DNA of 63,524 bases, filler included, from Malassezia furfur (lineage: Eukaryota), in the NCBI GenBank assembly GCA_052055015.1. It is 29 parts of 29 records of this genome, joined end to end, with 100 filler letters (N's around TTAATTAATTAA, not from the genome) between each part and the next. Parts side by side here need not be neighbours in the genome. Positions count along the whole stretch, not along the records: positions 1 to 2,169 come from JBQJIT010000966.1; positions 2,270 to 4,424 come from JBQJIT010000968.1; positions 4,525 to 6,671 come from JBQJIT010000969.1; positions 6,772 to 8,918 come from JBQJIT010000970.1; positions 9,019 to 11,163 come from JBQJIT010000971.1; positions 11,264 to 13,408 come from JBQJIT010000972.1; positions 13,509 to 15,651 come from JBQJIT010000973.1; positions 15,752 to 17,887 come from JBQJIT010000974.1; 21 more parts are not named here. One strand, given 5' to 3'. Below the pieces are notes generated by a model. It saw only the letters and a program-made list of their open reading frames with translations, had not been told where the DNA came from and made no database searches. The first letter of the stretch is position 1; the number at the start of each line of letters is the position of its first letter. Shown here piece after piece: positions 1 through 63,524 of the stretch. A program made the position numbers and the translations under genes.

Positions 1-197
1 CCAATCCCTTTCCCCGGGGCCGGTATGCAGCTTGCGCATGCCCCCCCCTGTTCTTATAGTTAGCAATGCACGTTTCAACAGCTGCAAACATCCAGTGTGC
101 GCCGCGCGGTCCAGCGCCGCCGTGCCTTCCGCGACGCCGGCCGCGGGGCGTTGGGGCCGTGCGGGGTGTGGAGGCGCGCAACTCCAGCCGCGCCACC

Positions 198-1689
198 ATG
201 CCCGATACGCCGGGGCCCAGCAGCCCACGGCCCAACGATCTCGCGTACACGTCCAAGCATGTGTCCATGTCTGGCATCTCGTCCATCGAGGACATGCTCA
301 TCGTCGAGCAGCCGCTCCTGCGCGTGCCGATCGACGAAATGCGCAAGCAGTTCAAGACGCAGCAGCGGCTGTGGGAGCGTGACTATGTGTACTGCACGGG
401 CGTCTTGCAGGCACACGCACACGGCACCAACGTAGATACCGTGCCGAGCGACACGGAGCGCGTGCAGGATGTGCTGCAGCGCCTCCGCACCCTCCGCGAG
501 AAGCTCGCGGAACTCCAGCGCCGCGCGCTGACCCTCCTCCATGATACCCAGGCGCGCGCCGAGTACCTCGGCACGGTCTACACCGTGGGCCTTGCGTCGC
601 ACGCGTTCGAGGACTGGTGCCTCGTGCGGCTCAACCGTATGGTAGTCGACTACATGCTGCGCCGCGGCGCGTTTACCAGCGCCGAGACGCTGGCAGCGCA
701 GCAGCGCCTGGAGCCGCTCATCGACCTGCCCGTCTTTGCGCAGATCCGCAAGGTCGAGATGTCGCTTGTGCCGGACGAGGACTCGGCCCTTGCGCCGTCG
801 TGCACGACGGCCCTGGCGTGGTGCTCGGAAAACAAGGTGACGCTGCGCAAGGCGAAATCGACGCTCGAACTCGACCTGCGCGTGCAAGAGTACGTCGAGA
901 TGGTGCGCGACCGCTCGCCGGCGTCGCTGCGGAGCGCAGCACTGTATGCGCGCAAGTACCTCGTGCCGTGGCTCGGCGCGACGGGGCCGGCAGCGGCAGC
1001 GGCAGCGGCAGCGGCATTGGCGCCAGGCGGCGACGACGCGCGCGAAGGTCCGCCACCGGCCGCGCGCGAGCTCGTGTCGCGTGCGATGGGCCTGCTGGCT
1101 GCGCCGCCGGGGTCGTGGCAGTACCGCGACCTGTACGACCCGCAGCGGTGGCGGCTTCTGCGCGACTCGTTCCGGGCGATTGCGCTGCAGGTGTACGATC
1201 TGCCCCCCACGCCGTTCCTGCACCTTGCCCTGAGTGCGGGGCTGTCGGCGCTGAAGACGCATGCCTGCTACTCGACGCAGGCCAAGGAGGTAGCTATGGT
1301 GCCTACGAGCGGCCTGCCCTCGGCGGGCTCGTCCCTGTTTCTGGCCGCCAGTCTGGAGCCGGACTGCCCGTCGCAGACGGACGACCGGCACCCCGACTGC
1401 CCCGTGTGCTACACGCGCGGACTGGGCACGCTCGCGCGCGAGGTGCCGTTCAGCCACCAGGGCCAATCGCGGCTCGTGTGCCGCATTACCGGGCGCCAGA
1501 TGGACGACACGAACCCCCCCCTGTGCCTGCCGAACGGTCGCGTGTACTCCGAGGAGGTACGTGGTGCTCGCACTCACGCAGGCATTGCAGCAGCTTGCAG
1601 CTGACAGCGTCGATCGGTCGACCGTGACATGTCCGCGCACGGGTGCGCGTTTTCCGTTGGCGGCGTGTCGCAAGCTGTTCGTTTCGTAG
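198..1689 (+). CDS. FYV10: GID/CTLH complex subunit Gid9/Fyv10 (MAEA); intron 1557-1581 (25 nt)
   Basis: LisH (RLNRMVVDYMLRRG), CTLH (ALAWCSENKVTLRKAKSTLELDLRVQEYVEMVR), AGLSALKT, CPVC and PPLCLPNGRVYSEE. Removing GTACGT...CTCACGCAG gives the expected VTCPRTGARF...RKLFVS* end. The ATG at 198 lies in a CGCCACCATG context. Confidence 0.9.
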
Positions 1690-2169
1690 TCGCTTCGCGC
1701 AGCAAATCGACGCACAGTGCAGGATGCGTGACCATTGCGGGGTGGACTAGGGTTAGATGCACGCTCGCGTGCACTGGGCCGCACGCAAGTGCGCGCGCAG
1801 CACGCGCCACTCACATGGGCGCCAAGGCCCAGTCCACGTGGCATGACGTCGGTCGCGCGCCAGGGTCCCGATGTCGGGCGGTGTGATTGGCGGGGCGGGG
1901 GGCCCACCAGGACAACCCGCGCGGCCCTCGCCTGCGCACCTGGCCATTGCGTTAAGCTTCGTCCAACCCGCCACGCCGTTCGCCAGGCCCCACTCGATTG
2001 CCGCGCCGCGCTGCACCCCCGGGCGATTTCATTTTCGAGCGGGCAATCGTCGGAGTGGCGCGCTTTAGTTGCCTCTGCCTTCCGTGAACTTTTGCGAGAG
2101 CCGTTTTCGCACCGCATTGACCACGGCTGGGGCATGTCACCACCCACCTCGCCACGGCACGCGCCGCCC

Positions 2170-2269
2170 NNNNNNNNNNNNNNNNNNNNNNNNNNNNNNN
2201 NNNNNNNNNNNNNTTAATTAATTAANNNNNNNNNNNNNNNNNNNNNNNNNNNNNNNNNNNNNNNNNNNN
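2170..2269. other. Artificial contig-joining spacer (N44-TTAATTAATTAA-N44); first of 28
   Basis: Identical 100-nt blocks start at 2170, 4425, 6672, 8919, 11164, 13409, 15652, 17888, 20121, 22346, 24556, 26763, 28965, 31162, 33355, 35547, 37721, 39894, 42064, 44227, 46388, 48541, 50686, 52830, 54974, 57117, 59259 and 61394. The intervening segments shrink steadily (~2155 to ~2035 nt) and genes are cut at the spacers. Confidence 0.99.
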
Positions 2270-2327
2270 GCCCCCGCTCCCGCTGCTCCGCGCGCACCCT
2301 CGGCGACCAAGGGCATGCGTCTTGGTG

Positions 2328-3209
2328 CTACGCCGCCGGGGCGGGCGCCGGTGCCCGGGCCTGTGTATGTGCAGCACTGAGCGTGCGTGCCTGCGGTGCC
2401 TGTGCGCCCTCGGGCGGGATGCGCTTGTCGGTCTTTTGCAGTCCGCCCATCAGCGCGGCGCCCTTGGGCTTTTTCCCGAGCTGCATGCCCTTGCCCTTGA
2501 ACGGCGCGGCGGCGGGCGCCGGCTGGGCCTCGGGCATCGAGTGCACCGGCGCGGCGGCGGCGGGTGTGTCGTAGGTTTTGCCGACGCCGTGGAAGTTGTC
2601 TGCGCTGCCGAACCCCCCCTGGCGGCGCGACGCGTCGCGGCGCTGCATTTCGAGCTGCCGCGCGCGGCGCTTGAGCTCCTCCTTGGCCTCGAGCTCCTTG
2701 TTGCGCTCGATGATCTCGTGGATGCGCTCTTCGTGGCTGTCCATCTCGAGCATGGTGCGCACCTGCGAGAGCGTGACATTTTCGCGGTACCCCAGCGCGA
2801 CGATCTCGTCAAACGCCTCGAGAATCTCGAAGCAGGACAGGAGGATATCGTGCTCGTCGAGCGAATGGCACTGGTCGCTCACGGCGCGTGCGAGGAGGTG
2901 CAGTGTGTCGATGTCCTGGAGAATGTTGGAGTTCTTGGTAGTGATCAGAATCATGTACAGGTCCTCCAGCGGCTGGTACACGAACCGCACGCTGTCCGTC
3001 TCGACAAACGTGTGCTGGGAGCCGGAGTGGATGAGCTTGGGGAACGAGGCGAGCAGCGCCTCGATCCGCGAGCCGGACATTTCCCGGAACTGGCGGGAGA
3101 TGACCGCTGCGATGAGCCATTAGCACGTACGTTTTCCGCCTCGCGTCGCGATTGAAGCAGCGAGAAGCACCTGCGGTTAGTCGCCCCCGCGGGCCGCACC
3201 ACGCACCAT
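2328..3209 (-). CDS. RET2: Coatomer delta subunit (longin domain plus helical region); introns 3171-3206 (36 nt) and 3107-3130 (24 nt)
   Basis: The spliced N-terminus reads [39 protein letters not shown], followed by QHTFVET..VRFVYQPL, SNILQDIDTL, EMDSHEE and KGKGMQLGKK. Confidence 0.9.
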
Positions 3210-3338
3210 CCTGGCCGTGTCCTTCCAGGGAGGCTGCGCCGCACGCGCCCGGCCGCGACGAGCCCCGAGGCACGTGACGCGTCCGTGCCCGATCGCGCGT
3301 GGAGGCCCAGCGGGGGACGAGGGGCGCCGTCGCGGCGG

Positions 3339-3952
3339 CTACTCCAAGGCTACCTGGCGCACGCCGTTCTCGTCGACGACGCGCACGGTAAAGCTACCTA
3401 CATCCACCACGAGGCGCGTCCGCAGCTCGTTGATGCACCGCTTGAGCAGCGCGAGCGCCTCGTCGAGCGACATGTCTGGCCGGTGGTAGCGGTCCATCGT
3501 CGAGAGCGTCAGGTACGCCGCGTACCCCTGCGCCGCAAACGGCACCGGGACGAGCGTGCCGAGGTAGTCGACCCAGTACAGCTCCGGCGTCTTGGTCGGC
3601 GCGTCGTAGCCGCCGAGCAGCATGTTCACCTGGTACGGGTGCCGCGACCGGAGCGACGTCGCGATCTGTGTGCGGATCCATGCGGCCGCCGCGCGCGGGC
3701 GCAGGTCGATATTGTTGCGGATCGAGTAGAGGCGCATGTTGCGCTCGACAAAGTCGGCAAACTGGATGGTGTCGCCTGGGGTCAGTGGGGGCCGTACGTA
3801 CCCGACTCGCCGGCGTACGCCATGACGAGGCTCTTGTTCAGCTCCTTCTGCTTGTCATCGTCCGCCTTCATCTTGACGATCGATCGCGCCGCATTGTTGT
3901 CCGACGCGATGACCGTGAAGCCCTTGCCCGTGATGCCCAGGAGCGCCTCCAT
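3339..3952 (-). CDS. PRE1: 20S proteasome subunit beta-4; intron 3776-3801 (26 nt)
   Basis: MEALLGITGKGF...AGESG|DTIQFADFVERNMRLY...RSRHPYQVNMLLGGYD...LYWVDYLGT. Confidence 0.95.
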
Positions 3953-3994
3953 CGCGGTGCGAGCGAGCCAGCGCGGCGCCGCTGACGACGCCTC

Positions 3995-4000
3995 CACGTG
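3995..4000. promoter_or_regulatory. CACGTG (E-box/Cbf1-type) element in the 85-bp PRE1/MIS12 divergent promoter; recurs in other short promoters
   Basis: Also at 3271, 12154, 14282, 14289, 17169, 23830, 37691, 51096 and 61575, usually as CACGTGA or TCACGTG. Confidence 0.6.
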
Positions 4001-4037
4001 ACGCCGATCGCGCCACGCGACGCGACCTCCACCCACC

Positions 4038-4424
4038 ATGGCCGAGGACGCGGCTCGCCGGCATGTGATGCTCACGGAGCTGTTTGGCGTGCACCCCCGC
4101 GCGCTCGTCGACGCGCTTGTGGTGTCCGCCAACGAGCACCTGTACGTGCTCGGCGAGCGGCTCGAGGAGCACGTGCGTGCGCTCCTTGGCGACGCGCCCG
4201 ACGCCGACCGCGACGCGGAGCGCGGCGTGCATGCGGTGTTGACGCTGATGGAGAACGTGATTGATCATATTATGGACACGTTTGAGCTGTACTGCATGCG
4301 CTCAATTTTCGTGATCACGCCCGCGCAGTCGCGGCGCATCACGCTCGCGCACCACCGCGGCCTCGATTTGCGGACCAGCGAGGCGCCCGAGGCGCCGGCC
4401 GCGCCCGCCGACGCCGCGGCCGAG
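4038..4424 (+). CDS. MIS12: Kinetochore protein Mis12/Mtw1 (5' part)
   Basis: LTELFGVHPRALVDALV...GVHAVLTLMENVIDHIMDTFELYCMRSIF fits the Mis12 domain pattern; truncated by the spacer. Confidence 0.8.
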
Positions 4425-4524
4425 NNNNNNNNNNNNNNNNNNNNNNNNNNNNNNNNNNNNNNNNNNNNTTAATTAATTAANNNNNNNNNNNNNNNNNNNN
4501 NNNNNNNNNNNNNNNNNNNNNNNN

Positions 4525-5720
4525 TCCGCAGCCGTGCGCTCGGCGCCTTTGCCTCCCCCGGCGGCCTCCTCGGCCGGCGGACCCACGTGGCGCGGCTTGT
4601 CGTGCCACAGCGCCTCGTCCGCCGCGCCCCCGAGCTCCTCGGCGAGCCGCGTCCAGGCGTCCTTGAGCGGCGTCTGCTCTGCGGCAATCGCCTGCCACAC
4701 GGACTGCTCGTCGACGGGCGGCGCGCGGCGGTGTGCGGCGATCTGTGCCTCGAGGCGCGCACGTGCCTCGGCTTCCTGGGCGCGCGTCACGTCGGGGTCG
4801 CCGCCCTCGGCCTCGCGCGCGGCGTACGCGGCGAGGCGCGTGATGAGCGCAATGACGATCTGCTTCACGCTCACCTTGGGGTGCAGCCGCGCGCACGCCG
4901 AGAGGAGGAGCGCGAGGGTGTGGAGGTGGAAGTCGTCCGGGAAGACCTGGATGAGCACCTCCATGAGGTACTCCTGCGCGAGCACGTCCTTGCACTGGAT
5001 CACCTGCTCGAGGACGCGCGGGAGGATGGTGTGCTGGTACAGCGCGAGCGACACGCCCTCGAGCTGGCTGAGGCGCACGAGGTTGGTGCCGACGAGGATG
5101 CGCAGCTCGCGGCGCTCCGTCTCGCGCTTTTCGCGGTCGCGCGAGTGGCCGAGGTGCTGCTGGCGCACCCAGAGCTTGTTCATCTCGACGAAGTTGTGCA
5201 GGACGAACGCGATGCTGTCGCTGAGCGCGCCGCGCGGCCCGGGGGCGTCGCCGAGCGGCAGGTGGTCGCGCGTGGCGCCCGAGAGGTAGTGCCGGAGGAA
5301 GAGGCCGCGCGTCGGGTGCTGGACGCCGCGGCACATCTCCATCATGTCGGTGAGGATCTCCTGGACGGGCGCGTCCGGCACGCCGAGGTACACGCCGCCG
5401 ACCGTGACCATGAGGTAGAGGCGCGGGACGATGTGGCCGCAGTACTGCACGAGCTCGTACAGGTCGGCGAGGTGGTGCTTCTCGGCGAGGTGCGCGTCGT
5501 ACAGGTACACGGACAGGTGGCGGAGCGCGTCAAACACGGCCATGTACAGCTCGTAGTAGTGTTTCGGGGCGAGCGCCGAGGTGCGCAGCTCGCCGAGCAT
5601 GGTCGACGCGGCCTTGAGCGCGTCCATCACGCGGTCCTGGTCGAGGAAGCGCTGCAGCTGCACGCGCTGCACCTTGACGACGCCGAGCGCCTCGGCGAGC
5701 GTCTTGCTGCTCTCGTCCAT
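4525..5720 (-). CDS. VPS35: Retromer subunit Vps35 (5' part; start uncertain)
   Basis: [60 protein letters not shown] and [11 protein letters not shown]. Confidence 0.95.
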
Positions 5721-5994
5721 CTCCGCGGGCGGCGCCGGCGCGGCGGGGGCGACAGGCACGGGGCGGCGGCCGCGGTAGGTGCCGATCTCGTCCGAGTCGG
5801 AGTCGAGGTCGTACGGCGCAGGGGGCTCCCACTGCGGCGCGTCGTCGTAGGGAGCGTCGCCAGATGCAGCCGCGGGGTCCGCGGCGCCCGGAATCCTTCA
5901 CGTCCCCACGCCCGTGGTTGGCGCGTGCCGAGCGCCGCGCGGCGCCCGTGCCGGAGCTCCGCGCGTCGGCCGAGCGGCCCCGGCCCCCTCCACC

Positions 5995-6671
5995 ATGCGG
6001 CGGGCGGCGGCGCACGAGGTGCGGGCGCGCACGCCGGTGGGCGCGGGCGCCGACGACGAGCGCGCCGCGTTTCTGCGGGATGAGGTGTATGCGGACGACG
6101 ACACACACGACGTGCCGAAGCGCCCCGGGCTGCGCGCGCGCCTGTTCCAGCTCGTGCGCTGGCGCCGGCCGCGCGCAGCGCCCGGCAACCGCACGGTGCC
6201 GTTCGACGCCGCGGCGCGCGCGCGCCTGCGCTTTGCGCCGAACGTCGTGCGCAACCAGAAGTACAGTGTCGTGACGTTCCTGCCGTACGTGCTGTACGAG
6301 CAGTTCAAGTTCTTCTTCAACCTCTACTTCCTGCTCGTCGCGCTCAGCCAGTTTGTGCCGGCGCTCAAGATCGGCTTCCTCGCGACGTATATAGCGCCGC
6401 TGTCGTTCGTGCTGTGCGTCACGATCGGCAAGGAGGCCGTCGACGACTACGCGCGGCACCAGCGCGACGCCGAGGCGAACAGCGCGCCGTACGCGGTGCT
6501 GGTGCCGGCGCCGGGCGGCGGCACCGCCGTCGACGTCGTGCCCGCGAGCCGCCTGCGCGTCGGCGACCTCGTGCTGCTGCACAAGAACCAGCGCGTGCCC
6601 GCGGACCTCGTGCTGCTCAAGACGTACGCGGCGGACGCGGCGGACGACGCCGCCGACGAGCCGGCGCAGCG
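5995..6671 (+). CDS. NEO1: P4-ATPase phospholipid flippase Neo1/ATP9 (5' part)
   Basis: NVVRNQKYSVVTFLPYVLYEQFKFFFNLYFLLVALSQ...KEAVDD...VGDLVLLHKNQRVPADLVLLKT. Confidence 0.92.
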
Positions 6672-6771
6672 NNNNNNNNNNNNNNNNNNNNNNNNNNNNN
6701 NNNNNNNNNNNNNNNTTAATTAATTAANNNNNNNNNNNNNNNNNNNNNNNNNNNNNNNNNNNNNNNNNNNN

Positions 6772-7482
6772 CGACGCCGGCGCCCACCACGGTGCAGAGC
6801 ACGGCGGCCGGCGCGGCGCCGACGGACCCCTCGCAGACGACCGAGCCCGTGGGGGTCGCCGAGACGGCCGCGCCGCAAAAGAGCGGCCCGTCGCTCGGGT
6901 TTGGCGCGTTTGCCGCGCGTTCTGCGCCATTCAAGTCGGCGACGGCGCTGAGCGACAAGGCCAAGGCGGGCAAGGACGACGCGACGAACTGGACCAAGGC
7001 GGAGTCGTCCGAGTCGGCGCCGACGCCGCCCGACGCGGAGGACATTGTGGTGCGCAAGCGTGCGATCCAGAAGCCCGACGCAGAGCTGACGACCGGCGAG
7101 GAGGAGGAGGAGACGGTCGCGGCGACGCGCGCGAAGCTGTACACGATGGCCAAGGACCACTCGTGGAAGGAGCGCGGGACGGGTGTATTGAAGCTGAACC
7201 GCAAAGCCGGCGGCGATGCGACGAGTGCGCGGCTGGGTACGTGGTGCGACGACTCACACAGTGATGCGGTCCGACGCGGTCCTGCGCGTGATCCTCAACG
7301 TGAAGCTGTTTGCCGGGATGCAGTGCCACGTGGAGCAGGAGCGGTTTTTGCGCATCGTCGCGATGGAGCAGGACGGGCTGGTGCACTTTGCGCTGAAGCT
7401 GGCCAACGCGCACGAGGCCGAGAGCTTCTTGGCGGAGCTGCAGCAAAACATACCCGCGCAGCCGGGCGCGGCGGCGAAGTAG
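6772..7482 (+). CDS. YRB2: Ran-binding domain protein (Yrb2/RanBP3-like, 3' part); intron 7237-7261 (25 nt)
   Basis: TGEEEEET...RAKLY...WKERGTGVLKLN...ARL|VMRSDAVLRVILN; an FG-like GFGAF lies upstream. Confidence 0.75.
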
Positions 7483-7547
7483 TGTGCGTAGGTGGGAGCG
7501 TACATGCGGGTCGTTGACCTCTACGGAGCCCAAGGGTATCTGCTTGG

Positions 7548-8918
7548 CTACTGCGCAAAGTGCAGCGTGGTCTGTGTGCCGTCGGTGGTGAGCTTCTCGA
7601 TCGCCGGCGCAAGGCCCGTGGTGGGGTCGGGCGCAGGAGTGGTCTCGGACGGGCGTGCGCTGCTGCTGCTGCTGCTGCTGCTGCTCGCCGTGTCCTTGCG
7701 CCGCTCGAGACTCTTGCGGTTGAGACGGTTCATCCGCTCGCTCTCCTTGCTCTTGCGCTCCGCCTCGCGCTCCGCGTTGCGCTCGGCGACCTGCTCCTCG
7801 GTGAGCGTGTTCTTCACGTCGTCGTCGTCGTCGTCGTGGTCGTGCTCCGTGGCGTTGCTCTGCTTCTCGGTCGAGGCCTGGTCGAGGCGCATGTGCCGCA
7901 TGCGCACATTGTTCACCACATCCGCCTTGCCGCGCGGCAGGCGCGGGAGCTGCAGTTTGTTGTGCGCCACCATGACCGGCACCGACGACTTCTGCACGAG
8001 GTAGTGGCTCATGCTGCCGAGCACGCCGCGGATCGTCTCGATGCCGCGGCTCCCGACAATCACCATCGTCGGCGAGTAGAAGTCGATCAGCGACAGCAGC
8101 ATGTGCCGCGCGTTGCGCGCGTGCACCGCCTGGCAGGACACGCGCACCGCGAGCTGCGTGCGCTGCAGCAGCACGAACGCCTGGTGTGCGAGCAGCACGG
8201 CCATGTCCTGGCGCATGCGCTGCCGCGCGGCGCTGCGGTTCAGCTCAAAGAGGTGGTGGTCGTCCGGGAAGTCGAGCTTCGTCTCGGTCTCCATCACCGA
8301 CACGATGAGGGTCTCGTCGCCGTCGCGCAGCACGGTGCCCATCGCCCAGTTGATCGCGTACTGGGAGCCCTCGCTGCCGTCGCTCGCGACGACGTAGCGC
8401 TTCGGGCGCGCGGTCTGCTGCGCCGCCGCGCGGTAGTCGCCGTACTCCATCATCACCGTGCACCGGTTGCGCGCGAACAGCGGTCCCTTGGTCGCGAGCT
8501 TCGGCCGCCCCGGCGGGGACACGGGCAGGTCCGACGCGACGTACAGGTTGCGCTGGCTCTCGAGCTCCTTCTCGTTGCGCGAGAAGACGATGTTGGGCGC
8601 CGTCTGGAACTCGTCCGCGGCGGGGTCGAGCAGGTCCTCGTCCTCGTAGTTCGTCATCGCCGAGCGGTCGTAGCCGTCGGACGCGTAGCACCCCAGCGAG
8701 TGGGCGTTGTACAGCGTGTTCTTCAGCGTGTCGACGTCAAAGTCCTCGTCGGCCGCCTCGTCGTCGTCGTCGCCGCCGTCGTCGGTAAACACGACCGACT
8801 CGTCGTCGGTCGAGTAGGTGCTGGCCGCGTCGTCCGCCTCCTCCTCGCGCTCCGTGTCGGTGCCGGGCGCCGACGCCGCCGAGCGCGCGGGCGCCGAGCG
8901 CAGCGACAGGCTGCTGCG
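7548..8918 (-). CDS. Fungal universal stress protein (USP-A domain) family protein (3' part)
   Basis: RYVVASDGSEGSQYAINWAMGTVLRDGD...IVGSRG...GVLGSMSHYLVQKSSVPVMVA. Confidence 0.85.
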   Translation of the reverse strand, partial: RSSLSLRSAPARSAASAPGTDTEREEEADDAASTYSTDDESVVFTDDGGDDDDEAADEDFDVDTLKNTLYNAHSLGCYASDGYDRSAMTNYEDEDLLDPAADEFQTAPNIVFSRNEKELESQRNLYVASDLPVSPPGRPKLATKGPLFARNRCTVMMEYGDYRAAAQQTARPKRYVVASDGSEGSQYAINWAMGTVLRDGDETLIVSVMETETKLDFPDDHHLFELNRSAARQRMRQDMAVLLAHQAFVLLQRTQLAVRVSCQAVHARNARHMLLSLIDFYSPTMVIVGSRGIETIRGVLGSMSHYLVQKSSVPVMVAHNKLQLPRLPRGKADVVNNVRMRHMRLDQASTEKQSNATEHDHDDDDDDVKNTLTEEQVAERNAEREAERKSKESERMNRLNRKSLERRKDTASSSSSSSSSARPSETTPAPDPTTGLAPAIEKLTTDGTQTTLHFAQ

Positions 8919-9018
8919 NNNNNNNNNNNNNNNNNNNNNNNNNNNNNNNNNNNNNNNNNNNNTTAATTAATTAANNNNNNNNNNNNNNNNNNNNNNNNNN
9001 NNNNNNNNNNNNNNNNNN

Positions 9019-10149
9019 TGGGCGCGTCCGGCGGCGCGTCGGGCGCGTCGGGCGCATCCGGCGCGCCGGCCGCCGACTCGCTCACGGGCACGTCGAGCTT
9101 CTCGACCTTGTACCCAAAGAACAGCTGGCCGAACGGCAGATGCAGCGCCGCCGGCACGCGCTTTTCGTCGAGGAGCGTGTCGTTGTGCACGATCGTCGGG
9201 CGGCTGCGTCAGCATATCACACGTACTCGGTGCGGCGCACACGGCTCGCGGGGTCGTGCGGCGTGATCGGCTTGTCCTTCTTGCCCTTGGTCTTTTTGCC
9301 GCTGAGCGTCTCGCCGAGGCCGCGGAACGGCGTGGCGCCCGACGTGCCTGCGGGGCGCACCGCGTCGTACTTGTCCGTGTCGATGCGGAGGCGCGACGCC
9401 ATCGACGGCCCCGGGTCGCGCGGCTTGGGCGCCGGCTCGACGTAGCCCTTGGGCGGCGCAAAGTCCACCTCCAAGTCCGTCTCGATGATCGAGATGCCCT
9501 CGGCGTCCGGCGTGACCTCCATAATCAGGATCTCGAACGTGAGGCAGTTGTAGCTGATCTCGATAATGTCGCCTGGCGTGAGCGTGGGGTAGTTGCGCAG
9601 CGCCTGCTCGAGCACCGCCTTGGGGTCGCTGATCTCGAGGAAGTCGACCGTCTGCGGCTGGAGCTTGACAAACTTGCCCTTGGGCAGGCGCGTGCCCTGG
9701 ACGTGGATGGGGTCGCCGTCGCGCAGTTCGAGCATGCGCATCATCCACGCGGGCAGGTACACGACGCCCTCCTCGGCGATGAATTCGACGACGCCGCCGT
9801 GCGTCGTTTTGTGCTCGCCGCGGCCGGTGCTGCGCAGCGTGAACGTCCACGGGGACTCGAGCTCCAAGTCGGCTGGGGTCAGCGCGTCGACGTACTGATC
9901 GTCGCGAGCGCGGACGGCGGCATGATGATCTTGCCGCCGTACGAGACGTCGTTGCGCTCGCGCTGCCGGAACTGCGACATGCTGTATGCCTTGAAGTATT
10001 CCTCGTAGGACTGCGGCGGCGCGGGCAGGCGGTGCTCGAAGCCGCCCATCAGACCGTCGAACCCGCCCCAGCGCCCCGCGCCGAGGTGGGTCGGGAGTTG
10101 TCCGAACTGCGCGGTGAGCCTTGGGGTGCGCCCAACGTACCATGTCCAT
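9019..10149 (-). CDS. UFD1: Ubiquitin fusion degradation protein Ufd1; introns 10107-10140 (34 nt), 9873-9895 (23 nt), 9204-9226 (23 nt); 3' end truncated
   Basis: YGGKIIMPPSAL, THGGVVEFIAEEG..YLP.WMM, LPKGKFVKLQPQ, ISDPKAVLE, SIIETDLEVDFAPP.GY and PAALHLPFGQLFFG. The introns are required to join the frames. Confidence 0.95.
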
Positions 10150-10236
10150 CGTTGCCACCGGTGGAGTGTGTGGAGGCTGACTCAGCCGTGTGGGGAAGCG
10201 GGCGCCGGCGCCGGTGCGGCGGCCTGCTCCCGGACC

Positions 10237-10958
10237 ATGTCGATGCCGTCGCTGATCAAGCAGCTCGCCAAGTTTTCGTCGTGCGAGGTCGCCGATGCGC
10301 TGATCAAGCTGAAGCTGCCGCACGGCGGGTACCTGCCGGGCATCGAGATGTACTCGCCGCAGCACATTGCTGGCGAGGCGTCCGTGTGTGGCCCTGCGTT
10401 CACGGTGCAGGTAAGTGTGCGCGATCGCTGACGATCGCGCAGATGGTGCTGCAGAGCGACACGGCTGCGCCGAAGCCCGACAAGCACTTTGTCGATGCGG
10501 CGGAGCCCGGGAGTGTGATGCTGATTTCGACGCCGTCGTCGACGCGCTCGGCGGTGTGGGGCGGACTGATGACGGCGCGTGCGCAGCACCTGGGCGTGCA
10601 GGGGGTGGTGCTGGACGGGCGGTGCCGCGATCTCGGCGAGCACCGTGCGAGCAACTTCCCGGTGTTTGCGCGCGGGCACTCGGTGCTGGGCCAGTCGCCG
10701 TTCACGCGGCCGTCGCAGCTGCAGGTGCCGCTGGAGATTGCGGACCCCACGGCGGGCGGCGCGTTCCCGGCGGTGACGGTGCACCCCGGCGACGTGCTGC
10801 TTGCGGACGTCGACGGCGTGGTGAGTGTGCCGCGCGACCTCGTGGAGCAGGTCGTGGAGCTTGCGCAGAAGGGCCGCGACGTCGATGGGCGGTGCATGGA
10901 GGATCTGCGCGCGGGTGCGGGCATTAAAGAGACGTTTGCACGGCACCGGGGCAAGTAG
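10237..10958 (+). CDS. RraA/HMG-aldolase family protein (YER010C-like); intron 10411-10442 (32 nt)
   Basis: FSSCEVADAL, AVWGGLMTARA..LG..GVVLDGRCRD and VHPGDVLLADVDGVVSVP. Confidence 0.85.
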
Positions 10959-11263
10959 CCGTCGCTAGCGAGCGAGACTATGGGATGAGGCGGCTCTGGC
11001 GCGCGCGGCCCGCGTGGTTGCCCGCGCGCGTGTCGAGCGAGCGGCGCGGCGCGAGCATGCGCACGGCCTCGCGGAGGATGGCAAAGAGCGACGCGGTGAT
11101 CTGCCCGCCGACGTACGTGAGCGCGGTGGCGTTGCGCGCGAGCGGCGTCGTGGCGTCGCCGTGNNNNNNNNNNNNNNNNNNNNNNNNNNNNNNNNNNNNN
11201 NNNNNNNTTAATTAATTAANNNNNNNNNNNNNNNNNNNNNNNNNNNNNNNNNNNNNNNNNNNN

Positions 11264-12095
11264 GGAACGCCAGGCCACGGATCGCGTCCTTGTGCCCGGT
11301 GAGCGCCCGCACCCAGCGCAGCGGCGTGCCGGCCTCGCCGACGCGCCACACGCCGATGCGGCGGTCGCGCCCGCCAGAGACGAGGTGCGCGCCGTCGTCG
11401 CTCACGGCGAGCGCATACACCTCGGCGCTATGTCCCTCGTTCTCGCCGAGCGCCAGTGTGCCTTGGAATGCACTGCCCGGCCGCCGCTCGCGCTCGCGAC
11501 GGCGTGCCGCGCCGCTTGTGCGCGATGCAGCATGCACGTCGCCCGCATGCGCGGCACGGCGCGGCACGACGCACACCTGGCATCCGTCGCGAAGGCGCCA
11601 CTGCACGATGCGTCCCTGCTTGTCCGCCGAAAAGAGGTACGGGCTCCGAGCGCTCGTGCGCGCCACCGTGACCGCAAGGCGGTGCCCGTGCAGTGCCAGC
11701 ACCTCGTCGGCTGCCGGCGCACGCAGGCGCTGGGCGACAAACACATGGACACGCCCGCCGGCCTCCTGCACGTCCTTTTGCAGGCGCGCAGCGATGTTTT
11801 CGCGGTCGGCGGCCGCAGCATCCGCGCCGTCCACCACGTCCACGTCCTCCTCCTTGTCGCGCAGGCCCTCGAGGTAGAGCCGCGCGAGGCGCACCTTGGC
11901 TTCGGCGGGCGTCTCAGCGGCCGCGGCGCCGTCGTCGTCGCTCGCGTCGTCGAAGCGGTGCGTCAGGTCCATGTCGTCGAACGCGCCCATCGCGTCCTCT
12001 CCATCCGACTCGTCGTGTTCCTTGCGCGCGGGCGCCGCGCGCTTGCGCGTCTCTGCGCCGCGCTTGCGCTTCTTCTGGAAGAAGGGGTCCGACAT
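11264..12095 (-). CDS. RRP9: U3 snoRNP WD40 protein Rrp9/U3-55K (5' part)
   Basis: MSDPFF...ETPAEAKVRLARLYL...IAARLQKDV, followed by WD40 repeats (GHRLAVT; GHSAEVYALAVSDDG..LVSGGRDR; GHKDAI). Confidence 0.9.
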
Positions 12096-12202
12096 CGCCG
12101 ACGCCGCTCGCGAAGTCCGGGAGCGCTCGCGCCGTGCACAAAAAAATTCGCGTCACGTGGTAGTGGAGGTGCGTGGGGGCGTGTGTGGCTTCTTCGCAGC
12201 AC

Positions 12203-13408
12203 ATGCACGCGCCGCAGAGCGACGCGGCGGACGCGGACGCGGCGCGCGCCGCGCAGCTCCGCCACGATGCGCTCGTACAGAAGCAGCGCTTCGACTCGGT
12301 GCTGCGCTTTACGCAGACCGGCACCGCACGCCCGGGGCCCGCGCCGTTCGACATGGAGGTGCAGTTTGCACGCGACACCCTGCGCCGCACCTATGTGTCG
12401 CTGCTGTTTACGTGCCCGTGGACGCGCGAGGCACGCAATGCGGACGTCCTTGCGTGGAACCACACCACCTACGTCGTGATTGCTGCATTCCGCGAGCAGA
12501 TCGCGCGCCTCGAAAAGGACGCACAGCACGCGCCGTCGAAGCGCGGCGCGGCGCCCAAGAGCGAGCGCCGCAGCGCCAAGATGCACGAGTATGAGCGTGC
12601 GCGCCGCGACCTGCGCCGCTTCCTCGATACCGAGCTCGCGGCATGGGAGCGCCTCGCGGTGCAGCTCGTGCGCGTGTTTGGGCTGCGCGACGCACGCCCC
12701 GTGCTGCATCGCCTGCACCTGCGCGATACCGACACGGAGCGGCAGCGCGGCGCGAGCGGCACGCAAGAAGACGACGCGAGCGGTGTTCTGGGCCTTGCGC
12801 CGTACTCGGAGCCGTTGCGCGCCGAGCAGCACCACCAGCTGCTCGAGACGCTGCAGCGCATCCTGACGTTCTGCGGCGACCTCGTGCGCTACCGCGAGCA
12901 GTACACGGCGGCGCCCGCGGCACTTGCCGCGCGGCGCACGCAGCACGCAAAACCACGTGCCCCGGACTACACACGCGCGCTCACACTGTACCACGAGGCG
13001 CAGCTCCTCCTGCCCGACCACGGCAACCCTGCGAACCAGCTTGCGGTCGTTGCAACGTGCATGGGCGACACGCTCGGCGCCGCGTACCAGTACTACCGCG
13101 CGCTGTGTGTCGCCGTTCCGTTTGCGCACGCACGCACGAACCTCGACAAGCTGCTCGACAAGGCGCTGCAGGCGTGGGACGGCTCGGCGGTGCGTACCGA
13201 GGCGCTCCGCGCGTGGCGGCACGCGGCGCTGGTCGACACGGCCGCGGCGCGTGCGCCGCTGCCGATGATCGGCGTGCCGTGGGCGTCTGAGGCCGAGTGG
13301 CTCGACGCCGCGGTGCTGCTGCACGCGATGCTCGCGCAGCGCGTCGAGCTCGACTGTGCGGTGCTTATCAGCGACGCGCTTACGCGACACCTCTTGACCC
13401 TCGCCGAG
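12203..13408 (+). CDS. Est1/Ebs1/SMG5-7 family TPR-like protein (5' part)
   Basis: CGDLVRYREQY...ALTLYHEAQLLLPDHGNPANQLAVVA...AAYQYYRALCVAVPFAHARTNL is the EST1 14-3-3-like domain signature. Confidence 0.85.
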
Positions 13409-13508
13409 NNNNNNNNNNNNNNNNNNNNNNNNNNNNNNNNNNNNNNNNNNNNTTAATTAATTAANNNNNNNNNNNNNNNNNNNNNNNNNNNNNNNNNNNN
13501 NNNNNNNN

Positions 13509-14234
13509 GCTGCTCCCGGCCGCCGCCGGCGCAAACACGGGCAGCGGCGCACCGGTGCGGTCGAGTTGCGCGGCGGCGACGTGCGTCGGCTGCGACGGCC
13601 GGCGGTGGGCGTGGAAGAGGTTTTTGGTGTCGGGCGCGCTCGACACGCGGCGCAGCCAGCGCGCGAGGTCGCCGCGGTGCGTTGCGGTGCTGCGCTCGCC
13701 CATGCGCTCGTCGGGCGCGGCGGCGAGCGGTGCGTCGGCGGTCGGCGCCGCAAACGCTTGGTAGGCATCCGCGCTGCACTCGCCGAGCGTGTACTGCGAC
13801 GCGGCGGTCGGCAGCGCGCTCGGTACGGACGACAGCGAGGAGCTTGTGCTGGCACTCGGGGCCATGTACAGCACGCGGCGCGGCGGGCCCGTCGTGCGGG
13901 TCGGCGGCGGCGACGGCAGGCGCTGCGGCGGGATCGCGGGCGTCGAGCTTGCGGTGCTGTGCACGTCGGAGCGTGTCGTATCTTCGCCGATCGACCACGG
14001 CGACAGCGGGCGCTCGTGCGGGAGCGACAGCGTGCCGCTCTCGTTGCTGAGCGCCGGCGAGGTCGCCGCCTGGGCGCCGAGCGTCGGCGAGGTGACGCAG
14101 CTCGGCGGCGCGCTCTGCCCGAGGTTCATCATGCTGCTCTTGCGGCGCGGTCCGGAGCGGAGCTTCGGCAGCCAGCGGCCCTGGCGGCCCTGCTCCGGCG
14201 AACTGGGCGAGCTCGCCGCGGCGGCCATGCCCAT
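13509..14234 (-). CDS. Ser/Pro-rich N-terminus of a hypothetical protein (possibly an Fpk1/Nrc-2-type AGC kinase)
   Basis: Open frame divergent from ATG1. LRRVSSAP resembles a motif upstream of the kinase domain in fungal Fpk1-like kinases, but no kinase domain is visible. Confidence 0.4.
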
Positions 14235-14382
14235 CAGCGTGCGCGGTGTTTGTCGGGGCGCCCGGCGCGCGGGCGGCGCCGCACGTGACACGTGACTCGT
14301 ATCGCCGCTGGGGCGCGCAGGGGCCACGTCTGCTATCGGCCGCCGGTTCGTGGTGGGCCAGCGGGAGACGAGCACGAGCACC

Positions 14383-15651
14383 ATGGCTGCCAACGAGACG
14401 CCGCCGATGTGCGTCGGCGAGTATGTCGTGGACTATGAAATCGGCAAAGGGTCGTTTGCGCAGGTGTACCGCGCGCACCACCGCGTACGTCGCTCGGCGC
14501 ACCGCCGCCGCTCACACCAGGGTCCTTTTCGCGAGCTCGTCGCCGTCAAGTCGGTGACGCGCGCCAAGCTATCGCCCAAACTGCTGGAGAACCTGGAGGG
14601 CGAGATCTCCATCCTCAAGTCGATGCGCCACACCAACATCGTCGACCTGCGCGACTGCATCTACACGGACGACTACATCCACATGGTCATGGAGTACTGC
14701 CCGGGCGGCGACCTGTCGCAGTACATCCGCAAGCGCGGCGACATTGCGCCATGGAACGGCGACGCACTCAGTAACCCGCTCGCGGCCGCACAGCGCGCCA
14801 AGTTCCCGCACCCCGAGGACGGCGGCCTGAACGACGCCATGGTGCGCTCTTTCCTGGCCCAGCTCGCGAGTGCGCTGCGCTTCCTGCGCAGCCGCGACAT
14901 TGTGCACCGCGACATTAAGCCGCAAAACTTGCTGCTGCGCGTGCCCGACGACGAGTGCCTCGAGAGCGGCCACCCGCGCGAAATCCCGCAGATCAAGGTG
15001 GCCGACTTTGGCTTTGCGCGCTCGCTGCCCGCCGCGTCGCTCGCCAAGACCCTGTGTGGCTCGCCGCTGTACATGGCGCCCGAGATTTTGCGCTACGAAA
15101 AGTACGACGCCAAGGCCGACCTGTGGTCGGTCGGCGCAGTGCTGTACGAAATGTCGGTCGGCAAGCCGCCGTTCCGCGCGACGAACCACGTCGAGCTGCT
15201 GCGCCGCATCGAGCACAGCAACGACCGCATCAAGTTCCCCGACGAGCGCTCCTCGGACTCGCTCGCGCGCGACGCCACACGCCGCCGCATGAACGGCGAA
15301 GCGCCGCGCGCCCCGCCGCACCCCGTCGCGGCCGACATCAAGGCACTCATCCGCAAGCTGCTCAAGCGGCATCCGGTGGAGCGCGTGAGCTTCGACGAGT
15401 TCTTCCACGACGACATCATCACCTCGGTCCCGTACGTCGGCCGCGCGATCATCAAGGACGACCTCGCGGCGTCGATGCTCAGCGACCACACGCACCGCAG
15501 CACGTCGCCGGACCCGCCGAGCGTCCCAACGTCGCCGCCCGCGGCGCTGCGCACGCACCACGCCTCGACGACGCACGACGACGACACCGAGATGGACGAG
15601 GACGCGCCGCTGCCGCACGCGACGCGGCCGGCGCCCGCGCCCCCGACGCAC
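14383..15651 (+). CDS. ATG1: Autophagy Ser/Thr kinase Atg1 (5' part); in-frame intron 14485-14520 (36 nt)
   Basis: [42 protein letters not shown] and [29 protein letters not shown]. Confidence 0.95.
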
Positions 15652-15751
15652 NNNNNNNNNNNNNNNNNNNNNNNNNNNNNNNNNNNNNNNNNNNNTTAAT
15701 TAATTAANNNNNNNNNNNNNNNNNNNNNNNNNNNNNNNNNNNNNNNNNNNN

Positions 15752-17147
15752 CCGCGAGGCCCTCCTCCAGCACCCACTGGTGCTCGCCGTCCTGCACGAG
15801 GTGCAGCGCGCCGGACGACGTGACGAGCGCCGCGCGCACCACCAGCTGGTACGGCGACTGGCGGCTCACCTCGAACGGCGCGGCGCGCACGTTGCCGTGC
15901 AGGTCGTGGTCGTACTGGAACGACATGCCCGTCACCTGCCCGCGCTCCTGCCCGGTCCACGCGTCCGCCCAGAACACGTGCTGGTTGAGCAGCTGCTGCG
16001 AGCGCGTAAAGTACACGCGCAGGATGTACGCGTGCCCGCTGCGGTCCAGCACGCCCTCGTACACGGCGTCCGGCGCGGTCTCCTCAAACTCCCACGCAGA
16101 GTGCAGCCGGCCGTCCTCGTCGACGCGCAGCACCTCGCCGGCGCCGTCGCTGCGCACGCCCACAAAGTAGCCGCGGTCGCCGAGGCCCACGTCGTGCACC
16201 GCCGCAAACGTGTGCCCGCCGCGCGCACGCACGCGCTGCGCCGTCTTGCGCGGCACCGGCGCGTCGACGCGCACCGCATGCACCGCGCCGTCCGTGCCGA
16301 CCCATGCCACGTGGGGGCCGCCGCTCGGCCGCGCGTGCAGCCCGGGGGGGAAGTGCGTGCGCGGCGCCCAGGGCAGCAGCAGCAGGCCCTGCTTGCCGTG
16401 CGCGAGCTCGCCGTCGAGGTCGTGCGTCGCCTCCAGCGCGCCGAGCGCCGACAGCACATAGACGCGCGGGCGCCAGCGCTTGCCGGGCACGGCGGCGACG
16501 ACGTAGACGTGCGACGGCGTGACGATCGTCGACGCGACGTGCACCGCGTCGTCGTCCGGCGCAAAGTGCCACGCGACGTGCCCCGCGCGCAGGCGGCGCA
16601 CGTCGCGCGCATTGGTCACTACGACGAGGTCCTGGGCGTCGCCGGCCGCATGCACGCCCGGCGTGTCGAGCGCGCGCGACGCGTTGTGCACGCGCGTCTC
16701 CCAGAGCAGTTCGCCCGTCTTGCCGAGCACCGCGCGGACGACCTCGCCGCCGTCGCCGCTGAACGTGACGATCGCTGGGTGAGCATCACTACACGTACCG
16801 TCGCCCATCGAGTACAGGCCGTAGATGCCCGCCTTGTCGTAGCGGCGCCACACGAGCCCGCCGTCGCGCGGGTTCACCGCGCCGTACGTCTGGCTGTCGG
16901 TCGCGACGACGATCGCCGTCGAGGTCTTGGTGTTCACGTCCTGGTCGGCGCGCAGGAAGCGCTGGAAGCGCGGTGCCACGTAGCGCTGTGCGCCCGCGTT
17001 CGTCTGCGGCACACCGAGGTGCACCGCATAGTGCCCCACGATCTGCGGCGCCGGCTTCTTCGGGGAAAGCAGGTGCAGGAATCCGTGCACGCCCAGCGCG
17101 TGCACCGCCAGCACACACACCGCGAGCCACGCCGCCCACGGTCGCAT
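15752..17147 (-). CDS. EMC1: ER membrane complex subunit 1 (5' part); in-frame intron 16775-16798 (24 nt)
   Basis: Signal peptide MRPWAAWLAVCVLAVHALG, PQQ-like propeller repeats (AVNPRDGGLVWRR; KTGELLWE) and LVQDGEHQWVLEEGLA. Confidence 0.75.
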
Positions 17148-17207
17148 CCTTGGAAGACCAAAGAAGACCACGTGGCCGCGTGGAGGCGCGCGGGCCCCCG
17201 AGCCACC

Positions 17208-17887
17208 ATGTCGCTGCAGGTGAACCTCGCCGCGCCGGCGATCCGCGATGCGTACGAAAAGGTGCTCGACGGCGCCCTCGACTACGCCGTGCTCTCGTAC
17301 AAGAAACTGTCCAACGACCTCGACGTCGCCGCCTCGGGCAAGGGCTCCCTCGACGACGTCGCCGACGAACTCTCCGACGGCAAGATGCAGTACGCCTTTG
17401 TGCGCGTCACCGACCCCAACACACGCCTGCCCAAGTTCGTCCTGATCAACTGGTGCGGCGACGGCGTGCCCGAGTCGAAAAAGGGTCTCTTCCCCTCGCA
17501 CGCCGCCGCCGTCGCCGACTACTTCAAGGCCTACCACGTCAGCATCCAGGCCCGCGACGACGCCGACCTCGCTCCCGCCGCCATCATGCGCAAGGTCACC
17601 GACAGCAGCGGCAGCAAGTACGGCTCCGCCAGCTCCGTCGCCAGCGGCAAGATCGAGCCGGTCGGCACCAACTACCGCCCCGTCGGCACCCCGGACATTC
17701 GCGGCATGCAGGCCAAGGCGCCCCGCGACCCGATCGCGCCCACGGGCACCACGTACACGCCCGCTCGCGAGGAAATCAAGCAGCTCCGCGAGGGCACCCT
17801 CGGGAAGCACGCCGCGCCTGCACCGCCGCCCGCGCCCAGGCCCACCGCCGCTCCCAAGGCGCCGCAGCCCGCGCCGGCGCCCCCGAC
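17208..17887 (+). CDS. ABP1: Actin-binding protein Abp1/drebrin-like, ADF-H domain (5' part)
   Basis: GKGSLDD..DELSDGKMQYAFVRVTDPNTRLPKFVLINWCGDGVP. Confidence 0.88.
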
Positions 17888-17987
17888 NNNNNNNNNNNNN
17901 NNNNNNNNNNNNNNNNNNNNNNNNNNNNNNNTTAATTAATTAANNNNNNNNNNNNNNNNNNNNNNNNNNNNNNNNNNNNNNNNNNNN

Positions 17988-20120
17988 CGGGTACGTCGTG
18001 CGCACCGCGAGGTGCACCGCACCTGGCGCGGCCCATCTCGCGGGCGAGCGCGTGGGCCACGTCGGCGTACGTGGACCGTGCGCCGAGCACCGTGTCGAAG
18101 CCGACGTAGCCGACCCACTCGACGGCGGCGCGCGTCACCACCACGCACTCGCCCGGGACGAGGCGCAGGCGCGAGACGACCATCGGGTACGTCGTGCGCA
18201 CCGCGAGGTGCACCGCGTCGCACACGACGGCCGTGCGCAGGCGGTGCGGCCGCAGCGCGCGCGCATACGCATGCAGCTTGGCCGCCGCGACGACGGCGCC
18301 TTCGAGCAGGTTGGCGTACACGTCGCGCGGCGTGTTGAGCTGCGCGCTCGTAAAGAGCACATGCGTGCGTGCGCGCACGGCGTGGAGCAGGCGGTGCGCG
18401 AGTGCCGCGCCGCGCCGCGTCGGCGGCACCGTCAGCGTGTCGCCAAAGTGGAACGGATAGCGCGCGACGTCCGCGCGCACCGCCAGCGTTCGAGGGCAGA
18501 TCGTGTAGCCGCACCACGGCACGGGCGCCGCGGCGTCGATGCGCGGCACGAGCGCCGCGCCCACGGCCACGTCAAAGTTGACCAGCGTCTTTTCCGGGGC
18601 AATGGCGCACCCGTGCCGCGGCAGGTCGGTGTGGAGCGCGCGGCAAAAGCGCGCGGCGTCCGTGCGCGAGGGGGTCAGGAAGAGAAAGTCGTCCGTGTAG
18701 CGCATCAGGCACCCCTCGCGGCTCGTGAGCTGCGCGGCGCGCTCGACGTCGGCGAGCAGCAGATTGCACAGCACGGTCGACAGCACCGAGCCTTGCGGCA
18801 CACCGACGCGCTGCCGGTACAGGTCGCGCCCAAAGCGCACGACGCTCTGCGTGATGTGCCGCTCGACCTGCGCCAGCACCTGCGCGGCGTCCGTCAGGGC
18901 GTACGCGACGTGGTCGACGACGACGGCGTGCCGCGCGCTCGGCTGTACCGCGAGGAAGCGGGGGTACGCCGCATCGTCCACCGCGCGGCGCACCGTGTGC
19001 CGCGCGAGGCGCCCGAGCGCCGGCTTGAGCTGCGTGTAGCGCTGCACGACGTACGCCGCGCCGCCCGCAAGCAGCGCACGCACGAGGTGCAGCAGGCGCG
19101 CGTGGTCGAGCGAGTCGAACGCCGCGCGTACGTCCGCACGCACCGCGTACAGCATCGGCACGCGGCCGTACGTAGCGACGAGCGCCGCTTTGTACGCGCC
19201 GAGGCGCGCGTGGATGGCATTCGCGCCGTGCACCGCCGCACCGTACGCGCCCGGCCGGCGCGCGGCCTCGAGCGCCAGCACGTCAAACGCGGTCTGGAGC
19301 CGCGCATTCACCGAGCCGCCGAGCGTGTGCCGACGCAGGTTGACGATCGGGCGGATGGACGTGTCCTTCGGCACGAGGCGCACCTGCGCCACGGGCACGG
19401 CGTGCCCCGCGTCGCGCTCGCGCACAAACAGCCGGCTGCGTAGGCGCGCGAGCAGCGGCGCACTGACGCGCGCCCACAGGTCCTGCCGGAAGTAGAGCAC
19501 GCGCTGCCGAAACGCCGCCGTCTCGGTGGCATAGAACGTCGTGCGCACCAGCGGCAAGACCAGGTGCTCGAGCAGCCAGTACACGACGGCGTGCACGAGC
19601 GCCGTCGCGCGCGCATGGGCCGCGGCCGAGCGCGCGCGCCCCGCGCCGAGCCACGCACAGTGCGACACGCGGAACGACGCGAGTGCGTCGTGCAGCGTGA
19701 CGCGCTCGTGCCGGCGCGCGCACACGAGGCGTGCGGCCGCCGCACACAGCGTGCGCCGGTTCGCGTGCGAGCCGACGAGCGCGAGCGGCACGACGCGGCG
19801 CACCACCGTGCGCACGTAGAAGCACACGCGGCTGTGCGGCGTCGCGTACCGGTAAAACTGCGGCTCGCCCCGGCTGCGTGCGCGCGCGAGCTGCTGCAGC
19901 CCGCGCATCTGCGCACTGTCGTGCGCTGCAGGTGCCTGCGTACTCGCCGGCACGGGCGGATCGGCGCGCGCCGGCAGCGGCGCGTCGTCGAGCGCGTCGA
20001 GGTCCGCCGGGCGCAGCCGCGGGAGCGCCGTGGGGCAGCACGCGTTGAGCGCCGCCGCGTAGTGGAAGCGGTCGTGCCGGCGCACCATGGCCGCGAGCGC
20101 CGCACGCACGCGGCGCAGGC
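17988..20120 (-). CDS. TERT: Telomerase reverse transcriptase (TRBD + RT + CTE; both ends truncated)
   Basis: CP-like LNACCP, QFP-like TPHSRVCFYVR..VP..L.GS..N, T motif TTFYATE...LYFRQDLW, motif 1/2 VRLVPK..SIRPIVN, motif A RADVRAAFDSL, motif B' GVPQGSVLSTVLC, motif C RYTDDFLFLT and motif E PWCG. Confidence 0.95.
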
Positions 20121-20220
20121 NNNNNNNNNNNNNNNNNNNNNNNNNNNNNNNNNNNNNNNNNNNNTTAATTAATTAANNNNNNNNNNNNNNNNNNNNNNNN
20201 NNNNNNNNNNNNNNNNNNNN

Positions 20221-22152
20221 CCGCGCGACTGGCGCCCGCCGCCGTACGACGACTGGGCGCCGCCGCTCGCGGAGCTGAGCCGCAAGGCGCCGCCGCTGCC
20301 GCGCGTGCAGTTTGCATTTGTGGACGCGCGGAAGCACTCGGGGCGCGCGCGCGACCCCGCGCGCGATGCGCTCGTCGCCGAGCGCCAGGCGCTCGTGCGC
20401 AGTGCGTTTGTGCGCGCGTGGCAGGGGTACAAGCAGCACGCGTGGGGCGCCGACGAGCTGCGGCCCGTGTCGATGAAGCCGAACAACAACTTTAATGGCT
20501 GGGGCGCGACGATCGTCGACGCGCTCGACACGCTGCTGGTCATGGGCCTGCACGAGGAGTACGACCTCGCGCGCAACCACGTGCGCGACATCGACTTCCA
20601 CTACGTCGGCGGCGAGCGCAGTGCGTACGGGCAGCACGACGGGCGCGTGCCGGTGTTTGAGACGGGCATCCGCTACCTTGGCGGCTTCCTCGCCGCGTAC
20701 GACCTGTCGGGCGACGCGCTGATGCTCGACCGCGCCGAGGAGCTCGCGCAGCTGATCCTGCCCGCGTTTGACACGCTCACGGGCCTGCCGGTCGGGCGCA
20801 TGCGCTTCGACGAGCCGAGCAACTTTACGGACCCGCGCGGGCGCCACGAGAGCGTCGTGCTCGCCGAGGCTACCAGCATGCTGCTCGAGTTCACGCGGCT
20901 CTGGCAGGTCACGGGCAACCGCACCTACTTTGACCGCGTGCAGCGCGTGACCGACTTTGTGGACCGCAACCTCACGGACAAGAGCGAGCTGGGCACGCTG
21001 ATGACCACGCGCATCTACCCCGAGTCGTACGCGCTCGCCGGCAAGTACACGTTCGGCGGGCAGGCCGACTCGTACTACGAGTACCTCGTCAAGCAGCACC
21101 AGCTCCTCGGCGGGCGCCTGCCGCAGTACGCGCGCATGTACGGCGCGGCGATCGACGACGCGCTCCAGCACCTCATCAAGGACGTGCACGTCGTGCCCCA
21201 CGCGCCCGCGCTCGCCGTGTTCACCGAAACGTACGGGCCCAAGTCGCGCTACGAGCCCAAGCTCGAGCACCTCGGGTGCTTTGCGGGCGGCATGCTCGGC
21301 CTCGGCGCGCGCCTCTTGCCGGGACGCGCGCGCGACCTCAACGTCGCGCGCCGCATCACCGAGACGTGCTGGTGGGCGTACAACGCGACGCGCACGGGCC
21401 TCGGCGCCGAGGACACCGTGTTCTACCGCCCACACGACACCGACCGCTTCGCGCTCGTCGACGGGCCGAACGGCACGCGCGTGCACGGCGACCCGGCGGG
21501 GCACCCGCAGGTGGGCGTGCGCGGCTCGACGTCCGCCTACTACAACCGGCCCGAGACGATCGAAAGCGTGTGGTACATGTACCGCCTCACGGGCGACCCC
21601 GTGTGGCAGGAGCGCGGCTGGCAGATGTTTGCCGCTTGGGTCACGCACGCGCTCGTCCCGAGCGGCGTGTCGGCGATCGGCAACGTGCACCGCGTCCCGA
21701 CCACGTTCCTCGACAGCATGGAGAGCTTCACGCTAGCCGAGACGTTCAAGTACTACTACCTGCTCTTTTCCCCGCCCGAGCTCCTGTCGCTCGACGAGTT
21801 TGTGCTCACCACCGAGGCGCACCCGCTGCGTGCGCCGCGCGGCGGGCGCTTTGCGCGCGCCACCGGCACGCCGCCGGGCATGCGCGCGTGGTCGCCGCCG
21901 CACGCGTGCGCGCACGACGCCTACTGCGGCGGCGAGACGCACCAGCCCCACGGCGCGCTCACCAACGCACAGCGCCACGACCTCCACGAGCGCTGGCAGC
22001 ACCGCAACGAGTCCACCGGGCTCCCGGCCGCCGTCCAGCAAAAGATCCACGAGATGATCAACAAGCAGCGCGAAAAGGTCGAGAAGCAGCTCGCCGAGCA
22101 GCCGCTACCGGGCGCGGGCGCGGGCGCGCCGGAGCCGCATGGCGTCGCGTAG
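20221..22152 (+). CDS. GH47 class I alpha-1,2-mannosidase (Mns1-like; 5' truncated)
   Basis: AWGADELRPVS, GWGATIVDALDTL, FETGIRYLGG, DSYYEYLVK, EHLGCFAGGM, RPETIES, MESFTLAETFKYYYLLF and TEAHPL. Confidence 0.95.
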   Translation, partial: PRDWRPPPYDDWAPPLAELSRKAPPLPRVQFAFVDARKHSGRARDPARDALVAERQALVRSAFVRAWQGYKQHAWGADELRPVSMKPNNNFNGWGATIVDALDTLLVMGLHEEYDLARNHVRDIDFHYVGGERSAYGQHDGRVPVFETGIRYLGGFLAAYDLSGDALMLDRAEELAQLILPAFDTLTGLPVGRMRFDEPSNFTDPRGRHESVVLAEATSMLLEFTRLWQVTGNRTYFDRVQRVTDFVDRNLTDKSELGTLMTTRIYPESYALAGKYTFGGQADSYYEYLVKQHQLLGGRLPQYARMYGAAIDDALQHLIKDVHVVPHAPALAVFTETYGPKSRYEPKLEHLGCFAGGMLGLGARLLPGRARDLNVARRITETCWWAYNATRTGLGAEDTVFYRPHDTDRFALVDGPNGTRVHGDPAGHPQVGVRGSTSAYYNRPETIESVWYMYRLTGDPVWQERGWQMFAAWVTHALVPSGVSAIGNVHRVPTTFLDSMESFTLAETFKYYYLLFSPPELLSLDEFVLTTEAHPLRAPRGGRFARATGTPPGMRAWSPPHACAHDAYCGGETHQPHGALTNAQRHDLHERWQHRNESTGLPAAVQQKIHEMINKQREKVEKQLAEQPLPGAGAGAPEPHGVA

Positions 22153-22445
22153 AAAGACACACGTAGTTTGTGCGTGGATATGTACATCGCCTACGTATGC
22201 AGCACGGCATGCGCCGCCTCGAGGATCGCCTGCCGCAGCTCCTCGCCCGACTTGTCCACGTCGGCGAGCGGTGCCGGCGCGGGCGCCGATGAGCAAGCCG
22301 GCGCCTGTCAAGGCCGTGCTGCCTGCGACGGCGCTCAAGAAGAGCNNNNNNNNNNNNNNNNNNNNNNNNNNNNNNNNNNNNNNNNNNNNTTAATTAATTA
22401 ANNNNNNNNNNNNNNNNNNNNNNNNNNNNNNNNNNNNNNNNNNNN

Positions 22446-23793
22446 CCTGGTCGGCCTTGGTGCCCGTGGTCTGCACCGCCTTGCGCGTGACGGGCGGCTT
22501 CGCATAGTACGCGAGGCCCGCGTGCGACCAGTCGCGCAGAATCCGGCGCGCGGCGCCAAACGTGTCCGGTACTCCCTTGCGCTTCAGCCGCCCGACGGAG
22601 CGCGCGACACCAATGAGGAACTGCTCGGTATCCGCGCGCGCCTTGTCCTGCGCAAGCAGCTCCTGCTCCAGCAGCGCCTCGTCCGCCGGCGCGTCCTCGT
22701 CGAGGCTCGGTTGCGCGGGTACAAACGAGCCAAATGCCGGCGTGCCGTAGATCAGCATGAGGTCCTCCGGGTGAGCGACGCGCGAAAGCAGCGTGCTCAC
22801 GAGCTGCAGCGGGTCCTTGAAACGCTGCAGGTTGCCCTGATTCCGCGCGAGGATCCACAGGGACTTGCGCCGCTGCTTTTCCAGGCGCGCGAGCTCGCGC
22901 TGTGCATCTTCTTCATCGTCGTCGTCCTGCTCTTCGTCGTCGTCATCCTCCTCGTCCTCCTCGTCCTCCTCGTCGCTGTCTGCGGCCGCAGGCACCGACG
23001 CGTGCATGGGGACCATAGCCGGCGTGTCGTACACGAGCTCGTCGCCGTCCTTTTCCTGGAATGCGCCCTGCAGCGCGGTCGCGAGCGCCGTCTTGCCGGC
23101 ATTTTCCATGCCAATGACCGCGGCGGCCTTCTTCTTGAGCTTGGGCGCGAGGTACTGCGCAAGCGCGTCGATGCCCTGCGCCTGCGTGGACGGCGGCACA
23201 CTCACGGGGAACACGGCGCGCTTGGTATCCAGCAGCGCATACACCCACGCGGTGAGCACCTCGGCAGGCACCAGATCCGCCTTGGTCAGCGCCAGAACCA
23301 CCTCGGGGCTCTTTTTCGTGAGCTGCGTGTCGAGCCAGGCGCTGCGGAACGCCGACGGATCGCGCGCGTCGAGCGCGTACACGAGCACGCCGACGTCGCT
23401 GCTGCGCGTAAGCACGTTTTCGAGCGGCGTGCGCAGCAGCGGCGCGTGCGGCAGATTGAGCGGCTCTTCGTAGCCCGGCGCAGGCTGATGCTCCTCGTCG
23501 TCCTCCTCGTCGTCGGACGCGTCACCCGCCTGCATCACCTTGGGCTGCTGCACGCCCATGCGCTGCTCCTCGGCGATGCGGCGCTTCTGCTCGATCTCGT
23601 TGAGCAGCTGCTCCTTGTACGGGAAGCTGTTGGGAATGCCCGGGTCGTCGCGGCGGCGCGAGCGCCACTGCGGGTTCGGATTCCGCTTGGCCTCGCGGCG
23701 CTGCTTGCGGTGGTGCTCGCGCACCTTGCGATTCACCTTCTCGCGCTGCTTGGTTGTCTGGCGCTTGCTCGCACGTTTCTTCACGCGCACCAT
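22446..23793 (-). CDS. NUG1: Nucleolar circularly permuted GTPase Nug1/Grn1/GNL3 (3' truncated)
   Basis: Basic N-terminus KVREHHRKQRREAK...DPGIPNSFPYKE, then LDARDP, LTKADL, GMENAGKT, DTP and VARSVGRLKRKGVPD..AAR.ILRDW. Confidence 0.9.
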
Positions 23794-23850
23794 CGTGGCA
23801 GAGAGCAGCCGCCAAATTTTTTCGGCGCGCACGTGGCGTGTGCAGGGACC

Positions 23851-24482
23851 ATGGCGACGGCGCACAGCGTCCTTGTGCACGCGCAGGGCGTCTCGTACAC
23901 GGCGAGCGTGCTCGTCGAGGGCACCGGCGTGCACATAGGCGTCGTGCGCAACATTGGCGAGCACGCGCGGCGTGCGCCGTGGTGGATCGCCTACGTACCG
24001 TCCCCCCACCGCGCGCCGAGCGCGGCCGGCGCCGGCGACGCCGCTGCCGCGTGGGCGGAGCGCGTCGTGGAGCACTGGGCGGGCGTGTCGCTCACCCTGT
24101 CGGATCCCGACACGCCTGAAGAGGACGCCGAGAGCGATGCGCCCGAGGAGGTGTGCACAGTGCGTGTGCCGCTACCGACGCCGCTCGTCGTGCAGGTGTC
24201 GCCGGCGAGCGAGCGCGCGAGCAGCGTGTACGCTGCGCGCCTCGTGCACGCCCTGACCGAGCACACGCAGCGCCAGGTCGCAGCGCTCGAGGCGGCGGTG
24301 CGTGCGTCGCATGCGGCGCTCGACACCGAGCGCGCCAAGTACCGCGAGCTGCTCGCGGCGCATCCCCCCAGCACCGCGCGGTACGCCGCGGCGTCGATCG
24401 TGCACCCCGGGCGTATCCGGTACGTGGCGCATACTGACGCAGCCGCCAGACGGACCTGGGCGGATTCGAAGGCGATCCGTGA
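23851..24482 (+). CDS. 202-aa protein, candidate PAXX/XRCC4-superfamily NHEJ factor; intron 24420-24442 (23 nt)
   Basis: Beta-rich head, predicted coiled coil, and a spliced tail ASIVHPGRIRRQTDLGGFEGDP* resembling the PAXX C-terminal SLINPG..K....G..F motif. Confidence 0.55.
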
Positions 24483-24655
24483 CGTATTTCCCCCCCCCCT
24501 CTATGGCATGGGCGCCTGCGCCTGCCGCGCCTCGTCGCGCTCTCTCCGCAGCTGCNNNNNNNNNNNNNNNNNNNNNNNNNNNNNNNNNNNNNNNNNNNNT
24601 TAATTAATTAANNNNNNNNNNNNNNNNNNNNNNNNNNNNNNNNNNNNNNNNNNNN

Positions 24656-25933
24656 GGCGTCGCGGCACCCGGTCCGGCACGGCCGACGTCCGCGTCATGC
24701 GCCGCCTCGGTGTCTGGCCCCTTGGACCCGTGGGTCGGCTCCGCCGGCGTCGCGAGCGCTTCAGCAGGCCTGGCGGCCGGCCATCCCAGCGTGTCCTCGC
24801 GCAGCGACAGCTCCGCGCTCGGCACCGGCTTCGGCTTCCATACACCCCGCTGCTCGCGCAGCGACGCCGTCGGCCATTCGGCGGCGCGTGCGTCGTCGTC
24901 CGTCGGCGGGCCCAAACAGTACTCAGCCCCGAGCGTGAGGTCCGAGAGGTAGGAGTATACGTTCAGGTCGTAGCGCGCACACAGCGTCAAATCCTCCTCG
25001 GTCTGCGCCGTGTACGCGTACCGCACATGGCCCATCATGGGGTTCAGCGTGACGCTCGACACCGCGGGGTAGCTCACGCGGCGCCCTTGCGCATCGAAGA
25101 TCGGCGGCTGCGCATACCGCATCCCGAGCGAAACTGGGTCAGCACACCCACGTACATCCGGCACTCATTTCGGCGGCGCTCACAAACACCTCGCCGCCCG
25201 CACTCAGCACGCCGGGCTGCAGCATCGTCGGCGCGCGGAGCATGCGCAGCACACGCATGCCCCACAGTGCGTCGTCAACCGAGTAGCTGTACTCGGCCAT
25301 GGTCCGCTCGGTTTGCATCTGGAGCGTGAGCTGCAAATTGGTCGTGCCCGGCGCAACGAGCGTCGGGAGCGATGGCGCGCCGGGCGCTACAAGCCCGAGG
25401 CGGCGCGCGAGCGGTAGCAGGGGGTAGCGCGGCGCATTCGACAGCGCGGTCATGAGCAGCTGCCAGTGCGGCGCGAGACGCATCGCGACGACGCCCTCGA
25501 CGTATGTCGTGGGCACATGAAAGCACCCGTACATCAGCACATCGCGCGGCGGCGCGCGCCGACGCAGCGCATCCCACAGGCCGTGCGCCGATGCGTCTCG
25601 GTACGGCAGCAGCCCCGGGGGGTGGTCGGGCGTCAAGAATGGCGACGCAAACGACAGCCGCTTTTCGGCGCGCTGGATGCACTTGGTATCGAACGGAGCT
25701 GGGGTCGCGACGTGTGTGTAGCCCAACGCGCCGCTCAGCGGCACGAGCAGGAGGCGTGCGGAGGAGAGCAGGCTAGGTACCTGCGTCGACGCGGACGAGA
25801 GCAGCACACCGTTCGGTACCTCGAAGTCGACGAGCACGCTAGCCGCGCGCATGAGCTGTGCGTACGATTGCTGCTCATTCCATCCCGTCACGCGGTAGTA
25901 CTCGCGCAGGAGCACCGTCGCGGCATCGTACAT
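24656..25933 (-). CDS. MDM10: Mitochondrial beta-barrel protein Mdm10; intron 25134-25155 (22 nt); 3' truncated
   Basis: LREYYRVTGWNEQQSYAQL, EYSYSVDDALWGMRVL, LSAGGEVF, TLNPMMGH and RYDLNVYSYLSDLTLGAE. Confidence 0.92.
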
Positions 25934-26046
25934 GCTGCGCCAAGTGGAGCCGCGCACGGCGCACGGGGCTGCCGAAATCGGCCCGATTTTTCGCTACGTC
26001 ACTGTACAAGGGGGCTGGGTGGAGACACGACAGGATGCGTCGCGGC

Positions 26047-26762
26047 TTACGCGCCAAAGATGTGCTCGACCTCGTCGATGCCGCCCGGCTGCGGCGACGG
26101 CAGCGGCGCCGCAGGGATCGCCAGGGGCGAGCCTGGTGCGGCCTCCGTCGCAGCACCGTGCGCGCGCGGTGGATCGCTCCCGTACTGCTCGGTGGACAGG
26201 GCATCCTCCACGAGGTCCTCCATGTTCCAGTGCAGCATGGGGTGCAGCTGCGCGGGACTCGAGTTGACGCGCCGGCCCAAGCCGCCAGGATCGGCGTGCG
26301 CCGACCAGGACACATGCCGCGCGGAGCGCTCGCCCTGGGGCGATGCGGAGGGCGCGCGCGGCGACGCCGAAGCCAGCACACGCATCTCGCGCGGGCTCAG
26401 GTGCTCCCACACGTTGCGGTTTTCGTCGAGGCTGCGTGCGCCCGTATCAGGCGCATCCGTGGGCACAGCATCGGCCGGCGTATCCGACACGGCGGGCGCC
26501 TCGGGCGCCGCCGATGCGTCGGCGGACGTGGCGTCTGCGGCAAACATCTCATGGAGCACATCCTCGTAGACGTCCAGGTAGCCCTCCACCGCGTCGTCCG
26601 AGATGTAGCGCCCCGGCGTGCTGACCGCCGCGGGACGCTGCCGCAGCGGGAAGGCGTCGCGCTCAAACGCGACGCTCGCCGCGTCGTGCGCATTGTGCGG
26701 CGGCTCGGGCGCCGCATGCAGCGCCTCGCCGTTCCCGGAGCCGGCGCGCGGTAGCTCAGGCG
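26047..26762 (-). CDS. C-terminal fragment of a hypothetical protein
   Basis: Open frame from the contig edge to TAA at 26047-26049 with the codon usage of neighbouring genes; no family recognised. Confidence 0.5.
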
Positions 26763-26862
26763 NNNNNNNNNNNNNNNNNNNNNNNNNNNNNNNNNNNNNN
26801 NNNNNNTTAATTAATTAANNNNNNNNNNNNNNNNNNNNNNNNNNNNNNNNNNNNNNNNNNNN

Positions 26863-26971
26863 CCGGTGGCGGCCCTGGCGGCCCTGGTGGCGGCCCCGGT
26901 GGCCGGCGCACCGGCTCACGCGCCCTGTCTGCACCCTCGTCGCGGGGCACGCCGCGGTACGCGTCGTCCAT
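26863..26971 (-). CDS. N-terminus of a Pro-rich hypothetical protein
   Basis: ATG in a GCGACCATG context, open to the contig end (MDDAYRG...PPGPPP). Confidence 0.35.
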
Positions 26972-27020
26972 GGTCGCGACGCGTGGAGAAAACCGCTTCG
27001 AACCTATGTGGAGGCACTTT

Positions 27021-28964
27021 CTAGACACTGTCGGTCGTGGGGTCGAGCACCGAGAGCGCCTCGAGCAGCGGCGGCGAGGCCGCGGACGATGCATGGTCGA
27101 CGCCCTCGCCAGGCACGAGCTGGTGCAGGAGGTAGTTGCAAAATGCCGTGCTCGTCCAGTAGCTCATGTGCGCACGGAACATGTCGAGGTATTGCGTAAA
27201 CTGGGGCGTCAGTGCGTCCACGTACCTGATTGACCGAGCCGCCGTCCACAACATAGTCGATGCATCCGTTCGAGTTCAGCGCAAGGAACCGCCGCTCGCC
27301 CATATCTAGCTCCTCCAGGGGGAACGGCGCCGCTTGCTTGTCGGACTCGGGCGTCGCACCGGTCGAGCTCGCGGGCGGCGGCGCAGCGCCCGAGTTCGGC
27401 GCCGCGGGCGACCGCGTGAGCGCCGCGCGTAGGAACTGCAGCGGCGACGCGGGGCTGGGCTTGTCGGCCGGCCGTGCGCGCGGCGACGTGGGCGCCTTGA
27501 GCGCGGCGTCGTGGGCTGTCGGCGTCGCGGCGCCGTCCGGCGTGTCGGCGTCCTCGCCCGAGGACCCGTTCGGCGCGCCGCCGGCCGGGTCGTCAGCCTC
27601 ACCCACGTGCTGGCCGTCCGCCGTGCCTTTCGCCTGGCCGTCCGCCGTGCCTTTGTCCTGGGCTTCCGGCTGGGCTTCCGGCTGGGCTTCCGGCTGGGCT
27701 TCCGGCTGGGCTTCGGCCTGGGCTTCGGCCTGGGCTTCGAACTTGGCTTCCGGCTGGGCCTCGGGCTGGGCCTCGGGCTTGGCTTCCGGCTGGGCCTCCG
27801 ACATTCCCTCGGCCGGGGACGCCACCGCATCGGACGCGCCAGGGCTGTCACCCCCTGATCCCGGTGGCGCGTCGGCATCGTGCCGCACGACGCGCGGCAG
27901 GTCCGTCGCCGAGGCGCTGCCCGCCTCGCCCTCCGCCTCGCCCTCCGCCTCGCCCTCCGCCTCGCCCCCCGCGATGGCAAACTGGTTCTTCATCACCCGC
28001 GCAATGCTCACGCGCGGCTGCCCCAGCGCGCGCGCCAGCATCCCCGGGTCGCGCGGCACTTCGACGGGGCGCATGAGCCGCGCGTACGGCGCATCGACGG
28101 TCGCCGACAGCTGGAAACTCACCGGGTCCGTCGCGGCATAGATCTGGGTCAGTGCGTTGACGTACGTTGTGGATCTGCTCGACCGCCAGGCACCCCTCGA
28201 CGCCCGTGGCATCGAGCGTGACGTCGTCTTGCTGCTGGTACACGTTGGTGCCGGTGGTCCGGCGGCGCGCGACGAGGCGCGTGCCGTTCAGGTAAAAGAG
28301 CAGCGGCAGCGGCGACCCGACCGAGAAAAAGTGCGCGACGTTGAACAGCAGCTCGCGCGCATCGAGGTGCAGGCGCGGCGCGTCGCGCGTCGACAGCGGC
28401 GCGACGTGCGTCGGCTGCGCCGCCAGCAGATCCGACGCGAGCGCCGAGCCGAGCGAGTGGCCCAGCACCGACACGCGCCCGCCGCGCTGCTCAAACGTGG
28501 GGTTGCGCTGCACAAACAGGCGGTACAGCCGGTTGGCCTCCTCGCGCACGGCGCGCAGCATCGCCGCGCGGTGCGCCGACATGTAGAACGGGATGTCGAG
28601 CAGCACCTTGGCGATCACCGCACGCACCGCGGGGATCGTCTGGTCGTTGGTGATGTCGCTCAGCGTGTACGCGCCGTGCTCCGGCTCAAAGTCGAGGCGG
28701 TGCCGCCAGCAGATGGGGATCAGCTTGATGCGCGCGCCGCTCAGCTGCCGCGCCATCTCGGGGTGCTGCGCCTGCTGCCGCAGCGTCGTGCGCAGCCGCT
28801 CGAGGTCGTGCACAAAGTGCGTCGCCTGGTAGTCTTCCGACAGCTTCTGCCCGATGCCGTGGATGCAGAACACGAGGTGCTGCGGCAGCGACTCGTCCGC
28901 CTCGTCCTCCTCGACGTCCGCAGTCGACGCCAGGTCGCCCAGCAGGTCGTCGGACGCGTCGGTG
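27021..28964 (-). CDS. DDHD-domain intracellular phospholipase A1 (Ddl1-like; 5' truncated); introns 28144-28165 (22 nt) and 27201-27225 (25 nt)
   Basis: HLVFCIHGIGQ, PICWR, LLDIPFYMS, lipase GHSLG, FFSVGSPL, N|IY..TDPVSF, NG.IDY and AHMSYW. Confidence 0.88.
27658..27800 (-). repeat. 12-bp coding tandem repeat (EAQP/EAKP) within the DDHD gene
   Basis: About 12 imperfect copies of GGCTGGGCTTCC on the + strand. Confidence 0.9.
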
Positions 28965-29064
28965 NNNNNNNNNNNNNNNNNNNNNNNNNNNNNNNNNNNN
29001 NNNNNNNNTTAATTAATTAANNNNNNNNNNNNNNNNNNNNNNNNNNNNNNNNNNNNNNNNNNNN

Positions 29065-29468
29065 CGCACCTGCAGGCGAACCCCACGGTGAACGAGCTGC
29101 AGTTCAAGGAGTACCAGCAAAAGAAGGAGCAGCACCTCGAAGAGACGCGCACGAGCCTCCTGGAGCGCTACGGCGGCGCAGAGCACCTCAAGGCGCCGCC
29201 GCGCGAGCTGCTCGCGGGCCAGACAGAGCACTACGCCGAGTACAGCCCGTCGGGCGAGGTGATCCGCGGGCAGCCGCGCGCGACGCCGCGCTCGCGCTAC
29301 GAGGAGGACGTGTTCGACACGAACCACACCGCGGTCTGGGGCTCCTTCTACGACCTCGCGACGGGCGCGTGGGGCTACAAGTGCTGCCACAACACCGTGT
29401 ACCGCTCCTACTGCACGGGCCAGGCGGGCATCGAGGCCGCGCGCACCGCGGCGCCCGCGCAGACGTAG
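29065..29468 (+). CDS. SLU7: Pre-mRNA second-step splicing factor Slu7 (3' part)
   Basis: HLQANPT, LERYGG.EHL..PP.ELL.GQTE.Y.EY, RSRYEED, NHTAVWGSF and WGYKCCH....SYCTG. Confidence 0.93.
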
Positions 29469-29485
29469 GCTATACCCTGTACATG

Positions 29486-30325
29486 TTAGTTTTGCAGCCG
29501 CTTGTGCGCGTCGCTGGCGATGCGCTCGACCTGCGCGGTGTGCGACTTGATGAGGTCCTCGAGGCGCTTCGCCTCCTTCTGCGAGGTGTTCTTGCTGATT
29601 ACCTTATTGTCCAGGTCGTGCTTGAGCTGCTTCTGCGCCGTGTGCCGCTCGCTGCGGAGCGCAATCTTGGCGTGCTCACACGCCTGGGAGCACTTGTGCA
29701 GCAGCTGCTGCCGCGTCTCGCCCGTGGGCCTGCGTCAGCGTGCGACGTACTTGGGCACGGGCACCACCAGCACGCCCTCGCCCTCCTCGGGCGCAAGGCG
29801 CGGCGTCAGGTCGAGCTTGGCCGCGTAGATGCCGCGCTCAATGTGCTTGATCGACTGCGTCAGCGGCCGCACCTACACTCTCGTCGTACGCCGTGATGAT
29901 CAGGCAGTTGTCGCGCACGCCGACCGTCGCGTAGTCGTGCAGCGGCGTGGGCTTGGCATCCTTGCCGTACTGTACACGGACCGGGTCCAGGAGCGCTGGG
30001 TCAGGGGCGGCGCCAACGTACACGCATCGACGCGGCCCAGCGAGCCGACCAGCGTCTGCACGGCATCGGCGCACCACGCCACCGTCTTGTTCATCTTCTC
30101 GTTCAATACGTCGAGGTCCAGCTGGCCCTCGACGTCCGCGGGCGGCTCGGCGGCCGCGGCCTTTTCGCCGCCCTTTTTCTTCTTGGCGAGCGGCGCCGTG
30201 GTCGTGAGTGTGCGTAGCGCGGGCGCGGCCGGCGCAGCGGTGCGTGCAGCAGCGAGGCTGGGCAGGGCGCGCCGCGGCGCCGTCCACGCGGTGCGTGCCA
30301 AGCGCGGTGCGAAGCGGGCGAGCAT
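29486..30325 (-). CDS. RRF1: Mitochondrial ribosome recycling factor; introns 29996-30021 (26 nt), 29855-29876 (22 nt), 29730-29750 (21 nt)
   Basis: Arg-rich presequence, LGRVDA|.LLDPVRV, PLHDYATVGV, IKHIERGI...LDLTP and VPVPK|PTGETRQ. The 21-nt intron carries an in-frame TGA, so it must be removed. Confidence 0.85.
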
Positions 30326-30509
30326 CGTGGGGGTGTCGGCGCCTCCACCCGGGCCCATGACGCAAAAAGGGGCCGATTCTGGCATACGAGGCCGTGCCTA
30401 TCTGCTGGTGCCCCGCGCCGGCCGGCCCCCCTCGTGCGGGTCGGATCACAAGAGCCAGCTCCGTTCTACCTCCTACATGGACGAGCGATGGGTATAGGAC
30501 AGCCACAGG

Positions 30510-31161
30510 TCAATCGTACTCCTCGTCCTCCTCGAGCGCACGCTTCGTGCCCTGCGCGCCGTCCTTGTGCGAGGCCTCCTCCATGGTAGTGTCGGCGCTC
30601 GCGTCGCCGCGTGCGGCGCTGGACGGCGCCGCGCCGCCGGCCGCACTCGCCTCGGGCGGCGGCATGATCGAGTCGCCAAACTGGGTCTCGGGCGGGTTCG
30701 GCACGATCGAGAAGTTGACGTTCATTAGGCAGTGCTCCGGCGGGGGCAGGCGGATCCCGTGGCGGTTCGACACGGGCGGGAGTGGCACGCTGTTGAGCGA
30801 CGACGCGAGTGAGAGGAGCATCTGGTGTGAGCGGGCGCGCCGCGCGACGACTCCGACATACCTCCTTGGGCGGCGGCTGTGAGAAGCTGTAGTTGACGCG
30901 GCTCTGGATCGCGAGCTGGACGTCGTCGATCGACACATTGCTCCCCCCCTGCCGGGAGGCGGCGTGGTCCGCGTAGACGAGCGCGTCCTGGAGCACCTGG
31001 CTGGTGTACCCTGGTGTGAGCGGCGGGCGACGTACGGTGCGCAAACTCCATGAGCTGGACGAGCACCGCAGGCTCGGTGTCCTCGATGCCCATACTCGCC
31101 AAGATCAGCGCAATGAGCCGTGCGTCGCGCGGCACGGGCGCGGGCGCGGACGCACGGCTCA
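30510..31161 (-). CDS. TAF9: TFIID/SAGA subunit Taf9; introns 31011-31035 (25 nt) and 30822-30861 (40 nt)
   Basis: PRDARLIALILASMG, QLMEFAH|RYT..VLQDA, DDVQLAI, PPPKE|MLL.LA...N..PLP and GIRLPP. Confidence 0.93.
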
Positions 31162-31307
31162 NNNNNNNNNNNNNNNNNNNNNNNNNNNNNNNNNNNNNNN
31201 NNNNNTTAATTAATTAANNNNNNNNNNNNNNNNNNNNNNNNNNNNNNNNNNNNNNNNNNNNCGCCCACGAGGGATTTTCTTCCGTGGCGGCGCTCCTTGG
31301 AGAAACC

Positions 31308-32957
31308 ATGTCGTTTCGTGACCCGAGCCGGCGCCAGGACCGGTACAAGGCCAAAGGTGCATTCAAACAAGATGAGCTTCGTCGCCGTCGTGAGGAGGCG
31401 CAAGTAGAGATCCGCCGCCAGAAGCGTGAGGAGAGCATGGCCAAGCGCCGCAACCTCAACCTGCAGCAGGTCTCGGATGCGCCCGACTCGGACGAGGATG
31501 AGGACGACGTTGCGGACGACCTCGACGCGCAGATCACCTCGCAGCTGCCTCAGATGGTGCAGGGCGTGCAGAGTGACAACTTGGACCAGCAGCTCGAGGC
31601 GACCACCAAGTTCCGCAAGCTGCTGTCCAAGGAGAAGAACCCGCCGATTGACCGCGTGATTTCGTGCGGCGTGGTGCCACGCTTCGTTGAGTTCCTGCGC
31701 AGCCCCCACAGCATGCTGCAGTTTGAGGCGGCGTGGGCCCTGACCAACATTGCGTCGGGCACGTCGGAGCACACGCAGGTGGTGATCAACTGCGGTGCGG
31801 TGCCCATCTTTATTGAGCTGCTCTCCTCGCCCGTGCTGGACGTGCGCGAGCAGGCGGTGTGGGCGCTGGTCAACATTGCGGGTGACTCGACCAAGTGCCG
31901 CGACTATGTGCTGCAGCAGGGCTCGATGCGCTCGCTGCTCGAGCTCCTTAGCGAGGACCACAAGGTGAGCATGCTGCGGAATGCGACGTGGACGCTGAGC
32001 AACCTGTGCCGCGGCAAGAACCCGCAGCCGAGCTGGGAGCTGGTGGCGCCTGCGCTCCCGACGCTCACCAAGCTGGTGTACGCGATGGACGACGAAATCC
32101 TGATCGACGCGTGCTGGGCTATCTCGTACCTTTCGGACGGTGCCAACGAAAAGATCCAGGCGGTGATTGAGAGCGGTGTGTGCCGCCGGCTGGTGGACCT
32201 GCTGATGCACCCGTCGACCGCGGTGCAGACGCCTGCGCTGCGCTCCGTGGGCAACATCGTCACGGGCGACGACATGCAGACGCAGGTGATTGTGGCCTCG
32301 GGTGCGCTGACGCCGCTGCTGGCGCTACTCTCCTCGCCGAAGGACGGCATCAAGAAGGAGGCGTGCTGGACGATCAGCAACATCACCGCGGGCTCCCCCA
32401 ACCAGATCCAGGCGGTGATTGACGCCAACATCATTCCCCCGCTCGTGCACATTCTGAGCCACGCCGACTTCAAGACGAAGAAGGAGGCGTGCTGGGCGAT
32501 CAGCAACGCGACCAGCGGTGGGCTACAGCAGCCGCAGCAGATCCGGTACCTCGTGTCGCAGGGGTGCATCAAGCCGCTGTGTGACCTGCTCAAGAGCATG
32601 GACAACAAGATCATCCAGGTCGCGCTCGATGGCCTGGAGAACATCCTCAAGATTGGCGAGCAGGACAAGGAGGCGATGGGCCCTGGCGCGACAAACCAGT
32701 ACGCGCTGTACATTGAAGAGGCCGGCGGGATGGTGAGCATCCATGCGCTGCAGAACCACGAAAACTTTGACATCTACAAAAAGTGCTTCCACATCATGGA
32801 CAAATACTTCCCCGACGACGACGTGCAGGAGGACACGGGGATCGACGCGCCGCAGGTGAACGAGTCGGGCGCGTTTGCGTTCCCGAGCAACATGGCCGCG
32901 CCCCAGACCGGGTTCCACTTTGGGCCCGCGCCGGGCGCCCAGGATATGCAGTCGTGA
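31308..32957 (+). CDS. SRP1: Importin alpha (karyopherin alpha)
   Basis: IBB domain [29 protein letters not shown] repeats ([27 protein letters not shown]). Confidence 0.97.
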
Positions 32958-32986
32958 TTGGACGACGCGTTGGACGGCGCTGTACA

Positions 32987-33354
32987 GTACACGACGGGGG
33001 CTTCTAGTTTACATAGGTACATCCTCGCTGCTACCTGACCCATGCTCCAGCGACGCACCGTACTGCGCCAGCAACGCGGCCAGCGACGAGTGGCCGTGCG
33101 CGTCGTGCGCCGCACCCAGTACCGTGCCCTGGTCCAGGATGCTGCGCACCACCTCGCCGCCCGGCGGCGTGCTCCGCGCCGAGCCGGGCGCGGGCACTCG
33201 CGCAGACCACACGAGCGCCCCAGAGGACGCGGCGCCCTCTGCGGGCGGCTGCACCTCGGAGCTCGCGCGCGCACGCGTCGTGGGCGCACGCGGCGCCGCG
33301 TACACGACGGGGGCTTCTAGTTTACATAGGTACATCCTCGCTGCTACCTGACCC
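32987..33354. repeat. Exact 55-bp direct repeat (32987-33041 and 33300-33354), period 313 bp
   Basis: GTACACGACGGGGGCTTCTAGTTTACATAGGTACATCCTCGCTGCTACCTGACCC occurs twice; the second copy ends at the contig end. Confidence 0.95.
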
Positions 33355-33622
33355 NNNNNNNNNNNNNNNNNNNNNNNNNNNNNNNNNNNNNNNNNNNNTT
33401 AATTAATTAANNNNNNNNNNNNNNNNNNNNNNNNNNNNNNNNNNNNNNNNNNNNCCGCCCTTGGCCCTTCCCCCCGCCCTGTCGCAGACGTGTCGCTTCT
33501 CTCCCGCCGTGCGCAAAGTGGAGGCAGGCTTGGCACCGGGCCGCGCCGTGATTGGGCCGAGGTTAATGTGCGCACCAAAAGGGCCGCGGAGCATGCGCGG
33601 TTCTCCGTGATAGCGTCCGACC

Positions 33623-35546
33623 ATGTCGCCCCCGCGGATGTACGTCGCCCATGCCCTGACCACAGCGTACTCCGGCCACCGGCCAACCGCGGGTTCCTCC
33701 AGGGCTACCCCGGCATTCCGCCGTCTGAGACGCGGCCGCCGGCACACCTCTCAGGCACCATCGAGGTCCAAGCGAGCGCGAAGCCGATCGAGGCCGCCTG
33801 GCTGCGGGTCGAGATGGCCAAGACGGAGACGCTTCCCTCGGGCGAGTCCTGGACAGAGCTCATTGGGCAGGGCCCGATGGACGTCTGGGCCGCTCAGGGC
33901 GGCGCCCACGTCGACGGCGAAGCATGGGCGCAGCTCCCTGGCGTACGTCCCACCGCCCTTCTGACTTACGCAGCGCTCCTTTCCTTTCCGTGTGCCGATC
34001 CCCGAAAAGCTGCCTGCGACGCTGCGCCTCGAGAAGAACGGCGGGATCCGCTACGAGCTGATCGCGACGCTGTGCGTCCGCGTGAAGAAGTACGTTGGCC
34101 TTGGCTCGCTCACACCACCAGAGGCTTCCTCCGCCGCACGCAGGTCAAGCGCACCGTGAGCGATATGCATGTCATCGTGCTCGAGAAACACGAGCTCCAC
34201 TCGACGTGGCCGCTGTACAAGTACGTCGCTGCCCGCCCTCACCCAGCGTGCCGGAAGAGTTTGAAGAGACCTCGGGGCTGTACCGCGTGCGTCTCTACCG
34301 CAACAAGCAGTCGTACGCGGCGCTCGACTCGGTCGACGTGCGTGTGATTGTGTACAGCAAGGCACCCACCCCGACGAAACTCAAGAGCATCAGCGTCGGC
34401 GTGCGCCAAACCGTCACCTACCTCCCGCAGGCCAAGGGCGACGTCGCGTCGAACGCCGCGCCGGGCACCGTCCAGCAGCGCTCCGAGATCATTGCGCAGA
34501 AGAACAAGAGCATCCGCAAGAAGATCAATCAGGACGAGTTCTTGATGTACGACCTGTCGGTGACGCTGCCCAAGTCGCGCACCCTCATGTCCGTCAGCAC
34601 CGCCAAGCACATCGAGATCGCGCACTCGCTCCGCGTCGCAGTCGAGATCGGCAAGGAGTGCATCGTGTTTGAGCGGCTCAAGATGCAGGTCTCGGCATTC
34701 CCCTCGAGCGTGAGCGCAGCGACCGTCGCACGGATCGGCAACGTCCCGCACCTGTGCCTCGACGATGGCGCACAACCATCGGCGGACAACGACGTGGCCG
34801 ACACGTACGCATCGCAGATGGAGCCCGAAACCGAAGAGCCGTCGCCTACACGCCCGCGCGCGCGCTACGACGAGTACGAACGGATGCTCATGGACGACGC
34901 CGGCAGCATCCCCCGCCTCCAGTCGGACGCGTCGTTCCTCGGCACGCCCACGCCGCGCGGTCCGCTCGTCTTCCAGGCGGAGCAGGGCTACTCCCCCACG
35001 ACCCAGTCGCCGCACGAGCCGGGCGCATACACACCCAACGGACGACCCACCTCCGTCGCGGCGCAGACGACGCTCATGCAGCTCCCGAGCAACTCGTTGC
35101 GCCCCGGCGACGTGCTCGCCTTCGACGGCGGCGTGACGCATGCACCCGCAACGCTCAGCCGCCCGGCATCGGTCGCCATGTTCCCGGCGACGCCGCGCAG
35201 CGACCGCTCGACCCGCCTGCGCGCCGCCTCGCCGACGTACGCCGAGCCGGTCCGCGTCGCGCGTTCGCCGCAGCTGGACACCGTCGCGTCACCGGCACCG
35301 GGACCCATGGAGGCGCGCCGGCCCATGAGCATGCAGCCAAATGCGCTGCCGCGCCGTGGGTTCGAGTCCGCCGAGTCGGAAAAGGTGCGCCTGTTTGAGC
35401 GCGCACGTGCCGAGGCCGAACGATACCAGAGCGAGTACGAGCACGGCGCTTCCTTCCCGGCAGGGGAGGCGGCCGACACGGCCAACGGGGCAGATGCAGC
35501 GCCGTCGGCCGCTGCGGCGGCTGCGGCCTCGACGGCCCCTCCGCCG
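33623..35546 (+). CDS. Basidiomycete arrestin-like protein (5' part); introns 33640-33665, 33943-33973, 34090-34121, 34221-34246
   Basis: Spliced MSPPRIVLRPP...FLQGYPGI...LSGTIEV...WLRVE..K.E, FPFRVPIPEKLP.T...GIRYELIATL and KHELHSTWP.Y; an Ig-like arrestin-N pattern. Confidence 0.65.
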
Positions 35547-35646
35547 NNNNNNNNNNNNNNNNNNNNNNNNNNNNNNNNNNNNNNNNNNNNTTAATTAATT
35601 AANNNNNNNNNNNNNNNNNNNNNNNNNNNNNNNNNNNNNNNNNNNN

Positions 35647-36733
35647 CGTCAGGCGAGGCGGTGGGCGGCGGCGGGGCCGCCGTGCGCTCCCCGACGTCCC
35701 CGGCCGCCGGCACGCCTAGCCGCGTATACGCCTCGACAAACGCACCGAGCGCCACCATTGCACTCGCATCGAACGCGTGCAGCATCGACCGCGCGTACCC
35801 CAGCGAGTGCGCGGCCCAGAAGCGCCACACGTCGTCGCCGACCTCCATCGCGAGCGACGGCGGCGACGCACGCAGCGCACGGCACGCGGCCGCATCGGCG
35901 GCCGGGGGATACGTCGGCAGCTGGCCCTGGGTCTCGTAGTACTTTGCCACAAAGTAGTGCAAAGACATCAGCAGCGAGGCGGGCGGGATGCGCGCGTCGC
36001 GCTCGTCCATATGCGGCCAGCCGTGCGCGTATTGGTTCCAGACCTCTTCGTCGCGCGGCGTCCACGCAAAGACGCTCGGCAGGAGGGGGCCGGGCGATTC
36101 AGACGCACTCGGCACGGGAGGAGCCGCCTCGTGCACACGCTGGACGGCGAAGCTAGGCTCCTCGCTTGCCTCGGCCTCTTGCCGCGCGTGCAGCGCCATG
36201 GCGCGGCGCGTCGTGCCGCGGTCCGTCCGCAGCGACGACGTCCGCTGAGAGTACGCGACAAGCCGGTCGAATTCACGGCCGACAAGCGGGATGCGCGACT
36301 GCATTGGGCCGCGCAATGCGCCACGCCGCCGCGATGGTTTCCAGTACGGCGACGCGCGCTCCACTGCGCCATCGACGAGCCGCTGTCGCCGGCGACGCAG
36401 CGCGGTTTCGGACGGCTGCGACGGGCCAGGCGCGTCATGTGGCGGGGTATCTTGACGGAGCACCATGGCCTGATACGCCAGGTCCGTCGGCTGGCTGCGC
36501 TTTAGCGTGGCTGGCTTGGGCGCGTCGTCTTCGGTCGATGCATCGGTGCGAAGAAGGGCCGCGTCCAGACCGAGGTCAGCTGGCGTGCCGAGCTCGACGG
36601 GTATATTGCGCACGCCGTACAGTGAGCGCACGCCACTCACATGGGCCTGCCCGGGCGGCGCATCCAAGCCAAACAGGGTCGACCAGCGCAGCGCCGCGAC
36701 GTCCCAAGGCGTACCTGTCCGCCGACCGGCCAT
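35647..36733 (-). CDS. Hypothetical protein with an Rrn10-like (Pol I UAF) C-terminal motif
   Basis: [18 protein letters not shown]...[18 protein letters not shown] resembles the Rrn10 pattern LP..DLLK.IHY.....FDE.AL.ALG..E. Confidence 0.5.
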
Positions 36734-36781
36734 GGAAGTCCCTCCACATGCTACGCAGATTCGGCGAATCGCTACGGCGCG

Positions 36782-37619
36782 TCAAGCAAAAAACAGCTCG
36801 CGGAGCTGCTTCATGGTGTCCTCCGGGCTCGTGACCGTGTGGCCGATCACACTCGGGTGCGAAAAGATCTCGTGGTCGTTGCCGCCCTTGAACGTCTTGT
36901 CCCCAAAGAAGTGGATCTCCTTGTAGCCGCCCGGCAGTGCCTCGTCGGTCTCCTTGAGGTGCTGCAGCGCAAACGTCTTGTCCCATCCCTCGGGGAACAC
37001 GTCGAAGCTGATCTGGCCGCCGATGCTGTAGGTCAGGCCATAGTCGGGGAACTCCTTCTTGAGCGCCTCGACAAAGTCGCGGCGAATGTGATGCTCGTTG
37101 TCGTAGTTTTGGAAATCGATGCGCTCCTGAATGCTGCGGGGTAAGCGCGGCGACGTACCTCGCGTTGCGCCCAATCGGGCTCACGTTCACCATACCGCGG
37201 CGGAACTCGACAAACGTGCCGCGCATGATCGGCAGGTCGAGCTTCGAGATGTACGCCAGGACAAACTTGACCAGCTTCTTGTACTTCTCCTCGCCGAGCC
37301 AGTTGATGAACGACTCGCTGGGCAGCTCCTTGCCCATACGGTACGCCGTCAGGCCGTTCTCGGCGAACCCGTAATCAAAGTCCTCGAGGACTGTGTGAGC
37401 GCTGCACGTACAGTTCTCCGCACCGGGCAGCTGCAGCTGCTCGCGGATCTTGTCGAGATCGCTGCCGCCCACAAAGCCGGTCGCGGTGTAGTCGCGCAGC
37501 TTCTTGAGTACGTCCAGCATCTCGGACGACACCGTCTGCCGTGCGGGAGTCAGCGTCCCATCCACATCAAATAGGCAAATGACGCCCGGATTTTTGCGCT
37601 GCGCGAGAGGAAGCACCAT
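36782..37619 (-). CDS. SEC53: Phosphomannomutase (HAD family); introns 37391-37411 (21 nt) and 37134-37158 (25 nt)
   Basis: [58 protein letters not shown] and FFGDKT..GGNDHEI. Confidence 0.97.
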
Positions 37620-37820
37620 GTCGGATAAGAAGGCTACGGAAGCGCAACCGTGCACGGCCCCGGACACGTTGCGTCGCTACACGGGGCCCTCACGTGACGC
37701 GTCTGGCCGGCGGGGGGGTGNNNNNNNNNNNNNNNNNNNNNNNNNNNNNNNNNNNNNNNNNNNNTTAATTAATTAANNNNNNNNNNNNNNNNNNNNNNNN
37801 NNNNNNNNNNNNNNNNNNNN

Positions 37821-38334
37821 CCGTCGTCGCGATCGCGGGCGCCGGTCCCGCCGCCGGCTCCGTGTCCGCCTCCGCCGCCGCCACCACGGGGCCGTCCGCG
37901 GCAAAGTGCGCCGTCGACCGGTGGCCATTGGGATACGCGGGCTCGGGAGCCTGCACGGACGACGCGGCCGCATGCACTTCGACGTACGACGGCGGCGCTT
38001 CGGCAGGCAGCCCCGAGAACAGCTCGGGCTTGTATGATTCCTCCGGTGGCGGCCCCGGCGGCGGCTGATTCGCGTACGCGGCCGATGTCGGCTGCATCGG
38101 CACCGCGGTCATGTACGGCTGGTCGGCCGCATAGCCGTACCCCGGCGTCATCGCCGGCCACACAGCCGCGGAATGCGTCGGCCGTCCAAAGGCGCCCTGC
38201 TGTGCCTGCTGTGCCTGCGATCGCTTGCGCCGCGCCAGAACGATGCTCAAGATGAACGCGATCAACGCCGCCACCGCTGTGCCGTGTCAGTTCTTTGCCT
38301 TCCACGCCCACGTACCAGCTATCAACAGAAACAT
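37821..38334 (-). CDS. Single-pass membrane protein with a Pro/Tyr/Gln-rich tail and PPSY motif; intron 38277-38315 (39 nt); start uncertain
   Basis: Hydrophobic MFLLIA|AVAALIAFILSIVLA, then RRKR stop-transfer and APPSY. Confidence 0.6.
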
Positions 38335-38707
38335 GGCGAGGCGTATCGACAGGGATCCAGGGCCACGTGCGTGGGGTCCAGGCCTGATCGGAGATCGGAA
38401 CCCCACCCCCGCGCCCCCTCCGCGCTGCCCACCGTCCGGTCGCCGGGCACCGTCGGGCGGCGCGTGGCGCCCGCTGCGAGGCACGTCGCATCGAAAGAAA
38501 CATGCAAGGAATTGGAGACGAGGCGGTGCGCCGTAGGGCGCACGTCATGACGCTATGCACAATTAACACAACCATCCGAGACCGACGACGCCGCGCCCCG
38601 CGCCGTCGCGTCACGGGCAGTAGCCGGCCCGAGGCGTGCGCATCTCCGCACGCCCAGAATAGATAGAGGCCGCCGTGTGGCGGCGCAGGTAGCACGCACG
38701 TATGCAA

Positions 38708-39185
38708 CTAGCTCTTGCTGGGGTTGTAGCTCGGCGGCGGCTCGACGGGTGGGGCGTACGGGCCCGTGCCTGTGCCGGTGGTCGCCGTGGTCTGGTTCCC
38801 CGTGCTCGGCGGCGGCCCCGACGGCGGCTGGTAGCCGCCCGACGGCGGCGGGCCGGGCGGTGGCTGGTAGCCACCCTGGGACGGGTAGCCGCCCTGGTTG
38901 TACGGCTGCCCAAAGTTGTTGAACGCCGGCTGCATGGGCTGCTGCTGCGGTGGACCCATGTAACCCGTGCTGTACCCCGGGCGGATGTATGGCGTGAATC
39001 CGCGGCGGCGGCGGGCGATGAATGCGCCGATGGCAAAGACGACGATGATCACAAAGATCGAGACGCCGATGCCTGGAGGTTAGGGGCCGTGCGGCCAAGA
39101 AGCACGTACCGATGCCTGCGCGTGCGCCGGTGCTGAGGCCGCTGCAGTTGCCGTAGTAGTCGCAGTTGCGGCGGTAGTAGCTCAT
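38708..39185 (-). CDS. Small single-pass membrane protein (Rcr1-like) with a PPPSY tail; intron 39073-39109 (37 nt)
   Basis: MSYYRRNCDYYGNC.GLSTGARAGI|GIGVSIFVIIVVFAIGAFIARRRR...PPPSYNPSKS*. Confidence 0.7.
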
Positions 39186-39602
39186 GCTAGTGCAAGAGAA
39201 CCTCTGGGGCCGAGGTGCGCTGCGCGGGCGTCGTGCCGAGGCTTGGCGCCACGCGCCTGTTCGCGGGGCCGGCCACGCGCTGCTTGATGACGTCACGAGC
39301 AAGGTATTTGCGCGCGCGTTCGGCGAATGGCGCGCGTCGCTGGCCCCCGCAACCCGCGGGAATTCCGCCACGCTGCGGGCACAGGGACAGACACAATTAA
39401 AGATCCTATATCGCCTTGTGCTATCGACGCCCGTGGGGGTGGATGAGTATTAGCGGAACGGCGCCGGCAGTCCTTCCCTGGGACACGTCCCATGAATGTA
39501 GAGCGGGGAGGAAACAAGGTAGCAGAGAAAATAAACGCCTCGCACACAAGGCAGGCTCATTACGTTTACGTTCGGGGCGGCAGCGCCCACCAGCCCGGGG
39601 GC

Positions 39603-39893
39603 TTACTTGGCCGACTTGCCGATGTGCAGCGCCTTCTTGACCTTTTGCACCAGGCCGAGCTTCTTGGGCTTGCCGGCGAGGTCCGTCGCGCCCTTCTTGC
39701 CCGTGCCCACGGCGTTCTTGGCGCCGCCCGTCACACCCGACGCGGCGTTCTTCGCACCGCCCGTGGCGCCCGACACGGCGTCCTTGGCGCCGCCCGTGGC
39801 GCCGCCCACGGCGTTCTTGGCACCGCCCGTGACGCCCGACGCGGCGTTCTTCACACCGCCCGTGACGCCCGTGGCCGCACCGGCGCCCGTCGT
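39603..39893 (-). CDS. C-terminus of an 11-mer (33-bp) repeat protein
   Basis: Five copies of (V/A)TGG(V/A)K(N/D)A(A/V)(S/G)(G/T), then a basic tail LVQKVKKALHIGKSAK*. Confidence 0.65.
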   Translation of the reverse strand, partial: TTGAGAATGVTGGVKNAASGVTGGAKNAVGGATGGAKDAVSGATGGAKNAASGVTGGAKNAVGTGKKGATDLAGKPKKLGLVQKVKKALHIGKSAK

Positions 39894-39993
39894 NNNNNNN
39901 NNNNNNNNNNNNNNNNNNNNNNNNNNNNNNNNNNNNNTTAATTAATTAANNNNNNNNNNNNNNNNNNNNNNNNNNNNNNNNNNNNNNNNNNNN

Positions 39994-41695
39994 CGCGTAC
40001 GCGGCGCTGTACGGCCCGACGACCGGCGACCGCATCCGCCTCGGCGACACGGACCTCTGGGCGGAGATCGAGCACGACTATGCGGTGTATGGCGACGAGT
40101 GCACGTTTGGCGGCGGCAAGGTGATCCGCGACGCGATGGGCCAGGCGAGCGGGCGCGCGGCCGCGGACGTGCTCGACACGGTGATCACGAACGCGGTGCT
40201 AATCGACGTCACCGGCATCGTCAAGGCGGACGTCGGCATCAAGGACGGGCGCATCGTCGGCATCGGCAAGGCGGGCAACCCCGACACGATGCTCGGCGTG
40301 TCGCCCGGCATGGTGATCGGCGCGTGCACCGAGGTGATCGCCGGCGAGGGCCTCGTCGCGACCGCGGGCGGCCTCGACTCGCACGTGCACTTCCTGTCGA
40401 TGGAGATGTGCGAGGAGGGCCTCGCGAGCGGCCTCACGACGCTGCTCGGCGGCGGCACGGGCCCCGCCGCGGGCACGCGCGCCACGACGTGCACGCCGGG
40501 GCCGTGGCACCTCGCGCGCATGCTGCAGGCGACCGACGCGCTGCCGATCAACATCGTGCTGAGCGGCAAGGGCAACGACTCGGCGCCGCGCGCGCTGCGC
40601 GACCAGGCGGAGGCGGGCGCCGCCTTCTTCAAGGTGCACGAGGACTGGGGCGCGACGCTCGACGTGATCGACAACTGCCTCGCGGTGTGCGACGAGTACG
40701 ACGTCGCGTGTGCGATCCACAGCGACTCGCTGAACGAGTCGGGCTTCGTCGAGAGCACCCTGCGCGCAATCAACGGCCGCGCCATCCACACCTACCACTC
40801 GGAGGGCGCGGGCGGCGGCCACGCGCCCGACCTGCTGCGCGTGTGCGCCGAGGCAAACGTGCTGCCCTCGTCGACGAACCCCACGCGGCCGTACTGCAGC
40901 GGCACCGTCGACGAGGCGCTCGACATGCTCATGGTGTGCCACCACCTCTCGAAGAACATCGCCGAGGACGTCGCGTTCGCCGACTCGCGCATCCGCCCCG
41001 AGACGATCGCCGCCGAGGACGTCCTGCACGACCTCGGCGCCATCTCGATGATGAGCTCCGACTCACAGGCCATGGGGCGCATCGGCGAGGTGATCTCACG
41101 CACCTGGCGCACCGCACACAAGATGAAGACGCAGCGGGGGCCACTCACCATCCCGGGCGAGCCCGCAGACACCGCGACGCGCGACAACGCGCGGATCAAA
41201 CGCTACGTGGCCAAGTACACCATCAACCCCGCGATCACACACGGCATCAGCCACGTCGTCGGCTCGCTCGAGGTCGGCAAGCTCGCCGACATCGTGCTGT
41301 ACCGCCCCGCCGACTTCGGCGTCCGCCCGGAGCTCGTCATCAAGGGCGGCCAGATCGTCCTCGCAAACGTCGGCGACTCGAACGCAAGCATCCCGACCGT
41401 CGAGCCCATGTACCTCCGCCGCACGTGGGGCTTCCAGCCCGCATGCGCCGCGCGCAACAGCGTCGCGTTCGTCAGCGCCGCGAGCCTCCCCCGCGTCGCG
41501 ACGTACGGCCTCCAGAAGCACGTCGAGGCCGTGCGCGGCTGCCGCACCGTGCGCAAGTCGGACATGCGCTTCAACGACGCGATGCCCGCCATCTCGGTGA
41601 ACCCCGAGACGTACCAGGTCTATGCGGACGGACAGCTACTCGCCGTGCCGCCCGCCACCGAGCTGCCGATGACACAGGCGGCCAGTCTATTTTAG
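39994..41695 (+). CDS. URE1: Urease (catalytic alpha domain; 5' truncated)
   Basis: [28 protein letters not shown], Ni ligands [35 protein letters not shown] and SSDSQAMGR. Confidence 0.98.
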
Positions 41696-42063
41696 CGCTG
41701 CGCACGCCGCACCGCCTGGTTGCGCACGCGCACGGGCAGCGCCGCCCAGTACGCGGCCTCGTCGGCGCCCCCGACGCGGCGCGCCGACACCAGCAGGGGG
41801 TCGGACGCAGCGAGCAGGCGCGTCGCCGCGTCCCGCGTCGCGCACCGCACATGCACCGCCGTACGTACGTCCACATAGTCGATGCCGTTGGGTACGAGTC
41901 GCGAGAACGCCGCGCGGTACGCCGCGGCCTCGACGCCGCGCGTCGGCGTCAGCGCGACCAGCGTGCCGACGGGGTACGCGGTGCCGTCCGCGAGCAGGGC
42001 CGTGCCGGGTGGCGGCGGACGTTGGTAGAGCGGAACGTGCGGGCGGCGCAGGCGCGCGCGCAC
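41692..42063 (-). CDS. C-terminal xRRM domain of a La-related protein (LARP7/Pof8/p65-like)
   Basis: YPVGTLV...IDYVD...VHVRC.T..AA...GGADEAAYW matches the xRRM signature (beta2 YVD, beta3 R, alpha3 E..YW). Confidence 0.65.
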
Positions 42064-42163
42064 NNNNNNNNNNNNNNNNNNNNNNNNNNNNNNNNNNNNN
42101 NNNNNNNTTAATTAATTAANNNNNNNNNNNNNNNNNNNNNNNNNNNNNNNNNNNNNNNNNNNN

Positions 42164-44226
42164 TACACACGCGCCAGGTAGCGCCGCAGCGCGCCGACGC
42201 CGAGGCGGCGCTCCTCGCGTTCGCCGCGCGCCCGTCGCTCGTCGACGACGCCGCGTTCGTCCTCGCACACACCGACGCGCCGGACGTCTACTTCCACGTC
42301 CTCGGCGCGCTCCAAAGCCAGCTCCCGCGCATCGACGCGGACGACGCCGCACGCGACGTGCGCGCCATCACGACGCTCCGCGACTGGCTCCTCCAGGACG
42401 CCGCCGCCGCGCCGCAGCCGCCGTACGTCGCCGCGCGGCAGATGCGCACCGCCGTGCTCCTCACCAAGCGCGCAAGCACGCCGCCCGACGCCGCGCCGCT
42501 CGTCACGCTCGGGCAGCACGCCACGGCGCTCGTCCAGTCCGCCGCACACGCCGCGCTCGGCCTCCAGCTCGCCCAGGCGATCGCCGAAGACCTCGGCGCC
42601 GAGACGCCGCGCACGGACGACGTGCGCGTCGGCCTCACCGCCGACGCACACGCGTGGTGCCACGCCGTGACGCAGGTGCACGTGCTCCCGGCGCTCCTCC
42701 CGGCGGTGCTCGCGGCGCTCCACGACGCGCTCGGCGACATCGGCCGCCTCGTGCCGGCCGCCGACGCTGCCCACGCGCTGCTCGCGTGGAAGTGGAACGC
42801 GGCGCTGCCGGCGAACGGCGCGCAGCTCGCGCCCGCACAGCTGCTCGACGCGCACCTCGCATTGCTCGACGCGCGCCTCGCCTATGCCGAGACACACGGC
42901 ATCGGCGCCGCGTCGCATGCGCAGGCGCTGCATGGGACGCTCGCGGCCGTGCACCTCCTCGTGACGCACCTCGCGGCCGACAAGGCGGCCACGTACGTGC
43001 CGAGGATCGAGCGCGCGATCCGGCGTGCGTGGCACATCACGGCACCGGTGCTGTGTGCTGCGGCGCCTGAGGGCGGCGCCCAGGGGGACGACGGCGACGA
43101 CGGTGATGACGGCGACGCGAGCGACGACGACGATGCGGAGCCCACCGGCGCTGAGCCCACCGGCGGCGCTGCCCCCCCGGGCGGCGCTGTGGCCACCGGC
43201 ACGCCCCCCCCGGGCGACGCTAAGCCCACCGGCACGGCCTCCCTCGGCGCCCCCACCGAACCCGCGCCCGAGCTCCACCAGGCGATGCGCCTCGCCGGCT
43301 CCCTCGATACCCCCGCGTACCAGCGCATCCTCTCGTACGCATGGCGCGCCGTCAAGGAGGCCGCGGGCCTGCACGCGACCGTCGTGGGCGTGCGCGCCAT
43401 TGGCTCCGGCGCCGCGGACCGCGGCGCACTGGACGCGGCCAACGATCTGTTCCTCGACTGGATGCTGCGCATCCGGCACCGCGGTGCATTTAGCACCGTG
43501 TATCCCGCCTACACGCGCGCCGCCAAGGCACTACTCGCGCACGGCATCGACGCACCTACCGCATGGCTCGCGCAGCTGCTCGCGCGCCTCGACGCCGAGT
43601 GCGAGCAGGTGAGCACGACGCGCCGCAGCGCCGGCATCGGGTACGCGGTGCTTGCGCTGCTCGCCGCGCTCCCGAGCAAGCGCGCGGCGCCGCACGTCGC
43701 CGAGACCGTCGCCCAACTCGAGCGCATGTCCCACAGTCCGCATCCCGTGCGCACGATCCACGCACTGAACGTCGTGCGCGTGCTGGTCATGGATAGTACG
43801 CTGGCGCCGGCGATGCGCGCGCACCTCGGCACGGCGCTCGCGCGCGCGGTCGCGTGCTTTGTGTCGGCGCACTGGGGCGTGCGCAATGCGTCGATGATGC
43901 TGTTTTCGGCCGTATGTACGCGCTACTATGGGATCCATGCGCTCTCGCCCAGCGCCGGGGGCGGCGGCGGGCGGCGCACGCTCGATGCGCTGCTCGCGAC
44001 GTGCCCGGCGCTCGGCGAGGCGCTCGTCGCGACGCTGGCGCGGGGCGCCGAGCACGGCCAAGGGGGCACCGAGCACGGCTCCGCCCTGTACGCGTCGCTC
44101 CTCCTCCTTAGCACGCTCGGGGCCGACCAGGTGGCGGCCACGTCGCCCGCCGCCCTGCTGCTCGCGTCGCTGCGCACGTCCGTCGCCAGTGTGGCCCGTG
44201 CGAGGTCGTCGCGCACGACGTCGAGG
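42164..44226 (+). CDS. TRM732: THADA/Trm732 (DUF2428), internal fragment
   Basis: ILSYAWRAVKEA, LRIRHRGAF, TTRRSAGI, IHALNV and WGVRNASMMLF. Confidence 0.88.
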
Positions 44227-44326
44227 NNNNNNNNNNNNNNNNNNNNNNNNNNNNNNNNNNNNNNNNNNNNTTAATTAATTAANNNNNNNNNNNNNNNNNN
44301 NNNNNNNNNNNNNNNNNNNNNNNNNN

Positions 44327-46387
44327 AGAGCTCGGCGAGCGCCTGCTCAAAGTGGCGGCGGTGCACGCGCACCTGGACCTCATCCGGCGCCGCAAGCTCC
44401 GACAAATAGAACTGCGGGGTAAGCGGCACAGGCCAATGCACGCGCTCGTCCGTGCGCGGCAGCTGGTCGCATGCGGCGACCTTGGCGTCGATGTCGGCCG
44501 CCTTTTCGGTCATCGCCTTGAGCATAGCATCCGAACACAATGCGTAGAAGTCGGCACCAGTCAGGTTGAAGGGGCACTGCTCCGCGATGACCGTCATGTC
44601 ACCCACGTCGTCGTCGAGCGTAAACTTACGTGTGAGCGCCTGGAGGATGTTGCGCTGTGCGTCGTGTGTCTCGGCGACCGAGAGGTATAGCATGCGGTCG
44701 AAGCGCCCCGGGCGCAGCAGCGCCGGGTCGAGCAGGTCGGGACGGTTCGTCGCGCCGATCACAAACACGTCGCTTGCCGCCGAGCCGCTGGCCATGCCGT
44801 CGAGCTCGGCAAGGAGCTGGCTGACGATGCGGTCCATCACGCCACCCGAGTCGCCCTGGTTGCCGCGCTTCGGCGCGACCGAGTCGAGCTCGTCAAAGAA
44901 GATGACACACGGCTTGGCATCGCGCGCGCGCTGGAACACGCGGCGCACGTTGGCCTCCGACTCGCCGATGTACATGTTGAGCAGCTCCGGGCCCTTGACC
45001 GAGAAGAAGTTGAGCGAACACGTAGTGGCCACCGCCTTGGCGAGCAGCGTCTTGCCTGTGCCTGGCGGCCCGTAGAGCAGCACACCGCTGCGCTTCTTGA
45101 CCCCGTCCGAAAAGAGCTCGGGGTGCTCGAGCGGGAGCTGCACCGTGTCGAGGATTTCGTGCTTGACGCTCGCGAGGCCACCGACGTCGTCCCACGTCAC
45201 GTTGGGGATCTTGGGCGCGCCGATGCTCTCGCTGTACGATGCGCGCACCGCGCCGAGCGCCGCGTCGAGGTCCGCGTGCACGAGCACTGGGCGTGCCGCG
45301 GCGAGGTCCGCCGTGGTGTACGAGGGTGCCAGCGAAGCCGCGAGCCGCGCGGTCGACAGCAGCCGCGCGCGTTCCACCACCTCGCTCAGGTCCGCGGGTA
45401 GCAGCGCGGCGGTCTGCACCGCGAGCTGCTTGGTATCTACGTCCGCCGCGACCGCGTACCGTGCAAGCGCCATGTCGAGCAGCTGCTTGCGTTCCGGCTC
45501 GCCCGGCGGATCGAGCTGTAGCGTCTGGTTGAAGCACGCGAGCAGTGTCGGCGGGCACTTTTCCGCGTCGTCGGTCGTGCCGACGAGGAAGAGCGGCGCG
45601 CCGCGGCGCATGTCCTGCTCGTCCATGCACCGCTGAAGCATCTTGACGAGCGCCGCGGTCTGCGCCTCGTTCTGTCCCTTTTTCGCAAGCACGTCGATGT
45701 GCTGCAGCAGCAAAATGCACGGCGTGCACGATGCCGCGCGCGCAAACTTGGCACGCAGCACCCCCTCGGTGCGCGCGTCTGTGTCCGACACCAGCTCGTA
45801 TGCGTCGAGCTCGAGCAAGTGCACGCCCGTGCGCTGCGCGACCCAGCGCGTGACCATGCGCTTGCCGGCGCCCGGCGCGCCCTGCAGCAGCACCGCGAGG
45901 TGCACGCCGAGGTGCTGTGCGCTCGGCGAGAGCGCCGCACGCACCAGGCGCACAAACCGGCCGTACACACTCGCGTCGCTTGTCAGCGGCGTGTCGGGCG
46001 GCGGGCACCGCGGTGTGTCGTTCGTGAGGCCGAGCCATGCGGAGACATCCGCGACGCGGCGCTGCACGACGCCGGTCTGCACGATGCGCGTGTGCTCTGC
46101 ATCCACCCAGCACCCTGCGCGGTCCATCGCACCGGACGCGGTGAGCGTCGCGTACCAGCGCTGGAGCGCCGGAGCACTCGCGGGGATCTGCGCACGGACC
46201 GTCGCTGGGTCCGCGAGGTGCGCGTCGAGCTCCGTCACGCAAAAGTAGACGGCGCCGCGCGCGTACGACGGGGCAAGCGTGCTCGGGAGCTGCGCGCCGT
46301 GCGCCACGTCGCGCGCCGCGTCCGACGGCGCGTCGTCCTCGGCGTCGCGCTGCACAAAGCGCGCGCGCGGCGACGACCGGCACGGCA
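44327..46387 (-). CDS. PEX6: Peroxisomal AAA ATPase Pex6 (internal fragment)
   Basis: Degenerate D1 (GAPGAGK), SIGAPKIPNVTWDDVGGL, KKRSGVLLYGPPGTGKTLLAKAVAT and GDSGGVMDRIVSQLLAELDG. Confidence 0.97.
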
Positions 46388-46487
46388 NNNNNNNNNNNNN
46401 NNNNNNNNNNNNNNNNNNNNNNNNNNNNNNNTTAATTAATTAANNNNNNNNNNNNNNNNNNNNNNNNNNNNNNNNNNNNNNNNNNNN

Positions 46488-47683
46488 AGCTCGCGCTGCA
46501 GTACGTCTCGCCGAAGCTGCTCGCGCTGCGCGACCTCGAGCTCGCGGTGCCGGGCAGCTACGTGAGCGGGCAGCCGGTCGTGCGCATCACGCAGTTCGAG
46601 CCGGTGGTGCTCGTGATCTCCTCCAAGCAGCGCCCGCGCCGCCTCAAGATGAAGGGCAGCGACGGGCGCACGTACCAGTACCTGCTCAAGGGGCACGAGG
46701 ACATGCGCCAGGACGAGCGCGTGATGCAGCTCTTTGGCCTCGTCAACACGCTGCTCTCCACCGACACCGAGTCGTACAAGCGCCGGCTGAGCCTCCGCCG
46801 TTTCCCGGTGATCCCGCTGTCGCCCAACACGGGCATGCTCGGCTGGGTCGCCAACACCGACACGCTGCACATCCTCATCAAGGAGTACCGCGAGCAGCAC
46901 AAGATCCTGCTCAACATCGAGCACCGCCTCATGCTCCAGATGGCGCCCGACTACGACAACCTCACCATCATGGAGAAGGTCGAGGTGTTCGAGTACGCCC
47001 TGGACAACACGCCGGGCCAGGACCTGTACCGCGTGCTCTGGCTCAAGTCGCGCAACTCGGAGGCTTGGCTCGAGCGGCGCACCGCGTACATGCGCTCGCT
47101 CGCCACCTCGTCGATGGCCGGCTACATCCTCGGCCTCGGCGACCGCCACCCAAGCAACCTCTTGCTCGACCGCAAGACGGGCGAGGTGATCCACATCGAC
47201 TTTGGCGACTGCTTCGAGATCGCGTGCCACCGGCCCAAGTTCCCGGAAAAGGTGCCCTTCCGCCTGACGCGCATGCTCATCAAGGCGATGGAGGTCGGCG
47301 GCGTGAATGGCACGTTCAAGATCACCGCGGAGAATACCATGCGCGTGCTGCGCGACAACCGCGAGAGCGTGCTCGCCCTGCTCGAGGCGTTTGTGCACGA
47401 CCCGCTCATCTCCTGGCGTCTCGTGACCGACGTCGACGCCGAGCAGCGCGCGCCGGACGCGCGCGAGCACGAGCCGACGACGGCCGTGCGCGGCGAGGAG
47501 GGAGAGGCGCGCAACCAGCGTGCGCTCGAGGTCGTGCGCCGCATCCAGAACAAGCTGAGCGGCCGCGACTTTAACCCGAACCTCACACTCAGCGTGCCCG
47601 ACCAGGTGGAGCGCCTCGTGCAGGACGCGACGTGTGTGGAGAATTTGTGCGTCGCGTTCATTGGCTGGTGCGCGTTCTGGTAA
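46488..47683 (+). CDS. TOR: TOR kinase, catalytic plus FATC domains (3' part)
   Basis: [60 protein letters not shown] and IGWCAFW*. Confidence 0.98.
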
Positions 47684-47732
47684 GGCGCGTGCGCGCCGCG
47701 CCGCGCCGCGCGGTCCGACGCGTGCCTCCTCC

Positions 47733-48540
47733 ATGAAGGCGACCAAGCAGTCGTCGCTCCTCGGCTTCTTTACGAAGGCGGGGCCCGTAGAGAAGAGGGA
47801 TGGAGGAGTAGCTCGTGCAGACACTCGCACTACGGCAAACACACCCACAGACGCGAAGCCGGCGCCCGCAGCGCAGCCCGCAGCGCCGTCCGCAGCGCCG
47901 TCCGCCGACGCGCCCGCCCAGGCCGCGATCGACGATCCGGCCAAGGTGCCCGCCGACGCACCCACCAAGGCGCCCGTCGCTGCCGCTGCGCCCGCCCGCA
48001 AGCGCCGTGCACCGCCGACGCCCGCGACGCCCAGCACCAACCCTGCAAAGCGCACACGCAGCTCGCCGCAGTCTTCCCCGACGCCGCGCACATCGGACCA
48101 GTCGCTCACGCCGCCGCCGTCGAGCGACGTGCCGGACGAAGAGGTGGGTGGCCGCCGCCGTGCCGCGCGGCGCCTCAACTACTACGAGGAGCGCTCGGGG
48201 TCGAGCGAAGAGGACGAGGAGGACGATGCGTCGCAGGCGTCCGAGGACGAGTTTGTGCTCTCCGACGCATCGAGCGAGGCGTCCGCATCCGACGTGAGCG
48301 CGGTGCCGAGCGACGCGAGCGATGCGGAGCCCGAGCCCGAGCCCGAGCCCGAAGAGTCGGACGACGATGTGCCTGCCCGCAATCGGCGCGTTGCAGCGCC
48401 GGCGCCGGCGACGCCGCGTGCGCTGGCGCCGAGTGCGTCGCGGCCCAGCGTGGCGCTGCACCACCTGACCAAAGCGGAGCGGCGCGTCGAGGAAGACAAG
48501 AAGCGCAAGCTCGAGAACGAAGAGGCGTACAGTTTCCTGC
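47733..48540 (+). CDS. MSH6: DNA mismatch repair protein Msh6 (N-terminal region)
   Basis: N-terminal PIP box QSSLLGFF, an acidic disordered linker, and ENEEAYSFL at the position preceding the MutS-I domain. Confidence 0.7.
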
Positions 48541-48715
48541 NNNNNNNNNNNNNNNNNNNNNNNNNNNNNNNNNNNNNNNNNNNNTTAATTAATTAANNNN
48601 NNNNNNNNNNNNNNNNNNNNNNNNNNNNNNNNNNNNNNNNAGGTCCAGGCGCTGAAAAAGTCGGACCACTTTTACTATGCATAGACTGTACAAAGACTGC
48701 GTGTACGTGCATCCT

Positions 48716-49463
48716 CTACGCGTCCTCGCGCTGTGCGATCATCAGCAGCACGGTCGCCATGATCATTAGGCCAATCACGCACGACAAAATCGTGACGAGG
48801 GGGTGCGAGTGTCCCTCGCACTCGTCGAGGTACGTGTGCTCTGCCTCGAGCTGCCGCACACACGCAAAGTAGTCCTGCGTCGACACGATGTAGGAGAGAA
48901 AGGCTGCGATCAGGTAAATCACGCCGAGCGCCATCTCCTCGCGTCCCATCTTGTCATCGTGGGCGTCCCACAGCCGCACGGCCGGCGTGCTCGGCGCATA
49001 CGGCGCCTGGTGCACAATCGGAGACGGCGGCACGGACGATTCGGTGGGAAGAAGCGCACGCATCGTCTGCACGAGCGTCTCCTGCTGCTCGTCCTCATCT
49101 TGGAGCTGTAGATCGAGAAACATGGTGCACGACAAGATCGTCATATAGGTATAAAATTTCGACCACGCCATGTACGTTCGCTCGCGCACTGCATCAGTCA
49201 GACCACCTACTGCAAAAGTCCCGCGCGGCCTCGGACGGCACCTCGGGCGACTTAAGCCCGAACCAGTGCGCACGGTTGAATCGCGAGCGCGGTGGGGGGG
49301 GGGATTCCTCGGCCTCATCGAGTTCGTCATCCTGGAGCTCTGCTTGGCAAATCGATGCGCGCCGCTTGTCTGCACGTGTAATTCTGTCTTCTAATGATAG
49401 CCAGGGACGACCCATGACCTCCGCCGGTGCATCGTCCCGCTCCGGATCGGCGCGCGACGCCAT
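48716..49463 (-). CDS. DUF202/YidH-like membrane protein; intron 49189-49210 (22 nt)
   Basis: Spliced ARDFCMRERTYMAW followed by three hydrophobic segments. Confidence 0.7.
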
Positions 49464-49562
49464 GGCCGGCAACCGAGGCGCGTGGAGGCGTGTCAGGGGT
49501 GGAGCCTGTGGACTTGTAGAGAATCAAGTACGCAAAATGCGCACTCCACGTCAGCTTCGGAA

Positions 49563-49657
49563 CCAGCCATAGCTCAGTTGGAAGAGCGAAGGTTTGTAAT
49601 TAGGTTACCAGATCCTCGGATCACCTTAGGTCCCGTGTTCGAATCACGGTGGCTGGA
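49563..49657 (+). tRNA. tRNA-Tyr(GTA) with a 22-nt intron (49600-49621)
   Basis: Acceptor stem CCAGCCA/TGGCTGG plus A73, D arm GCTC..GAGC, anticodon stem AAGGT/ACCTT with GTA at 49596-49598, T arm CCGTG-TTCGAAT-CACGG; T7 terminator at 49661-49667. Confidence 0.95.
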
Positions 49658-49750
49658 CACTTTTTTTCCGTCGGCCCATAAGCATTGGCACCTGTAAGGC
49701 CGATTCCTGCCTGGTTATAACGCGCGATGTGGAGGGACTTGCCATTCGAG

Positions 49751-49843
49751 CCAGCCATAGCTCAGTTGGAAGAGCGAAGGTTTGTAATTAGGTTACCGGT
49801 CCTTGTCCACCTTAGGTCCCGTGTTCGAATCACGGTGGCTGGA
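49751..49843 (+). tRNA. tRNA-Tyr(GTA) with a 20-nt intron (49788-49807)
   Basis: Exons identical to the upstream copy, different intron; T5 terminator at 49849-49853. Confidence 0.95.
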
Positions 49844-49946
49844 TTCTGTTTTTAAAGCGCTATATTTTTTTTTTGCTCACGCACAAATTGGTCAGATTGT
49901 GGGGTAATCGGGGCTAGGCTCGTCCTTGGAATTCGCCCTATTTTGG

Positions 49947-50685
49947 CTAGGAAGCGCTATAGGTCCCCTCTCGGAATAGGTCACTAGGGTAGTAATGCGC
50001 GCGTAAGATTTGGCCATGGAGTGGAAGCCTGCATGAGCACACGCCCTAACGTACTGATCCAATGCACGAATGCCTCGATACGCCCCGGCCATCCCTGTAA
50101 ACTCGACAAGGACACGTATGAGATCTGGCATCGGGTGGAGAAGCGCACGCTGGACGTAGCCATACTCGGCACATAGATCCGCTGCGTGAGCGCACAAAAC
50201 CCACCAATCTCTTGCTGCAAGTTCTGCGCCACGTCCGAGTCGCTGTCCAAAGCAAGATCGAATGCAACCACCTCGCTCGGCTCGCCATACATCTCACGGG
50301 CAATCGCTGCCTCGTCTCGGTCGCGATTCACAATCACGCCACGCGCCGTACCACGCTTGGCCACGCGCGCCTCTAAAGGGCGCACCATCCCCTTGTTTCC
50401 CTCAGCCCCAATCCCTTCCCCCTTCTTGTACCCGTACCGCTCCATGAGGCGTTCCGCAAACCGTGCAGGGTCTGGCCGATGCGCGGGGTCGACAGACGGC
50501 GAAGGATGAGGCTCTGGCTTGGACGCGGGGGCAAACTTGGCCGCAATCGCCGCAACCTCTCTACGCTTTTCCTCGATCGTGGTGTTGGAACGAGGCGGCC
50601 GGGGTGCCAGCTCGGTCGGCACTGCACTTATGTCCTGGATGGGTCGCATTGGTGGTGGGCCTGGCGGAGGGCGTGGGGGTGGACC
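49947..50685 (-). CDS. SPF45: Splicing factor SPF45/RBM17-like (G-patch + UHM; 5' truncated); introns 50182-50204 (23 nt) and 50029-50054 (26 nt)
   Basis: G-patch FAERLMERYGYKKGEGIG....GMVRPL; UHM LQQEI|ADLCAEYGYV...IRVLVEF...AYRGIRALD|QLPLHGQILRAHYYPSDLF. Confidence 0.75.
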
Positions 50686-51305
50686 NNNNNNNNNNNNNNN
50701 NNNNNNNNNNNNNNNNNNNNNNNNNNNNNTTAATTAATTAANNNNNNNNNNNNNNNNNNNNNNNNNNNNNNNNNNNNNNNNNNNNCCCACGTCACAGCCC
50801 TGCGCGCGCAGGCCCGCTGGCCCACCATGCCGCCGCCGCCGCCGCCGCCCAACCCGGCGTTCCAGCAGCGCCTGCGCGTACGTGGAGGCACGCCCTGCGC
50901 GGCCCACTGACACCCCAGGTGCTCACGTTCTCGGTGCCTCTCCTCGTCGTGTCGTCGTGTACGTGCAACCTCGGCTCATCCACCAGACATGCTCTACAAA
51001 CGTCTCTATCTCGGCGAGGAACAAAAACCGCTGCCTTCCTCGGTCGCGCGCAACCTCGCCAACCCACCGTCGAACACCGAGCCCCGTCTGTAGATCACGT
51101 GATACCAGCCACTTTTTGGGTGCGAACCTAGGCACAGCGCCGCGCCTTTCTTCGCGTCGGTGGTGGCCTGGGCACTCGCACGGGCGACGCCGCATACCCA
51201 CGCACCACCACGTTGCACACGCTTGCGCGCTGGGCGAATCGCGCGTGCACGCTCCGCGTACAAGCCGCGCTGCCCTCGCGCTCCTTCCAGACGCGCGCAC
51301 CGAGC

Positions 51306-52829
51306 ATGGGCGCGTCGATCTTGCGCGTGCTCACCGCGCCGTCGTCCGACACGAGCGAACTGCCAACGCTCGTGCTCCAGTGCGACGCGACCAAATACCT
51401 CTTTAATGCGGGCGAAGGCACCACTCGGTCGTCCGCACAGCGCCGGTCCTCGAACGCGCGCGTCGAGCATGTGTTTGTCTCGCGCGTCGCGTCCGAAGCC
51501 ATCGGCGGTATACCCGGGCTGCTCATGACCATGGCCGACGGCGGGAAAACGTCCGTCGACGTGCATGGGCCGCCCAACACGCGCTATGCGCTCGCTACCA
51601 CGCGCTTCTACGCCAAGCGCGACAAAATGCACGTCCGCGTGCACGACGTGCCGCTGGACACCGACGGCGCTCGCCCGTGCTTCGAGGACGAGCACATCGC
51701 GGTGTATGCGGTGCCGGTCGTACCGGGCGGCATCCCGCGCCTGCCTGCGCCCGCGCCCGGGCGCACGCCGTCGTACACGCCCGACGACGAGCCGTGGCGC
51801 GACCCCAAGTGGACACCGACGGCGCTGCGCGGCGCCGACGCCGACCGCTGGTACTCCAGCGTCCTCGAGGACGCATGGGGGGCCAAGTACGCGGGCGACG
51901 CACGTGCATGGACGCCGTCGCGCATCGCGCACGCGCTCCCGCCGCCGCCCGTCGCCCCTCGCGACACGGGCGAGGAGCCGGGGCGTCAGGCACCCGTGCT
52001 GTGCTACATTTGTGCCGGCGCGACGCAGCGCGGCAAGTTTGACGCACAGCGCGCCGCAGCGCTCGGCCTCGCGCCGGGCCCCGACTTTGCGCGCCTGACG
52101 CGCGGCGAAGAGGTGCACATCGAGCGCCCGGTCGCATGGGCAACGCTGTCCGACGCCGAGCGCACACAGTGGCTCCGCGCACGCGCGCCGCGGCGCGCCC
52201 AAAAGGCGCGCCCGGCCACCGAGGTGCCTACGTACGAGCTCGAGCGCGTCACGCTGCGCAGCAGCGACGTCGTCGGCACCGCGCGCGCAGGCCCCGTCTT
52301 TTTCTACGTGACGCTACCGACGCGCGAGTACCTCGACACGTTCCTCGCGCCGCACACGCAGCAGGCGTTTGCCCCGTATACCCAGGCCGCGAATGCTGCG
52401 CGGCCGCCCGAGCAGCACACTACGCCGCACGTCATCGTGCACGCGGCGCCGCCCGCCGTGCTCCAAGACGCGCGGTACGTCGCGTGGATGCAGTCGTTTG
52501 GCCCCGCGTGCCACCACCTCGTGGCGAACCGCGCACAGTGTGCGGACCGGCTCATGTATACCTCGAGCGCGCTGACGCTGCTGCGCCTCGCGCGCCTCGA
52601 TCGCGAGATGTACTCGGTGCCGGGCTATGCGCTCGCCCCGCGCGTCGCGTGCGACGGCGAGCGTGTGCAGCCGGCTGCCGAGGACATGGTCATCGGGCTG
52701 CAGCCGCGCGCGGCGCCCAAGCAGCTCGTGCCGAGCGCGCCGGTCTTTGACGCGCCGCCCGCCACGATGGACGCACGGCTCGCGGAGCATGCGACGCCCG
52801 AGGCCGCCGACGCGTGGGCGCAGTACGAG
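51306..52829 (+). CDS. TRZ1: Long-form tRNase Z (5' part); possible non-AUG extension from 51210/51213
   Basis: KYLFNAGEGTTR, HVFVS....IGGIPGLLMTMAD, VHGPPN and the flexible-arm motif RGKFD..RA.ALGL.PGPDFARL..GE.V. Confidence 0.92.
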
Positions 52830-52929
52830 NNNNNNNNNNNNNNNNNNNNNNNNNNNNNNNNNNNNNNNNNNNNTTAATTAATTAANNNNNNNNNNNNNNN
52901 NNNNNNNNNNNNNNNNNNNNNNNNNNNNN

Positions 52930-53994
52930 GCGGCGCAGCGCCGCGGGCGCCGACGCGGGCGTGTCCTCGGCCACCGTGCGCGAGCGCTCGAAATGCGCGT
53001 GCGGCGTGTTCGACGGCGACGCATACGGCGTCGCAGGCGGGGGCGGCGCACTCGTCTCGTGCTGCAGCGTCTCCCAAAACAGGTCGCCCACCACAAACGT
53101 GTCGCCGACCATGCGGTGGTGGCCCACGACGTACGACAGGCGCAGCTCGAGCTCCTGTCGCAGCGCCTGGTCGAGCGGCATCGCGTCGCCCGCGCCGTGC
53201 ATCGGCGGCGGCGGCGGCACACTGTGCGACGAAAAGTAGGACACCGTACGCAGCGGCTCCACCACCGGCCGCGAGTGCAGCAGCGACGACGGCAGGCGCG
53301 GCGGCGGCGGCCGGCGCGTCGGGCTCTGCACCACGTCGCTGATCGACGCCGCGATGCTGTGCGCGCGCCGCCGGCGGCCGTGATGGGGCAGCGCTGCGCC
53401 GGGCGACATGGCGTGTGATGCAGGCAGGGCCGGAGCCTCGTCTGCCATGTGGTCGGGCGACGACACGCGCGCCGGCGACAGCGTCAGCACCGCGTCCTCG
53501 GGCACGTCGGGCGGCACGCCGGACCACGGACTGCTCACCGGGGGCGCGAGCGGTGTGCTCGCCTGCGGCCCGCCCGGTGACGCGCCGTCCGGAGAGGCGC
53601 CGTCCGGAGAGGCGCCATCCGGAGCTGCCCCGCCCGGCTCTGCCCCGCCCGGGGACGCGGCAAACTCGCTCAGCGAGCCCGTGCTGCGTACGCGCCGCAG
53701 CCGCGGCACGCGCCGGTGCTCCGGCACCCAGCGCGCGGGCGAGAAGCCCGCAAACGCGCGCCGGTGCCGCGTGTTGTGCCGCGGCGAGTGGATGCCCCAG
53801 TGGGTGTGCGAGAATGCGTCGTTGTCGATATCGAGGTGCTGCTCCTTCGCATACAGCAGCAGCGCGCCGGACGACACCGTCTCGACCGGCAGGGGGCCGA
53901 TGACGATGCGGCGCATCGGGTGCTTGCCGTGCGCATGCCCCGCGTCCGACAGGCACGCCGTGCACGCGTCGCGCGCGGGCGGCTCTGTGTTCAT
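52930..53994 (-). CDS. N-terminus of a hypothetical protein (possibly a Spo71/Mug56-type PH protein)
   Basis: Long open frame divergent from the TPR gene. RRIVIGPLP resembles an N-terminal motif of that family; start uncertain. Confidence 0.35.
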
Positions 53995-54046
53995 CCCTCG
54001 GCCTCCACTTGGGAGAGCGGAGCTAGGAAGCGGTTGGTGCACACGC

Positions 54047-54973
54047 ATGCCGAAACGCACGCCGGGCGCGGGCGCCCGCGCGCCCGCGACGTTTGAGGCG
54101 TGCATGGACGCCGGGATTGATCAGGAGGAGCGCGGCGAGCGCTTCGCCGTCGACGCCAAGGCACAGCGGTACGTGCGCGCCCTCACGCAGCCACTTTGAG
54201 GCCGCCTACACACACTATGCACACGCCGCCGCGCTCGACCCCACGTCCGTCGACGCACACTACAATGCCGCGCGCGTGCAGCACACGCTCGGCTCGACGT
54301 TCTATGCGCCGCCCGACGCACACGACGCACTCGCACGCGCGCTCGAGCACGCAGCGACGGCGCTGCACCACGCGGCGCCGGACGTCGACGGCGTGCCGGA
54401 CGCCGCGCGCCTCGACGTGCTCGCCAACGCCGCATACACGCTCGAGGCCCTCGCCGAGCTGCTCGACACGTTCCCGTGCGAGGACGCTCGCCTGCGCACG
54501 CGCATCGCCGCCGCGGTGCCGGCGCTCGGCGACGGCGCTGTGAGCCCTGCCGCGCTGTACCGCGCGGCGCTCGACGCACTCGCCGACGTCGAGGCGGGGC
54601 AGCGCGCGGTGCTCGCGCACGCCCTGCACGCCGACGCACCGACGCATGCGGCCGCCGCCGATGCGCCGCAGTACACGTCGTCGATCGTCGCGCCCGCAAG
54701 CGTGCTCGAGACGTGCAACGACGCGCTGACCTGTGTGACGGCGCTCCTCACCCACACCCCCGGCGACGCGCTCGCCGCCACGCTCGAGCACGCACACGCC
54801 GTCGCCGCGCGCGCCGACGCGTGGTGTGCGTCGCTGCCCGCGGGCCTCGGCGCGCGCCAGAGCCCCGAGCACGAGTGGGACGCACAGGCGGACGCACTGC
54901 GCTGGAACGTGCTCGCCGCCGACGTCGCCGCCGTGCAGCGCGCGCACGAGCTCGCGGCGCACGCGGCCGCCGC
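54047..54973 (+). CDS. Fungal TPR-like protein (5' part); intron 54169-54190 (22 nt)
   Basis: Spliced TFEACMDAGIDQEERGERF..DAKAQR|HFEAAY..Y..A..LDP.SVDAHYNAAR. Confidence 0.65.
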
Positions 54974-55073
54974 NNNNNNNNNNNNNNNNNNNNNNNNNNN
55001 NNNNNNNNNNNNNNNNNTTAATTAATTAANNNNNNNNNNNNNNNNNNNNNNNNNNNNNNNNNNNNNNNNNNNN

Positions 55074-56147
55074 CTGCAGGCCGCCGCATACGCCGCGTAC
55101 GCGGCGGCAACGCGCGACGCGGTGCGCGAGCAGGTCGTCGAGCTCGCCGTGGACGCCGCGGCGACGCCGACGCCGCTCGACGCGGCGCTCGTGCAGAGCG
55201 TGTCGCGCCATGCGCCGCTGACGCCCGCCGTCTGGGACGCGCCCGAGACGTGGGGTGACGTGTTTGCGCTGCTGCTCCAGTGGCTCGCGCTCTTCGCGCA
55301 CTTCCCCGAGGCGTCGCTCGCGCTCAAGGCGCGCTACGTCGCGACGCTCGAGCAGCACGCCCTGCCCGCCACGCAGCTCCTCCCGAGCGTGTTTGTGCTG
55401 CTGGGCGGCGCGCCGCGCGGCGTGCCGGCGGTGCGCCCGCTCGACGTGGGCCGCTACGCGGTGGACGAGGTGGACGTCGACGCGCTCGACCCGCACGACG
55501 CACGCGCGCTCCAGGTGCTCGCGGCGCATGTCTACTTCCGCGCGCTGCAGCACCTCCCGACGCAGGTGCGCGACTGGTTCTGGTCCGTGCGCGACCGCCA
55601 GCTGTCGCTGCACGTGAGCCACTGGACCGCCAAGGGGTGCACGCCGCTGCTCGCCGAGCGCGAACTGCGCCACCTGCGCGACCCGGATGCGCTCGCGCGC
55701 CTGCAGGACGAGGCGATGGCCGTCAAGATCCTGTCGAGCAACGAGGTGGTCGCGACCTACACGGTCGACGAGCACCCGATGGAGATCGGCGTGCGCCTCC
55801 CGGCCGACTTCCCGCTGCACGGCGTCGAGATCCGCGACCTGAAGCGCGTCGGCGTGAGCGAGGCGCAGTGGCGCGCGTGGCTGCTCGCCGTGCAGCAGAT
55901 GCTCAGCGGGCGCAACGGGCTGATCCTCGACGCGCTCATGCTCTTCAAGAAGAACGCCGAGGCCAAGTTCCAGGGCTACGAGGGCGCCGAGTGCGCCATC
56001 TGCTACTCGATCATCTCGCCCACCGACCAGACGCTGCCGAACAAGCCGTGCCGCACGTGCAAGCACAAGTTCCACGGCAGCTGCCTGTACAAGTGGGTGA
56101 GCACCAGCGGCGCATCAACGTGCCCCTTGTGCCGCTCCATCCTGTGA
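55074..56147 (+). CDS. LTN1: RQC E3 ligase listerin Ltn1/Rkr1 (RWD + RING; 3' part)
   Basis: EVVATYTVDE..MEI..RLP..FPL, GVSE.QWR.W, NG.I.DAL..FK.N and ECAICYSII...LP.K.C.TCKHKFH..CLYKW...S..STCPLCR. Confidence 0.95.
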   Translation: MQAAAYAAYAAATRDAVREQVVELAVDAAATPTPLDAALVQSVSRHAPLTPAVWDAPETWGDVFALLLQWLALFAHFPEASLALKARYVATLEQHALPATQLLPSVFVLLGGAPRGVPAVRPLDVGRYAVDEVDVDALDPHDARALQVLAAHVYFRALQHLPTQVRDWFWSVRDRQLSLHVSHWTAKGCTPLLAERELRHLRDPDALARLQDEAMAVKILSSNEVVATYTVDEHPMEIGVRLPADFPLHGVEIRDLKRVGVSEAQWRAWLLAVQQMLSGRNGLILDALMLFKKNAEAKFQGYEGAECAICYSIISPTDQTLPNKPCRTCKHKFHGSCLYKWVSTSGASTCPLCRSIL

Positions 56148-57106
56148 GCGCGCACCCAGCGCCGCGACCTCGGCATCGCTCAGCCCGTCGAGCCTGCGTC
56201 AGTGTGTTTGACGCACCGCTCCAAGAGGTAGTCGACCTCGACCTCCTTGGTGAGCGGCACAATAAACTCCTTGTAGAGCCGCACGACCTCCTGCGACTGG
56301 ATCTTGCGCTGCGTCTCGTCGACAATGTGCGCCTGGTCCAGGTTCTGCCCATAGATCTCGGCTTTTTGCGCAACCCGCTTCAGCAGAATCGCCTCGACCG
56401 CCGGCTTGGTGATCAGGCTCGCCAGCGCCTCGCGATCGCGCGCACGGATCGGTGGCACAAACGCCGCAGGGTCCGCGCGGAATTTGCTCTCGCTCACAAA
56501 CATCCCTGCGTCAGTCGCGCAACCCACCGAAATGCACACGCCGGTTGATCGCACTGAGCGCCTCGACGTCGCAGATCGCACTCGAGCCGTACTGCCGGTC
56601 GTCCTCGAGCTGGGTCAGCGCACGACGTACGCCGTCCTTGCGCGCAGCGATGCGCGGCACAATGTCCTCGGTATAGAACCGCAGCACCGCCTGCGACACG
56701 TTCACATGGTGGGGGTGCAGCAGGTCAGGATAGTCGACCGGCTGCAAGATCGGCGCAGGCAGCGACGCCTGGCTCGTAAAGGGGTACTCGTCGGGGCTGC
56801 GTCAGTCCACGCGCACCTACGCGGTCCACCGCCCGAGCTTGGCTGCATTAGCAACACCCACGACGTACCGTGACTCGATTCCACCTCTTTCAAGTTCCAC
56901 GCAAGCCACGAGCCGGTCCAGTGCTCCTTGTCGCGCAGCTCGGTGAACGCGCCGTCCTCGTACATGCGCCGGTTGCACGCAAACTGCGTCCGCTCAATCA
57001 GGCGGAACACGATCGTATCTTCCATGCGCTGCAGCGTCGCGCGGATCTTATCGAGCGACAAGATGTCCTCCGCGGTCGCATTGTGGAAATTGATCGAGTC
57101 GGTCAT
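56115..57106 (-). CDS. ARO7: Chorismate mutase; introns 56843-56868 (26 nt), 56797-56820 (24 nt), 56506-56527 (22 nt), 56194-56216 (23 nt)
   Basis: LSLDKIRATLQRMEDTIVFRLIER.QF, H|AKLGRWT|APDEYPF, YGSSA.CD...L.A..RRVHF|GMFVSESKF and IVPLTKEVEVDYLLE|RLDGLS. Confidence 0.95.
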
Positions 57107-57216
57107 CTGCGGGGGGNNNNNNNNNNNNNNNNNNNNNNNNNNNNNNNNNNNNNNNNNNNNTTAATTAATTAANNNNNNNNNNNNNNNNNNNNNNNNNNNN
57201 NNNNNNNNNNNNNNNN

Positions 57217-59247
57217 CTCGTCGGCGGCCTTCGCGTCTGCCTCCTCGTCGTCCACCGCATCCGGCGGGCGCACATAGTAAAACTGGCGCAGGTACGCATC
57301 GACGATCGAGTCCGCGTTGGCGTCGCCGATCGCGACGCTCTTGGGCGCCGGCGGCTCTGGCCGCGACGCGAGCAGCGCTACGACCGCGTCGGACGGCTCG
57401 ACACCGAGCTCGCCCGCGTCGGCGAACGCCGCGTGCACCGGTGCGAAAATCGCGTCGCACGCCTTGGCGATCTTGGTGGCGGTCTTGGCGATCGCCGAGT
57501 CGGGGGTATTGTACGCGAGGGCGTTGGCACACACGAGGCGCGCATCGCTCTCCATTGCGGCCGCCGTCGTGTAGGTGAGCGAGGCGATGCGGGACGCGAT
57601 CGTCGACCAGTCCATCGGCTCGGCGATGCGCTCGTAGTAGTCGGGCGCATCGTCGGTCGACACGGGCTGCAGGAACCAGTTGGCCTTGTCGAGCGCCATG
57701 AGCCGCTCGAGCGCATGCCGCATCGCCGTCTGCCGATACAGCATGGCGCCCTGCACGGCGTGTGTCTGGAAGAGGCGCGCCTGGCGCAGCTTGGCCTTCT
57801 CGCGCTTGCGCACAAGCTCGGCGAGGAGGCGCACCTTCTCGAGGTCCTCGCGCAGGCGGTACAGGTACTGCAGCTTGGCGAGCTTCAGCGCCGAGGTGCG
57901 CTCGTCGACAAAGTTGCCGACGGTCCACGGCTCAATGTGCAGCCGCTTGAGCAGCGGCGCGCCGCGCATCTCTTGCCGCTTCAGGCTCCAGTACCGCACG
58001 ATCTGCGCGACGGTCTGCGGCTTGCGGCGCAGCGGGATGCGCGCGACGTACTCGAGCACGCGGTTCACGAGGTAGTTGGGCACGGGCAGGGGCCCGGCGC
58101 TGTACAGCTTGTTGTAGGCGCGCGCGCTCTTCAGTGCGATCGACTCGCCCGCGGTGTGGGCGCTCGGCTTGGGCAGCGCGAGCTCGCGTGTCGAGACGTC
58201 CGAGTCGCTCGCGTCGTCGGCGGCGTCGGCGCCGCGCACCTTGGCGCGCAGCTCGGCCTTTTCGTCGGGGGGCAGGTGGTGGTGGCAGTAGGCGACGAGT
58301 GGCGCGTCGTCGCCCTCGTCGCCCTCGTCGCCGCGGCTGCGCCGCGCCTTGGAGAGCAGGCCGACGCGCCGCGCACACATCACATGGAACGCCGTGAAGC
58401 ACGAGCGGTGCTCGCACTGGATGCAGGCGCCGCTGCGCTTGTTGCACAGGTAGCACCGCAGGCGCCAGCGCGCCTTGGGGATCGCGCTGATCCCGTCGAT
58501 CGGCTCCATGTACACCGCGTTGCCGACGCCCGTCTCGGGGATCCACATGGCACACAGCAGGTGCGCCCAGGTGCCCTGCGTGGTCTGCTTGAACGCGCCG
58601 CCCTCGTTGGGGCACAGCACGCACGACACGGGGCGGTCGGGCGAGACGGTGCACTTGCGGCACAGCCACTGGCCCTCGGGGATGTAGGGGATCCCGTAGC
58701 AGTCCTGGTGCACGGCCAGGTTGCACCCGTCGCAGAACACAATCGCGTTCAGATTCTCGCACTCGTTGTCGTCGCAGATCGCACACAGCGAGTCGTCCGG
58801 GAACTCGTCTTCGTCGTCGCGCGCGCCGATCGAGAAGCGCGACGGGATGCGCTTCACGAGTGCGAACCACTCCTTCTCGAGGCGGTCGACGATGATCTCA
58901 AACGCCTCGCACGTCACCATGTCGAGCTGGTTCTGCTTGCGCTCCGCATTCACCTGCGCGAGCCACGCTTGGTCTGGGTCAGCATGCGGCCACGTACCCT
59001 GCTCGTCCATGTCGTACTCGACCTGCCGGTCGAACTCGGCCTCGGTCGGCTCTATGTAGCGCACAAGGTGCGGCGGAAGACGCTGCTCGCTCCCGTCGTG
59101 GTAGCCGTACTGCACCATGTGCGGGTCGTGCACACTCGGCGCCGCGCTGAGCACCACGAGCTCCTCGGGGCCCACCAGCTCGTACGACGGCCGGAGCCGG
59201 GCGGCGCCGCTCGTCGCGGACGCCACGGTCGGCGTCCCATGCGCCAT
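57217..59247 (-). CDS. NTO1: NuA3/MOZ scaffold Nto1/BRPF-like (EPL1, PZP, bromodomain; 3' truncated); in-frame intron 58974-58997 (24 nt)
   Basis: VEYDMDEQ|DQAWL, DRLEKEWF, CAICDD..CEN.NAIVFCDGCNLAVHQDCYG.PYIPEGQWLCRKC, YWSLKR....GAPLLKRL and a bromodomain F.QPV....PDYY..I..PMD...NA..YN. Confidence 0.92.
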
Positions 59248-59358
59248 GTCCGTGCCAANNNNNNNNNNNNNNNNNNNNNNNNNNNNNNNNNNNNNNNNNN
59301 NNTTAATTAATTAANNNNNNNNNNNNNNNNNNNNNNNNNNNNNNNNNNNNNNNNNNNN

Positions 59359-59812
59359 GCGCGGGGCCGCCGGAGCGCAGGATGTTGCCGCGGCGCTCCT
59401 CCTCGGCGAGGTACTCGTCGATGCTCATCGTCGGCAGGCGGTGCGACGGGCGGAACACGCGCGCCTGCGCGTCGCGCCGCGCGTCCACGTCCGTGGCGCG
59501 GCCCGTGATCACAAACGGGCGCAGCGGCTTGCCGCCCTCGCTGAGCAGCGGGCCGCCCTGCGCGCCGGCGAACCACGGCGTGTCGAGGCGCCAGGTGGTG
59601 TCGCGCTCGTCCGCGTCGGGCGCGCGCGCGTCCTGCCCGGGCGGCGGCGCATGCTGCAGCATCTCGAGCTCCTGCCGCGCGGCGTCCATCGTGCCGGCCG
59701 TGCGCACCGCGTGCAGGACGAGCAGCATCCGCAGGTAGTCGCGGAGCGTGCGCGGCGGCCGCGCCTCGAACGTGTCGGCGCCGCGGCGCGCGTCGCCCGC
59801 GCCGGTGCCGGT

Positions 59813-59860
<48 letters not shown>

Positions 59861-60445
59861 CGCCCCCTCGTCGCCGCTCGGCACGACAAGCAGGTCGAAG
59901 AACGCGTCGTCGAGCGCCGGCGGACGCGGCGCGTGCGCCTGCTTCTGGTAGGCGCGCGCCCGAAACTCGCTACGGAACGCGTCCAGGAGACGCACGACCT
60001 CCTTCTCGATCTTGAGCAGCTGGATCTTGAGGTGCCGCCGCTCGGCGGGCGCGAGCTGCGCGTGCCCCAGCACCTGCTGCCGCAGCATCAGTGCGACCGC
60101 CGGCGGCAGTGCGCCGTGCTTCGTCGCTGTGGTGAAAAAGAGGCGCGCGGCGCCGACGCACGCCTCGACATGCTGCTTGCGTGCGTGCATGCGGTCGCCC
60201 TCGGGTGCGTCGGGCGGCGTGGGCCGCGCGTCCTCGAGGTACGCCTGCAGGCTCGGCACGAAGAAGACGCGCAGCGCATGCGTCGGAATCTCGCGCAGCG
60301 GCTCGTTGGCGCTCACGACGCCGAGCGCGTCGGCGGCGCGCGCGACGTCGGCGAGCAGCGCAAGCGCATGCGGCACGTCGCGGCGCGCGCTCGCGAGGCG
60401 CGCGGCCGTGTCCAGTCGGCCCGTGAGCGATTCGGCGTCGGACAT
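59359..60445 (-). CDS. TAP42: PP2A regulator Tap42/alpha4 (3' truncated), with a poly-Asp (GAC)n tract at ~59813-59860
   Basis: GVVSANEPLREIPT..L, GPLLSEGGKPLRPFVI and VFRPSHRLPTMSIDEYL.EE..RG. Confidence 0.92.
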
Positions 60446-60479
60446 GCGTGCGGGGGGCTGAGTCAGCACGCGCCACGGC

Positions 60480-61393
60480 CTATCCACTATGGGCCCACGA
60501 AAAGTAGGCGGCGAGCGCGCCCCACAGCACGCCCGCGACGACAAACTCGATCGTGGCAAACACGAGCACGAACGTCGCGAGCGAGAGCAGCGCGTGGTGG
60601 TACATAAAGTAGCTGCGTTAGGCCGTCCACGTACATCACCCCCGTCATGTGCGCGTCGAAGCGGAGCACGGCGTGCTGCACCGGCACGCGCGGCATGTCG
60701 ACCACGAGCGCGGCGCGCGTCGCGAGCAGCGCGCGCTGCGGCGCGGGCATCCACGGCGTGATGCCGTGCAGCAGCGGCACACGCACGACCTGCGTCGGCA
60801 CGACCGGCTCGCGCTGGAACGGGCGCAGCGCCGAGCGCGCGAGCCGCGCGCCCCAGCGCACCACGCGCGGCTCGGGCACGAGCAGCATCGCGCGGCTCGC
60901 GGCGTACATCGGCGTGTCGCCCGCGGCGAGCTCGAGGCGCACCATCGCGTCTGTGTCAGCGGGCCACGTACTGTCCTGCGCGCCGTGCGGCATGAGCACG
61001 CGCATCTCGAGCGCGACGTCGTACGTGATGCCCTCGCGGAACAGCGGCGCGCTCGGCTCCGTCTGCCACACGGGCACATCGGCGTCGCTGCCGTCGAGCA
61101 GCACGTGCGCAAACGGCGGCGGCGCATCGGCGCCGTGGCGGAACTGCAGGTGCACGTCCTTGTGCACCGACGCGTCGGGCACCCATGCATGGTAGAAGCC
61201 TATGTACGCAAGCACGGCCATCGCGACACACGCGACGTGCAGGGCCGCGAGCATCGCGACGCGCAGCACGACGCGGTGCGACGTCGGCGAGCCGACGAGC
61301 GCGTACGCGAGGTGCGCAACGCGCGCCGCGGGGCGTACCACGAGCGTGCGCCACGCCGCGTCCACGAGCGCGGCGCCGCGCTGCACCTCGGTG
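60480..61393 (-). CDS. SEI1: Seipin (lipid-droplet biogenesis; 5' truncated); introns 60951-60971 (21 nt) and 60613-60634 (22 nt)
   Basis: TM1 ..LAYIGFY..WVP, VHLQF, YDVALEM, N.MVRLEL, A.LRFDAHMTGV|IYFMYHH, then TM2. Confidence 0.8.
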
Positions 61394-61593
61394 NNNNNNN
61401 NNNNNNNNNNNNNNNNNNNNNNNNNNNNNNNNNNNNNTTAATTAATTAANNNNNNNNNNNNNNNNNNNNNNNNNNNNNNNNNNNNNNNNNNNNGACATCG
61501 ACAGGGTCAGCCGCGACGCGGCGGCGACCACCGCCGCATACACCGCTTCGAACATGGCGGTGGTGTGCGTGAGGCACGTGACTTCTACGCACG

Positions 61594-61776
61594 ATGCCGC
61601 GGCACCTCGCGCCGCTGCGCAAGTGGGGCGTGGCGATGGGCGCGTGCAGCGCACAGGCGGAGCAGTACGGCCAGTGCATGCTTGCACACTACCAGCAGAT
61701 CGAGCGCGGCGTGTGTGAAGCCGAGTTTGCCGCGTTCCGCGCGTGTGTACAGACGCATCTCAAGAAGCGATTCTAA
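61594..61776 (+). CDS. Small twin-Cys mitochondrial protein, NDUFAF8-like
   Basis: 60 aa: CSAQAEQYGQC...CEAEFAAFRAC (CX9C pairs). Confidence 0.75.
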   Translation: MPRHLAPLRKWGVAMGACSAQAEQYGQCMLAHYQQIERGVCEAEFAAFRACVQTHLKKRF

Positions 61777-63524
61777 GGGACGGCGCGCGCCGGTGCGCTG
61801 GCCGGCGCGCCCGGGCGCGCGTGCGCATGCGTGGGCCCTGCGAGGCGCTCCAGCGCATTCCACACGGAGCGATAAAATGCATCAAGTGCGGCGCGGTCGT
61901 CGCAAAAGCGCTGGAACGTGCGGCGCAGCTCGTCCGGGTCCGGTGGCGGCGCCGGCGGCTTGCCCGGGAGCGCCGGCTTGGGCGTGTGGATGTGCGAGGT
62001 GAACAGACGGTTGTGCAGCCAGAGGAAGCCGTCGCGCCCGCTGCGCACCTGCACAAATGCGATGCCCGAGCGGTGCACAAACTGCGAGTAGTCAAAGTGC
62101 GTCGGCCGCGAGGAGTACTCGAGCTGGACGTGCGTAGGGTAGCGTGACGCGGCCTCCTGGTCGAGCACAAAGCCAAAGTGGCGCAGCAGCGCAATCTCAA
62201 ACAGCTGGTCGGTCTGCGTCGCGTAGCCGGCGAGCACGTGGCGGTAGAGCCAGCGCTCCGTGTCGTCGGCCGGCTCGCCGGCCTCGGCGTCGTTGTTCGC
62301 GAGGCGCGTGCGCTCCACGAGGTGTGCGTACTCGGCGCGCGCGGGTGGCGGCAGCGCGAGCGCGATGGGCAGCGGCGCCTGGAACGGGTTGTGCAGGCCG
62401 ACGTCCTTGATCTGCCCGATGGGCGCCTCGATGAGGCGCAGGCCGTAGCGCTCCACGGCGCGCGTCCACGCCTGCACGACGTCCTCGATGAGGCGCGCCG
62501 TCGTGCCGAGCCAGTGGATCTGGAAGTTGAACCCGTTCTCGGCGTTGTGCGCCAGGTCGTGGTGCAGCACCGCGATCTCCGCCCGGTCGCTCTTCCGGCC
62601 CGGGTCCAGGTCGATCAGCATCGAGCGGCTCATGCGCAGGCGGCGCAGCTCGCGGCGCTCCGCCGCCGCGCCATGCACGCGCGCGGGCTGCGCCGCGTCG
62701 CCCGCGAGGCGCCGCGCACGCGCCCCGAGCCGGTAGAAGTAGTGCCCGTCGAGGAAGCCGTGCACGCCCAGCACGTGCTCGACGTACCCCTCGGCCTGCA
62801 GCTGGCGGCCGAGCTGCACGGCGTCGTCGCGCGTGCGGACGTCGTCGTAGGCGCGGCACAGGTAGCTCACGAGGTCCGCGCCGGTGAACGTGTCGCGGTA
62901 CAGCACGCGCTGCCACAGCCGGTCGTGCACCTGCAGCTCGGCGGCGCTCGCGACCAGCTCGGTGGCGAGCGTCGCAAGCGGGCGCGTGCGGGCCTCGCGG
63001 TGCACGCGCCGCGGCTCGGTGCGCCGCTGCGACAGCTTGCGGTTGATCGCGAGGAGCGCCTGCACAAACTGCTCGTCCAGCATGCTGCTACTCGCGTCGA
63101 GCGTCGTGGGCAGGAAGCGCAGCGCCGCGCCGCGCTCGGGCCGCGGCGCACCGGGCGGCACGTACTCGGCGCGCGCAAAGAGCTCCGCGAGCCGGTCGGT
63201 GCCGAGCAGGCGCACCTCTTCGTCGCTCAGCCGCTCGCCGGTGCCGGCGGTCATCGCGGGCGGCGAGCCCTCGGCGGGGACGAGGACGAAGCGCGCGCGC
63301 CAGTAGCGCGTCGCCTCGGTGAGCGACTCCTCGTACCCGGCGATGAGCGAGTCGAGGTACGTCCAGTTGTACGCGTGGGGGTCCGGGTGCGCAAAGTGTG
63401 CGCCGTGCGCCTGGTAGCCCGAGAAGTAGCGCGGCCAGATGCAGCACCGGTACGGCACGGGCGCGGTGTTGTACGGCGTCTTTTTGAGGTAGCGCTTCAC
63501 CTGGATCATGCCCGCCTGCCGGTG
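61773..63524 (-). CDS. IML1: SEACIT/GATOR1 subunit Iml1/DEPDC5 (DEP domain and C-terminus)
   Basis: YNW.YLD.LIAG, RFVLVP, DEEVRL.G, DEP (HDR.W...Y.DTF.G..LV..L...TRDDAV.LG...FLDGHYFY), SDRAE...HHD..HN, ERYGL.L.E.P and QFVHRSG. Confidence 0.93.
   Translation of the reverse strand, partial: HRQAGMIQVKRYLKKTPYNTAPVPYRCCIWPRYFSGYQAHGAHFAHPDPHAYNWTYLDSLIAGYEESLTEATRYWRARFVLVPAEGSPPAMTAGTGERLSDEEVRLLGTDRLAELFARAEYVPPGAPRPERGAALRFLPTTLDASSSMLDEQFVQALLAINRKLSQRRTEPRRVHREARTRPLATLATELVASAAELQVHDRLWQRVLYRDTFTGADLVSYLCRAYDDVRTRDDAVQLGRQLQAEGYVEHVLGVHGFLDGHYFYRLGARARRLAGDAAQPARVHGAAAERRELRRLRMSRSMLIDLDPGRKSDRAEIAVLHHDLAHNAENGFNFQIHWLGTTARLIEDVVQAWTRAVERYGLRLIEAPIGQIKDVGLHNPFQAPLPIALALPPPARAEYAHLVERTRLANNDAEAGEPADDTERWLYRHVLAGYATQTDQLFEIALLRHFGFVLDQEAASRYPTHVQLEYSSRPTHFDYSQFVHRSGIAFVQVRSGRDGFLWLHNRLFTSHIHTPKPALPGKPPAPPPDPDELRRTFQRFCDDRAALDAFYRSVWNALERLAGPTHAHARPGAPASAPARAVP

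Follow-up and report, generated by a model that had tools for sequence, protein, structure and literature searches.

Candidate spliceosomal introns compressed almost to their splicing signals in Malassezia furfur

A stretch of 63,524 nucleotides from Malassezia furfur (GenBank assembly GCA_052055015.1; 29 parts joined by filler letters, hereafter the window) contains 43 candidate introns of the form GT...CAG, ranging from 21 to 41 nt with a median of 25 nt. We interpret them, with a probability of roughly 93%, as ordinary nuclear introns of the U2 type (GT-AG) that are spliced constitutively and, in this GC-rich Malassezia yeast, consist of little more than their signals. Observed directly are these signals and their excess over chance, the behaviour of the reading frame and the regained collinearity with homologues; the actual removal of the segments from mRNA is a prediction from sequence. 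Homology supports 25 of the candidates, the reading frame supports 8 more, and 10 were placed by motif alone. Motif excess, frame behaviour and homology together back the claim of a first-pass annotation that the introns are pervasive, real and of spliceosomal type.

That annotation had counted 39 introns, 30 of them 21-26 nt long, and a recount raises these figures to 43 and 31 in our motif-based catalogue. All 15 introns that it had given as examples were found where it placed them (13 on the minus and 2 on the plus strand), with GT...AG on one strand and the lengths and motifs described. Its upper limit of 40 nt holds for the homology-supported introns, the longest of which has 40 nt, but not for two candidates of 41 nt, both motif-only. 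A search for longer introns (42-500 nt) that carry the consensus between coding flanks gave six matches, all of them pairings of the ends of short introns, and below 21 nt five matches were found, none independent (four nested inside catalogued introns, one intergenic with a frame mismatch). Introns that are longer or lack the consensus may escape this motif-based search.

The strict pattern GTACGT-N5-14-CTGAC-N1-8-CAG occurs 14 times, against 0.02 matches expected from 100 dinucleotide shuffles. Relative to 100 first-order Markov simulations of the window, the tight motif (GTRNGT, 6-12 nt, CTNAY, 1-2 nt, CAG) has 29 matches against 0.24 expected, an excess of about 120-fold. The pattern is as rigid as described earlier. 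For the broad pattern, 51 raw matches compare with 8.8 expected, so that about nine of them are likely due to chance; about as many broad-pattern matches were rejected. Consensus frequencies are inflated, and partly imposed by the search, because the candidates were ascertained by motif: CAG forms the 3' end in 43/43, C occupies position +4 in 35 of the 43 5' splice sites (33 GTACGT, 2 GTGCGT), and 26 of the 43 place the branch A 5 nt from their 3' end. In most introns the branch A is 16-21 nt from the 5' end, and in all four 21-mers it stands at exactly position 16, close to where it had been proposed. The shortest distances are 15 nt from 5' splice site to branch A and 5 nt from branch A to 3' end. 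The layout is a donor, at least 6 nt, the branch motif, usually 1 nt, and CAG; no polypyrimidine tract fits, in agreement with its reported absence, and the branch signal practically merges with the 3' signal, as had been suggested.

The chance matches expected for the broad pattern (about 9 of 51) would be compatible with the segments being something other than spliceosomal introns, namely chance motifs, assembly errors, programmed frameshift sites or elements removed otherwise at the DNA or RNA level. We consider this extremely improbable in view of the tight-motif excess, of the correspondence of GT, yUnAy and CAG to the spliceosome's own signals, and of the fact that, at each of the 25 positions supported by homology, the motif lies on the strand of the gene identified there. 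The reading frame argues against it in the same way: among candidates whose length is not a multiple of three and whose flanks are strongly coding, the frame shift equalled the candidate's own length in 14 of 14 (binomial p=2e-7), and the correct frame link was found in 20 of 20 once candidates with lengths divisible by three were added. Four of the 43 failed this simple frame test (those starting at 3107, 24420, 33640 and 60458), of which 3107 and 33640, both homology-supported, did so because the adjoining exons are very short. A motif-blind gene model, using only GT/AG and codon scores trained on ORFs from the same window, recovered 16 catalogued introns exactly, all 16 bearing 5' and branch motifs that had not been given to the model; it also called 22 introns outside the catalogue, at least one of them spurious.

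Spliced introns would restore continuity with homologous proteins, and for 25 of the 43 candidates Pfam coordinates, solved structures or orthologues, from Malassezia or other organisms, become gapless after removal of the segment. Domain coordinates resume across the junction in several genes. The Pfam Proteasome family matches at 6-53 in the exon upstream and at 56-189 in the exon downstream of 3776..3801 (minus strand, 26 nt), which was exactly recovered by the motif-blind model and combines a correct frame link with an in-frame stop. UFD1_N1 is split into 1-34 and 38-97 by 9873..9895 (minus, 23 nt; motif-blind recovery) in UFD1, and MDM10 into 6-239 and 241-305 by 25134..25155 (minus, 22 nt), position 240 being the split codon. 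DDHD positions 54-227 and 232-257 flank 27201..27225 (minus, 25 nt) in a DDHD-domain lipase gene, and positions 1-53 and 54-227 flank 28144..28165 (minus, 22 nt) in that same gene; both were recovered motif-blind. The same holds for the two TAF9 introns, with TFIID-31kDa at 17-36 in exon 1 and 38-82 in exon 2 around 31011..31035 (minus, 25 nt), and at 38-82 upstream and 83-121 downstream of 30822..30861 (minus, 40 nt), and for 37134..37158 (minus, 25 nt, branch motif CTTAC) in phosphomannomutase, with PMM at 35-110 upstream and 113-220 downstream. In an EPL1/PHD/bromodomain gene, EPL1 matches at 105-131 upstream of 58974..58997 (minus, 24 nt, a multiple of three without a stop) and at 135-166 starting three residues into the downstream exon, and positions 132-134 are filled only by the 24-nt version of the intron.

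Solved structures provide comparable evidence. In delta-COP (RET2-like), exon 3 starts with a residue that aligns with residue 16 in chains 5mu7_B and 5a1u_H, and the model upstream of it comprises M, 13 amino acids and a split codon, or 15 residues, a count that supports both intron 1 (3171..3206, minus, 36 nt, immediately 3' of the ATG) and intron 2 (3107..3130, minus, 24 nt, with TAA in the coding frame). Two further segments have lengths divisible by three and lack a stop. Reading through 14485..14520 (plus, 36 nt) in a ULK/Atg1-like kinase gene produces gaps totalling 12 residues against ULK1 chains 6mnh_A and 4wno_A, precisely at the 12 intron-encoded residues, and reading through 37391..37411 (minus, 21 nt) in phosphomannomutase inserts 7 residues relative to chain 6i5x_A precisely at the segment and opens a gap of 11 residues against 5ue7_A.

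Orthologous proteins, the closest named of which are all from Malassezia, support the remaining cases. The spliced RRF1 model aligns without gaps to the M. brasiliensis protein (P0001) after removal of 29730..29750 (minus, 21 nt), 29855..29876 (minus, 22 nt) and 29996..30021 (minus, 26 nt), all three recovered motif-blind; the in-frame TGA noted earlier in the first of these is present, read-through giving ...VPVPKYVAR*. An arrestin-like gene on the plus strand has introns at 33640..33665 (26 nt, following a first exon of five codons), 33943..33973 (31 nt), 34090..34121 (32 nt) and 34221..34246 (26 nt), the second and fourth recovered motif-blind, and its spliced model is gapless against M. 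vespertilionis P0012 and M. caprae P0015. In seipin, removal of 60613..60634 (minus, 22 nt; motif-blind recovery) yields the junction ...TGVI|YFM, which matches M. brasiliensis P0003 and M. nana P0005, and an ORF-type prediction (P0002) enters frameshifted sequence at this point. Chorismate mutase, on the minus strand, combines ortholog alignment with mapping of exons onto the yeast enzyme. Splicing of 56194..56216 (23 nt) is gapless through ...VEVDYL|LERLDGLS against the full-length relatives P0027 and P0024, the upstream exon mapping to yeast residues 163-251, and that of 56506..56527 (22 nt) is gapless through ...RRVHF|GMFVSESKFR against P0027, with exons mapping to residues 80-156 and 163-251. 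Introns 56797..56820 (24 nt) and 56843..56868 (26 nt) lie downstream and upstream, respectively, of a 22-nt micro-exon; the exons on either side correspond to yeast residues 6-71 and 80-156, the 8 residues missing between them come from the micro-exon with its two split codons, and the region HAKLGRWT aligns to HAKCRRWD in P0027.

Further introns are probable from the reading frame. Correct frame links were found for 7237..7261 (plus, 25 nt) in a RanBP1-like gene, with weak Ran_BP1 matches at 25-43 upstream and 52-117 downstream; for 9204..9226 (minus, 23 nt) in the 3' part of UFD1, with an in-frame stop on read-through and coding scores of 18.0 and 21.2 on either side; for 10411..10442 (plus, 32 nt) in an RraA-like gene, with an in-frame stop and RraA-like 48-151 downstream, a Pfam search of the upstream exon giving no match; for 39073..39109 (minus, 37 nt; scores 11.5 and 19.0) in a gene of unknown family, without a match in a Pfam search; for 49189..49210 (minus, 22 nt) in a DUF202-domain gene, with an in-frame stop and DUF202 7-67 downstream; and for 54169..54190 (plus, 22 nt; scores 16.3 and 9.8) in a TPR protein gene. 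Those at 39073 and 54169 were also recovered motif-blind.

Motif-only candidates comprise 1557..1581 (plus, 25 nt, tight GTACGT..CTCAC.CAG) towards the 3' part of a gene with a CTLH/CRA domain, where the upstream flank is strongly coding, the downstream flank is weak and the Pfam CTLH domain lies upstream; 10107..10140 (minus, 34 nt, broad motif, weak flank scores), following a 3-codon first exon in UFD1; 24420..24442 (plus, 23 nt), which has a perfect tight motif, weakly coding flanks, unlinked frames, no assigned gene and no convincing Pfam match upstream; 38277..38315 (minus, 39 nt, broad motif, non-coding flank scores); 50029..50054 (minus, 26 nt) and 50182..50204 (minus, 23 nt) in one G-patch protein gene, the former in its 3' part with the G-patch domain upstream, both with the tight motif and weak flanks; 50878..50918 (plus, 41 nt, in-frame stop) and 50959..50986 (plus, 28 nt, weak flank scores), both upstream of the tRNase Z gene with the broad motif; and 60458..60498 (minus, 41 nt, donor GTGGGC), between the coding regions of seipin and TAP42, which contains stops and does not link frames.

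Three stop-less candidates with lengths divisible by three fit the tight motif: 56610..56630 (minus, 21 nt), probable in chorismate mutase, and 16775..16798 (minus, 24 nt), a candidate in EMC1, both with strongly coding flanks, and 60951..60971 (minus, 21 nt), probable in seipin. Some of these might be intron-like coding sequence or often-retained introns, the latter yielding both protein forms, and their retention would leave the frame intact. The chorismate mutase segment sits in a loop of widely varying length among relatives, where alignments fit either reading, as does the ambiguous alignment with human EMC1, and the seven residues encoded by 60951-60971 are present in the seipin deposited for M. 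brasiliensis. Against this, only 0.24 tight-motif matches are expected by chance window-wide, and the other decidable candidates of this class (37391, 14485 and 58974) are introns in three of three cases. The seipin segment, moreover, differs from M. brasiliensis at five of seven residues between identical flanks, the GT, the branch-like motif and the AG that it encodes would fit an intron in both species (the M. brasiliensis DNA being inferred from protein), and its removal puts D-N-A-M-V opposite G-N-F-M-V of M. nana. We therefore regard coding or retention as improbable for these segments.

The layout suggests how such introns may be recognised. The 5' splice site is strong, in most cases GUACGU, and would pair with U1 and U6; at least 6 nt of G+C-rich spacer follow it, then the branch motif, CUGAC or CUCAC (fitting yUnAy), which SF1 and U2 would recognise; and after usually one nucleotide, CAG would provide the 3' site as the first AG right after the branch, a U2AF-type tract reader contributing little or nothing. 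The observed floor of 21 nt equals 6+6+5+1+3. We give tentative weight to a special adaptation of this lineage's spliceosome, for example a lost or altered U2AF large subunit/Mud2, a U1 5' end modified for +4 C, or short-intron factors, the alternative being an ordinary fungal spliceosome merely tolerating very short introns with strong signals. The minimum distances of 15 and 5 nt and the frequent +4 C would suit adaptation, as would a report that introns below 40 nt are the worst spliced in Cryptococcus (PMC11913375). However, the window contains nothing bearing on the splicing machinery, with no snRNA gene among its Rfam matches, which are two tRNAs only, and other lineages with tiny introns (myxozoans, Stentor) are reported with canonical U2 and U2AF (PMC13644364). 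Yarrowia likewise is described as coping with a gap of one nucleotide from its branch motif to the 3' site, its spliceosome being otherwise of the usual yeast kind (PMC13309789).

Very short introns have precedents in the genus. For M. sympodialis, Table 2 of PMC5389616 gives 5350 introns, 99% RNA-seq supported, with a mean of 30 bp; the same source reports that RNA-seq added 2585 supported introns to the annotation and lowered the mean size from 65 to 30 bp. The published M. restricta annotation has an intron median of 30, and its annotators' minimum intron length is given as 15-20 (PMC6473144). The novelty earlier attributed to the introns was thus overstated, because very short introns are already the documented norm in Malassezia; the first-pass annotation had itself allowed that a documented norm would lower novelty, and this largely applies. 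Its expectation that gene predictors mis-annotate such introns was borne out by the M. sympodialis re-annotation, by the M. brasiliensis seipin, which reads through the 21-nt candidate, and by the arrestin-like proteins deposited for M. psittaci and M. yamatoensis, both garbled precisely between intron positions 2 and 4. At mostly 21-26 nt, these introns are easily overlooked by gene-finding software.

The 43 segments catalogued in the window as intron candidates, each running from GT to CAG, are predicted to be spliceosomal introns by four independent lines of evidence: reading frame, a gene model blind to the splice motifs, continuity of Pfam coordinates and alignment to homologous proteins. 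Support came from homology for 25 of them, whose removal restored both frame and collinearity with the homologues, from frame and coding potential for eight, and from the motif only for 10. Candidate lengths ranged from 21 to 41 nt with a mode at 22-26 nt, 31/43 falling between 21 and 26 nt and 32/43 not exceeding 30 nt, and the median was 25 nt for the whole set and 24 nt for the 33 supported candidates, figures which derive from a small, motif-ascertained sample of 63 kb. The first-pass annotation had listed 39 introns, 30 of them of 21-26 nt, and our counts are close to these; all 15 of its example segments were found in place, with the GT...AG ends, lengths and motifs it had described. No independent candidate shorter than 21 nt was found in the window, and between 42 and 500 nt the only consensus-bearing introns flanked by coding sequence were combinations of short ones.

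Matches to the intron motif were compared with chance expectation. A strict pattern gave 14 matches against 0.02 expected. With a general but tight pattern (GTRNGT, 6-12 nt, CTNAY, 1-2 nt, CAG) there were 29, where 100 Markov simulations led to an expectation of 0.24, and a broad one gave 51 raw matches against 8.8 expected, so that about nine of these were taken as noise, and about nine were indeed discarded on frame or strand grounds. Among the rejected matches, 6073-6106/6108 is antisense to the P4-ATPase open reading frame (ORF), 10166-10185, 42423-42468 and 48731-48782 show a frame mismatch, and 48433-48474 has a negative upstream coding score, though its frames link; several nested alternative matches were also dropped. 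A motif-aware gene model proposed alternative splice sites at 7225, 56539 and 58968, but these fitted the homologue coordinates worse than those chosen in the first-pass annotation.

We assign the window host to Malassezia, close to M. brasiliensis. All named close homologues belong to this genus, the nearest being from M. brasiliensis (75-86% identity to the exon queries), followed by M. psittaci, M. yamatoensis, M. nana, M. vespertilionis and M. caprae. The 63.5 kb have a G+C content of about 66%, and exon-wise Pfam scans named about 35 ordinary eukaryotic genes, including those for a proteasome subunit, Vps35, UFD1, telomerase reverse transcriptase (RT), MDM10, RRF1, TAF9, importin-alpha, phosphomannomutase, urease, the C-terminus of a TOR-type kinase, chorismate mutase, seipin and TAP42. 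The window also contains 28 regularly spaced masked blocks which break ORFs in every frame; because of these cuts the models of Vps35, P4-ATPase, telomerase RT, urease, the TOR-type kinase and other genes are truncated, and introns within or adjoining the blocks would escape detection. Two tandem tRNA genes occur at 49563-49658 and 49751-49843 (+), 93-96 nt long and scoring 57 bits each against Rfam; they are probably intron-containing tRNA-Tyr(GTA) genes, since ARAGORN gives 'gtaa' at the anticodon position.

The evidence on introns comes throughout from window DNA, homology and published papers. Coding potential was scored with a codon log-odds model trained on 15 long ORFs of the window. 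For candidates whose length is not divisible by three and whose flanks are strongly coding, the frame shift between flanks equalled the exact intron length in 14/14 cases (p=2e-7), and when candidates of length divisible by three (3n) were included the frames linked in 20/20. Lengths modulo three were distributed 11:17:15, not distinguishable from even at n=43. The simple frame test was failed by four of the 43 candidates. Two of these, in the delta-COP (3107) and arrestin-like (33640) genes, are supported by homology and fail because the neighbouring exons are too short; the failure of the other two, at 24420 and 60458, has no such explanation.

When a gene model was given GT/AG and codon scores and nothing else, 16 of its predictions coincided exactly with catalogued introns, and the 5' and branch motifs, which were not part of its input, are present in all 16. 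In the genes accepted, this model predicted 38 introns in total. Of the 22 that do not coincide with the catalogue, four agree with a catalogued intron at one splice site, and the remainder show no consensus signals. The example examined, 31357-31407 in importin-alpha, proved spurious, as the ORF there runs uninterrupted from the ATG at 31308. For these reasons only the exact recoveries of the motif-blind model were used.

Homology supported the same junctions gene by gene. Pfam coordinates continue across the removed introns in the domains Proteasome (53 to 56), UFD1_N1 (34 to 38), MDM10 (239 to 241), DDHD (53 to 54 and 227 to 232), TFIID-31kDa (36 to 38 and 82 to 83) and PMM (110 to 113), while in EPL1 (131 to 135) the three missing positions are filled only by the 24-nt version of the intron. 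With introns of 26, 22 and 21 nt spliced out, the RRF1 model needs no gap against the M. brasiliensis protein, and reading through its 21-mer leads to a stop. Similarly, the arrestin-like model, with introns of 26, 31, 32 and 26 nt, is gap-free against the M. vespertilionis and M. caprae proteins. The exons of chorismate mutase map to yeast residues 6-71, 80-156 and 163-251, and the spliced model aligns to full-length relatives through four of five junctions. Between a 26-nt and a 24-nt intron this gene has a 22-nt micro-exon at 56821-56842 (-), which, counted with two split codons, accounts for precisely the eight residues missing between exons and encodes a conserved H-AK..RW segment. In delta-COP, the start of exon 3 corresponds to residue 16 in both of two solved chains, and an ATG-only first exon plus a 40-nt second exon give the 15 preceding residues. 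When metagenomes were scanned with importin-alpha, 63 loci were obtained, but none carried the neighbouring genes, so the scan yielded no orthologous introns for comparison.

Some further features of these genes were observed. The first exon of delta-COP apparently consists of the ATG alone (3207-3209, -), followed directly by a 36-nt intron (3171-3206, -), and first exons are also tiny elsewhere, with five codons in the arrestin-like gene and possibly three in UFD1. A relative of the chorismate mutase in our protein library, P0023, bears a long unrelated insertion exactly at the window's 22-nt intron 56506-56527, which looks like an intron retained at a conserved position in the prediction from another organism.

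The 3n candidates are considered separately. In phosphomannomutase and in the ULK-like kinase, reading through a stop-free 3n segment inserts seven and 12 residues, respectively, exactly the length of the segment. The seipin 21-mer (60951) is kept in the deposited M. brasiliensis protein; five of its seven residues differ between two species with identical flanks, and its removal recreates the N-[AF]-M-V motif as found in M. nana. We infer that it is an intron which the M. brasiliensis annotator translated. The chorismate mutase 21-mer (56610) sits in a loop of variable length among relatives, and for the EMC1 24-mer (16775) the alignment is ambiguous. Each of these last three segments matches the tight motif, for which 0.24 chance matches are expected per window.

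A perfect 23-nt intron motif was also observed at 24420-24442 (+), in the interval separating the end of MDM10 from the start of a Grn1-type GTPase gene. Neither of its flanks is convincingly coding; it might belong to an untranslated region or to a small unrecognised gene. Two of the motif-only short candidates lie in a G-patch domain protein gene at 50206-50685 (-; Pfam E=1.3e-07). Some G-patch proteins activate spliceosomal helicases.

The splice signals follow a compact layout. All 43 candidates begin with GT and end with AG, a condition of every search and thus no test. A GTRNGT-class 5' site is present in 42/43, with GTACGT in 33/43, although this class was imposed on the candidates found by motif; the remaining 5' sites are GTAGGT, GTGCGT, GTGGGT, GTAAGT, GTATGT and GTGGGC. 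A spacer of 6-26 nt (6-11 nt in 33/43), with about 75% G+C, leads to a yUnAy branch motif found in all 43 (CTGAC in 21, CTCAC in 12, other CTNAY in 10), and the terminus is CAG in 43/43. These motif frequencies are inflated by motif ascertainment, and the 16 motif-blind recoveries constitute the unbiased subset, the other candidates having been ascertained by motif. As had been claimed, a polypyrimidine tract is absent: the distance from the putative branch A to the intron end is 5-11 nt, and in the 26/43 candidates where it is 5 nt a single nucleotide separates CTNAY from CAG. The few bases between the branch A and the 3' end are 72% C, the introns as a whole have 65% G+C, and their longest pyrimidine run does not exceed 7 nt. 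The earlier placement of the branch A at about position 16 of the 21-mers held in 4/4.

Polypyrimidine tracts are typical of metazoan introns and are not required in yeasts. U12-type introns are recognised by the 5' site [AG]TATCCTT and the branch motif TCCTTAAC, and the corresponding 5' hexamers GTATCC and ATATCC occurred in none of the 43 candidates. By 5' site, branch motif and frame or collinearity, the candidates would be classed as U2-type GT-AG introns. The best reading is standard U2-type splicing, which would be acting on introns cut down to their signals; the 3' site would be the first AG past the branch, and a reader of the tract would not be needed.

Short introns have been previously reported in this genus. 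A review describes Malassezia genomes as compact, with 'very short introns' (PMC7426719). According to the accessible sections of the annotation papers, the 5350 introns in the curated annotation of M. sympodialis average 30 bp and 99% of them are supported by RNA-seq, the mean having fallen from 65 to 30 bp with added evidence (PMC5389616), and M. restricta introns average 37.2, with the median at 30.0 (PMC9241646). The minimum intron length was set to 20 and then to 15 in M. restricta (PMC6473144), and in the excerpts of both annotation reports it had to be lowered to 10-20 for Malassezia (PMC5389616; PMC6473144). For M. globosa, a pipeline poor in evidence arrived at a mean of 76-79 bp (PMC4634964), which probably reflects the same short-intron annotation problem. 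The window resembles M. sympodialis and M. restricta, members of the same genus, in that its intron lengths centre on about 30 nt or less; its median of 24-25 nt is somewhat under the M. sympodialis mean and the M. restricta median seen in those sections, although the window sample is small and motif-ascertained. Splice architecture, floor length and branch position are not given in the available parts of PMC5389616, PMC9241646, PMC6473144 and PMC7426719. Furthermore, in a mostly open-access literature we found no paper whose main subject is the splice signals, branch position or minimum intron length of Malassezia, a weak negative. The novelty seen in the first-pass annotation was overstated, very short introns being the documented norm of Malassezia. 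The contribution of the window lies in describing the layout cleanly, in a floor of 21 nt and in a median of about 24-25 nt for a species close to M. brasiliensis. Since the core fact already stands in the Malassezia genome literature, our result is a confirmation with refinements rather than a discovery.

Chlorarachniophyte nucleomorphs are among the lineages with tiny introns. Others, as listed in the portions available of two papers, are microsporidia, dicyemids, myxozoans (medians of 22-27 bp) and ciliates, whose introns measure about 25 bp in Paramecium and 15-16 in Stentor (PMC13644364; PMC5014332). The window shares with them, so far as the accessible text describes these introns, a mode below 30 nt, GT-AG ends, a missing or vestigial polypyrimidine tract and a putative branch A near the 3' AG, and canonical U2 and U2AF are reported there in other tiny-intron lineages (PMC13644364). 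In contrast, the introns of those lineages are described in the same sections as AT-rich with a weak branch signal (a run of A), whereas the window introns have sharp CTGAC/CTCAC motifs in a 65% G+C context; the window host is a free-growing dikaryan yeast, whereas the comparators are ciliates or obligate parasites. Yarrowia lipolytica is similar in that the branch motif is nearly fused to the 3' site: in the part of the source available, its branch and 3' motifs are separated by just one nucleotide in 72.5% of cases (PMC13309789), against 26/43 in the window. The same excerpt gives predominantly CAG/TAG 3' sites, sizes binned to 1826 nt, 5' GTGAGT and branch ACTAAC (PMC13309789), whereas the window has introns of 21-41 nt, 5' GTACGT and branch CTGAC or CTCAC, so that the resemblance is one of layout only. 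Cryptococcus neoformans is, like Malassezia, a basidiomycete yeast with many short introns, but its average is 56 nt, 'ultra-short' denotes less than 60 nt and introns below 40 nt are reported to be the least efficiently spliced, in the sections accessible (PMC11913375), whereas nearly all window candidates are shorter than 40 nt. Malassezia is not mentioned in those sections of the Cryptococcus paper, nor named among the lineages with introns below 30 bp in the available portion of the 2026 paper (PMC13644364), and it is missing from the lineages treated in the splicing and intron-evolution papers found, as far as their accessible text extends.

The practical point of these observations concerns annotation. 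Proteins deposited for sister species are faulty in genes of the window. The mis-annotation predicted for gene finders with default minimum intron sizes is visible in deposited arrestin-like and seipin proteins. In the arrestin-like gene (33623-35546), the M. psittaci and M. yamatoensis proteins (library entries P0009 and P0010) have unrelated residues between intron positions 2 and 4, and two ORF-type predictions (P0007 and P0008) start only at the last exon; these records are a concrete case of tiny introns mis-annotated publicly. Similarly, M. brasiliensis seipin reads through a 21-mer.

The scientific point concerns the lower limit of spliceosomal splicing, the window introns being about 21-40 nt long with unusually crisp signals. 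We tentatively propose, at roughly one chance in three, that no other dikaryan fungus has a modal intron length as short as that of the Malassezia lineage near M. brasiliensis, that its introns have a hard floor of 21 nt because their layout is fixed (the branch A standing 15 nt from the 5' splice site and 5 nt from the 3' end, without a polypyrimidine tract and in a GC-rich context), and that stop-free 3n introns are systematically read through in related deposited annotations. If this is true, Malassezia, being transformable and editable, would constitute a tractable model of a spliceosome working on tiny introns.

What the first reader, a model, noticed from the sequence alone, without database searches (positions are those of the whole stretch)
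23851..24482. Candidate fungal PAXX (XRCC4/XLF paralogue) unmasked by a 23-nt intron
Seen: after removing 24420-24442 the gene encodes 202 aa. It has alternating beta-strand patterns (SVLVHAQGVSYTASVLVEG, GVHIGVV, WWIAYV), a helix (AAAWAERVVEHW), more strands (VSLTLS, TVRVPL, LVVQVSP), a long heptad helix (AARLVHALTEHTQRQVAALEAAVRASHAALDTERAKYRELL) and the tail ASIVHPGRIRRQTDLGGFEGDP*. Knowledge: human PAXX (about 200 aa) has a PISA/XRCC4-type head, a coiled coil and a Ku-binding C-terminal peptide SLINPGFKSKKPAGGVDFDET, and it is not recognised in budding or fission yeast. Inference: this is a divergent PAXX-like NHEJ factor. Without the micro-intron the signature tail is lost.
Basis: inference. 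Interest (0 to 1): 0.7.

Follow-up and report, generated by a model that had tools for sequence, protein, structure and literature searches.

The report
Fungal PAXX-like DNA-end protein in Malassezia
A skin yeast has a small, mis-annotated gene that looks like the human DNA-break-repair helper PAXX, which was thought absent from yeasts, and the ligase that PAXX normally assists was not found in this genome.

Summary
The 23-nt intron (24420-24442) is typical of this genome. The second subgenome copy has a 21-nt intron at the same site, and an intron-less orthologue encodes the same last exon in frame. RNA could not be checked. Orthologues were found only in Malassezia. AlphaFold2 models of two orthologues (pLDDT 86, 85) match the XRCC4 superfamily. 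Plant PAXX ranks first in the wide search, tied with CCDC61; human PAXX has the highest identity, 16-19%. The tail keeps S, N/H and F at the positions essential in the human Ku70-binding motif. Unlike human PAXX, the stalk is about 20 residues longer, its end is strongly conserved, and the linker to the motif is about 11 residues. The genome, a two-copy M. furfur-like assembly, has Ku70, Ku80 and Pol X, but four ligase models and two BRCT models found no DNA ligase IV. Best reading: a divergent PAXX orthologue that binds Ku70, possibly working without LIG4. This scan noted PAXX-like genes before in two other smut-related fungal genomes (unchecked AI notes). Ten paper searches listed no report of a fungal PAXX.

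The parts
23851..24419 (+). Exon 1 (codons 1-189 plus two bases): head, long helix and first half of the Ku-binding-type motif
   Evidence: homologues
24420..24442 (+). 23-nt phase-2 spliceosomal intron; retained in the public annotation of the M. furfur protein P0003 and apparently in P0005 and P0010
24443..24482 (+). Exon 2: last 13 codons with the LGGF element (F198 at 24465-24467) and the stop; counterpart of patch 2 of the PAXX Ku-binding motif
   Evidence: human residues from PMC10413649
23857..24204 (+). XRCC4-superfamily head domain (residues about 3-118): seven strands, one helix between strands 4 and 5, and a conserved acidic loop (DTPEED)
   Evidence: AlphaFold2; fold searches; orthologue model
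24211..24360 (+). 50-residue stalk helix (121-170), presumed dimerising coiled coil; no fold-back helices
   Evidence: dimerisation inferred from the family, not tested
24319..24345 (+). Strongly conserved end of the stalk (L157, E160, R161, K163, Y164, R165 invariant in 13 of 13 sequences); lies beyond the end of the human PAXX helix; partner unknown
24394..24417 (+). SIVHPGRI, counterpart of patch 1 of the human PAXX motif (S184, N187); most conserved block, mean modal identity 0.89
23794..23850 (.). 57-bp gap between the divergent start codons of this gene and the NUG1/GNL3-type GTPase; T-tract (23817-23822) followed by CACGTG (23830-23835)
   Evidence: same two elements in L002, L034, L038, L040
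22446..23793 (-). NUG1/GNL3-type GTPase gene, head-to-head neighbour and synteny marker; cut by the contig end
   Evidence: PF08701 E 6e-24; present beside the orthologue in L002 and in 7 of 7 metagenome loci

Best explanation
The gene is the Malassezia orthologue of PAXX. Shown: a two-exon gene whose product has an XRCC4-type head, one long helix and an unstructured tail carrying a two-part conserved motif. Inferred from the family: the protein dimerises through the helix, and each tail docks on Ku70. The S-x-x-H/N-P-G half would sit in the groove between the vWA domain and the core, and the LGGF half on the C-terminal arm. One dimer would thus hold two Ku-bound DNA ends, or stabilise Ku on an end. 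Inferred from the anatomy: the stalk is longer and the linker only about 11 residues (about 40 in human), so the two Ku molecules would be held closer and more rigidly. Inferred, less firm: no LIG4 was found, so the job is probably Ku end-protection (telomeres, breaks) or synapsis for a LIG1-type ligase, rather than classical LIG4 joining.
For: Fold: all 27 Foldseek rows shown for the window model are XRCC4-superfamily chains or, by their titles and my recall, XRCC4 fusion constructs. In a search of 48,161 chains with the M. japonica orthologue model, ranks 1-17 are all superfamily members. Rank 1 is Arabidopsis PAXX (Z 9.9, rmsd 2.7, 110 aligned); human PAXX has Z 8.8 and 18% identity, against 6-10% for XRCC4, XLF and CCDC61. 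Human PAXX is 16-17% identical to the window model and 18-19% to the second model. Size is 185-205 aa for the complete annotated orthologues P0011, P0015 and P0018, versus 204 for human. Motif: human S184, N187 and F201 are each needed for Ku binding or recruitment (PMC10413649); the Malassezia tail has S, H/N and F in the same order, S-to-F spacing 16 against 17. The only Pfam hit to any superfamily head family among 14 homologues is PAXX, weak (P0012, E 0.05, model positions 85-187). ESM features of P0011 point to the same clan. Ku70 and Ku80 are present in two copies each. The Ku70 residue matching human R165 is R in 16 of 16 aligned sequences. The one matching R517 is R in 9 of 16; the other 7 show V, which I read as intron read-through or misalignment.
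Against: CCDC61 scores as well as or better than PAXX by structure: Z 10.0 and 9.8 against 9.3 for plant PAXX and 7.6-7.8 for human PAXX on the window model, and tied within 1 Z on the second. XRCC4 reaches Z 9.2. XLF scored 14-16% identity to the window model. No Pfam PAXX match for the window protein, and no candidate in the genome with PF15384. Human V199 has G at the matching position, with L one residue earlier. H163 of Ku70 is S, T or I in all 16 sequences. The conserved stalk end has no counterpart in human PAXX. In ESM features, XRCC4 clusters (0.81, 0.80) tie with PAXX (0.80), and all scores are under 0.9. No homologue outside Malassezia was recovered by sequence, so orthology cannot be traced by a tree.
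Confidence: 0.75

Rival explanations
1. It is the XRCC4/Lif1 orthologue, or an XRCC4-PAXX chimera: the stalk is shortened, its conserved end is the old ligase-binding segment, and a PAXX-like tail was gained or converged.
For: The stalk is longer than in PAXX. Its invariant end (L-x-x-E-R-x-K-Y-R) recalls, from memory only, the conserved LIG4-binding stretch of XRCC4. XRCC4 scores Z 7.2-9.2. ESM XRCC4 clusters score 0.80-0.81. No other XRCC4 candidate appeared in the genome, though that search is insensitive.
Against: Identity to XRCC4 chains is 6-12%, against 16-19% for human PAXX. No Pfam XRCC4 or XRCC4 coiled-coil hit in 14 homologues. Structural alignment places the end of the stalk short of the end of the XRCC4 helix. 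No LIG4 was found for it to bind.
Confidence: 0.1
2. It is the XLF/Nej1 orthologue, and its basic stretch followed by GGF is an XLF-type motif that binds Ku80.
For: Fungi are known to carry XLF/Nej1. XLF chains fill 6 of the first 10 Foldseek rows. XLF also ends in a Ku-binding motif with a terminal F (recalled).
Against: Neither model has the fold-back helices that distinguish XLF (criterion from the plant PAXX preprint). XLF has the lowest Z scores among the superfamily, 5.7-7.4. The XLF motif is about 8 residues, whereas the conserved motif here spans about 20 and includes the PAXX patch-1 pattern.
Confidence: 0.07
3. It is a CCDC61- or SAS-6-type structural protein with no role at DNA ends, for example at the spindle pole body.
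For: CCDC61 gives the top Z on the window model (10.0, rmsd 4.5, 103 aligned) and the top Foldseek row. P0011 has a weak hit to a SAS-6 coiled-coil model (E 0.016).
Against: CCDC61 matches cover only the head, at 7-11% identity. The protein is short and ends in the PAXX-type motif. Dikarya lack centrioles (recalled, not tested).
Confidence: 0.05
4. It is PAXX acting in ordinary LIG4-dependent end joining, and LIG4 was missed because the assembly is fragmentary or the gene is very divergent. This rivals only the LIG4-free part of the best explanation.
For: G000 has 1,856 contigs, and its search scores only first-look candidates. Five of 16 genes tallied were seen in one copy only. Pol X is present in two copies. 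Ectopic T-DNA integration works in M. furfur (10.1101/638429). U. maydis has dnl4 (PMC4344518).
Against: PF01068, PF04675, PF04679 and TIGR00574 all returned the same small set and were sensitive enough to pick up the capping enzyme. None of the BRCT hits is LIG4. A naive estimate of losing both copies is 0.034.
Confidence: 0.2
5. The intron is normally retained, and the product ends without the second half of the motif, as in several public annotations.
For: P0003, P0005 and P0010 are annotated or called with read-through ends. No RNA was seen.
Against: Read-through products are not conserved: 189 aa in L002, and more than 235 aa, running into the convergent gene, in the window copy. Exon 2 is conserved and is contiguous in intron-less orthologues.
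Confidence: 0.02

Closest known systems
Human PAXX (C9orf142; PDB 3WTD, 3WTF, 4WJA, 8BH3, 9CQ3; PMC10413649, PMC4339890)
   Same: About 200 aa; XRCC4-type head (Z 7.6-9.0, 16-19% identity); stalk without fold-back; disordered tail with S-[IL]-x-[NH]-P-G, basic residues and a terminal F followed by acidic residues.
   Different: Stalk about 20 residues longer, with a conserved end. Linker to the motif about 11 rather than about 40 residues. S-to-F spacing 16 rather than 17. V199 not matched. One head helix in the models. LIG4 not found in the genome, and fungi generally lack DNA-PKcs.
Arabidopsis PAXX (PDB 8P26; 10.1101/2023.05.26.542399)
   Same: Best structural match of the M. japonica orthologue model (Z 9.9-10.2, rmsd 2.7-2.8, 110-114 aligned); C-terminal Ku-binding motif; overlooked until found by fold and motif.
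   Different: 10-14% identity. Plant PAXX works with XRCC4-LIG4 and stimulates it; here no LIG4 was found.
C. elegans NHJ-1 and ciliate Die5 (named as PAXX orthologues in 10.1101/2023.05.26.542399)
   Same: Divergent PAXX orthologues outside vertebrates; NHJ-1 works without XRCC4.
   Different: Both organisms keep LIG4, per that paper's text. Not compared by sequence here.
CCDC61 and SAS-6
   Same: Same head fold; CCDC61 Z 9.2-10.0.
   Different: Centriolar proteins with long coiled coils and no PAXX-type tail (recalled); identity 5-15%.
XRCC4/Lif1 and XLF/Nej1
   Same: Same head and stalk plan; the superfamily members known in fungi.
   Different: Stalk shorter than in XRCC4, no XLF fold-back, lower identity, PAXX-type tail.

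Membership tests
XRCC4 superfamily | Seven-stranded head with an inserted helical element, followed by a long helix | tested here: met
   ranks 1-17 of 48,161 chains are superfamily members
PAXX | Head closer to PAXX than to the other superfamily heads | tested here: inconclusive
   Plant PAXX is first on one model and third on the other, tied with CCDC61; human PAXX has the highest identity
PAXX | Short stalk that does not fold back | tested here: met
   One straight helix of 50 residues in both models; about 20 residues longer than in human PAXX
PAXX | C-terminal two-patch Ku-binding motif (human S184, N187, V199, F201) in a disordered tail | tested here: met
   S, H/N and F kept, spacing 16 against 17, V199 not matched in register; tail pLDDT under 50
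PAXX | Pfam PF15384 above its cut-off (25 bits) | tested here: not met
   Best 13.6 bits, E 0.05, for P0012; 0 of 15 proteins pass. This is a library threshold; plant clusters in the ESM Atlas that rank second and third also lack a Pfam family
PAXX | Direct binding of the tail to Ku70 | not testable with these tools
   Needs calorimetry or pull-down. Indirect only: the Ku70 R165 and R517 counterparts are kept, H163 is not
PAXX | Homodimer through the stalk | not tested
   Only monomer models were made
PAXX | Acts in LIG4-dependent end joining | tested here: inconclusive
   Ku70, Ku80 and Pol X found; LIG4 not found in a fragmentary assembly
XLF/Nej1 | Stalk folds back on itself through C-terminal helices | tested here: not met
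XRCC4/Lif1 | Extended stalk with a LIG4-binding segment | tested here: inconclusive
   Stalk of 50 residues; no Pfam hit; resemblance of the conserved end is recalled only
CCDC61/SAS-6 | Long coiled coil and centriolar role | tested here: inconclusive
   Head matches well; the protein is only about 200 aa; localisation untested

The most novel reading that the evidence does not exclude
Malassezia has lost DNA ligase IV yet keeps Ku and a conserved PAXX. This would be a natural case of PAXX working without LIG4. It would protect Ku-bound telomeres or breaks (Ku is essential at telomeres in the relative U. maydis, independently of dnl4), or bridge ends for the LIG1-like ligase whose gene lies head-to-head with Ku80. 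The conserved extended stalk would be the binding site for the new partner.
Probability: 0.45. Interest if true: 0.78.

Novelty: new variant of a known kind. Interest (0 to 1): 0.6.

Why it matters
PAXX is described as absent from yeast (PMC4339890; 10.64898/2026.03.12.711350), and the widest survey I read names animals and their relatives, amoebozoa, ciliates, excavates and plants but not fungi (10.1101/2023.05.26.542399). [quoted passage not shown] If LIG4 is really missing, M. furfur, which can be transformed and edited, offers a direct test of what PAXX does apart from LIG4 ligation, which is hard to separate in mammals. It would also bear on how Malassezia integrates foreign DNA. In practice, several public gene models lose the second half of the motif because a micro-intron of about 20 nt was missed.

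Tried and rejected
Complex prediction of Ku70 (P0033, residues 18-575) with the tail of P0012 (residues 262-295), same species, gave 'no answer': score 0.00 in two runs, alignments not used, no controls folded, peptides untested by that tool. It says nothing for or against binding.

Foldseek on the window model listed no PAXX entry among the 27 rows shown of its first 50 ranks; PAXX appeared on realignment. A profile search of PDB sequences with alignment A3 gave only coiled-coil noise, 5 hits at E 0.58-6.8. The ESM Atlas gave no usable hit for exon 1 alone.

Two word-based protein searches and one HMMER scan of 1.84 billion representatives returned 3, 7 and 12 proteins; every named one is Malassezia. 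The HMMER profile lacked exon 2, which limited its reach. Pfam XRCC4, XLF and PAXX models found no candidate in G000. The PAXX model misses this very gene, so these blanks do not show that XRCC4 or XLF is absent.

The ligase beside Ku80 was considered as LIG4 and rejected: 375 bits to LIG1, 103 to LIG4, no BRCT. The small ligase L011 was also considered: no PF04675 domain and no PDB match at E 0.01. Linkage to TERT or MDM10 elsewhere in the window was rejected because the contigs are joined artificially. PMC4786802 gave no XRCC4 residues to test the stalk resemblance. The paper search was badly framed and listed no paper containing PAXX. No RNA evidence could be obtained.

Full report
Context. 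The window is a chain of contigs of about 2.1 kb joined by N linkers. The gene lies on 22446-24555, which is G000:C977. G000 has 13.68 Mb in 1,856 contigs and holds two copies of this gene, at 100% and 85% identity. Exon 1 of the second copy translates to the same sequence as a protein named M. furfur CBS9595_004222. I therefore read the genome as a two-subgenome, M. furfur-like assembly (inference).

The gene model. The 23-nt intron has the donor, branch site and spacing seen throughout the window: 22 pattern matches, some nested, against a shuffle mean of 1.0. Only this acceptor, of three AG sites tried, gives a stop before the contig end, at 202 aa. The second copy has a 21-nt intron, and its exon 2 differs by one silent base of 40. 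Read-through would give 189 aa in one copy and over 235 aa in the other, so selection acts on the spliced frame. Of 7 metagenome loci, 4 lack the intron (3 complete, 1 cut short) and 3 carry a 22-nt intron at the same phase. All 7, and L002, have the NUG1-type GTPase head-to-head, which supports orthology. Annotated proteins of M. japonica, M. sympodialis, M. vespertilionis and Malassezia sp. CBS 17886 end in the same kind of tail. Those of M. furfur, M. yamatoensis and M. pachydermatis end in what looks like intron read-through. No RNA could be examined.

The family. Three searches returned 3, 12 and 7 proteins; all named ones are Malassezia. Among 10 near full-length sequences, mean modal identity is 0.47 in the head, 0.49 in the first half of the helix, 0.77 in its second half, 0.89 in the S-x-x-H/N-P-G-R-I block and 0.72 in the last exon. 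Of 21 proteins tabulated, 12 carry the first block, 9 the second and 6 both, always 16 residues apart; the rest are partial or mis-spliced calls. The ESM Atlas, queried with P0011, ranks first a cluster of 68 unnamed proteins, mostly Basidiomycota (0.89). Two unnamed plant clusters follow, then XRCC4, PAXX, XLF and SAS-6 clusters at 0.75-0.81. Scores under 0.9 are leads only. Two earlier notes of this scan describe PAXX-like genes in smut-related fungi on other genomes; I could not check them, and they are not support.

The fold. AlphaFold2 with 18 sequences gave pLDDT 86 for exon 1 of the window gene and 85 for the complete M. japonica orthologue. Both show seven strands with one helix after strand 4, a 50-residue helix, and an unstructured tail. 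Foldseek's first rows are CCDC61 and XLF (E 3e-4 to 1e-3). Realignment of the window model gives CCDC61 Z 10.0 (rmsd 4.5, 103 aligned), plant PAXX 9.3 (3.7, 116), human PAXX 7.6-7.8 (4.0-4.2, 113-116), SAS-6 up to 7.6, XRCC4 up to 7.6 and XLF up to 7.0. For the second model, plant PAXX leads at 10.2 (2.8, 114), then CCDC61 9.9, XRCC4 9.2 and human PAXX 8.7-9.0. In the search of 48,161 chains, ranks 1-17 are all superfamily members and the first unrelated row has Z 6.1. So the superfamily is secure, and the subfamily is not fixed by fold. Identity in these alignments is highest for human PAXX, 16-19%.

The tail. In human PAXX, residues 177-204 bind Ku70 at two patches. S184A, N187E and the V199A/F201A double change each abolish binding, and Ku70 H163, R165, F471 and R517 form the site (PMC10413649; passages, abstract and outline seen). 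The primers printed there show S184-L-I-N187-P-G. The Malassezia block is S182-I-V-H185-P-G, with N in three other orthologues, followed by basic residues and F198. The spacing is one shorter and V199 is not matched in register. Malassezia Ku70 keeps the counterparts of R165 (16 of 16) and R517 (9 of 16; the other 7 appear to be intron read-through or misaligned) but not H163; F471 was not placed. Human PAXX residues 5-142 align with residues 2-132 of the M. japonica model, whose helix runs to 153. The conserved helix end is thus an extension, and the motif starts about 11 residues after it.

The pathway around it. G000 has Ku70 and Ku80 and a Pol X, two copies each; no BRCT domain was detected in the Pol X frames scanned. 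Four ligase models gave the same set: LIG1, a LIG1-like paralogue, a small ligase without the N-terminal DNA-binding domain, and the capping enzyme. The paralogue scores 375 bits to LIG1 and 103 to LIG4. The 15 and 10 BRCT matches belong to RFC1, Rev1, Dbf4, Chs5, Rtt107, Fcp1, a Dpb11-like and a Nop7-like protein. The Dpb11 and Nop7 names are my reading, as is the assignment of C324 to Rtt107 and of C40 to Dbf4. From a hand tally of 11 genes seen twice and 5 seen once, the chance of missing both copies is about 0.03; this ignores correlated gaps and search misses. I put LIG4 absence at about 0.75-0.8 for this genome and have not tested other species. Against a complete lack of end joining: random T-DNA insertion works in M. 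furfur, with some rearrangements (10.1101/638429, passages). In U. maydis, Ku is essential because it suppresses damage signalling at telomeres, while dnl4 deletion does not affect growth (PMC4344518, passages). That gives a precedent for a ligase-independent Ku role in this subphylum.

Mechanism. Shown: gene structure, fold, conserved two-part motif, presence of Ku. Inferred from PAXX: dimer through the stalk, tails on Ku70, one dimer bridging or stabilising two Ku-bound ends. Inferred from this genome: action without LIG4, at telomeres or with a LIG1-type ligase. The head-to-head position of Ku80 and the LIG1-like gene in both copies fits this but is weak evidence in so compact a genome.

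What is in print. PMC4339890 (passages) and 10.64898/2026.03.12.711350 (passages) state that yeast lacks PAXX. 10.1101/2023.05.26.542399 (passages and the first of two parts of Results) extends PAXX to nematodes, amoebozoa, ciliates, excavates and plants and does not name fungi. I could not see its Figure 1 or Table S1, which may bear on this. A 2026 review of fungal repair has no occurrence of PAXX or Malassezia (PMC13451438, passages). PMC11936186 (passages) lists M. globosa in its Ku table. Searches for PAXX with fungi or fungal (19 of 21 and 21 of 22 papers listed) and for Malassezia with NHEJ, lig4 or ligase IV (25 of 30, 6 of 6, 1 of 1 listed) showed, by title and abstract start, no report of a fungal PAXX or of LIG4 loss in Malassezia. 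The library lacks most subscription papers, and InterPro or UniProt assignments were not checked.

Verdict. A real, mis-annotated, genus-wide gene, most likely a divergent PAXX (0.75). Its stalk and linker differ from the human protein, and it may act without LIG4. New variant of a known kind; interest 0.6.

Noticed in passing
G000:C59 (L005, L010) and G000:C292 (L006, L009): Ku80 lies head-to-head with a LIG1-like ligase paralogue lacking BRCT domains, in both subgenome copies.
   Followed up: partly
G000 whole genome: No DNA ligase IV found although Ku70, Ku80 and Pol X are present in two copies each.
   Followed up: partly
L011:1048-2490 and L012 (G000:C491, C98): A small ATP-dependent ligase in two copies, with only the adenylation domain detected by Pfam and no PDB match at E 0.01; it recalls viral, bacterial or mitochondrial-type ligases (recalled).
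   Followed up: partly
window 23794-23850: Only 57 bp separate the divergent start codons (95 bp in L034, about 69 in L038). A T-tract followed by CACGTG is kept in all loci examined; it may be a ribosome-biogenesis promoter element shared with NUG1.
   Followed up: partly
window 24501-24555, minus strand; L002: A coiled-coil gene converges on this one, with 18 bp between the stop codons; no Pfam hit for the part in L002.
   Followed up: partly
window 17988-20120, minus strand: C-terminal part of telomerase reverse transcriptase (PF12009, PF00078), on a separate contig, so not linked.
   Followed up: partly
whole window: Intron-like motifs of 20-26 nt are common; such micro-introns are missed in public gene models of this gene and of Ku70.
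   Followed up: partly
window 24103-24147 (residues about 85-99): An acidic loop with a D-T-P-[DE]-E-D motif in the head is conserved (mean modal identity 0.72); it could be a phosphorylation or docking site.
   Followed up: no
whole window: Contigs of steadily falling length (about 2.17 to 2.0 kb) are joined by a 12-base linker with stop codons between two runs of 44 N; adjacency across these is artificial.
   Followed up: yes
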